A stretch of 58,620 nucleotides of DNA, the filler included, from Dugesia japonica (lineage: Eukaryota): assembly GCA_001938525.1 (NCBI GenBank). It is 5 parts of 5 records of this genome, joined end to end, with 100 filler letters (N's around TTAATTAATTAA, not from the genome) between each part and the next. Parts side by side here need not be neighbours in the genome. Positions count along the whole stretch, not along the records: positions 1 to 14,639 come from MQRL01610105.1; positions 14,740 to 23,848 come from MQRL01639755.1; positions 23,949 to 33,022 come from MQRL01597842.1; positions 33,123 to 49,485 come from MQRL01581765.1; 1 more part is not named here. One strand, written 5' to 3'. Position 1 is the first letter of the stretch. The number at the start of each line of letters is the position of its first letter. A model generated the notes under the pieces. The model ran no database searches. It saw nothing but the letters and a program-made list of their open reading frames with translations, and had not been told where the DNA came from. A program made the position numbers and the translations under genes. Positions 1 through 58,620 of this stretch are shown here, piece after piece.

Positions 1-175
1 AATATCTTAAAAAATATCAAGACTGCCCATATCTTGTAATAATATCCTAAAAATATCAAGACTGCCCATATCTTCTAATAATATCCTAAAAATATCAAGA
101 CTGCCCATACAATGCATAAATATAGAGACTGCCCATACCATGCATAAATATAGAGACTGCCCATACCATGCATAA
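1..175. repeat. Minisatellite: 39-bp then 30-bp units around an AGACTGCCCATA core
   Basis: AATATCCTAAAAATATCAAGACTGCCCATATCTT occurs about 3 times, followed by ATGCATAAATATAGAGACTGCCCATAC units. The array runs into an N gap. Confidence 0.9.
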
Positions 176-282
176 NNNNNNNNNNNNNNNNNNNNNNNNN
201 NNNNNNNNNNNNNNNNNNNNNNNNNNNNNNTAAATTTAATTATATTAAAAAGATTTCCCCCGATTGAAATGAAAAACTTTAA

Positions 283-1359
283 ATTTCCAACCAAAATATT
301 ACTTTTAAATTTCCCGCCAGAAGATTTTTTGTGAATTTCCCGCCAAAAAGATGTTTTTTTGAATTTCCCGCAAAACGTTTTTGGAATTTCCCACCAAAAA
401 ATAACAAGACTCCCCTCTTCCCCGTTCCAAAAATATGAAAATCCACCATTCCCAGTGAAAAAATATTCAAAAATACATCATTTTTTACAAAAATGACATT
501 ACTTTCATCTAATTCATCAATTTAAGTAATATACATCATTTTTACTTAAAATAAAGATTTCAAACCCTTATGACGTCACACATACCCGTCAGAAAAATTT
601 CAAATAAATATCCAAAATTCCAATAATTAATTGTCTTTCCACACATACCAGTCTGCCCCGCCCAAAAAATTTTTTAAAACTTTTATACTACTTACAAANN
701 NNNNNNNNNNNNNNNNNNNNNNATAAAATAAAAAATCAAAGCACATTCGACATACAAAATCTTCTCCATCACAATACCTCTCAAACAAACTATCAAACAA
801 CAAATTCCAACAAACACATACAAACCTACAGCCTTCCTAAAAATCGACCCACGATAACTCATACGAGTGGGCTAATGCGCCACCATAGTTGTAAGACAAA
901 CCATCCATCCAATCTCATAAGTCTTTTAGACAATATATAGACTAAAGTTTTGTCCAACATCAACCAAATCATAAAAACTTTAAAAAACTTATTTCCAAGA
1001 TCTCCAGCTCCTCCTTCTCATTTTCCCAACTCTTTCACACACACACACACACAAAAACTCAACTTGACCTACTTTTTAAAAACCACCTTAACAACGAAAC
1101 ACACACAAATTTTAAAATTTAAAAATACTCTTACAAACAAACAGCCAGGATCAAAAAAACTGATCCGATCAAAAAAAATTTTGATCCGATCAAAAATTTT
1201 TTGATCCCAAAAATCTTGGAAAAAAAAACCAACCCAAAAAACATAGCCCAGCGTAACGTGTTTCCAAGCCCCCCCCACCCCCCGGTCCCTTCGATAACAG
1301 CAAAATATGAAAGTGGGCTGAGAATCAGGCTGGGGCTAATGCGCCACTATCCCCCTACT
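283..1359 (-). mobile_element. ~1.1-kb Polinton-type terminal region, copy 1 (end at 1359, element extends leftwards)
   Basis: Its reverse complement aligns block by block with 7813-8750, e.g. TATGACGTCA, CCCACGATAACTCATA, CAATATATAGAC, TTGACCTACTTTTTAAAA and TGATCCGATCAAAAA. The minus strand starts AGTAG GGGG ATAGTGGC. AG-starting termini are typical of Polintons. Confidence 0.65.
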
Positions 1360-2224
1360 CATATTTCCTTGCAATTTTAATCAATTCTTTATTAAATTTA
1401 TTCTCTTCAGTAATTGGTAGTCTTTTATGGATGATNNNNNNNNNNNNNNNNNNNNNNNNNNNGAAGAAATCCTTGTATGTCTGTTCAGGTAAAGCTACCA
1501 ATTTATTTGTTTTGTCTGTTTGACTGATGATGATTGATTTTTAATTCTTTATTTCTTTAATAATTTAGTTTTCATTACTTTAGTTAGAAAAATATTAGTA
1601 TACCCTATTGTACGCAATTGAACATGATTCCTTATCCTTAACCTTATGATTATCCAGATTTAACTCTTTTACTTAAAGATTTATTATCATATTTAAAGGC
1701 CATCATTACTAATTATTATCACTGGTTCGAGTTGATTTTCATTACGATTCTTGGTTAAAAGGCACTTCATGAGGAAGTGGTGTTTTTTACTGCTTACCAG
1801 AAAAGGTGAAGTTATTTTAGTTCAAAAATCATTATTTTAATTTATCATGAACGAAAAACAATAGTAATCTAACTGGGGATTACTATTATGAAAGACTTTA
1901 ATTTATTATTTTACTTACCACCCAATTACCGAATGCTGATATGATTTTAGCATTATTTAATAGCAAAAATTCCCTTTATCAATAATCATTTTGTGAGCTT
2001 AATACAGCTATTGGTATCAACAAAATAAGAGATTTGAAAAGAAATAGACTGGATGACACATTAAACTACTAAAATATTAAGGAATGAATACCATATCGTT
2101 TTTAACAAATATATTTTAATTCGTATTTATAATTTCTCAATTGCCGTATTTTTCACGAGTCCCTGATTTTTCGATTAATAATATATATATATATATATAT
2201 ACATTAAATTACAAATTACATCAA

Positions 2225-3258
2225 TCGAACAAAAACTAACGTGGACTGCATCTCGATCTGGAGCAAACACTTAGGAATCCTCACGACGAACCGATAAAAA
2301 TTCTTCGATTATCTTCCGTAGATTCTTCTGAATCGGAAACTGTTGCATAGATTTATTAACGAGAGACTACATTTAGTTAATTTTCTAGCTCGAATTTAAA
2401 TTTCGCTTCAAAATTTTTGATTGTCTTCTGAAATTGAATCGCTACTTGTACCAGTTTTTCCTTACACCACCATTCTTTCTATTGGTTAATATGCATCGTA
2501 TGATTTTTCTAACGCTCTTATTGGCTAGATTGTCATCTGATTTCTTCTTATTGGTCAAAATTTTGGAATTCCAAACTTGCTGGAATCCAATTGGTTAACC
2601 TTAAAACCTTTGTAACTTCTTTCTTGGTCTTGCAACGATTATCTAACTTAAAATTTCGAAATCTGTAATTTTTTCATGACTAGAATTTTCTTAAACACTA
2701 ATTTTGTTCTTACTGGGAAGTCCTCGTTTTGTCATATTTTCATAAATTTAATTTTATTTTTATAATGAATCATTTTAATTCGTCTGATTCATTTTATTTA
2801 AAAAATTTATTATTTATTTTTCCTTTCTTCTTAATTTATTGATTACAATTTTTCATTTCTAAGTAGAAATTTAATCTTATTTTAATTTTCTTCAACAATT
2901 AATTTGTTTCATTTTTCTTGTTAATTATTAATTTCATTCTATTTTCTTTCCTTCATTTATTAAATGACTTTCTTTCGTTATTAATGGCCCTTTCTTTGTT
3001 TTCTTAGTCTGTTTACATTTTTATCATTTCCTTTCTACTTTGGTTTTATAATTTTCTTGTTGTGATAGCGGATTTTGCTGGTCGTTTCATATGTTTTAAT
3101 ATCTTAATCTCTGCTTTTCTTTCATGATATCTTTCATTGTCTGGTCTTTGACCTTCTATTTCCTGTTTTCTTAATTTCCCTTTCTTATATCTTCTTTTCC
3201 GATTTCTCCCTCACCCAACGCTATTATTTTTTCTTATACCAGGTGTTTCACCTAAACA
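2225..3258 (-). mobile_element. LTR-like dispersed repeat, copy A
   Basis: Homologous to 46065-47271: both share AACTAACG...CGATCTGGAGCAA, TACACC...TCTATTGGT and the terminal GGTGTTTCACCYMAACA. The minus strand begins TGTT. Four CCAAT boxes lie at about 2480-2595. Confidence 0.6.
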
Positions 3259-3354
3259 ATTTGATAAATTGAAATAATTATTTGATTATTTAAAATAATT
3301 ATTTGATTAATTAAAATAATTAAATAAAATCTTCAAATAACCAAAAATAATATT

Positions 3355-3672
3355 AATAGTTAGATGTGAGAGCACTAGACCAAGTCCCCTCCCACACACA
3401 CAGCAACACCATAAAATTCGCACCCAAATATACACCTACACTTTCCACACACAATATCACACAACCCCAATACCCACAAAAAACATTCAAACAAAATTAA
3501 AACAAAATTTAATATTCCCGCAAAAATTTAAATAACAATAAAAAAAATCCAAATTTGATCCGATCAAAAATCAATAAATTCACGATAACCAGTACACCAA
3601 ATCGTAGACCAGGACCAGGTTATCAGTTTTCGCTAGGGGTGACTTTGTCCAGTGCGCTCACATCTGACTACT
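3355..3672. mobile_element. 318-bp MITE with ~37-bp imperfect TIRs starting A(G/A)TAG and a 6-bp TSD
   Basis: The left end reads AATAGTTAGATGTGAGAGCACTAGACCAAGTC and the right end (reverse complement) reads AGTAGTCAGATGTGAGCGCACTGGACAAAGTC. AATATT flanks both sides (3349-3354, 3673-3678). The internal TTTGATCCGATCAAAAA is shared with 283-1359. Confidence 0.8.
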
Positions 3673-3908
3673 AATATTCATTTCAATAAATCAATTTGTC
3701 GTCAAATTTATAAATTAATACTCAAACAAATTAAATTTATTTGTGATAATCTCAATCAACTTTTTATATTGATTGTATAAAAAATATGGAACAGTGAGTT
3801 CTGATAAATCAGAAGAACAATAACTTATATTAATATTGAGCAATATTGATTGAATAAAATCAGATAACAATGTAAATTATACACAAATAAATTAAATATT
3901 CTAATAAA

Positions 3909-4886
3909 TTAATTTTTTTTTAAATAATCAATAAATAGTTCTGATTTGATTAATTGTTCTGCACTCGGTCTCTCATCTGGATTCGTATTCAAACAAGAAT
4001 TGATAAATCGATTCAATTTATTTGAAATGGGAAAATTCGTTTCAAGTTCGTATTTTGTACTAAATGGAATATGCGAAATTAGCTGATTTTCATGATGAAA
4101 TTGATTTTCACCTATATAATTAATAATTAAATAATAAAGAATATTTAAAAACTATTTAACCTGCTACCATCTCAACCATCACTTTACCAAATGACAAAAT
4201 ATCGATATTCTCTGAATATCTCCTTTGTTCTACTTTGATCAATTCTGGTGCCATGTAACCAATTGGTTCAGGTTTGTACTCTTGGTTTACTTGTACACTC
4301 GTCAATACAGTTTTATATTTTGATTTTCCGAAATCAATTAATTTTGCATGATTGAGTTCATCGATAACAATATTATCAGCTAGACAACACAAATAATAAA
4401 ATATTGTGCAGAGTAAAATCAAACATTTTATATCTCGATGAATAATTCCTAATTTATGCAATTCATTTATTTGTGTCAAGATTTCATATGAAATTTTCAC
4501 TATTTCTTGTTCCGATAAATATTTCACTTTGTCCAAATAAGATCTGAGAGATTCCTGAATAATGTCAAATACAAATATTATCAACATAATTTCAATAGTA
4601 AAATAAAATCAACTCCAGACAAATATTCCATGCCAATGCAAATGTTTTCTCCATCTCTGAATAATCCAGAATAATTCATGATATTTCTTGATGAATTGAG
4701 TTTGGAATAAATATTTATATCTCGATAGAGATCTTCATCAATTCTGATTTGTTTTTTCAAAGGAATTTGCTTGTTGGATTTTTTATCTCGACAAACATAA
4801 ATTCTAGCAAATCCTCCTCGACCGAGAGATCTCAATATCTCGATATCATCGATGCTGAATGTATAAATTGTATTTGCCAATCACAT
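3909..4886 (-). CDS. Ser/Thr protein kinase, 4 exons (possibly pseudogenised: ATG is followed directly by TGA)
   Basis: The motifs GRGGFA, PLK, MEYL, HRDIK, DFG, YMAPE and NPDERPSAEQL join in frame after removing GT-AG introns at 4555-4613, 4380-4424 and 4112-4160. The stop is at 3909. Confidence 0.9.
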
Positions 4887-5182
4887 TTATCTGATTGGTT
4901 AATTAATTTAACAATTTGAAATGATTACAAATAATATTTTATGTTGAGAGAACATTTTTATTTATTTTATCTTTCACATCAAACATTTTCATTCTATTCT
5001 TTTCAAACTAACAAAATTTGTTCATTTTTTCAAAATAATTCTTTTAAAATCATAGAAAAATTGTTGAAGACAAACAAAAAGTTCAAGAAACAAATGGACA
5101 ATTTAATTTGAATATTCTCATTGAAATTTATTAAATTAAAACAAATAAATCAATACGAATATCACAATGCAACATAACAAAC

Positions 5183-5945
5183 TCACCTCTTCACAATTTC
5201 TATGATAAAATCATCTTCAAATTTGTCTTCATCATTTAGTTTGTGATCTCCTCCTGGCTTGATGCAATACAAATGTTTCATGTCCACTTTGAGTCTTGTA
5301 GAAATTGATTGTTTTGCTTTGATTATTGTTTCTGGTTTGTAAGGGATAAAATTTTTTATATATTTTCCATTCATTTGTATTTTAATTGTAAATTTATTGA
5401 TTGTACTGAATAAATATATTCAATAATTCATAAATTTATCCAATCAAATATCACCATTTATCAATCCTCTTATTCAAATCAGAATCACTGAAAGATCTCA
5501 ATAAATGTTGATTCAACCATCTTAATGAAAATATTCATCATTGAAATATCTCACAATCATCATTGCATCTCACAATTTCAGCCAATATCGCCAATCATTG
5601 CTGGAATCAATCAAATATTTCACAAAATAATCCAAAGCATCGATTCTATCAANNNNNNNNNNNNNNNNNNNNNNNNNNNNNNNNNNNNNNNNNNNNNNNN
5701 NNNNNNNNNATTTATTTGTTTTATTGTTGATTTGTTGTCTAATAATAGAAAAATCCCACAATGCAGCACGTCTGAATAACACAAATCAATTAATAATATA
5801 AATATTTTTCAATTAAATAATATTTTTATTTAATCGATAAATGGAATAATCAATATCAAATGAGGGAGGACAATCATGGCTGCAAATATCATTTGATAAA
5901 TTATTATATTTTGCAATGATATTTATGATCAATCCTGTCAACATG
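5183..5945 (-). CDS. Multi-exon gene (5' part unresolved or decayed) ending in a ubiquitin-like domain
   Basis: Exons ...WRYWLKL | WLNQHLLRSF...IDKC | TINKFTIKIQMNGK...ETIIKAKQSISTRLKV...KLNDEDK join in frame through ~50-nt GT-AG introns. The last exon has a beta-grasp-like pattern. An N gap lies inside the gene. Confidence 0.45.
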
Positions 5946-6480
5946 TTTGTATGTGGTCAATATTGATCTGGATTGATCACAAATATGCATGTTCCAATGA
6001 TTTGTGCCACCACAATGTCATCCATCATTCATTCAATCAAACTTGCATCGCAAATTGAAAATATTGATAAAATATCCTCACAACACTAAATGATCAATCA
6101 ATAACAAATCAATTGTGTCACACAAATATCAATCTCACTCATTCTCATATAGATTCATCACAAATCTCAAATAATCATTACAAATATCTATAATGCGATA
6201 AGTCATTTCAAAAGAAAATAAATTTATCGAATTGAGAAATGAGGAGGGGAAATCTGACAAATTTTTATTCAATTTGTTATCAATTGTATCATTTGATGAG
6301 ATAATTTGCCTGCAATAAATTATAATTGATTAATTGTGAAATATTTCCATCAATCAATCACTTGATTTGATCAATTAAAATTGCTAATTTTTTTTTTGTT
6401 GATTTATTTTTGTTATTATCACGAATTTGATCAATACTAAATGCAAAATAATCAATCAATAATCACAATGCAATCAATGC

Positions 6481-7137
6481 TCACAGCAAGTATCCATCAA
6501 CCCAATTTTTGTTATGCCTATAGCAGCATTTATCAAATGTATTATCGATCTTGTTTCCTTCTTCATCATCACATCTATTCACAAATCCAATTAATAAATT
6601 ATACAATATTCAAATTCACCTAATAATCAATTTATAATTTTGATTTGTATCAATCTCAGTGACAATTTGATCATTTCTCATTTGTTTGCCATCTGTATTC
6701 CAAATATTGATTATTTCAGAATAAAATATTTTTATTATTGTTGTGATTGTTGAAATTGTATCATTCATTTTCGTAATCAAATGTTCACTATCATAAATGC
6801 CTCCCCAAATGAACACATCAACAATGAGATCATCTCTACAATAAGTGAAATCAATCAAAAATATTTCATTTACATCGATTTTTTACTTTCTCAAATAATT
6901 CTCAATTTTACCAAACCAAATTTCATCATTTTCACATATTTTGTAATGTTTTATTGAGTTATCATCAAATAAAATAATATTTTTATGAATTAATGTAAAA
7001 TAATCTTTTGCAAAATTTCCATTTCCATGGAGAATCTCATCTAATTTATATTTTATATCTTCCACCATCAAACATTCATTAATATGAATTCCTATTTTTT
7101 CATCATTATTTTCTCCATTTATAATAAATAATTTCAT
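6481..7137 (-). CDS. Tandem ubiquitin-like domain protein, 3 exons
   Basis: Exon 1 (MKLFII...VEDIKYKL...LIHKNIILFDDNSIKHYKICENDEI) is a Ubl pattern. An intron (gtaaaaaatc...ttgtag) joins it in frame to a second Ubl-like segment (NDTISTI...DGKQMRND). A short third exon ends at TGA 6481. Confidence 0.6.
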
Positions 7138-7425
7138 TTATCAATATTAAATAATCTGAAAGAAACAATCACATTTGTATATTGATAAAATATTAATTAA
7201 ATTTTGTTAAAATTTTTAATAATACTTCTATTGTTAAAACAATTTTGATATAAATAGATATAAAATATTCATTATAACAAAATGAAATATTTTAATTTTT
7301 TAATTACAATTTAATGAAAACTTATTTAACTACACTTATTTTTATAATTGCTAATATTTTAACATAAATTAAATCATATTAACTTATATATATGATTGTG
7401 TGTGTGATCTTTAATATATTTTGTT

Positions 7426-7656
7426 AGTAGTTTTAAAATGGGCTGAATCGGCCCCATGCTATTTTTTTCATTTTTTCGCCGTACCCAAAATTGTCACTTT
7501 TACGGGTTTTCTGTTCCATAGGAGTAAAAAAATATGAAACGTGTTAAAATTAGGAAATTTAAAAATAAAAATAAAAATTATGAAAAATAACATTTAGAAA
7601 CGGCTCAAAAATGATAAAAACAGTACAAGGCCGATTCAGCCCATTTTAAAACTACT
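7426..7656. mobile_element. 231-bp cassette bounded by perfect 28-bp inverted repeats starting AGTAG
   Basis: AGTAGTTTTAAAATGGGCTGAATCGGCC lies at 7426 and its exact reverse complement at 7629-7656. There is no TSD. Confidence 0.8.
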
Positions 7657-7812
7657 TTACTTTTATAAATTTACATTATTTTTAATAAATAAGATAAATA
7701 ATAATAAAAAGTTATTTAAATAATAAAAAAAGACATGCCAGCGCTACGAAGAAATAATAATTTCAATTTACATCCAATTATAAGGAGAAATAGGATAAAT
7801 AGATCGCCCCCT

Positions 7813-8750
7813 AGTCGATAGATAGTGGCACACGGGCACAATTTTTTTGGGCACAATTTTCTAAATCTCGGAAACACATTACGCTTGAGCTGCGTTTTTT
7901 TAGACATGATTTTTGTGCTCGTATCAAAAATTTTTTGATCGGATCCAATTTTTTTTTGATCGTATCAGTTTGTTTTATCCTGAAAGTGTATGTGTGTATT
8001 TTTAAATTTTAAATTTTGTGTGTGTTTGGGTTGCAAAGGTGGTTTTTAAAAAGTAGGTCAAGTTGAATTTGTGTGTGTGGTTGTGTGTGTGTAATACTGG
8101 AAAAAACGAGGAGAAGGAGCTAGAGATCTTGGAGATCATTTTTTTGTGTTTTTGAAGATTTGTTAGTGGTTGGACAAAAATTTGGTCTATATATTGTCTA
8201 AAGGACTTATAAGTTTGGATGGATGGTTGTCGTTACAAGGGTAGTGGCACACGGGCACAGTCATATGAGTTATCGTGGGTAGATTTTATGGAGGCTGTAG
8301 GTTAGTATGTGGTTGATGGTTTGATGGAGAATTAATGTAATTGGGAAGATGTTGGTTGTCGAATGTGCTTTGATTTTTTATTTTAAGAGCTTGAATTTGA
8401 TTGGTTTATTTTGTAAGTATTATAAAAGTGTTAAAAAAAATTTCGTGAGGTGGAGGTTGGTATGTGTAGTGAGAATTAATTATCGGATTTTATAAAATTT
8501 ATTTGAAATTTTTCTGTCGGGTGGTTATGACGTCATAATTTTTTGAAATCTTTATTTTGGTTAAAAATGCTGTATTTTGCTTATATTGATGAATTTAATG
8601 AAAGTAATGTTATTTTAATATATTTGGTTATTTTTTCAGTATTTTGAACAGGGGAGTGTTGTTTTTTAATATTTTCGAACGGGGAAGAGGGGAGTCTTGA
8701 AAACTGTTTTGGCGGAAAATTCAATAAAATATTTTGGTTGGAAAATTTCC
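7813..8750 (+). mobile_element. Polinton-type terminal region, copy 2
   Basis: Starts AGTCG ATAG ATAGTGGCACACGGGCAC and is the inverted homolog of 283-1359. The homology stops where the next AGTAG cassette begins (8752). Confidence 0.65.
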
Positions 8751-8751
8751 A

Positions 8752-8975
8752 AGTAGTTGTTAAATGGGTAGGATGACACCTATAGCATTTTTTTGGATTT
8801 TTTCACCATGTCCAAAATGGTTGTTTTGGTGGGTTTTTCCATTTAATGAAGGAAAACCCAAAATTTGAATCAATTAGTTAAATTTATTAAATTAAATAAA
8901 TGGAACCATGCAAAAAACGGCGAAAACATCCAAAAAAAACTCCACAAGTGCCATCCTACCCAATGAACAACTACT
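8752..8975. mobile_element. 224-bp cassette bounded by imperfect 28-bp inverted repeats starting AGTAG; probable left end of the capsid-encoding Polinton
   Basis: The left end reads AGTAGTTGTTAAATGGGTAGGATGACAC and the right end (reverse complement) reads AGTAGTTGTTCATTGGGTAGGATGGCAC. The ~65 bp downstream match the ~65 bp after 7656. Confidence 0.7.
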
Positions 8976-9299
8976 ACACTTTAAAAAATTTGCATTATTT
9001 TCAAAAAATAAGATAAATAATAATAAAAAGTGATTTAAAATGATAATTTAAATAAAGAGAATAATACATTATACTATATTTAGAGTCTCCCATGAGGGAC
9101 TTTATTTTTAATAACTATGTACAATTCAATTAAATTTTCGTTTACCACTTATATATTTTAAATAATTAATGAAAATAAAAATGTGTTACTATATTTAGAG
9201 TCTCCCGCGAGTGACTCTATTTTTAGTAATCATATAATTTTTTAATCAATTTAATTGGTTAATGAGTTTTCAAATAAATATTATAATAAGCTTAAGAAA

Positions 9300-10571
9300 A
9301 TGGCTACATCTGAGTAAAAATCCAAGCTTAATTTGAATTATAATAAAGAATTTAAACATGATATTAAGAAAAGCGATATATTAAAAATTTCTCCAACATC
9401 TAGTTCTATTTCGAATTTAGATAAAGACATGGTTTTCCAATCTTTACAATCTTCAAGTCCTTTAGATATTTGCAACGCACGAATATATTATAAAATTGAA
9501 ATAACTCTTAATACAGATAAAGATGATATAACTTTAGAAAATAATTTCTTTCCTAATTTATTTAGTAATATAAGATTGAAAATATTTTCAACATAAGTAG
9601 AATCTGTTTTAAATCTAGGAGTATATTCATCGATGATAAACTTTATTTTAACTGATTCTGATTATAAAAAAGAATAAGGAAAAATGACTTTATGGATTCC
9701 AGATAACAGTGCTGGAACAAATGATGTTACAGGAGAGGATATTAATACTGGTTATTATAAAAGAAAATTATTATATAATACCACAGAGAAATTTGAAGGA
9801 TATTTTGATTTAAAATATTTANTCGGATTTCTACAGAATTATGATAGAGTTATACATAATGTATGTATCAAATTAATATGCAACAGACAAGTAAAAAACA
9901 AATTTCTATTTTATGGAGCAGACAAATTAACAGCAAAATTAAAGTTAACAACGATAGAATTACATAAACCTGAGTGGACGCTTAATCCAAGATCAGAAGT
10001 AAGACTATTAGAGAGATTAAATACAAATAAATCTATATATGCAAATTATTTAAATATAATTTGTTCTGTTATATATATGGGTGAAGGATCAACATATTCT
10101 TTTAAATTAGCAAATTTAGCTTATAGGCCAAGATATATTTTAATTGGTTTTAAAAATACGGATATTTCTTTTCAAAAGAATAATAATTTATTTATAGTTA
10201 CAGATGGAACCAGTAGTTTAAAATCGATACAAATACAGTTAAATAATACATATTATCCAGTCAACAGAATGGTGTTTAATGTAGCAAATAACGAAATGTT
10301 ATTTCTTTTTAGTTCATATGTAAATTGCTGAAAAGAATTTAAAGTCAAACCACAACTTAGTTTACAAGATTTCAATAAATTATATCCACTATTTTGTATT
10401 GATACGTCAGCACAAGACGATAAATTGGCGATTAATAATGTTGATGTAACTTTACATTGTACAAAAGATACAGGTTTCAAAGCTAAATTATATTGTTTAA
10501 TTCTTGAAGAAAAGAAAATTGAAATGAGATTAAGTGGAGGAAAAATAGGTATAATAGAAAATGTTAGATGA
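9300..10571 (+). pseudogene. Polinton/adintovirus double jelly-roll major capsid protein
   Basis: Motifs include LENNFFPNLFSNIRL, LWIPD...NTGYYKRK, GFLQNYDRV, RPRYILIGF, QIQLNNTYYP and YPLFCIDTSAQDDKL..NVDVTL. There are several premature stops (9596, ~9677, 10331). Confidence 0.8.
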
Positions 10572-10594
10572 AATGCCTAATTTTTATAAAATGA

Positions 10595-12102
10595 ATGAAC
10601 AAAATTGGTATTGTAATGTTTGTAATTCTTCTACTTTACTTAAACATAAAGCTAGACATGAAAAAAGCAGATAAACATATTAAAAATCTTAATTCTCCTG
10701 TTGAAAAAATAATTATAAACCAATCAAATACATCATCTACGATGACTAATCGTAAACTAAAACAATTAGATAAACCCATAATTAATAAATTTCCTTGGGA
10801 GAAAACTGGTGGAGATATTCAATCTTCTAAAGTTACTTCATTATTATTAAAACCGTTTACATTTGAAAAATATCCTGGTGAAAGACATTTATTTAGGCAT
10901 AATTATTCAGGAACAAATACAAGATTAGATATTAGATTAGATGAAAATAATAGTCATCTACCAGGAGAAGAACCAATAAATAAAGTTCATTCTGCAACAA
11001 GTAAACACGATATTGCATATAAATCAAAAGATTTAAGAGATAGACATATTGCTGATGTAAATTTAATTCATGATTTAAATAATATTGAAAATTCTTCATT
11101 TAAAAAAAAGATTCAAAAAGCTTTAGTTAAATTAGCTGTGAAAGATAAAATATTAGTTGGAGGAGGATTAAATAGGTCTGCGGTGTCACAACACCTAAAC
11201 TCTAGAGTTGCTAAAAATATAGCTAATCAAAAGATTATTGAACAGGCAATGCAAGAACGTATAGACAAAGATGATAATACTACTAAAATTATTGAACCTC
11301 AAGATGATCAAATAAATTATGCAGCCGAATTACATCATGAATATAGAAAAACAAAAAGATTTTTAAAAGTACAAATACATAATAAAGATCACACATGGCG
11401 ATGCGATATTGCAGATATGGTTGAAAAATCTAATGATCAGGAAAAGTATAGATATATTCTAGTTTGTAAAGATTTAAATACAAGATATGCTTTTTGCGTT
11501 CCAATGATAAGAATCTTTAAGAGAAGCTTATGAAAATATATTTGAAGAAAATAATAGAATACCATATTATATTTGGTTTGATAAAGAATCGGCAATAAAA
11601 CCAAAATAAATTTCTCAATGAGAATAATATTCAATTATATCACACAGAAAATGAAGGCAAATCAGATTTTGCTGAAAGATTAAAAAAAACTTTGAAAAAT
11701 AAAATGTTTAAATAATTTACATCAATTGGGAAACATGAATGGAATAAAGCATTATTAGATAAAATAGTTAATGAATATAATAATGCAATTCATTCAAGTA
11801 TTAAGTTATCGCCAAAAGAAGCATCAGAAAATCCTGAGAAAATAAAAGATATAATTAATCTACATAATCACGAGAACTATAATATAATGAAAAAACAAAA
11901 GTTTCAAATAAGTAATAGAGTAAGAATATTCAAATATAAAAATAAATTTGAAAAAGGATATACAACAAAATTTACTAATGATATTTTTATAATAACTAAA
12001 ATTTATCATACTAAACCAATTATATACGGAATAACTGATTTAAATAATGAAGATATATTAGGAAGGTTTTATGATAATGAATTAATAAAAACTAATTTTT
12101 AG
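10595..12102 (+). pseudogene. Parvovirus-VP1-type phospholipase A2 domain fused to a Polinton rve integrase
   Basis: One ORF carries HNYSGTNTRLDIRL...EPINKVHSATSKHDIAY...RHIAD and then AAELHHEYRK...HTWRCDIADM...YRYILVCKDLNTRYAF. After frameshifts come YHTENEGKSDFAERL, YNNAIHSSIKLSP and the C-terminal RVRI..YKNKFEKGYT..GRFYDNEL. Confidence 0.88.
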
Positions 12103-12110
12103 GTGAATTA

Positions 12111-12896
12111 CTAAAATAAATCTTCAATAATTTCTTCTTTTTCCCGGTCTAAATAAATATAATTATATTTATCTTTCCAATGATTTATAATAAAATTATC
12201 AAATGTCATTTTATCTGGTTCTATATTACTAATTAAATCATGATAAACCATATCTTTATCTTTTTTATTTAATTTGAAAAATATAAAACAATTAGAATTA
12301 TTTCTAATTGAATTTTTATCTAAAGCGCAATAAGTTTGAGAGATATAAATAACATAACAATTATTATGTCTCCCTCTACCAAAATATGATTTCTGAATAT
12401 CTTGATTTTTCATATTCACCATATCGTCAAATATAACTAAATTCTTTTTTATTTTTAGGAAGATTATCACAATAAATAATATCTTCTGGTTTATTAGAAA
12501 ATGTAACATCAACTTTATTTTCCTCATCTATATATTCATTTTTATTTGTTATATCAGAATTAATAATATTTTTTTATACCATTCAACAATACTATACGCA
12601 GTTTTAACTTCATCTGGTATTCTATCTTGATTATTAAATATATTTAAAATAGCTTTCTGAGTTAAGTTATTCTCTAAATCTTCTTTTAATATTTGTAATT
12701 CAACTTGATTTATAGTTGTAGAATAAAATATTAAATTGTTATAATCCATAAAATTATCAGCTAATAACATCTTCATTAATAATACATTCTTCCCACAACC
12801 AGAAAATCCTATGATTAATAATCTAAAATTATTCGGTAAAATTTTATTATTAAATAATGTTTTATTTTTATTTCATATCGGTAAATCTGCAGCCAT
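12111..12896 (-). pseudogene. A32/FtsK-HerA-type DNA packaging ATPase
   Basis: Walker A RLLIIGFSGCGK, Walker B LVIFDD, and GRHNNCYVIYISQ and IRNN motifs. It has a premature stop and frameshifts. Confidence 0.9.
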
Positions 12897-12915
12897 TTTA
12901 TAATTTTTAAAAATA

Positions 12916-13478
12916 ATGACTAATATAACTGAAACTGAATTAAAAGAATTAATAGATTCTAATAAATCTAAATCTGTTTTAATAAATAATGAAAAATATT
13001 GGATTGGTAAGAAAATTAAAGAAACAGTTAAAAATGAGGAAACTAAAGAAGGGGGAATATTACCGCTTTTAGCTTTGATTCCTTTTTTGCAAAAGCCGCA
13101 GTTGTTGTAGGCGGATTAGAAGCAGTAGCGGGAGGAGTAGCAACAGCTGTTGCAAAAGCTAGAGAAGCTTCAAAATTAGGTGTCGAAAGACAAAAGGTTG
13201 AAGAAGAATTAAAGCAATTAAAAGAAGCAGGAAATGAAACTGTTCAACCATTTAAAGGAAAAAGGATTGTTGAAAGTTATAAAGGTAACGGAATTTATTT
13301 AAATCTTTATCAAGGAAAAGGTGTATATGATTTTATAAAGAACTTAATTAATCAATCAAACTTGCCTGATTCAGTAAAATCAGTAATAAATGAAACAGGT
13401 AAAAAATTAAAATTAGGTGGCATTGTTAAAATAAAAGAATCAAAACATGGTTTAGGAATATAAATGAGACCGTATTAA
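12916..13478 (+). pseudogene. Adenovirus pX-like core/membrane-active virion protein
   Basis: EGGILPLLALIP is followed, after a frameshift, by AAVVVGGLEAVAGGVATAVAKA. The C-terminus has GNGIYL, GKGVY and GLGI*MRPY repeats. Confidence 0.6.
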
Positions 13479-13565
13479 GTTAATATATATTTAAAAATGT
13501 ATGAAGATAGAATTACATTATTAAAACAATTAATCAAAAAACAAGATAAATATAATAATAAAGAA

Positions 13566-13605
13566 AGTAGGTAAATAGTAGCACACGGGCACAATTTCTA
13601 AATAC
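13566..13605 (+). mobile_element. AGTAG-type element end of the same subfamily as 7813
   Basis: Reads AGTAG GTAA ATAGTAGCACACGGGCACAATTTCTAAAT. It cuts off an ORF that starts at 13497. Confidence 0.6.
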
Positions 13606-14639
13606 CCCCTCCCTCAAAATCAATCAATTGATCTAGCCCGACATGCTCAAAGGATTGACTAGTAGTAAGCCGACTGTAAATAACACCGACCTGAAAAGGT
13701 TTCAAGAATTTACAGAGGAATTCGGCCAGGAAGGCATGTAAAAATTACATAAAAATAAATGAATGATCATTTTATTTGTTAAACATAATATTTTGTCACT
13801 GTGATTTTGTGATCCCGATCTTGTTCTATTTGGGTCGATATTGAAAGAGATCAGTCCTGTCCACTGATATCCAATATGTATTCAGCCTTTCGATATATTC
13901 AGATTGTTATTAGTAGAGTACAAGTTTAGCAATTACAATTATCACTGGAACAGTTGCTGGAACAGTTGCTGGAACTGACAACTTATTCATTTTCAATAAA
14001 AGTAAAAAGCGTAGATCAAAACGATTTTCTATAGTTTCTTGTTAGTTATCCAAATTTGCGGCAGTAGAGTTATCTAGGGTTTATCAAAGCCCTTTAATTA
14101 GAAATATTGTTTTGTTTTATGTTAATCGTTTTGGTCTGGGTTTCATAATCAAGACCCAGAACTCCGTTATTGATAATTCTCTTAGATTTTCTGCCTCCTA
14201 CTCCATATCAATTTTTGCTAATTTACTCGATCTATTTCTTCAACCACAATGTTTTCCTTTATCTTTCCGCTTATGAATTGAACTCAATCCATGATGAGTG
14301 TCCAGACTCTTGTATTGTTCTTCTCATATTGCTCTATTCATAAAAAGTTTCCATTAATACTGCACTTTTTTCTATTTTTCTTGTGATTTATCCTGTTTAA
14401 TGCTGGTGGTGAAGTTATTCAGTCTAGACTTCATATCGGCANTCAACATTATTCACAATAAATTCTACTTCACTTATCTAAAATGTATTAAAGATAATGT
14501 TTGGTCTTGATAATAGAAGACAGTCTTGCTACTTTAAACTCCATCTCGTCATTCACTTTATCCTTTACAAGAATTTCAATTCAAAACTTTATTAAAACAA
14601 ATAATTTTTCTTTTAAAATTCTTTTTGCTTTCTGAACGT

Positions 14640-14739
14640 NNNNNNNNNNNNNNNNNNNNNNNNNNNNNNNNNNNNNNNNNNNNTTAATTAATTAANNNNN
14701 NNNNNNNNNNNNNNNNNNNNNNNNNNNNNNNNNNNNNNN
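14640..14739. other. Artificial scaffold linker
   Basis: 44 N + TTAATTAATTAA (stop codons in all frames) + 44 N = 100 bp. Confidence 0.97.
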
Positions 14740-14774
14740 ACATGTGATTCAATGAAACCAATGTGTTTAAGTAA

Positions 14775-14935
14775 CACTAATGGGATAGAGTAAATCGATG
14801 TAACACAGTAAATGCCATGTGTTACAGTATATACAATGTGTTTGAATAAAGTCAATGAATAGAGTAAATTAGTGTAACACGCTAAGACCCCTTTGTTCCA
14901 ATAAAACCAATGGATAGAGTAAATTAGTGTACATA
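14775..14935. repeat. Three degenerate direct repeats of ATAGAGTAAATTAGTGTAAC
   Basis: Copies lie at about 14786, 14859 and 14914. Confidence 0.7.
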
Positions 14936-15049
14936 ACTGGTAGTATTTTGTTATTTTTATTGATGTAAAGTTTTGTTATTTTATTACTAAAATTTATTTT
15001 ATAAGGTAAATAGTATATGGGATCAAACGATAAAAAACCAACACAGAAC

Positions 15050-15575
15050 AAAACATCAAGACGGAAAAATAGACGAAATACCATAAACACAGTCAGAGAT
15101 GAATCACCTAACAGAGAAATATATGAAAACGAATACGATGGTGACGACAGATTAGAAAGAGAATAAGACGAAAACCGACACCCAAATGGGAGTTCTCTGT
15201 CCGAAAACGAGATGATAGAAGACTTATACTAAACACAATGGAAAGTGCTACTCGCAACAGAGGCCGCGCGGTGAATACCGAAAGCCACAATTTAAGGGAC
15301 GATAGAAGTAAAAAGAGAAACAGCAAAGATAAAAATCGGGAAGTAAAAATAATGACAGTTAAAGAATGGAAAGGAAAACAGATATCATATGATAAAATGG
15401 AAGGTAGACCCAGTATCGAGATCGAAATTCAAGATAAGCCACTAGATTCTCTGTTGGACACAGATGCAAAAATTAACGTGATGAGCGATAGAGTTCTTAA
15501 GGAACTGAGCAAAATAGTAAGACATAAAGCAGATGTAAAATGACGATGTGCTAACAACACGATACTGGAAACAAA
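15050..15575 (+). pseudogene. Gypsy gag end and aspartic protease fragment
   Basis: GRPSIEIEIQDKPLDSLLDTDAKINVMS is the protease signature. The same family appears at 40800-40900 on the minus strand. Confidence 0.8.
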
Positions 15576-16268
15576 CTAAAAAAGAAATACACTCCACTGG
15601 GTTTTGAATAAATTATTTGAAAATTTTCAAAGGTATAATAAAAAAATACAATTTTATAATTTTTTTGAACTTTTATGAATAGTATTGAACACCACGCACA
15701 AGCATACATACACCACTGGGGTACTCATATAATTGTAAATTAATTAATTTTTTAAATTGCAATTAATTTTTTAAATTGTTACATATATCAAATAAATACA
15801 TTATTTGCCATCATATTTCTGATTTATTTTAGCGATTAAGAGTAAACAAATAGTCGATGAATTAACAAATAAATATTATTTGCAAAATTATTGGTTTAAT
15901 TTTGTTTGCTTAGCTAATCGACAAAATGGAAATAGGTTTGTAATTGTTATTAATTTTTAGTTAATTGAAACTGAGCAATTCGACATTTAATCTCATCATG
16001 TATAACTCAATATTTATAATGATTTTAATATTTGAAGCAAATTAACAAGTATGTATTTGTATTTATGCTAATAACAACCAAATTTTATAAATTGAGTTAA
16101 ATGGATAATCAAAACATTTGGTCATGCTATTGAAAATATGTACTTTTTTTATATTTTGCATAAATTAAATTAATTGATGCAGTTAAACAAAGTGAAGTAG
16201 TATTAAGCAATGTATTAAAATATAGATTTATATAAAATGAAGTTGAGAAATGATGATGTTTATAAAAT

Positions 16269-17710
16269 TGATTTTCGACAATTTTTAGTTGTTTTATGGA
16301 GATTTATGTGATTTATTAGTATTTTCGGTAATTTTAAGGGTATTGTGGGTCTTCATGAAATTTAAGGACTTTTAGAGATTTCATGAAATTTTTAGGGGTT
16401 CATGGGGTTTCATAAAATGTAAAGATTCATGAATATTTCATGAATTTTTATGAATTTCAGGGGATTTATTTTGGTTTATAAGAGATTTCTAAAGGTTTTA
16501 TAATGTTATTTTATGTGATGTTATAATATGTTCAAAATTAATTTATTGGGACTTTAAACTGGTTTTAAGGATTTTACCGAATATTTAATGAATATTTAAT
16601 GCTTTTCTGGTGTTTCAGTGAAATTTAAGGATTCAGAAATTTCAGCGCTTAAATCTGTTTTTATATTTTTCACGATTCTTTTAGAATTCTTGGTGATTTC
16701 AATAGTTTATGGGATTTATTGTGGTTTATAAGAGTTTTATAATGGTATTTTATAAACGTTTCATATGAGGTTATAATTGGTTTAACATTGTTTTATAGGG
16801 TTTCACACGGGTTTAAATGACTACATTTATTATTTTAATTATTATTTTAATTTACAAGTGTAATATTATTATAATTATTATTAAACATTTAAAGAAGGAT
16901 ATTTATAGAAAACCATTAAAAAATAATAGAAAATTACGTAAAAGTACTATAAAACCACGAAAAAAACATTAAAACATCATATAGAATACCGTTAAAAAAT
17001 CTTTATAAATACCCCCAAAAACACCTAAAAATTCATGAAAACAACCATAAATCCCTGAAATTCTTGAAAACTGCTCTAAAGCCATTAAAATTCTCGAAAG
17101 CCACCGTAAACCTCTTATAATTCATAAAAACACCATAAGTCATTAAAAAATTCATGAAATATCCATTAATCTTTACATTTTATGAAACCCTATAAACCTC
17201 CTGTAATTAATGAAAACACTATCAATCCTTTAAAATTTCCAAATAAGTTTCTGCAAATCCCATAAATTTCATGAAATCTCCATGAATCCTTACATTTTAT
17301 GAAACCATCAAAACCCCTTAAAAATTCATAAAAACTCCAAACCTTCATAAAAATAACCAAAAAATACCAATAAATCTCAAAGAAATCCATGAAACTACCA
17401 CAAATCCTTGAACATCCCGAAAAATATCAACAAATCTCATAAAATTCATGAAATCTTTGAGAATCTTTAAATTTCATGAATTTTTCGATAAATCTGAAAA
17501 TATCTGAAAACCACATAAACCCCTTAAAATTCACAATAAATTTCAATAAATTCCATACATTTCAAGAAATCTCTATGAATCCTTAAATTTCATGATGACA
17601 CACACTACCTTTAAAATTTAGGAAAGACCTCACAATTTCCTTAAAATTACCGAAAAATACCAATAAACCACATAAATCCCCATAAAACAACTAAAAATTG
17701 TCGAAAATCA
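16269..17710. mobile_element. Foldback-like element with long inverted arms made of short degenerate repeats
   Basis: The left end TGATTTTCGACAATTTTTAGTTGTTTTATGG is mirrored by CCATAAAACAACTAAAAATTGTCGAAAATCA on the right. The left arm is GT-rich, the right arm AC-rich and the centre AT-rich. TTTCATGAAA recurs throughout. Confidence 0.8.
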
Positions 17711-17729
17711 CATATATCCATTAAAATTC

Positions 17730-20170
17730 ACAAAATACCCATTTCGGAGAATGGAGACAAAAGATTGAGATAGTTACAAAAAGAACAGAACCACAGTGCT
17801 GGACATGCTAGAGTTATGGGCATAAAAAAGAGATTGTCCAAAAAATTCTCATGTGGAAAGTTGAACTTGTCACAAAAAAGGGCATTTAAGTAGATATTGT
17901 CCAGACATGAAACCACCAAAAAGCTTTGGGTGTGGAAAGATTGGCCATATCAGAAGGATGTGCACAGAAAGTATATTTGGAGATGTAAAAGATCAGGTCA
18001 CAGAGCAGAAGAATATTATTCGAACATTAGTAAACCTAGACTAGAAGAGAGAAGATACAATTTTAAAAGCGGAAACAATTAAAAGATTGGAGTTATACCA
18101 AACCAATTCATGCCATTTAAGAAGAATTTGATGACGAGAATGAAGAGAGATTATCTGAGAGCATAATAAAAAATGAAGATCCAAGAAGAGAATACTCAAA
18201 TGACAGGGCTTCATTAGTAGAGGAGTTAGTTGGAGCAATTCATTAAACGAGTTAAAGTTTGAATATCCGCAAGAGGCCGAGAAACAATGTTAGAGAAAAG
18301 CGAGGAAAGATTGCATTACGCAAATAACAGCTCATTGGAAACGATTGGAAAGATACGTGTTGAAGTTGTAGTTTCAGAGGTGTGCAAGGAAGTAACATTT
18401 ATAATAGTAGAGAAATTAATACCAGATCTAATTGATGGAGTGGATTTTGAGGATAAGTTTGAGTAAACATCAATAATCATCGAGAAAAATTGGTTTGCAA
18501 CATGTATGCAAAAGTTGGAAGACAAATACAGACGGGTGAACGATTGAGAGATGCAATGTCGATTCTAGAAATTAACAAAGATCATAGATTGACTACAATT
18601 ATTCAGAATAATGAGGATGTCTTTTTGACGGATAAATGGAACATTGGATGTACACACTTAACGAAGCATTGAATAATCACTAAAGAAGGTCCAATCAACA
18701 TAAAACCGTATCGCCAATCAATAAATTTAGAGGAAAAGATTGAAGAGACCATCAAAAATCTATATGATAATGGTATCATCCGAAAGTGTATTTCTCAATG
18801 GAATACGCCATTAATCTATGTTTAGAAAAAGGAAAAAAAGATATACGATTATGCTTAGACTTTAGACAGTTCAATGCAATAACAGAAAGACAAGCGTTCC
18901 CTATTTCAAATGAAATGATAGATGGTTTAGAGGATACGGAGTATCTTAGCTCAATAGACTTGGGAAATACATACTACCAAGTGAAACTCAGTGAAGATTC
19001 TCAAGAAAAGACGGCTTTTTCGACTAAACAAGAGCAATTTTGTTTCAATAGAATGCCTTTTAAAATTGCAGCAGCACCAGGTACCTTCCAGGAAACGATG
19101 AATAAAGTAATCGAACAAATAAAAGGAGCGATGGTTTATCTAGATGATATTCTCATATTAACTGAAACAAAGAAGCAACACTATGAAATAATAAATAAAT
19201 TATTAACAGAAATTAAGAAGGCTGGTCTAAGAGTTAATCCGGAGAAATGTCAATTCATGCGAAAGGAGATAAAATATTTGGGACAGGTTATCAGTAAAGA
19301 AAGTGTCAAAACACATCCAACTAAAATATAAGCAATTTAGAACTTTGGTAAACCAAAATGCGTTAAGAAAATGAAAAGCTTTTTAAGAATTTGCAATTAC
19401 TATCGAAAGGTTATTGAAAAATTATTCAAAGAAAGCTAGATCGCTGGAACAGCTGTGTAAGTGGGCCAAATAACAAGAAAATTGAATGAGCGAATGAATT
19501 AGAAGAAGTTTTCAATAGAATGGAAGAAGCACTAATGATGTCTCCAATATTATGTTTTCCAGATATAAATAGAGGATTTATTTTAGACACGGATGCGAGT
19601 TTCGAATATAGCAAAGTGACAAGAATGGGCAAGAAAGAGTAATTGCATATGGGTCACACGCAAAGACGAGTCATGAGAAAGGATAGTGTACTACGCGAAA
19701 AGAATTGCTCGCAATTTACTATTTTTGTATTAATTTCAAACATTACTTATTTGGGAATAGATTTCTCCTCAGAACAGACCATAAAGCCATCACCTTTATG
19801 CTAAATACCAAGAAGCCGATTAAATCAGTTTCAAACCTGGATTAATTATTTGAGCAGTTGAGATATAAAATTGGAATATAGAAAAGGATCGCTTTATACA
19901 AATGCGGATATGCTGTCAAGGAATGAATGATGTACATGTGCAAAAGGTCTAATGTCACATGCAGATCCCAAATGTAGAAAATTAAAAACAATGATGTTAA
20001 ATACAGTAGATATTCAAGGAAAACAAGTCAATTTTGATGATAATGATGAAGGAACATGGATACCTGATGATAAAGTAGAAGAGGTTATAATGAGGATACA
20101 TCATCTTTTGTGTCATACTGGAGCACAAAAAGTAGCAGCGTATATGAAGCATAAATATAAGAAAAAATAA
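17730..20170 (+). mobile_element. Decayed Ty3/Gypsy LTR retrotransposon (gag knuckles, RT, RNase H, start of integrase)
   Basis: Motifs include CGKIGHIRRMC, WRCKRSGH, RLCLDFRQFN, MPFKIAAAPGTFQ, VYLDD, LDTDAS, RTDHKA and IHHLLCHTG. There are many stops and frameshifts. Confidence 0.95.
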
Positions 20171-20539
20171 TTTTATAATAACTCCGTAATAATTATAATA
20201 ATAATATTTATATAATAATAATGATAATAATAATTATATTTTCCAGTCCAGTACCTCAGAAATTATACTCTAATCATTTGTTTCGGCCGATTTATTACGT
20301 TATTATTTCTCCTCTATAACTTCAGAAATTTTCACTATTTTAATTCTTCCTTTTCTATAATTTTTTCACATTAAATGGTTTAGAATCTCTCTGGGCTGTG
20401 GTGTTCTAGCCCAACAAAATTATTTTTTTAAATTAGATTTTCTAATTTTTTAAAATAGTTTTATTGTTTTGTATTTTTAACTCATATTATTTTTATCTTT
20501 TTGACTGAAAAGTTTTTCACATTACTTATAGAATTATTA

Positions 20540-21240
20540 AATCAATTTCATTCACATTTGGATTTCGATGAATAATTTGTTCCATAAATTATATTATTTG
20601 TTTTAATCACAGTATCAAATTCATCGATAGTTATTTTATTAAAATTTGATACTCTTATGTCTTTTATCTATTTTACATTTATTCGATTCATCATTTTTCG
20701 CATAGCTCGACTCCCTAGAGCGGGATTTTCAATATAATTATAAACATATGATTTTGCTTTTATAAACTCAGTTTATTATTTCACTATTTGGTTTTTCATC
20801 TTTCATTTCAAACAAATTGTTCCCTAATAATGTCTTAACATTATTTAAATTTTCTTCACCAATAATTTCCACAAATATCGAATCAGGGTCTGAATAATGA
20901 ATTTTATATTTATTTAGAATTGCTACATCTAATTTATTATGTATAAAATCCTATATAATATTTTATTATACGTAAAATCATATATAATAACATATTATAT
21001 ATAAAACATGTATTTTGTTGGTTTCTTTCTGAAAATGTTTTTCATTTGTTACAATTACAACAATCACTCTTTTTCTTATATCTTCTAGTGTTTTTCCATA
21101 AAATGCATTGTTCAACAATTTGAAAAAATAATCTCCAAATGGATCTTTATTTCTTTTTGAATTGTTTCTCTGTTAAATATTAAACAAAATATATTCTTTT
21201 AACCATGATGATACAATTATTTTATATTGTCCATGCATCT
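20540..21240 (-). pseudogene. Polinton protein-primed DNA polymerase B, C-terminal remnant
   Basis: Manual translation gives SSWLKEYILFN...FFKLLNNAFYGK (motif B, ~21090-21210), then IHYSDPDSIFV (motif C, YxDTDS variant, ~20880), then MKDE...EFIKAKSY. It is absent from the ORF track because of stops and frameshifts. Confidence 0.85.
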
Positions 21241-21305
21241 TTTTTTTATTTTTATTTCATGTTTTAAATAAAGATCTAATAAACTTCCTAATACTACATA
21301 TTCTT

Positions 21306-21345
21306 AGTAGAGGGATAGTAGCAGTAAAGAACAGCACACATTTTT
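21306..21345 (+). mobile_element. AGTAG-type element end truncating the pPolB gene
   Basis: Reads AGTAG AGGG ATAGTAGC AGTAAAGAACAGCAC. I could not identify the other end. Confidence 0.5.
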
Positions 21346-22319
21346 TTGGGAAATTTTTTATAGGAATCCGGGCAAACCGTTCATGTTGTTTAAATAATAA
21401 GAAAATTTAAAAATTTTTATATCAATTTTTTTATGGGAATCCAGAGCATCAAAAATTTAAAAAATAATTTTTTCAATTTTTACAACATATAGTTATTTTT
21501 AGATATATCGACTCAGAATTTTACGGCGATCATTTTTGGTTTTCCCAGTATTTTGCACAAGATTTTTTCGAAAATATAATTTCTTCCCAGAATAGGTCCA
21601 GAAACTGTCTATTCGATAGAAAATTTTTTGCTGATTCTAAACATGTTCACCTAAAATCGCCAAAGCTAATACTTGATTAAATAAATGAAGTTTTGTGGTG
21701 AAAAAATCTCAAAAATCAGAGTTTAGTACTCGGAGCTCTGTGCACTGAGAACTACTATAGACTCAAATTTAGTATTACTTTACTCAATAGAAAAACGTGA
21801 CTGTACAAAATTAAAATATCGTCTCGGGAAAAATGTTTCCTAACGAATATGTACAGCCGCATTCCCCAAATTCGGTGACATTTTTCGAAAATATCAAAAG
21901 TACCTCAAAATTTATTGAAATTTATACTATTCGATAGGAAAATTTACGGTGAGTACGAATAACACGGTTAAAAATCAACAAACTTTATACATAAAGTTAT
22001 ATAGAAAAAACAAGTACTTTATTTGAGGATCCCTAGTGTCATTAAAAATAATAAAAACATACTATAAAAACTTAATAATAAGATAAAATCATTTTTTCAA
22101 AGTAAAAGATTTATTTAATAAAAATCTGATCAAGCTGTCTATTGTTTGATTATTGAACTGTTTGAAAATACTGAAAAAATTAATTAATTAATTAATTTAT
22201 ATTTAATAAATAAAATCTCTGGAATGGTGAACATGTTTATTTTGTGAAGATTCAGTCTATTATATACTCGGTTTCGATAATTTTGGTCAATTATTTACTT
22301 GGTTTAGGTAATACTGATC

Positions 22320-22580
22320 AATTATTTCCCCCTATTTTATCCTGTTTACCCTTATTTACCACTATTTTCCTTTATTAACCATATTTTTTATTATTTATCC
22401 CTATATATTCCCTATTTTTACCCCTTATTTACCCCTATTTTGCTTTATTAACCATATTTCAACGCTATCAATCTTGATTTGTCCTGTTTTGTCCTACTAA
22501 CCATATTTTACCCGATTTTGCCCAATTTTTCCATATTCTGCTCAATTTCCTCAAATTTTGTCGGATTTTCCTATATTTTC
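22320..22580. repeat. Degenerate ~10-bp tandem repeat (CCCTATTTTA-like)
   Basis: Periodic CCC/CCA-TATTTT units; a similar tract lies at 23040-23170. Confidence 0.75.
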
Positions 22581-36087: not shown

Positions 36088-37281
36088 TTGAATTTGATTT
36101 TGAAGCGTTCAAAAAGAAAGAAGAATTTCAAAGAAGAATCAATTGTTATTGAATTAAGAGTCTTGTTTTATGTGATTTAAATGAAGAAGAAAACAAATAA
36201 AACTGACATGGCGACTAACTAACATTTTGCGGTTGAATTAAAGATTATATGTCTGAAAATCCAATTGATAACCAATTAGTAGTAATTAAAAAAGAAAAAT
36301 CAACCGATTTGATTTTATACACAGAACAAGAAATAAATGAAAATAATAATATTGAAAATACTAACAAGAGGAAAAGAAAAACATTCAGATGTGATTTATC
36401 AGGTTTAGATAAGTTAGAAGCAATAAAACGGTATGAAAATGGTGAAACAATAAAACAAATTAGTTTTGATTTAAAAGTAACTCCAGCATTTATTTCCAAT
36501 TGGTGTCATAATAAAGAAAAATTAGAAAAAATTGTTGTCCGAATTTTCCGAAAATTTAATTCATGAAAATAAAGAAATAAATAAAACAAATAAAGCTAAC
36601 ATGGCTACCAGCGTATCAATGGATCTGCTTAACGAAGCAATATAAATAAGCAAACAAGTTGCCAGAATGTTCAAGAACCTGAAAGACGAAAAAGGGAAAA
36701 CAGAAAACAGAATCATTGTACGAACGATCGAGATGACAATATGCATCAAAAGTCAAGATATGTTAATAAAGTATATGATTAAAAAGACGATCTATGAAAA
36801 TGTGATAAAATATACTATTTCGATGAGAAGACGAACAAGTTTTATGAAGAACAAGAAGAAGATGAAACTTTGAACAAAAAAAAAATTGTCGAAATATTGA
36901 AGACGTTGAAAAAATTAAAAATTTCTAAAAGGGGGAATGTTAGATAATTTTAAAAATTTGCAAATATTTTTAAAAGTTAATGCAATGTTATTAGTTTAAA
37001 TTTTTTAATGTAAACAATTAGTAAAAAATTTTAATAATTCAAACTTATTGCTTTATTTTTTAAATTACTGTAAATTCAAAGTTTTAGATTTAAAAAATTT
37101 AATAAATTTGTTTAAATTTATTATTTATTCAAAAATATAAATTCGGAAAAGCAAGTTTTGAATGAAGAAGAAGAATTAATTGTAATTGAAATAAAGTATT
37201 GAATTAAAAGTCTTGTTTTAGTTGTCTTGTTTTTAGTCTAATTTTAGTTTAATTTAAATTTACAAAATAAATCTATTGACA
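36088..37281 (+). mobile_element. Small non-autonomous LTR element (truncated 5' LTR, PBS, HTH ORF, PPT, 3' LTR)
   Basis: The 5' LTR remnant ends TGACA at 36208, followed by PBS-like TGGCGAC. PPT AAAAGGGGGAA is at 36927-36937. The 3' LTR runs TGTTAG...TGACA (36938-37281). Both LTRs share GAAGAATYAATTGTWATTGAA and ATTGAATTAARAGTCTTGTTTTA. Confidence 0.65.
36249..36566 (+). CDS. psq/CENP-B N-terminal-type helix-turn-helix protein (continues frameshifted, acidic tail)
   Basis: Reads KRKRKTFRCDLSGLDKLEAIKRYENGETIKQISFDLKVTPAFISNWCHNKEKL. Confidence 0.7.
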   Translation: MSENPIDNQLVVIKKEKSTDLILYTEQEINENNNIENTNKRKRKTFRCDLSGLDKLEAIKRYENGETIKQISFDLKVTPAFISNWCHNKEKLEKIVVRIFRKFNS

Positions 37282-37534
37282 ACAATAAAAACATACAAAT
37301 TGAAATTACAAGACTAATTAATTACACATACTATTTTTTAATAGTACATATTTTTCTAAACATAATTAGGTTAGATTACATTAATAGTATAAACGTTCAT
37401 TAAATTATTTTAATAAATTAAATAATTTACTTAAATTCGTTATTTCCATCTAACACTGTGATAAAATACTACAAAACTATTATTTACTTGTTTAGTGCAT
37501 CATATAATATTTCAGTATCTACTGGTTATTAGTA

Positions 37535-37690
37535 TTAGCACTCACTTAACTGGATCAATGAAATAAATAATTTGGCCGCTTTGAACAATCGACCGACGTC
37601 CCTTAAGAATCTGTCAAGATTGTCGCCTAACTTGAAAAGTCTCGGGTGTAACAAATCTGTTACTAAGTTTGAGCCTGACGTGGTTGCCAT
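37535..37690 (-). pseudogene. Gypsy PBS and gag N-terminus fragment
   Basis: PBS-like TGGCAACCACG at 37689-37679, followed by LLHPRLFKLGDNLDRFLRDVGRLF. Confidence 0.55.
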
Positions 37691-40600
37691 ATCAGCAAGA
37701 AAAACGCTATCTTCATCAAACATTTATTTATGACAAAGTTTCTATAAATTGAAAAACCGAATTAGAAAAGTTTTAATGTTCAAACAAATATACGCAATAA
37801 TTATTTTAATTATTTTCTTGGAATATTTTATATTTCAAAAACTTTATAAATATTTCAATTGCGCATATAAATTTGAAATCAAACAATTCCAGTATCATTC
37901 TCACATCCCCTTCTTTCTAAATCTTCTGATCTTTTCAACATTTCTTTCGATTGTCCGACCCATATCAGTTCGAATCAGATATCTTCGGGCATGTATCTTT
38001 TTACTACTAAGAATGGACCTATAAAGCGATCCTGATCCTTATTTCTTGTTTCCTCCTTGATAAGCACTGCATCTCCAATAGCGAATGTTTTCCTGTATGG
38101 GTACATAACCTTTGGTATATTGTCTACCTTCTTGAACTTTCATTGTCTAGGTGGAAACCATCTTTCTCTGCTAATTTTTCTACCAAACACCGTTTCTACC
38201 GGGCTTTTACCTGTTGTTTTCTGAACTGTCGTATTCATCGCAAATTCAATCTCTNGTTGAATTTCTGCCCAATTCTTTGCGTTTCTATCTGCTATTGATG
38301 CTCCAATTCAGACTCTGATAGTCCGCAATAACCTTTCTACCTGTCCATTCGTATTATTGTAATAAAGACTTGAGAAACATAGCTTAATATTCATCTCATC
38401 GGCAAATTTCTTCATTTCTTGTGATTAAAATACCTTACCACAATCTGTATGGATTTATCTCGGAGCTCCAACCTCTAATATCCAGTTATCTTTTAAAACA
38501 CGAGTTATTGACTCTTCATCTTGTTTTGCTGTTGCTGTCAATGATATATTTACTATTCTGATCGATAATAGCTACGATATATCTTTTTTTGGAAGTGTCT
38601 GGACATGGTCCTGCTATATCAATCTATATTCTCTGAAACAGTCTCAGCAACTCGGATTTTATAGTTTCTTCTTTAGTTTTAGTTGTTATGAGCTTCATAC
38701 GCTGACATGCTTCGCATCTGTCCACGATTTCCTTTACACTTCCCCACAACCTAGCTATGTCATAATGTTCTCTAATATATTTGGCAAAATTTTCTGTTCC
38801 TGTGTGTTTTAGCAACTGATGCATTTCTCAGATCATATCGGATTTTCTATCTGTTGGTAACTAAATCTTTCCGTTTTGTGTTAATATCTAATCAACTATC
38901 CATTGGAATCTCTCTTCATTACCATCTTTGATCTGTTCTCGCATTATTCGTATCTCTTTCTTATCTCTTTGCCATTTTGATGTCTCCGTTATTGTATTCA
39001 ATCGTCTCGTTTTTAATTTTCTCCTATAGCATCTTCGTGTGACATCATGCATTGTACACATGTGCCACATGCCTACCTTGAGAGAAAATCCGTATTGCCA
39101 TATCTGTCGCCTTTCTGATACTGTAAATCAATGTCTAATCTACTTAGGTAATTGATCCAATTTTGTAACTGTTATTGGTTTCTTTGTAGTTAACATAAAC
39201 AAAATCGCTTTATGGTCTGTTCGTAAGTGAATCTTCGCCAATATAAGTAGTGACTGGAATGGTTGCAAAAATAGAATATCGCCAGCAGCTCATTTCTTGT
39301 TATACAATACCCCAATTCGTGGCTATTCATTTTCTGTGATCCATACACTATTACTTTTTCTTGTCCATTGTTCTAAATTTGTGATAATACGGCACCAATA
39401 GTATTGTAGCTTGCATCAGTATCCAGTATGAATTCTGTTCTGACAACTGGAAACACTACAATTAATGGCTTCGTTAACACTTCTTTTATATCTCTGAATG
39501 ATTGTTCGCAGCTCTCTGTCCATATTAACTTCTTATTATTTACACTGCACAGTTTTTAAAGTTCTCTAGCTTTCTTTGTTTAATATTTTATAAATCTTAT
39601 GTAATAGCAACATATCCCCAAGAAACTCTTCAATCCTTTCACGCATTTCGTCCTTTCATATGTCTGTATTGCAACAAATTTTGCTGGATTAGTCTGAACT
39701 TCTTTATCACTTATGATGTGCCCCAAAAAATTGATCTCTTTTCTTAGCAATTAACATTTTGACGGGCTTAAACGTAGTCCTGCTTGATGTATTTTACTAA
39801 ATACTTCATTCAATGTTTTGTAATGCTCTTCCCAGTTTTCTGAATATTTTAGAATATCATCTAAATACACCGTTGTTCCCTTTGTTGTACCTAAAACCTT
39901 TTTTCAAGAGTTCCTGGAATGCCCCAGGCACCGCAGCTATGCAAAACGGCATTTTATTGAAGCAGTATTGATCTGACTTTGTTGAAAAGGCTATTTTATC
40001 TTTTGACTCATCTTCTAACTCAACTTGAGAGTAAGCATTACCTAAATCTAATTAGCTGAAGAATTTTGACCCACTTAATCTATTCAGAATAATTTTCTAT
40101 ATTTGGCATTGGAAATGCTTGTCTTTCCGTAATAGCGTTCAGCTGTCAAAAATTGAGACAGATACGAATGTCTTTCTTTTCTTTTTTCCAGATACATATT
40201 AACGAGGTGTTCCATGTTGAATTACACCTTCGGATAATTACATTTCAAAAAAATTACGTACTCCTTCGTTTATCTTATCCTCTAGGTTCATAGGTATTCT
40301 CCATGGCTTAACATTTATAGGTCCTCCTTTTGTTAAAATTTATGTTTCAACAGTTTTGTGCATCCTCTATTCCATTTATCTGCCATAAAGATATTTGAAT
40401 GTTTGTTTATCAACTCCTTTATCGTGATATTTTCCAATGTATTTATCTTACTCAAAGCTGTTTGAGATCTTTCTTCATCTGTAATAATCCTTCCAAAATG
40501 CGACTCGATATTGCAAATTTGATCTTGATTATCTTTTTCTGCTGTATCTAACCAATGCCGTTCTAATCCAAAACTGGTCTTCAACTCAATGCCGCCAATT

Positions 40601-41820
40601 ATGCTACGGATTACCTTTTCCACAACTATGAAATTAATTCATTTAGTCGTATCGCCGATCTTCACTTCCACCTCAAATCTCCATTTGGTACTTAATGAAA
40701 TGTTGTTACGGCACCGTAGTCTGTCCTTGGTTGTTAAAAACGGGATATCCTTGAACTTGTTAAACACATCCATCCCATCGCATTAATTCTTGCTACGGTA
40801 TCCAGTAGGCATTCAAACTCTATGTTTCGGATCTTTATCGCAATACTTGTTCTACCCTGCATTATATCATATCTAATCACACCTTTTCCCCATTCTTCTA
40901 CTGTAGCGATTGTTGGTTCACGGATGTTTCTCCCTTGATTACTAATATCCCTTTCTTTAAAAAATTATAAACGCGTTCTTTTACATCCTCCTCTATATTA
41001 TTGATATGACTGCTTTTACCATAGCTATCAATATTTTGGGGATCACCCATTAGATTTTGAGTTCTATAGCTCCTACCATTTCTCCTGTTAGTGGAACCTC
41101 TCCGTCTGGGTTTCTCTTTGATTTATATACTTTTGAGTCATTTTTGTTGTTACTATATCTAACGTCTTCATATCTGTCGTCCTCATATACCTTGTTTCAT
41201 CATTTTCCACTGCATTGATGTTAACATGCCTACCCAGAAAAAGAGGCTTTTTACCTCATATTTCTTATATTCTGAAGTATACTCGTTCCATCTCTTGTAT
41301 TTCATCTTTGTAAAACAGTCTTCGCTTTTATGACCTTTCTTGTTGCATTTTCCGCACTTTATCTTGTTGCACTATCTTCTTATATGCACTACATTTCCAC
41401 ATGCATAGCATGTAGGAGACTTTCTGTCTGGTCACTCCCGACTTATGTGTCCCAATTTGTGACAGTTCCAACATTTAACTTTCTCTATTCTAAACTCACT
41501 TCTAGTATTTGGCCCTTTGTAGGTTGATTCCTGCTTCCTTGTTACCATTCTTTTTGGTTCCGTGTATAATGCCTCCTTGTAGCTACGCATCACGGTTATT
41601 CATTCTGTCTTTTTCGCAATTCTTGAAACGTCTCTGATTATTTCTTTTATTTCTTACGGTTCGGAAACTTTTTTCATTAGAATCTATTTCTTTGCTTTCT
41701 TCTGTGCCCTTGCGTTCTGATATTAACGACTCTTTTGACAGATTATGGATAAGCAGTTTTTCTACATCGTGGAAGAATAAATTCTTCTAGGTCTTCAAAA
41801 AAGTCTTTTGGTCTTTTCAT
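37691..41820 (-). mobile_element. Decayed near-complete Ty3/Gypsy element (gag, PR, RT, RH, IN, PPT, start of 3' LTR)
   Basis: Zinc knuckle CYACGN at ~41400, protease ECLLDT at ~40800, RT RICLNF and VYLDD at ~39860, RH LDTDAS at ~39420, and integrase HQLLKHTG..CEAC, TDCGK and NGQVER. PPT AGAAAGAAGGGGA is followed by TG at 37905. Confidence 0.93.
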
Positions 41821-41967
41821 CAGTAGTCGTAGCATATATTATAAACCGTAAAATACGGAAATTGAATAAATCTTAATGAAATTAGTGACGAATTATTAGT
41901 CTATACTTTAATCGCGGTTCTTTACATTTTAATGAAATTGCTTATGGACTTAATACATATTTACTAA

Positions 41968-41996
41968 CATTCCCAGTGCGCTACTATCCATCTAAT
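41968..41996 (-). mobile_element. AGTAG-type element end
   Basis: The reverse complement reads ATTAG ATGG ATAGTAGCGCACTGGGAA. A second AGTAGT at 41822 coincides with the point where the Gypsy gag is cut off. Confidence 0.45.
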
Positions 41997-43371
41997 CGGT
42001 TCCCAGATTTTATAAGGTAAGGGCAAAGTAATTTAAAAAACTCATAAAGCAAGTTTCAATTTGCTGCATGAGACTAATTGGTCAATTGATTTTTGAAGTT
42101 TAGATCATAAAAAACAATGTATTTAAACGTGGTTTTAACTTTGGTTAAAAAGCATTTTATAAGCTTAAATAGACAGTGGGTTGGCCATCCTTGGTCTACT
42201 TACCAATAAACAATATTTTAGTAACAAATCACATTTGTCGATTTCGCTTTTAGTTCTTGAACTTCATCGGCAATGAAATAAATATAGCTTTGAATGAATA
42301 TTTTGTTTTATTTACTAATTTTTTTATAAATTTCAGCTACATTGCTAACAACAATTTACAGAGGCAGATCTTTGATTTTTCACGAAAAATAATTTCTCTG
42401 AACTGTATCAATCACAAACATATATTTTATTTTAACTGTAAATTATTTTTTTTGATTTAATTAATATATTTATTAATTATCTTTAATCTAATTTATCAAC
42501 TTGTAATTTTCAAAAATCAATTGCTTGGTCAATCAATAAATCAAATCATTTCGTAAAATTCAATCATAAAATAAAGTAGTCAAGTTGAAAAATATCCAAC
42601 ACAAATCAAATAATTAAAAATCAAGTGCATGTGAAATTTTAGAAGACATTATTTATTTTATAACATCTAATCAATTGTAAAATTACAATTTTCAATAGAT
42701 GGATATCTTAATAAATATAATTCGTCTAATTGATTTAACAATCAAGCGATTTTTACAGAATGAAAACTAACAAATAAACATTTACATTCATATTTTCTAA
42801 TTGTGTGTGATACAGAAGTTTCAAACATAAATATAACTGAATATTTACAAGAGATTTGTAATAATATTATTCACTTATATAAATTCAAGTGGAAATATCA
42901 TTTTGAAATCTTGATGTTTTTTGTATCTACGTCTATTTCTAATCTAGGAACGGCTGGAATGAGAAGCAAGTCAAGCCAAATAATCTCATTTTTTAATTTA
43001 GCCTGCTGATAATTATTATAAGATTTGTAAAAGAATAAAAATTGATCAGCTAATTTGTGACATGGTAATATTGAGTTAGTGAGGGTATATACAGCCCAAG
43101 GTGGTACCTAAATTTTGACGCCCCTATCTATCAAATATATTATTTTTTATATATACAAAAGGTCGAAACTATATAGATTTCGTTTTCTTTTTAAAAATAT
43201 TTTATAAAAATGTATGTAGTTATTTTCGGAAAAATTATTTAAAGCTAAAAATGAAAAAACTATAATAAATACAAATTTCATAATTAAAATTAAGTAAAAT
43301 AAAATTAAAACAAAATAAACTTTTGTACAAATACAGAAATGCAAGAAAATAATTTTAACATTATAATGCTA

Positions 43372-43850
43372 CTTCTTTTGCTTCCATGTTAGCGAAATCC
43401 TCGAATACATCGATGAAGTGTATCTTCTCTATTAGCTGGTGTCCTATAGAGAGTAGGACAAGCTACTCACATTTGATATTAAATGTTTTTTGATTAATTT
43501 TGATAAAATCCTCTCACAAGTAGCTACACTAGCAACAATGGTGAGGATTTTCCCCATGAATATAAAAATATTTAATAGTGAATTACTGAGACTATAATTT
43601 TTAATATACTGCAAACTTCCATTGCACTTATAATTGTTTTATCTTGCTTAGCAGTTACAGCAATTATTCTTGCAATATTTGTCTCTATACAAAAAATTCC
43701 TCTTGATCAATATCATTAAGGTCATTATTTACAAGCACTCACATTTTTTATAGAAAGGATTCGCCGATGTAAGGAAAGCATATTGCTCAGTAAGAAAATA
43801 GAGCTGTCGAAATCTCAAAATTATTATAACGAGGAAAAAATTTCTTGCCT
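43372..43850 (-). pseudogene. hAT transposase C-terminal dimerisation domain remnant (ZMYM1-like)
   Basis: Reads ILTIVASVATCERILSKL...LVLLSIG...IDVFEDFANMEAK. Confidence 0.75.
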
Positions 43851-45476
43851 CAACTCCAATATCTTATAATTTTACACTAGTGTTGAGCTTACACAACATA
43901 CATTACAAAACAATAATCAATCAGTCTCCAACAATCACCGAAACATAACAATAAACCCACCAAACATACACCAATTACAATCACAACGGCAAGAAATAAC
44001 ATCCTTCAACAAATTTGTAGAAAACAACCACAAATATCAATTAAAAAAACTGACATAAACATAAAAAACTCTCAATAATCATGATAACAGTGAACAATCA
44101 GAGCTAATAATTAGTAACTCTCAAATCAAATCAGAAAATCCAAAACAAACTACCAATTATATCAAATAATTATACCAAAAATATACTCAGATTATACCAA
44201 GCAGTCAAAAATACCAATTTCGCATGATCCTGTATAAAGATAACAATATTCTGGGTTTGCAAATTTTATTATAAACCTTATTGAATAACAATATTCTGTA
44301 TTTGACAATACTATTATTGAATTATGTGATTGTGTAATTTGCATGTTTGTTTTGATTATGCGACTTTTACAATTTTATATTTACTTTGTGCATGCATTCG
44401 AATGTAATATTATTNNNTTATTACTTCTGTAAAAACCTTAAATTAACGTGTTCCTATGTAATTATATAAATTGTAATATTTAAACAACCAGTAATATTAT
44501 AAACCTTTTTTAATTTAAAAATTAATAAAAATTGGCATAAAAATTTTATGAACCAAAAATATAGTTTAAAAAAACTTCTATTATTATAATTTTATTTTAT
44601 CGGTAAAAAATTCTTCGAAATAAAAAAACTAAATAAATTTTAATTTTGTCGTCAATTTTTGTTAGAAAATATTTTTCGTTTTTTATTTTTAAGAAAAGAG
44701 ATATAATACGTTTTAGTCGTTTCTCTATTTATAAGTACGAACTGGTCAGTCATTTTTGCTCACAATTTTAATGTTGATTTGTTCAACAATATAATTTCAG
44801 TCAACTATTATAGATAATTTGATTATCTAAATACAAGTCTTTGTTATTAATTGTCAATTATAATATAACTTCAAGTACGAATTTATTTTATTTGATAAGG
44901 TATTAAATATCAGTTATTTACAATTATATAACTTATATACATATGTCGTACAATACCTAAAATCATCATTACAAAATATTTCTGATCCGTTTAGGAAAAG
45001 TCATATTCCATAAGCGAAGTCAATTATTATTTTAATAATTAATCTAGCTTTAAATTAAGTCTATTTTCATCACGAGAATCCACTAAATTTATTGTTAGAG
45101 CCTTTATTCTGCTTTAATTCGTTTTTTAGTTCAAAATCGTTGTTCCATAATAATTCCCAGATCATTATCAATTTATTTTTTATATTTTATCGAATGAAGT
45201 ACCAAGTCTTCCCTGTTATAAGAAAAACGTTTATAAAGCCTTGAGTTTCAATCGCATTTTTGTATATCTAATTCTATGGTTTTAGGATAGTGTTGTTTGT
45301 GATTAATTTCCCGAAGAAATTTGGGTAATGTATAGACAGTTTTTAATTCTCTATCTAATAGTATAAATTCAAGGCTGTATCTTTCAAAATAGAACTTGTT
45401 CATATTTTAAATCACTAATAGCGTTTTACCTCCCCGCCGACTAAAATAAAATTTCACAATTTTAATCTTAATCTTA

Positions 45477-45597
45477 GCGCAATTTCAATCTTATCAATAC
45501 GAATTTGGTATCAATATCTGCGGTAACTGAAGCCTGCACGTCTTCAGTTTCCGCATATATTGATACCAAATTCATATTGATAAGATTAAAATTGCGC
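45477..45597. repeat. Hairpin with 56-bp arms and a 9-nt loop
   Basis: The arms at 45477-45532 and 45542-45597 are complementary with 4 mismatches. Confidence 0.9.
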
Positions 45598-46064
45598 GCG
45601 CTGCTACCGAAAACCAGACAAATAAATGAAAAATGATTGGGTAATTGATTAAATAATCAAAGTAATGTTGGAGCTTTACCCTTTGTGGGTTGATGACTTA
45701 TGTGATTAAATCTAGAGGGGTCAAACTTTATATGAAATTTAGTCTAGGGTCATTGATCTGGTAAAATCCCGCGATGAATTTGAATCTGGTATCCTCAAAA
45801 AATCCAGATCTTCGGAATGAAGCCGCTGACTCGTAACCCGAGTACAGACTCGCACTCCTTTGATTCGGGTCCGTTTACATGATACTCGCTTAATTTTCTA
45901 ATGAAAATTAGCTTTTACAGTTATCCGCTAATAATTTTCCGTTACCATATAATTAATTATAATCTTGATAGCTATTTAACAATTCCGAAAAACAAAAGAA
46001 TTTGTAAGTGAAAAATATATTATGATTTAAATTTCATTGGAGATACCACAATTTAATAGTTAAC

Positions 46065-47271
46065 ATAATTAACAAAACTAACGTAACCTGGATCCCGATC
46101 TGGAGCAAGCACACATTTCGATTGCGGATTTTTTAGATTGCAACCAACAATTTGAGGAGTCCATCATTATTGTTTCTTCTCGAGTCGGAAATCGCTTTAT
46201 CATGAATTGATAAAAAATAATTACCTTTGTAAAACTTAAATTTTTTCCGATTAACTCAATATTTTTCTGGTTAAAAGTGTTATATTTTGTGAAATTTTCA
46301 TCGGTATTTATACCGCTTTTTTCTACACCCCCGTTTATTCTATTGGTGAATATAAATTTTCGACACTTTTAGTGGCCAGATGGTCACATGCTTTCTTTTC
46401 ATTGGCGGTTATTTTTGGACTTCGAAACTATTGNNNNNNNNNNNNNNNNNNNNNNNNNNNNNNNNNNNNNNNNNNNNNNNNNNNNNNNNNNNNNNNNNNN
46501 NNNNNNNNNNNNNNNNNNNNNNNNNNNNNNNNNNNNNNNNNNNNNNNNNNNNNNNNNNNNNNNNNNNNNNNNNNNNNNNNNNNNNNNNNNNNNNNNNNNN
46601 NNNNNNNNNNNNNNNNNNNNNNNNNNNNNNNNNNNNNNNNNNNNNNNNNNNNNNNNNATTATTTATTTTATTTTCGTTGTTCATTTTAATTAAGTGCTCA
46701 TTTCTTTGTTCTTTCTGATTTATTTAATTTACTTTCATTGTTTTTCTTCTATCAATTAATCAATTTAATTAATTCTTTCTTTCTTCTAGTATGATTCGGT
46801 GTGATGTTCTTGATTTTGCCTAATGAATTGATGGTTAATCATTAGTTTTTTGTCGTCCTGTCACAGCTTCTATTACTTTTCTTCTTTGGTTTACTTATTT
46901 CTGAATTGTTTCTTGCTGTGATTTCGGTTATTTCTTTGGTTTTGATTACCAATCTTGATTTTCCTTTTCATTATTTCCTTCTTTTCAATTAATGAATCAG
47001 TTCCTTGGCAATCGTTTATTATTTTCTTTGTTTGGAGTACCGCTTTTTTACTTTGTTGTTTTTTATTTCCTCGTTATCTCTTGTTGTAATTCTAGTTCTT
47101 TCAAGAGTTTTAGTCTTCTAGTCCCATTTTGGCTTTCGTCATTCTTCTCTCCAACTAGATTATGCCCTTCTTGGGTCTGATTTCTTCATTTTCTTTTCTT
47201 ATATAGATTTTTCGAATTTCGTGCTTACTTACGCCCTTCTATTTGCCTTAATCCGGTGTTTCACCCCAACA
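46065..47271 (-). mobile_element. LTR-like dispersed repeat, copy B
   Basis: Homologous to 2225-3258. The minus strand starts TGTTGGGGTGAAACACC, and CCAAT boxes are present. Confidence 0.6.
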
Positions 47272-47978
47272 GTAATAAGATTTTTAATGAGATTTTATTA
47301 TAGAACAAAGCATTTGGTGATATGTTTAAGAGACAAACCTATTTTACATTTTAATTTCAAATATTTGATTGTTAACAAAAATTTAATTGTTAAAAATTTA
47401 ATTGTCTTTAGACGAGGCAATTTAAAAGTAGAAACATTTATTTCAAAGGCCGAATATATTGTAGATAATACTTTTACACATAAAGAACTGAAAAAACAGG
47501 GCCTAGTTGCAAACATATTCGTAAGCGCTTCTGGAAATGTTAAATTACATGAAAAAGTTACACTGCGAAAATTAAACACGGTGGAAGAAATTAAGTAGAG
47601 GAAAAACAAGAACGTATCAATGTTTTGAGAAGCCATTCTAAATGTAAAAATCTCAATTCAAAGTTTTTAATAGAAAAAAAATTTTTAAAATCTTAATTTT
47701 TATATTTATTTTGATTTCAAAATTTCAAAGAAAAATTAATGGTTATTTTTTAAATAAATAAAGTTAATTATCTTGAAAATAAGCGAAAATTCAAATTTTT
47801 AATAATTTAAAATAGTTTATAATATTCCTTAAATATTACTAAATACTATTTAATAAATAATTTTGAATAAATATTAATAAGTTTTATTATTGTGATTTTA
47901 TGTATTCATTATTCTTTAAAAAAATATTTTCAAATGAAATTCTTTAATCATTGAAAGCAGTTTTTTTAAATTTTTATT

Positions 47979-48790
47979 ATGCGTGAATATTTATATAAAT
48001 TTCGACGATTTTTTATTGTATTCGGAAGTATTTTAATACAATTATCGCTCGGACATTATTATTCATTCGGTAGGAATGGTTTATTTTGTAAAATTTATAT
48101 AATGATACAAAAGGAAACATTCAGAATAAAGTTCTTGACTTTATGTTTCATTGTGGTAATAATTGTGTAAATTATAATGGACATTGGGTTTTTGGGTCAA
48201 TAGTATTGGGATTAGGTTCTTCAATGACTTTAGGTGGTTATATAGAAATGAAAATTGGTCCTTCATTAACTGTTCTCTTTAGTGGATGGTTATTAAGGTA
48301 CAATTTTCTAGGAATTGTTTTATGTGTTCAAATTTGTATTTTTAGTTTGATGATTTCATTAATGTATTTTACTCTTTCTTCCAATCACATTAGTTATGTT
48401 ATTGTTACTTATGGCCTCATAGGAGGAATGGCGACTGGAATAGCATATGGTGTGTCGTTATCTGTTTCACTTAAAGTGTGTTTTAATTATATTTTTATTG
48501 ATGAATTTTTTAAACTGATCTATGAAAATTATTTCTTTTGTTGGTTTTTTTTATTTTTGATAGCGGGTCTTTTCGGTAATTTCGAGATTCTTTCAATAAT
48601 AAAATTGATGGAGAAATTGTTTTAATAGATCAGAAAATTTATTTTTCAATTGAAATAAAACAATATTCTAATTTTTCTGTTATTTTTCAAAGAATTTTCC
48701 AAAAAACAAAGGATTGATAATTGGAATCACAGTTTCTGGTTTTGGACTCTCCGCATCTATATTTGAGCCGATACAAGGTGCATTGATGGA
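47979..48790 (+). CDS. MFS transporter, oxalate:formate antiporter (OFA)/monocarboxylate-like, 5' exons
   Basis: Exons IVFGSILIQLSLGHYYSFG|N...GGYIEMKIGP...|TYGLIGGMATGIAYGVSL..|NFPKNKGLIIGITVSGFGLSASIF are joined by GT-AG introns. The 3' half is not on this scaffold. Confidence 0.85.
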
Positions 48791-49485
48791 GTAAGCTTTC
48801 GAATTAACATTTATTGGTCAAATTAAAATCAAAGTTAGCGTTTCCTTGGCCTGTGGGCTATCATGGTTTCTTTTCCACTCCTCGGACAAGAACGGCAGAA
48901 GACATTACTGTCTTCTCCCGCTCGAATCCCCATGGAGTTTTTAAGCAAAATTTTAATAACCGAATGAAATATTTTATTTAAAATAAAATTTTTCTTACAG
49001 CAAAATATCAAAATTGTCGTTCTTCTTGTAAAATGAGTTTGGTATGCTCATCGGATCATCAATATCACAACTTGAATTCATTAAAAAATTTATTCAAACA
49101 AAAACTATGCTTAACACTATTTGTTTAAAATAAAAGCTTCAATCAAAGTTTTTTGTTTTTATTGATAATTGATAAAAATTCGATATTTCGACTTTGTCTT
49201 CGTCAGGAATTGACTTTTTTATTTTAAATGAATTTTGTAAAACGATCAATGGTTATGTCCAACAATTATTCCCGCAATAATTGCAATAATTGTAAAACTA
49301 TTTGTTTAATCAAACAAATTAAAATCCCGTGTTTTTATTGGTTATCATTTTTTAAAATTTTAAATGAAATTTTTATTTATTTATTTAAAATTTAAGAAAA
49401 ATTTTCTATCACGTTAAAATTTCATTTATTAAAAATTTTACTTTATTATTCCATCTTCATTTTTGAAATTTTAAATCGAAACTTT

Positions 49486-49585
49486 NNNNNNNNNNNNNNN
49501 NNNNNNNNNNNNNNNNNNNNNNNNNNNNNTTAATTAATTAANNNNNNNNNNNNNNNNNNNNNNNNNNNNNNNNNNNNNNNNNNNN
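49486..49585. other. Artificial scaffold linker
   Basis: 44 N + TTAATTAATTAA + 44 N. Confidence 0.97.
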
Positions 49586-49679
49586 TGCATGCTTACCTCT
49601 CGATTATATGAATATAATCGTTTCTTTAATTTTTATTTATTTACTTATATGTCTCACAGGAACAAACATAAAATATTAC

Positions 49680-52600
49680 TATAAGGGTATTTTTTTCCAT
49701 CATATTCGAAATCCGTTGAAAAATTTCTGTTGAAATTAACAGACTCATCAAAATCTTTATATCCACTCGCTCCACAACAATTCAGCTAAAAAAAAACAAG
49801 TTAATTATAATTAAATTATATTATAAATAAATAAAGTTCTCTTTACAACAATATTAAGTATGTTCATAATGAAACTTTCTGGATTTTTTGACATAAATCC
49901 TTCGTATTTAGCAATCATTGGTTTCATTAACTTTGTAAAAATATCTTCAAACTATTTAAAATAAAATTAAATTTACGCTTTTAACAAATATATAAAATAT
50001 GCCTTAGTAGGATCTGCAACATAGATAATTACAGTAATGATTTGAATCAAAACAATGACCGATAATATCGTTATAAACTAAATATAAATGTTTTAAATAT
50101 TTTAAAAATACCAAAATATTTTTCAATATAAAAATCCATATTTTTTAAATATTTCAATTTTAAAAATTTTTAAAAATAAATAAATAATATTAATGATAAA
50201 ATATTCATATTAATATTATTATGTGTTTTTAATCACTCTAATTACTTTCAAAATTAGCTTTATTATCAATCTAGATTCTGTTGTTTCTAATAATAATGAG
50301 AATGTTTTATTTGTGATTGTAAGGATTTGTGTTTAATAATATTTTAATTTTTAGAAATTGTTTTGATAATATATTTTTGTTTATATATTGCAATTTTTGT
50401 TGAGCGGTTTTTTAAAGATGAGTAATTCTAATTTGGCAGAAATTAATATTTAGATCAAAGGAATTTTTAGAAGAAGCAGAAACCATCAAGCTATTTTATA
50501 TGAATAAACCTTTGGAAAATAATTGTAATTCAGTTATTGATATTAACTCTAACAGTGATATTTCCGTTTATTTATTTATTATTAATAAATAAAATTTTAA
50601 AAATAACTATTAAAATTATAATGTTTTTGATCAGATAATTAATTTTATGCTAACTAATTTTAGTTAACATCATTTTAATAAAACAAAGCAATTTGAACTA
50701 AATATATCATTAGAAGAAAATAATTAAATTTATTTTAAAATATTTGTAGTTAAAATTTTCAAAAATTTGTAATCCAATTCAGCCAAATAGTATAAATATA
50801 TTTTTAATTGCATTATTAGGAATTAAAATTATACAGATAAGTAAATATTAAAATTATAGACTTAAACCATGGCTGGCCAACCCAAATGATCTTAAGGGCT
50901 ACTTTGAAAATGCATCATAACTCCGCAGGCAGCATATAAAATCTATAGGCATTTTTTTGGAGTGAAAAGTTGTCACATTTCTTTCATCACTCTTTCACTT
51001 AGTTTTTGCAAATCGATCTCAAATTGTGTATTTGCACATCGTAATTGATGTTGCAGGTTAGCTTCCGTTATGTTTGAGCATGTTTTATGTTTGGTCAATT
51101 TCATTTTCAAAAATAATGATTCTCAGGTGTAAGTTGAACCAAAAACACAACATCCTTTGGTGCCAGATTTCTCAAATTGGAAAATTTCTCTTTTGTGACG
51201 TAAGTGTTATAGAAATCTATTTTTGATTCTGATGTTTCACAAATGTTTTTAAATTCAATATTGCACTGTAAATCAATCAGTTCTATTGGAAGATATTTGG
51301 GGGCCAACTCGGTTTCAACATGAAAAAAAGATGAATATATTTCAAATTTTTTTTGATTTTGTTTAACTCCAAATTACTGAATTGGCTTTGAAAAGCAGCT
51401 GTAAGTTTTATTATTTCATTTGCATATTTGATGTATTTGTTACATTTTGATTTCTTAACTTCTTTCAATAATGGAAAGTGGTGAACGTTTTTACTTTACA
51501 AGTGCGATTCAAAAAACAACAATTTCCTCTGAAATGCTTTGATATGATTAAATTCATTGATTATAAGGTTATCTTTTCCTTGCAATAATATATTAATTTG
51601 ATTGAGGTTTTCAACAATATCCAATTAAAACCATAACTCCAATAACCACTCATCCTTTCTTAATTCTGGCACAGGTCTTTGCTTGTCATTCATAAACAAG
51701 TCAATTTCTTCTCGTAACTCGTAAAATCGTTGTAAGGATCTTCCACAACTTAACCATCTGACTTTACTGAAGTATATAACATCACTATATTCGAAATCTA
51801 GTTCTTTCATGAACTCCCTAAACTCCGATGTGGAAGTGCATGTGATCGAATATAATTCAATCTTTTTAAAACTACTTACATAAGATAATCCATCGATAAT
51901 ACTTGGGCGCATAAATTTTGTTGATGAATCAAATAATGGATTAAATCTTCTCTTTTGGAGCGGTTACTAGTTTTGTTCTTCGGTTCTATTTTATTGATAA
52001 GTAATTTTATAGCTCCTTTTTTTATTTATTATAGCAACAATTCAATTAATTTGGTGAATGTTAATATACTTTAGTAAAGTCAGATGGTTACATTGTGGTA
52101 GATGTTTACAACGATTTTTTGAGTTATGAGAAGAAATTGACTTGTTTATGAATGACAAGCAAAGACCTGTGCCAGAATTAAGTAATGGTGAGTGGTATTT
52201 CTAAATCCACGTTGTTTTTGCATAAACAGTTTTCAACAGCATAGAAAACATTTTCTCCTGCTGTTGTACCTTTTAAACTTGATTTAACATTAAACACATG
52301 GGTGGCCAAAATGAGGCCCATCTTGAATTTATTTTTGGCCTGCGAGATTCATCACACTTTTCAAAAATATATTTATTTTATAATGGCCAAAGTAGTGAAA
52401 ACCAATGTGTGATGAACCATCACATGTTCATTAAAATCATTTAATAATTATAATAATAGTGTCATTAATTATTTATATTAAAGTATAGTATAAATATCAT
52501 TAAACACTACTAAATTTTAGTAGATAGAATAAGAAATTTAAATTATATAACTTGTGTTTAACCCTTTCACTCCCTGCGTATCCAATCGGATACACTTAAA

Positions 52601-54942
52601 TTTCCGAATAAACAGTAATGAGAAGGTTAGCATATTACATGTCATTTTAAAGGATTTAATAAGGTCAATCTTATGCACAAGTTGTTTTGATTTCAAATTG
52701 TTCACACAAAAAGTTATAAGTGTTTTAGTGAGCAGTAATGTAAAATGGAACACCTTTGTGTTTCCCTGAGTGCTTTAGAATTTATTATACAGTCCTAAAC
52801 TGTGAAAAATTAAGAAGTTTTAGTCGTAATTAAAGGCTCAACCAAATATTTTTGGTGCAGCATTACAGAAACTTTCCAATAATGTTAAGGCATGTTATTC
52901 TGTTTCATTTTTGAGTGCGAAAAATTGAAAAAATTTCCAAATGGTGAATTTGTGAAAGAATGTTTGGAAGCTGTTGTGAAGGATATTTTGTCTGATAAAA
53001 GTAAACTGTTTTCGAACGTAAGCCTATCTCGGCGAACAGTGTGTCGTCGAATTAATGACAGTTCAAATGAAATGTTCTTAAAACTTCGCGACAGAATTCG
53101 AGATTTCCAATATTTATCCTTGGTATTTGACGAAAGCACAGACCTTTTAAACTCAGCTCAGCTTGTAGTGTTCCATAACACAAGTTTTATGATTTTAATT
53201 TCTTATTCTATCTACTAAAATTTAGTAGTTTTTAATGATATTTATATTATACTTTAATATAAATAATTAATGACACTATTATTATAATTATAAAATGATT
53301 TTAATGAACATGTGATGGTTTATCACACATTGGTTTTCACTACTTTGGTCATTATAAAATAAATATATTTTTGAAAATTGTGATGAATCTCGTGGGCCTC
53401 ATGTTGCTCACCCATGACTTAGGAAATACTCGAAAGTGGTTAGTTTTATTGAATTTAATATTTTTCAATGTCAAAATTAATTTAAAATCATTTATAACTC
53501 TTAACATTTAGTAGGCTTTTATTAGTTAGTTTTAAATATTTACCTTTATTTGGATTGTAAGAAAGATCTCAGGCCATACGAAATTTTTAAAATATTATAG
53601 CATATCAAAATTTGTAATTAAAATAGTTTGGTCATTCATTTTGACATATCATCAAATTTCGACGTTGAAAATTTTAATTAAAATTGGTTTTATTTTATTT
53701 TTGACATTTCTTCAAATGTCAATTTTAAGATTATTGATTAAAATTAAATGTAATAAGTATATATTTTTTGTAAAATATATTATAGAAGATTTTAAAGATA
53801 AAAATATTTAATTAGATATTTTTAAAATATATATGAAAATATATTTTATGTATGCATAAATATTTAAATATCTTGAGGCGTGAGCTACTTTTAAAAACAT
53901 TTTTTCATTAAAATATTAATAAGAGTTAATTAGTTTGAATATTCTGAATATTCGTCTTTTTTAACTTTCAACAAAAACTAAAGCAATTTGCGATATTGTT
54001 AAACAAACTAAAATGGATAATTTCAATAATCAAAAAGATGTAAAATATAAAAATGATTTATTTATAGATCAATTAGTTCCTTTTCAATTAGCCATTAGCA
54101 AAACTAAAATCACTTATTTACAGCAGTGTTTCTAAAACAAAAACTAACCACTGATCAGTAAACTCTTAAGNGTTCTAGCGCAGACTGCTAATAATTGATA
54201 AACCTAGTTGTGTTATTCTAAATTGGAGCTACAATTATTTTATTTTGTTCATAACCTTAATAAATTTAATCATAAAAACTTAACTTTATATTAATAATTT
54301 TTGGCGTTTAATATGATTAAATAATGATAATTTATTGTATATTTAAGTAAAAATATTAATTTTAATACAATTTTTATTCCGTCCACTCTGTATTAATTTA
54401 AATTGATTTTTAACAAATTACTTACTTCTTTAGTTAAACCTTTTTGTTTGTTAGTAAAATAATTAAATATTTTTACAGACCACTTAATTTTTCATCAAAA
54501 ATTTATTAGGGTGATACATACATAAATCCAAGATAATGAATGATGACTTACATGTTATAAATGTGACGACTTGAGTTAAAAATATTTGTTTTGTATGTAA
54601 TTTTGTACTGACTAAAAACTATTGGAACACACTATCATTTCTTATAAACAAAAAAACATTGTTTAATAATTTGGTTTTTATTTGTTATTAGGAATTAAGT
54701 TTTAATTTTACGTTTTTCGTTTGTCACAAGCAAAGATTAGATTATAAATAACAAATTCGTACTGTCCAAAGTAAATATCTAACTAACGTTTTAATCTGTT
54801 GATATGATGATATAAATAACAGTAATCAATAGACATACCACAATAATTAGCACTTTTGATTTACAACAAACTGAAGACATTCCAATAATAGATATGATGA
54901 AAAATATCGCTCCTATTATAATCAACGCAATCGTAATAGAAC
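49680..54942 (-). CDS. Tetraspanin (internal exons; missed by the ORF track)
   Basis: Exons, joined in phase 0: 54839-54942 (IALIIIGAIFFIISIIGMSSVCCKSKVLIIV, TM2), 50003-50077 (FITILSVIVLIQIITVIIY, TM3), 49847-49951, and 49680-49785 (LNCCGASGYKDF, CCG motif). Confidence 0.85.
50868..53416 (-). mobile_element. Rearranged hAT (Buster/GTF2IRD2-like) transposon inside the tetraspanin intron
   Basis: Ends are CATGGCTGGCCAA (50868) and TTGCTCACCCATG (53416). Transposase pieces VRWLSCG, ELIDLQC and LKGTT lie on the minus strand; GEFVKEC..LSRRTV..DESTD lies on the plus strand (52920-53170). Confidence 0.9.
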
Positions 54943-57900
54943 CTGAATAAATGAAATTATAGTAAATATTGTGGAAATTGTGAATTTAAAGTTTCTAAAA
55001 TAATATTAAACATATTTAAATAATGTTTAAATAAATTACTTCATGGCCTTGTAATGTAAAAATTTTTTAATAAAATTTTGATATTAAACAAAGTTTCCAG
55101 TATAAATTCTGATTATAAATAAGTAAAAAAGTAAAATAATTAAAATATTAAATTAAAATTTTTATATTGCGAAACATTTTATTATACAAATCTCAGAAGA
55201 TAATTTTATCCTCAAATTTTATTTGAATATAATTTTTAAATTAAATATAAATCTTTTCGTGTTAAATATAAATTCTTCATTTATGATGAATCCAATAACA
55301 TTGTTAAAAAAATCCTAAATACACTGATTCAAAACCATTTCTATCTTCTACCGAGTAGAGTCTACTCCATAAATACACTTTTATATTTTTAAATAAGCCA
55401 TGAAGCTTTAAGAAACCTTAGAATTAGGATATTTATGAACTGCTCATAATAGAGAAGAAACATACTAAGAATATTTATCATAGTAACTATAATTTTAGAA
55501 ATTGTATGAATAATACGAGATTGGACGGTTGAGAATAAAATAATATGAAATCACAGCTATAATTGTAGGATCTTTTGAGTAATCGTTTTGAGAATTAATA
55601 CTAGATTAGTTAAATTATCAGTCAAAAAAGATTAATCTAATGACATTATTAATAAATGACTATTTATACTTAGACATCATCAGCTATCCTTTTGTCTTAA
55701 CTCTACAACCTTTTTATTTAAATTATTATTTTATTTAAACATTTGATTTGTATTTTCCACTATTTTCATTATTATTTTCTCATACTTTTATTCGGTTCTC
55801 TGTGTATTCTCAAATATTATTATTAGGTATTATTTTTAACATTTCACAGTTAAACGTTTTCTATACTTAAAGCTGTTCTATAAATGTGTTAGTAGACTAA
55901 AACTATTTTATATTATATTTTATACAGTCAACCATATAAATAGTTGCACATATATTTAATTTCTTCTAAACTTCAAGAGTAAAACATATATCTATGTTAA
56001 TAGATTAAAACGAGGTTTTATAAATTATAAGAAATGGAAATAAAGTAAATGAAGAAGATTTGATTAAAGAAGAAGCACCAAATTAAATTAATCAATAATT
56101 AAAAAAATTTCATTTTTTATTTTATACATGTTTTTCGTTTGTTTATGGAGCATGGATGAATTTATTTTTCTTTTGTTTTTATGCATTTCAAATTATTTCA
56201 TTATGGTGACCAACTATTAAATATCGTTGCCTAAATTTGTCGAGATAATGCCAATTTTTTTACGTCAAATTTGTTTAAAATTAAATGATCTAGTGAACTC
56301 ATTTCTATGCGATTCTTCGGCAATATGTAGTTTAAAGACTCTTCTAGTATTATTTGTATTCAAATTTTAAATTTAAAAAACAGTTTATTTTTAATTTTTT
56401 TAATGAAGATTTATCAGTAACTATTTTTTATTTAAATTTCTGTTAATAAAAGAATTATAATTATTAAATATTTTATATTTAATATTAAATAATTGTTAAA
56501 ATATTTTGAAAAAAAAATTTTTTTATTAAAAATTTATTTTCTATAGCAAAGATCAAAACGATGTTCTTCTATTTTCATAGATTGTTGAGTATTTTGGTTA
56601 TGGTTAGNNNNNNNNNNNNNNNNNNNNNNNNNNNNTTTTTTATGGTTTGCACTAAATAACCGAAAATATGTTCAATAAATTTTAAATTTAATGTTATAAT
56701 TATTGACCAATGAAAATTAATTTTAATCAGATTAATGAAAATTGTATTTTTATTTAAACGTTTTTAACCAGAATGAATTGATCAATAGTTCCTGAAGAAG
56801 GCATAGCCGGATTATTGAACCATCTATGAAAATTTTCAAAAAGTTAAAAATCGTAAATCATATAGATTTTNNNNNNNNNNNNNNNNNNNNNNNNNNNNNN
56901 NNNNNNNNNNNNNNNNNNNTTAAATCAAGTTTTCTATTTGTTCATTTAAGTTTTAGTTAAAAGAATCAGATGTATGACTCATTACAACTAAAAAATTATC
57001 GAATATTTTAAATTTATAATATTATATATTAAATATTAAAAAATACTTACATAAAATTTATATTTATTTACTGTAATAATGAATTAATAAAAATTTAATT
57101 TCCCGAATTTATTACGTGGAATCGATAATTGATTTTATGTAGAAAATATGAATAAATATCAATGTAATACATGGATTTGAATGTGCGTGTTTGTATTTGG
57201 ATATGTTTATCAAATTGATGTATCTGTTGATTGATTGTGTCCTCNNNNNNNNNNNNNNNNNNNNNNNNNNNNNNNNNNNNNNNNNNNNNNNNNNNNNNNN
57301 NNNNNNNNNNNNNNNNTCAATTTTGTCTTATATTTTTATTATAAACTTTATCATATAATTCAAATAACAGTTAACTTTTTTAAGCATCTAATGCAAATAC
57401 AATGATGTAATATATCTGCTTCGCGATTTAAACAGATCAAATTTTTTTTCCAGTTTGTTTATCTTAAGTCAACTAAAATGAAAACATTTAAAATCAAATA
57501 ATTCCACTAATCTATTTATTTTTATATTCATAATAAATTCATATATAAAATGCATAATAATATTTTATTAGATTCCAATTATAAAGATTGTTTTTGATTT
57601 TCATTTAAATTTATTTAATGTCATTTTAAATTACAAAGAAAATTAATTTAATTAAAATAAATCAGTTTTCTTTATTTTCAAATATTTCATTAAATAAAGT
57701 AATAACTTCGATCAAATTAAATTATTGTTTTATAGATATTCAACAAATTATCTTTTCTCAGAAATATCCTGAATTATATTCTTGGAGAAGGCAATTGTCG
57801 AAAATTTGAATATCTTTAAAAAACACAATTTAATTTGATCGAAGCTATTACTTTATTTTAATGAAATCTCAAATGCGATCAATGGTTAAATTTAACAATT

Positions 57901-58620
57901 ATTCTCGTAAAAAATTCTCACAATATATTTTTTCAAATAAAATTCTAAAATTTCTATGAAAGAATTAAACAATTTCTTCACCTTCTACTAGTCAAAAATG
58001 AATTTTCGAGTTTTTCTCATAAAATTTTTCAGTTGTAATAGTATTTACCATTTATAGTAAAAATAGATTTATTCAATGACATTTAAAAAATTTAGTTAAA
58101 ATTTTTTAGAGAAAAATTATCAATCCATCAGCATAATATTTTTGTATTTAAAAATTTCTTAATCATAATTTTTTAAATTATAAAAATTATTTTTTAAAAT
58201 TATATTTTATTGTTCGCTAATTTAAAATGAATTTCNAAATAAAAATTTTTCAGAATATATTTTTCTCGACATTTGTTTGCGTATTGGTGACACCAAAATG
58301 TTCATCTATCTGTTAGAAAATATCAAGTTTAAACACAATTACCATAGAAACTAGTAAATCGTATTACCGAATAAAATTAATATCTATAGAAAAAAACATT
58401 ATCAATCAATAAATTCCACATAAAATGAAAACAGCCAAATTTTATTATCTTTATAATTATATATAAAATTATTATTCTTTTTCATAATTAATTAAATATT
58501 TCATTTCAAATACGATTTCATTCTAATCTCAAATATTTGTGGAGTTTATTTTCAAATTTATTACTTTTTATTTCACTTTATATCAGCACGTTGCCGCAAT
58601 TCTTTTTTTACGAGATCTTG

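Follow-up and report, generated by a model that had tools for sequence, protein, structure and literature searches.

An exact inner copy of the terminal word co-varies with the end of a very high-copy, likely Polinton-class repeat in Dugesia japonica

Introduction

Polinton/Maverick elements begin with a 5'-AG terminus (AG..CT) and are flanked by a 6-bp target-site duplication. Current understanding of how Polinton ends are recognized, copied, and rebuilt rests on models, and the panhandle chemistry considered below derives from adenovirus and Polinton models. In Sleeping Beauty, a Tc1-like element with IR/DR ends, the direct repeats are sequence-sensitive transposase sites and are not identical (PMC7827188). 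In DIRS-1, as described in PMC7192593, an internal region is the template from which the extremity is rebuilt, which forces the two to co-vary.

Here, we analyze a stretch of 58,620 nucleotides of Dugesia japonica DNA (assembly GCA_001938525.1; five parts joined with filler), referred to as the window. A first-pass annotation had proposed that element ends in this window carry an internal copy of their own terminal motif and that the two sites co-vary between subfamilies.

Results

The repeat is represented by two copies, with the following features:

283 to 1359, minus strand: copy 1 of the repeat, with its terminus (AGTAG) at 1359; its inner end is undefined, with an assembly gap at 176 to 230
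1333 to 1347, minus strand: copy 1 outer word, at +13 to +27 from the terminus
869 to 883, minus strand: copy 1 inner word, which repeats the outer word exactly and in direct orientation at a distance of 464 nt
7813 to 8750, plus strand: copy 2 of the repeat, with its terminus (AGTCG) at 7813; it adjoins another AGTAGT end at 8752
7823 to 7840, plus strand: copy 2 outer word, at +11 to +28
8242 to 8259, plus strand: copy 2 inner word, which repeats the outer word exactly and in direct orientation at a distance of 419 nt; summed contig depth halves at this site
7870 to 8228, plus strand: conserved arm between the words (82.5% identical in the two copies) that includes GT runs and a palindromic motif containing GATC; putative terminal arm
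8259 to 8750, plus strand: conserved part beyond the inner word (79.9% identity), with TGACGTCA at 8528 and a GGCGGAAA-type site at 8708

The two copies are inverted homologs, as first proposed (BLASTN, 371 to 1229 versus 7894 to 8736; 75.7% identity over 871 columns; E = 1e-175), and their overall likeness is ~80%. In both (n = 2 copies), an AGT(A/C)G end leads into a 15- or 18-nt word lying within +11 to +28, and an exact second word follows 464 or 419 nt inward in direct orientation. The 15-nt pair of copy 1 and the 18-nt pair of copy 2 are maximal exact matches, so the internal recurrence claimed for each copy holds to the letter. Matches to the words with three or fewer mismatches numbered three against 0.01 expected and two against 0.09 expected. 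Within the 10-nt core, copies 1 and 2 differ at positions 1, 4, 5, 6, and 9, and the same changes are present at the outer and the inner site. The chance of finding these five changes and no others at the second site is ~4e-7 at 20% divergence, which upholds the claim of co-variation beyond independent drift for the two phased copies that it covers. It is likely that one word is a copy of the other or that the two sites pair.

The terminal 10 to 12 nt of the element end are excluded from the repeated word, and in neither copy were these bases found beside the inner word, in either orientation. When the arm was aligned with the part beyond the inner word, the scores (21 and 26) were at the level of shuffled sequences (means, 25 and 26), and the word pair is therefore not part of a longer tandem duplication. 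An ordinary tandem duplication homogenized along its whole length, which the first-pass annotation had named as fatal to its proposal, was thus rejected, there being no homology past the repeated word.

Three further features bear on the class of the element:

3355 to 3672: complete mini-element; its inverted ends are of the AGTAGT type and ~36 bp long, and its 6-bp target duplication reads AATATT
9318 to 13463: neighboring block of decayed genes of Polinton/adintovirus type (double jelly-roll capsid, PLA2-rve integrase, and A32-like ATPase), given as context without implying that it belongs to the repeat
13566 to 13613, plus strand: third, truncated end of the same family, with the 10-nt core of copy 2

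All three ends of the family start with AGT, in agreement with the 5'-AG terminus of Polintons. Copy 2 and the third end adjoin Polinton remnants, and the gene block sits behind the AGTAGT end at 8752; no PolB was found among the frames scanned. In public contigs, the third end continues into the arm (joint 13603 to 7870, in two runs), and in the window it is followed by a host Vps4 exon at 13637. Its identity as a truncated end of this family rules out the idea that it represents a target duplication around the Polinton block. The mini-element is weakly homologous to the arm (nhmmer E = 0.0018), and each of its inverted ends contains a related word whose register agrees with that in the ends of the repeat. 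Comparison in this register gave 35/69 and 36/69 identities, and 111 other AGT(A/C)G starts gave a mean of 16.7 and a maximum of 35. An inner copy of the word is absent from the mini-element, and the inner word is therefore dispensable for mobility in cis. A pattern scan also placed end-like words at 21306 and 41996; as the pattern had been built from the three ends, the resemblance is in part circular, and neither word has an inner copy within 1.6 kb.

The repeat is likely, though unproven, to belong to the Polinton class, as the first-pass annotation had assumed. The register shared with a mini-element that has a 6-bp duplication and the adjoining Polinton remnants speak for this assignment. 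On the other side, the depth of the repeat exceeds that of most adjacent Polinton genes by a factor of 5 to 50, and nothing in the window corresponds to the opposite end of copy 1 or copy 2. The search of the window for a second arm or inverted end gave at best 5 to 6 mismatches in 16, the copies being truncated or interrupted, and no exact 6-bp pair flanking the three ends was present among the AGT(A/C)G starts scanned, the only duplication being that of the weakly related mini-element. No integrase relatives were found in viral contigs. Pattern scans for the conserved flanks in metagenome and viral contigs gave no matches apart from a single 16-mer that is probably due to chance.

In public assemblies, the unit at ~7813 to 8750 is a very high-copy interspersed repeat of an AT-rich eukaryote genome. 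Summed contig depth, which is not a copy number and varies more than 100-fold between single positions, climbs from 4.8k to 272k across 7813 to 7824, and the identity of the sequence flanking the ends drops to 30/69; both results bear out the view that these are element ends. The ratio of depth on the arm to that on the part beyond the inner word was 2.0, 1.96, and 2.9 (means of two bins each), consistent with the word closing a terminal arm that is present twice per element. Contigs that left the alignment just before the inner word numbered 106, 109, and 12 in three DNA runs, with an agreement of only 0.69 to 0.72.

The greater depth of the arm would also be compatible with the 400 to 450 bp between the words being a separate, site-specific insert that lands repeatedly in related end motifs and duplicates 15 to 18 bp each time. 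Target-primed retrotransposition usually leaves duplications of just this size, such an insertion would yield a perfect match at every event, and the stretch right after the outer word differs in length between copies 1 and 2. However, the arm and the part beyond it are equally diverged (82.5% and 79.9%), no poly(A) or repeat tail is present, and no empty ends were seen: each of the three family ends continues into the arm, and no word-to-word joint occurs among the joints listed (15 of 293 joints; 12 of 132 joint-letter rows). We therefore regard this explanation as unlikely.

A 2:1 depth would likewise fit the two LTRs of a nonautonomous retroelement, in which the arm would be the LTR and the inner word a primer-binding site whose primer, derived from the element's own end, is copied at each reverse-transcription cycle. 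In both copies, the inner word lies 4 nt after TTACA, and in copy 1 it starts with TGG. One joint, 8517 to 7819, leads in direct orientation from the inner part to an end (once in each of two runs; the sole such joint among those listed); it suits an LTR or a nested insertion better than inverted arms, and the 0.7 agreement behind 8228 leaves room for some unrelated flanks. Against this, all three ends begin with AGT rather than TG, the inner word of copy 2 starts with TAG, neither copy has a second arm within 490 to 590 bp beyond the inner word, the same end word stands in the inverted ends of the DNA-type mini-element, and ARAGORN predicted no tRNA-like genes in the window. TG..CA termini with two direct arms, as in LTR and TRIM elements, were thus not found; the direct-orientation joint leaves some doubt, but we consider an LTR origin quite unlikely.

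Two other candidates were considered. A Helitron 3' end was rejected: the word resembles one half of its hairpin, but no second half is present, and in public contigs the sequence continues into the arm. As a tyrosine-recombinase site, it would have arms of only 3 to 4 bp, and no excision joint is present among the joints listed.

Between copies 1 and 2, 293 of 355 positions are identical in the arm and 334 of 418 in the part beyond the inner word, where the sites at 8528 and 8708 are, we assume, CRE-like and E2F-like. The stretches on the two sides of the inner word are more conserved (56/64, 87.5%, and 43/47, 91.5%), whereas the core is identical at 5/10 positions at each site, as the first-pass annotation had stated. 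This is similar to the level in unconstrained stretches (15/30 and 6/13), and the core's surplus of change is modest (p ~0.03). In public contigs, the inner word and its core differ widely among copies. The core sequence is thus free, and the match within a copy is fixed.

As the core is more variable than its flanks, copying or base pairing is favored over protein recognition. The outer and inner words could nevertheless be two sites for one element-encoded protein (an integrase or a terminal protein-polymerase), with selection keeping the pair alike as subfamily specificities diverge; this is possible but doubtful. The geometry is that of Sleeping Beauty, in which a long arm holds an outer and an inner direct repeat, both of them transposase sites (PMC7827188). 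The unrepeated first 10 nt of the end, the related word in both ends of the mini-element, and the halving of depth at the inner word would all agree with such a design. However, a binding core is expected to be more conserved than its flanks, and here it is less so (5/10 versus 87 to 92%) and varies widely among copies. Letter-perfect pairs seldom arise from selection alone, the repeats of Sleeping Beauty being nonidentical (PMC7827188), and no cognate protein was identified.

If the match were read by base pairing, the conserved stretch around the inner word might be transcribed as a scaffold RNA; its variable segment would base-pair with the end of the element itself and guide an integrase or priming to that site, by analogy with the donor loop of IS110 bridge RNA. 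A variable segment that matches the element's own end and is embedded in the best-conserved stretches is the donor-loop pattern (PMC11208160), the six most variable bases are predicted to lie in a loop on both strands, and most of the few RNA reads that aligned lie on the repeat. Against this, folding was no better than that of shuffled sequences (z, -1.4 to +1.1), predicted pairs had changed on both sides in 1/63 and 0/18 cases (from two sequences only, and hence with low power), and no Rfam match was obtained even at an E value of 1. Only 101 of 10.5 million RNA reads aligned; they ran in both directions, 9/10 continued into other sequence, and neither starts nor ends piled up. These reads came from 6% of one cDNA run, in which short or nonpolyadenylated RNA could have been lost. 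Pairing without copying would, moreover, require ten paired substitutions in twenty positions. With z values near 0, no Rfam match, and sparse reads, there is no support for a structured guide RNA, and the noncoding RNA scaffold suggested in the first-pass annotation was not borne out; we regard a guide RNA as a long shot.

Discussion

We propose that the repeat is the noncoding end of a mobile element of very high copy number, likely a member of the Polinton class, with a word-bracketed arm of ~447 to 491 bp, and that the words are likely kept identical by templated copying and not by protein recognition alone. We give this reading as a whole a probability of roughly 0.35. Of the three mechanisms originally offered for the matched sites, terminus copying fits best and co-evolving protein sites come second, with the RNA scaffold unsupported.

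We infer that a full element carries the arm, including the inner word, in inverted orientation at each of its two ends. In the course of strand-displacement replication, the strand that is displaced would fold into a panhandle, and in a slipped panhandle the outer word of one arm could pair with the inner word of the other. Trimming and re-extension from the slipped pairing would then overwrite one word with the other, and the core might drift at the neutral rate in any subfamily while remaining matched within each copy. A point against templated copying is that a slipped pairing of 15 to 18 nt would have to compete with the full-length panhandle.

Such a word, free in sequence yet bound to match at two set positions, offers a ready-made genetic marker. 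One genome holds thousands of copies, and following in which order and direction the outer, inner, and opposite-end sites changed would reveal the template site and the step at which copying occurs. Were the match read by a protein, the IR/DR design would extend to a second transposase class and allow fast switching of specificity; were base pairing the means of reading, the match would amount to a self-addressing code, a novelty among eukaryotic DNA elements. In the furthest-reaching version, argued from the bridge RNA analogy, a eukaryotic virus-like transposon would recognize its own ends through a conserved scaffold RNA whose programmable 10-nt segment addresses the matching terminus, each subfamily mobilizing or replicating only itself. 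This would be surprising; if true, it would place a bridge-RNA-like self-addressing code in an animal Polinton.

Among known systems, IS110 bridge RNA (PMC11208160) also has a variable internal segment that changes together with the end of its own element, but it is prokaryotic and comes with a structured, expressed RNA and a recombinase, none of which was found here. Replitrons are eukaryotic transposons that likewise have short direct repeats at or close to their ends; those of Replitron-1 are ~6 bp long and lie at opposite element ends, and the elements encode an HUH transposase and are reported from the green lineage and protists (PMC10288648). Polinton/Maverick elements (adintoviruses) have terminal inverted repeats (PMC6431247 and PMC8502044). 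With them, the repeat shares the AG-type end, the likeness to a mini-element with a 6-bp duplication, and adjoining Polinton genes, and it differs in that a second end and a coding interior were not seen for it in the window.

IR/DR Tc1-like ends share with the repeat a long terminal arm that contains two direct repeats, one outer and one inner, with the terminal bases unrepeated. The Sleeping Beauty arm is ~220 bp (PMC7827188), whereas here it is 447 to 491 bp and the end is AGT(A/C)G; in the repeat, the core is the most variable part and yet letter-perfect within a copy. The outer flanks end in TG, CT, and AA and show no TA target duplication, and no Tc1 transposase was present among the adjacent frames scanned. 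The internal complementary region of DIRS-1 similarly mirrors the element's extremity near the terminal repeat. It is 88 bp long and contains the two extremities next to each other as a circle junction (PMC7192593), whereas here a single word of 15 to 18 bp omits the terminal 10 to 12 nt, the internal sequence does not contain both extremities, and no tyrosine recombinase or reverse transcriptase is linked to the repeat. The first-pass annotation knew of no such arrangement in Polintons, and the literature searched gave no description of an inner copy of the end motif in Polinton/Maverick elements. The layout itself has precedent, IR/DR ends and the DIRS internal complementary region being its close analogues.

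Anatomy of the repeat and its matched words

The repeat is represented in the window by two copies and a truncated third end, and the following features bear on it:

283-1359, minus strand: copy 1 of the repeat, terminus at 1359
7813-8750, plus strand: copy 2 of the repeat, terminus at 7813
13566-13613: truncated third end
3355-3672: complete mini-element with AGTAGT-type inverted ends and a 6-bp duplication
9318-13463: decayed Polinton/adintovirus block with capsid, PLA2-like domain, and A32 ATPase matches
13637-13738: Vps4 C-terminal exon (E 3e-10), directly after the truncated third end

Each copy consists of an AGT(A/C)G end, five variable bases, the outer word (a 15- or 18-nt motif), a variable-length stretch, a conserved arm, 13 variable bases, the inner word (an exact direct repeat of the outer one), and a conserved part of ~490 to 590 bp that closes with short GGCGG(G)AAA-type repeats. 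The distance from the terminus to the inner-word end is 491 bp in copy 1 and 447 bp in copy 2. The two copies share 75.7% identity across an alignment of 871 columns; the identities are 293/355 in the arm, 6/13 in the bases just before the inner word, and 334/418 in the conserved part beyond it. The flanks of the inner word are better conserved (56/64 and 43/47) than its 10-nt core (5/10). A minisatellite of 28- to 39-bp units (1-175), just inside copy 1 across an assembly gap, may be part of the element's interior.

The first-pass annotation had claimed that the terminal motif recurs exactly inside each copy and that the same five core changes at both sites are not independent drift. Both claims were confirmed: the matches 869-883 with 1333-1347 (copy 1) and 7823-7840 with 8242-8259 (copy 2) are maximal, and the cores differ between the copies at positions 1, 4, 5, 6, and 9, an identical set at the outer and inner sites (chance of the same changes at the second site, ~4e-7). 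This co-variation is observed in two copies, public contigs being too short to phase the words. Among the nine exact direct repeats of at least 13 nt (GC of at least 30%, 100 to 1500 nt apart) in the whole window, only these two word pairs exceed 40% GC. A longer tandem duplication is removed as an objection, since the sequences following the outer and inner words are unrelated. The third end, at 13566, carries the core of copy 2 with one mismatch in the constant part.

Class of element and genomic setting

AG ends and a 6-bp target duplication are features of Polintons. The ends of the mini-element align ungapped to all three ends of the repeat family, with 35 and 36 identities of 69 beyond the first five bases; 111 other starts gave a mean of 16.7, and one reached 35. 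A profile search also matched the mini-element weakly to the arm (E 0.0018), and no inner copy of its word was found within it. Polinton remnants adjoin copy 2 and the third end, and decayed frames adjoin copy 1. Judged from these sequence features, the repeat is likely of the Polinton class; the label first given to it agrees with the AG-type ends, the mini-element, and the neighbors, but no opposite end was found in the window for any copy.

The Polinton/adintovirus block contains matches to a double jelly-roll capsid (E 8e-12), to a PLA2-like domain (E 5e-7), and, weakly, to an A32 ATPase. Proteins related to the PLA2 one align over 10805-12099 and also have an rve integrase. Genes of the adintovirus type suggest that the DNA comes from an invertebrate animal (PMC8502044). 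Upstream of the capsid gene there is a direct repeat (9072-9114 and 9187-9229) whose two units lie 115 nt apart and share an exact core of 20 nt.

Two homologous ~225-bp units (7426-7656 and 8752-8975) are bounded by inverted ends of the form AGTAGT...ACTACT, and the same 85 to 100 bp come after each unit. Their arms match better within units (23/23 and 20/23) than between units (13 to 14 of 23) and thus co-vary too. Units at 21306-21756 and 41822-41996 have AGTAG-like ends and a related end word, with neither an inner word copy nor a target duplication; the latter unit is a short distance upstream of a gag-like zinc-knuckle frame.

The DNA of the window is eukaryotic and AT-rich (GC, 0.18 to 0.36 per kb) and comes from a gapped assembly; host genes in it are represented by a kinase and the Vps4 exon. 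The 100-nt N blocks with a central TTAATTAATTAA (14640-14740, 23849-23950, 33020-33122, and 49485-49585) are probably artificial spacers joining separate scaffolds, so adjacency across them is not trustworthy. Pieces of LTR-type retroelements are also present. Other observations include a 659-amino-acid open frame (28579-30558, minus strand) with no Pfam family and one relative only (55% identity), two inverted repeats, one of 222 nt (95%) and one of 133 nt (91%), that flank transposase-like fragments (52337-53398 and 51645-52196), and a degenerate tandem array of ~30-bp units laid out as a large inverted pair (16260-17730).

Copy number and variation in sequencing runs

Four of the 24 runs listed (three DNA and one cDNA) were compared with 7400-13750. 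Summed contig depth in the deepest DNA run was 4.8k immediately to the left of the end and rose to 272k and then 220k across the arm. It was 121k and 125k past the inner word, dropped to 11k in the bin that follows, and ranged from 0.6k to 45k over the remainder. This profile is that of an interspersed repeat of very high copy number whose left end is sharp. Depth over the arm was 2.0, 1.96, and 2.9 times that over the inner part in the respective DNA runs, which is a hint, as summed contig depth is no copy number. In these runs, 106, 109, and 12 contigs depart from the alignment immediately ahead of the inner word (agreement, 0.69 to 0.72). The consensus over the core changes from run to run and is not that of copy 2; the inner-word segment therefore varies widely among copies.

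The joints considered were the listed part (15 of 293 joints, 12 of 132 joint-letter rows, and 24 of 4382 loose-end rows), so absence from them is weak evidence. Among them, a junction of 13603 with 7870 across 21 other letters occurs in contigs of two runs and identifies the third site as an end of this family that has been truncated. Contigs of these two runs also connect 8517 to 7819 across 16 letters, placing an end behind the inner part, in direct orientation.

Origin of the match

The core is as variable as unconstrained stretches, yet the words match letter for letter within each copy. Templated copying between arms, which would keep the words matched, is ranked first (probability, about 0.35) because one mutation per change accounts for a core that is variable yet matched. 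The step would take place while a Polinton-type element replicates by strand displacement, between its two arms. Against such copying, the second arm was not seen in the window, the only relevant joint (8517 to 7819) is in direct orientation, and the mini-element is mobile without an inner word.

Ranked second, and rather unlikely, is a protein code of the IR/DR type, that is, Sleeping Beauty-type ends with an outer and an inner direct repeat in one arm. In most element ends the protein sites are the conserved portion, whereas this core is variable. The words are also letter-perfect within a copy, whereas the inner and outer repeats of Sleeping Beauty differ from each other and tolerate small changes poorly (PMC7827188). 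Third, and improbable, is site-specific insertion that recurs with duplication of the target; an LTR element that makes its own primer is very unlikely.

A conserved noncoding RNA scaffold guiding the element's own end had also been proposed, and the RNA tests did not bear it out. Folding z scores stayed near those of shuffles for nine short segments (-1.4 to +1.1) and for the 488-nt arm (0.2 and -0.9), two-sequence consensus folds had both-side changes in 1/63 and 0/18 pairs, and Rfam gave no match in the window at the gathering threshold and none for copy 2 at E 1. Mapping of the one cDNA run placed 101 of 10.5 million reads, mostly on the repeat and in both directions, with 95/101 less than 95% alike and no pile-up of read ends. 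These sparse reads fit read-through of other copies and leave room for a short or silenced RNA. An RNA guide is given as little weight as the LTR element.

Comparison with known systems

In the literature searched on Polinton ends, mostly open-access and without Repbase, and including PMC6431247, PMC10175614, PMC2836005, and PMC8532177, no description of an inner, co-varying copy of an end motif was found. IR/DR ends are the closest in layout. In logic the nearest is DIRS-1, whose internal complementary region serves as a template for the end and is essential for retrotransposition (PMC7192593); the DIRS-1 circle-junction feature is absent from the repeat. The bridge RNA donor loop (PMC11208160) is the analogue for an RNA guide, and the direct repeats of Replitrons sit at opposite element ends (PMC10288648). 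The word pair is a real, unexplained, and readily testable feature, and it is a variation on known end designs rather than a demonstrated new system.

What the first reader, a model, noticed from the sequence alone, without database searches (positions are those of the whole stretch)
1330..41996. A family of AGTAG-N4-ATAGT(A/G)GC element ends that repeatedly cuts Polinton genes and other elements
Seen: one end architecture (constant AGTAG, 4 free bases, ATAGTRGC, then a variable ~10-mer) occurs at 1359(-), 7813(+), 13566(+), 21306(+) and 41996(-). Related forms occur at 3355/3672 and, more weakly, at 35436(+) and 36087(-). They are spread over three independent scaffolds. Several mark truncation points: an ORF after the pX gene, the pPolB gene, a Gypsy gag and an LTR. 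Established: Polinton termini start with AG and insertions make 6-bp TSDs. Inference: these are a diversified set of Polinton ends or satellite elements that nest in one another, with a constant integrase-processing site and a variable specificity box.
Basis: partly seen in the sequence, partly recalled or inferred. Interest (0 to 1): 0.7.

Follow-up and report, generated by a model that had tools for sequence, protein, structure and literature searches.

The report
Nested Polinton-type ends with doubled box
The shared motif marks real ends of virus-like Polinton-type mobile elements that have jumped into one another, which is largely expected, but two of them repeat a family-specific 17-letter box a second time inside the element, which may be how each family recognises its own ends.

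Summary
The motif is real: 5 matches with up to 1 mismatch against 0.03 expected. At 1359 and 7813 it starts two ~950-bp units (A, B), about 75-80% alike, with unrelated outer flanks and contig depth about a thousand times the lowest neighbouring bins. At 21306 it interrupts a Polinton polymerase gene, a further piece of which lies 2.4 kb on. At 13566 only a ~40-bp remnant closes a Polinton gene block. A 318-bp miniature element (3355-3672) has related ends, a 6/6 flanking repeat and motifs shared only with A and B. New here: the 17-bp box behind the end recurs 429-474 bp inside A and B, and all 5 differences between A and B are mirrored at both sites. Two missed units with the canonical AGTAGT end (7426, 8752) complete a nest. 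Not supported: 36087, a 35436/36087 pair, and cutting of an LTR. Best reading: nested, deleted Polinton-type ends of several subfamilies, at least one gene-less. The integrase-site and specificity roles are untested. No genome was held, so only one target duplication is clean.

The parts
231..1359 (-). Unit A: non-coding, begins with the end motif (1359-1343); inner limit not known
   Evidence: 75% identical to unit B over 870 columns; the alignment starts at the motif and the outer flanks differ; depth 280,000-354,000 in bin 780-1235 in X1, X2, X7, inflated by short tandem repeats
869..885 (-). Internal direct copy of A's terminal 17-bp box, 474 bp from the end
   Evidence: 16/17 identical to A's terminal box, 11/17 to B's internal box
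310..398 (-). Four E2F-like sites in A (label recalled); a fifth at 8708-8719 in B; TGACGTCA at 571-578 and 8528-8535
   Evidence: 5 matches against 0.23 expected, all in A or B; 2 against 0.31, 4 of 100 shuffles reach it
3355..3672 (.). 318-bp miniature inverted-repeat element with related ends, flanked by AATATT on both sides (3349-3354, 3673-3678)
   Evidence: Ends 25/30 identical, flank 6/6, background 75 of 55,685 position pairs; GTTATCGTG occurs 3 times in the window (A, B, this element) and TTTGATCGGATC 4 times (A twice, B, this element)
7426..7720 (+). Unit P1: AGTAGT end, 231-bp foldback (7426-7656), then ~65 bp shared with P2
   Evidence: fold z -8.2; low depth in bin 7164-7619
7813..8751 (+). 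Unit B: end motif 7813-7829, box 7823-7839; stops where P2 begins
   Evidence: depth 95,000-134,000 in bin 8076-8531 against 128-223 in bin 7164-7619 (X1, X2, X7)
8242..8258 (+). Internal direct copy of B's terminal box, 429 bp from the end
   Evidence: 17/17 identical to B's terminal box; the same 5 positions differ between A and B at both sites
8752..9039 (+). Unit P2: AGTAGT end, 224-bp foldback (8752-8975), leading into the Polinton genes
   Evidence: 68% identical to P1 over 299 columns, alignment, fold z -6.3
9300..13565 (.). Decayed Polinton gene block: double-jelly-roll capsid, PLA2-like domain plus integrase, packaging ATPase (- strand), pX-like ORF (name recalled, no Pfam hit), start of a short ORF
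   Evidence: PF21738 E 7.8e-12, PF08398 E 5.1e-7, PF04665 E 0.0019 below cut-off; PLA2+rve relatives align over 10805-12099; no hit for the pX-like piece
13566..13605 (+). Short remnant of a B-type end, followed by low-copy DNA
   Evidence: 87.5% over 32 bp to 7813-7844; depth falls from 4,401-8,266 to 564-970 to 45-67; contigs of depth 12-15 begin at 13580 and 13617
20250..21305 (-). Broken 3' part of a Polinton DNA polymerase B gene, ending at the 21306 motif
   Evidence: Relatives align over 20645-21244 (E down to 1e-25) and weakly on to 21300 (E 0.022 in a restricted search)
21306..23725 (+). Foreign DNA interrupting pPolB; begins with the motif; composite, with two N gaps; a weaker related end at 23176
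   Evidence: ATTCTT at 21300-21305 and 23726-23731 is a candidate 6-bp duplication, but the far end is not an inverted copy; 23176 ranks 8th in the profile
23762..23848 (-). Upstream piece of a pPolB gene at the scaffold end
   Evidence: P0160 residues 659-686, E 0.003 in the whole window, 8e-5 restricted
35436..35462 (+). Related end; no partner or duplication found
   Evidence: Rank 6; no flank match with 36087 or 41996
41970..41996 (-). Core end pointing into a Gypsy element that lacks its 5' LTR
   Evidence: Rank 5; gag-like reading about 170 bp further; no LTR copy

Best explanation
The motif is the outer end of Polinton/Maverick-type elements of several subfamilies. Shown: it is the boundary of a very abundant repeat (A, B), it ends a gene-less 318-bp element with a 6-bp flanking repeat, and it abuts broken Polinton DNA. 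Inferred: a Polinton integrase supplied from intact copies elsewhere inserted these ends into older Polinton copies (B into P1, P2 into B, a B-type end into P2's genes, another end into pPolB), and later deletions left only ends and stumps. Inferred: AGTAG is the common terminus used for integration and protein-primed initiation. The 17-bp box, present at the end and again 429-474 bp inside, is most likely a binding site for an element-encoded protein that differs between subfamilies, which would force both copies to change together.
For: Motif enrichment and leave-one-out ranks. A/B homology starts at the motif, with unrelated flanks. Depth rises about a thousandfold from neighbouring bins into A and B in three runs of three samples. 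6/6 flanking repeat around the miniature element, background 0.13%, and motifs shared only with A and B. pPolB homology on both sides of 21306-23725. Canonical AGTAGT ends at 7426 and 8752 ahead of Polinton genes. Vertebrate Mavericks end in (AGT)2//(ACT)2 with 6-bp duplications and have repeats of 46-1,447 bp (PMC8097293, passages and supplement rows). 5 of 5 box differences are mirrored. A loose end at 876 (19 contigs, X1) shows a further variant at the internal box.
Against: Only 1 of 9 tested end pairs has a 6/6 flank match, and that 6-mer is a palindrome, so it can also be read as a 4-bp or 2-bp duplication with longer ends. The five core ends have G or A, not T, at position 6, unlike the canonical motif. 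No core end has a partner end in the window. The far side of the pPolB insertion is not an inverted end, about 80 codons are missing between the two polymerase pieces, and the candidate 6-mer occurs once more inside the stretch. No loose end was listed at 1359, 7813 or 13566 (24 shown, 13,767 not shown), so reads support the boundaries only at 456-bp resolution. The covariation rests on two copies. One of the laid runs may be the source of the assembly.
Confidence: 0.68

Rival explanations
1. Polinton ends, but nothing more: A and B are ordinary long terminal repeats of coding Polintons, and the doubled box comes from occasional template switching or conversion between two short repeats during replication, with no role in recognition. 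This is a variant of the best explanation that drops its last step, so the two confidences overlap.
For: The length (~950 bp or more) is within the published range. Promoter-like motifs lie in A and B. B's depth is only 3-5 times that of the best-covered gene bin, and the tool warns that contig depth cannot rank parts. Repeat-only remnants of Polintons are known in C. elegans (bioRxiv 2024.01.15.575659, passages).
Against: The shared stretch is only 17 bp and its surroundings at the two sites are unrelated, which is short for conversion (own knowledge). B's depth is 10-21 times the median of the 9 gene bins (computed). The 318-bp relative has no room for genes.
Confidence: 0.3
2. The ends belong to a cut-and-paste transposon group unrelated to Polintons (for example one with TAG ends and doubled transposase sites), and lie beside Polinton genes only because the region is a dump of mobile DNA.
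For: The palindromic flank allows a 4-bp or 2-bp reading (sequence). An outer plus an inner direct repeat is the known design of Sleeping Beauty-type ends (PMC5224488, passages). Other transposon remnants lie nearby, such as a CENP-B-type domain at 36237-36566.
Against: The base before AGTAG is G, T, A, T, G in the five core ends, so conservation starts at A and there is no TA+C end. Ginger ends are TGTNR with 4-bp duplications (PMC2836005, passages). No transposase was found inside any core end by six-frame translation. 3 of 5 core ends abut Polinton-like DNA, which is 10.7% of the window, though the sites are not independent.
Confidence: 0.17
3. Some junctions (7813, 8752, 13566) are misjoins of a fragmented short-read assembly at shared repeat ends, so the nest is partly an artefact.
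For: The window is made of short concatenated scaffolds with many gaps. The best runs hold at most 0.43 of the sampled words. No listed contig bridges these junctions (32 pieces shown, 110,172 not shown).
Against: Contigs from two runs join the 13566 remnant's right side to low-copy DNA, and join P1 to its left flank with 0-2 differences (table 8). The junctions join unlike sequences, not overlapping copies.
Confidence: 0.08

Closest known systems
Polinton/Maverick elements of animals (adintoviruses with a PLA2-like gene)
   Same: AG start, AGTAGT ends in P1 and P2, a 6-bp flanking repeat in one element, long non-coding ends, and neighbouring capsid, PLA2-integrase, ATPase and polymerase genes.
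   Different: The five core ends depart from (AGT)2 at position 6 and carry a conserved ATAGTRGC block. Here the genes lie outside the ends, not inside. A doubled, covarying box was not found in the passages read.
Non-autonomous Polintons and repeat-only remnants (C. elegans Polinton_CE_TIR; Repbase non-autonomous Polintons, recalled)
   Same: Ends that persist without genes and in rearranged clusters.
   Different: The 318-bp element is far shorter than a Polinton and the A/B family is very abundant. The anole study reports an apparent absence of non-autonomous copies.
IR/DR ends of Sleeping Beauty-type Tc1/mariner transposons
   Same: One binding box at the end and a direct copy further in.
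   Different: No TA target or CAG end (those features recalled), spacing of 429-474 bp, no transposase found; binding here is untested. It may work alike, but it is not a member.
Adenovirus terminal repeat (recalled)
   Same: Short terminal repeat for jump-back initiation, a conserved block near bases 10-17, and transcription-factor sites further in. The jump-back role of Maverick end repeats is proposed in PMC8097293.
   Different: Integrated, and no protein binding was tested.

Membership tests
Polinton/Maverick | 5'-AG...CT-3' termini with a short repeat such as (AGT)2 | tested here: inconclusive
   P1, P2 and 3672 have AGTAGT. Core ends read AGTAGG, AGTAGA, AGTCGA or ATTAGA.
Polinton/Maverick | 6-bp target-site duplication | tested here: inconclusive
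   Met for 3355-3672 (6/6, palindromic); 1 of 9 pairs tested. One further candidate at 21306/23726 has no matching far end.
Polinton/Maverick | Terminal inverted repeats of tens to about 1,500 bp at both ends | tested here: inconclusive
   Met for the miniature element (25/30). No partner end for any of the five core ends in the window.
Polinton/Maverick | pPolB, integrase, ATPase and capsid genes between the ends | tested here: not met
   The genes are present but lie outside the core ends. They follow the P2 end at 8752, whose second end is missing.
Non-autonomous derivative | Many short gene-less copies with paired ends and duplications genome-wide | not testable with these tools
   No genome held; contig depth is no copy number.
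Tc1/mariner IR/DR | Outer and inner direct repeat in each end | tested here: met
   A 16/17, B 17/17. Not found within 1.6 kb for 13566, 21306, 35436 or 41996 (best 10-12/17).
Tc1/mariner IR/DR | TA target and CAG-type terminus (recalled) | tested here: not met
   The outer flanks of the five core ends do not end in TA+C.
Gypsy LTR | Second direct copy at the other end of the retroelement | tested here: not met
   The region around 41996 does not match the putative 3' LTR from 37907.

The most novel reading that the evidence does not exclude
A and B are an extremely abundant, gene-less parasite of a virus-like Polinton. Its ends carry an outer and an inner family-specific box that act as a lock for the matching integrase or terminal protein, it has a 318-bp miniature form, and it inserts by preference into Polinton genomes and breaks them. 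That would be a Sleeping Beauty-like end design and a hyperparasite in a protein-primed virus-like element.
Probability: 0.2. Interest if true: 0.75.

Novelty: new variant of a known kind. Interest (0 to 1): 0.42.

Why it matters
How Polinton ends are recognised is inferred only by analogy with adenoviruses. A box that is doubled inside the end and changes in step between subfamilies is a natural marker of a protein-binding site, and it can be tested on a genome by asking whether box type follows the integrase or polymerase tree. A miniature element with Polinton-type ends would show how little DNA this machinery needs. Without those results the finding is a decayed nest of a known class of element.

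Tried and rejected
No whole genome was held, so the genome-wide scan could not be run. Motif scans of viral contigs (37 loci) and metagenome contigs (31 loci) gave chance-like hits: none of the 68 loci had more than a 20-41 bp match to the window, and tblastx printed nothing. A 22-mer shared by A and B was absent from viral and prokaryotic contigs. Searches for related Polinton loci in viral contigs found none or two unrelated phage-like contigs. A search for longer relatives of the PLA2-integrase ORF found none. Pfam did not recognise the broken polymerase frames directly. No tRNA or Rfam match. 36087 was rejected as a family end. 35436/36087 and 35436/41996 were rejected as pairs. An LTR reading of 41996 was rejected. 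No empty site for 3355-3672 was among the 15 joints shown (868 not shown), and a paralogous region gave none. The repeated stretch outside A (1360-1581) could not be identified, so it is not counted as Polinton. Run X8 holds 0.04 of the words and little of B; it is not used as evidence. Earlier-finding look-ups by place and sequence were empty. Ten literature searches showed no paper describing a doubled box or a miniature element at Polinton ends. The original Polinton paper was not held, and subscription journals and Repbase are not covered.
Full report
Observation. The window is AT-rich eukaryote-type DNA made of five scaffolds joined by N44-TTAATTAATTAA-N44 linkers (that these are artificial joins is inference). 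No genome was held. The pattern AGTAG-N4-ATAGTRGC is exact at 1359(-), 13566(+) and 21306(+) and has one mismatch at 7813(+) and 41996(-): 5 matches against 0.03 expected. Because the pattern was drawn from these sites, I ran a leave-one-out profile. Each held-out core end ranked within the top 4-7 of 113,754 positions, training ends included. 35436 ranked 6th, 3672 9th, 3355 18th and 36087 27,407th. The family is real; 36087 is not part of it.

Units A and B. 1359(-) and 7813(+) face away from each other, so they are two elements, not a pair. They are 75% identical over 870 columns. The alignment begins at the motif and the outer flanks are unrelated. I laid contigs of four public runs on 780-14441 only, at 80% likeness; 21306, 35436 and 41996 were not covered. 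In X1, X2 and X7, depth was 280,000-354,000 in bin 780-1235 and 95,000-134,000 in bin 8076-8531. It was 98-129 in bin 1692-2147 and 128-223 in bin 7164-7619. A and B therefore belong to a very abundant repeat whose edge falls in the bins that hold the motif. This is 456-bp resolution: no loose end at the motif was among the 24 shown (13,767 not shown), and the A bin is inflated by short tandem repeats. The nine gene bins had 4,061-39,838. B exceeds their median 10-21 times but the best bin only 3-5 times. The tool warns that such depth is no copy number and cannot rank parts, so this is weak evidence that A and B outnumber coding elements. The stretch outside A (1360-1581) is itself repeated (loose ends at 1581 in 35-39 contigs) and remains unidentified.

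The doubled box. The 17 bases from position 11 of the end recur as a direct repeat 474 bp inside A (16/17) and 429 bp inside B (17/17), at the aligned position. Between A and B the boxes match only 12/17 and 11/17. The same 5 of 10 positions differ at the terminal and at the internal site. A loose end at 876 (19 contigs in X1) shows another variant at the internal site, in front of conserved sequence. No such inner copy was found within 1.6 kb of 13566, 21306, 35436 or 41996 (best 10-12/17). A and B also hold all 5 window matches to an E2F-like 12-mer (0.23 expected) and both TGACGTCA sites; the labels are recalled.

The miniature element. 3355-3672 has ends 25/30 alike and AATATT on both sides. 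It is the only 6/6 match among 9 end pairs tested, against a background of 75 in 55,685. The 6-mer is a palindrome, so 4-bp or 2-bp readings with longer ends are possible. The variable base before AGTAG in the other ends favours 6 bp. Its interior shares 31 and 25 9-mers with A and B against a null mean of 6.2 and maximum of 18 in 506 segments; for longer words the excess with B is within the null tail. It shares GTTATCGTG and TTTGATCGGATC with A and B and with nothing else in the window. This ties the 6-bp footprint to the A/B family.

The nest. Each folds back over about 230 bp (z -8.2 and -6.3). They share about 65 bp beyond the foldback, so they are left ends of longer elements, not free miniature elements. 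P2 leads into a decayed Polinton block: double-jelly-roll capsid, PLA2-like domain with integrase, ATPase and a pX-like ORF (the pX name is recalled and has no Pfam hit). The order on one strand is P1, B, P2 with genes, then the 13566 end. 13566 matches B over 32 bp. Depth falls from 4,401-8,266 to 564-970 and then 45-67, and contigs of depth 12-15 start at 13580 and 13617. It is thus a ~40-bp stump between Polinton genes and low-copy DNA.

The polymerase cut. Polymerase relatives align to 20645-21244(-) and weakly on to 21300, 5 bp from the motif. An upstream piece of a polymerase lies at 23762-23848(-). The gene is thus interrupted by about 2.4 kb that starts at the motif. ATTCTT stands at 21300-21305 and at 23726-23731 as a candidate duplication. 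Against it: the far end is not an inverted copy, the 6-mer occurs once more at 22736, about 80 codons are missing and the stretch has two gaps. 41996 points into a Gypsy element about 170 bp before gag, and no 5' LTR copy is there. The claimed gag and LTR truncations are not shown.

Mechanism. Most likely (0.68) these are ends of Polinton-type elements of several subfamilies, inserted into older copies by an integrase acting in trans and then cut down by deletions. The boundaries, the one duplication and the broken targets are shown. The integrase, the order of events and the role of AGTAG are inferred. The covarying box is best explained as a family-specific protein-binding site, since 17 bp is short for conversion (own knowledge), but this rests on two copies. 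Rivals are plain terminal repeats with a functionless doubled box (0.3, overlapping the best reading), an unrelated cut-and-paste group (0.17) and assembly misjoins (0.08). Three of five core ends abut Polinton-like DNA, which is 10.7% of the window. The sites are not independent, so target preference is a lead only.

Comparison with what is known. Vertebrate Mavericks end in (AGT)2//(ACT)2 or (AG)3//(CT)3, have 6-bp duplications and repeats of 46-1,447 bp, and reach at most a few hundred copies (PMC8097293: passages, section 8 and two supplement rows; its logo figure S2 could not be seen and may bear on inner conservation). PLA2-like genes mark alpha-type adintovirus modules (PMC8502044, passages). 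Repeat-only remnants and clustered Polintons are described in C. elegans (bioRxiv 2024.01.15.575659, passages; supplements closed). Nematode Polintons are given 100-1,500-bp repeats and 5-8-bp duplications (bioRxiv 2023.08.22.554363, passages). Non-autonomous copies appeared absent in anole (PMC3014272, passages). Outer and inner direct repeats are the design of Sleeping Beauty ends (PMC5224488, passages). Ginger ends differ (PMC2836005, passages). Passages of PMC6431247 and bioRxiv 2025.02.07.637071 added nothing on this point, and a look-up in PMC7913693 found no passage. Kapitonov and Jurka 2006 and Repbase non-autonomous Polintons are recalled only. Ten searches showed no description of a doubled box or of a miniature element at Polinton ends. 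Unchecked notes from this scan report nested and gene-less Polinton-type elements in other genomes; they are leads, not support.

Verdict. A real family of Polinton-type ends in a decayed nest: a new variant of a known kind. The doubled, covarying box and the 318-bp relative are the parts worth following. Interest 0.42.

Noticed in passing
window 28579-30561 (-): Open 660-codon reading frame with no convincing family; one relative at 55% identity, from Logan assemblies only.
   Followed up: partly
window 3972-7163: Region with a protein-kinase fragment (4156-4608) that is multi-copy at about 80-85% likeness in all four runs and much deeper in X8; possibly an expanded or mobile kinase family.
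   Followed up: no
window 1360-1581 (-): Repeated stretch outside unit A with a short reading frame whose stop codon lies in the end motif; family unidentified.
   Followed up: partly
window 52337-53398: Element with 222-bp inverted arms, 95% complementary, around a transposase-like fragment (the fragment was judged by eye).
   Followed up: no
window 27215-27411, 45477-45597, 51645-52196: Near-perfect foldbacks or inverted arms; the first has a single N at its centre and may be an assembly artefact.
   Followed up: no
window 16260-17740 and 30690-30970: Degenerate 30-bp-period arrays; the first is present in both orientations.
   Followed up: no
window 23176-23725: A weaker AGTAG-type end followed by a repeat with several GTGAAATTTCACAC-like units, inside the stretch that interrupts pPolB.
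   Followed up: partly
window 17745-20165 (+) and 38000-41830 (-): Two decayed Gypsy elements, 63% alike over 1.4 kb of pol; the second has a purine tract and a TG start at 37907 but no 5' LTR.
   Followed up: partly
window 36237-36566 (+): CENP-B-type DNA-binding domain, probably a pogo-like transposase remnant.
   Followed up: no
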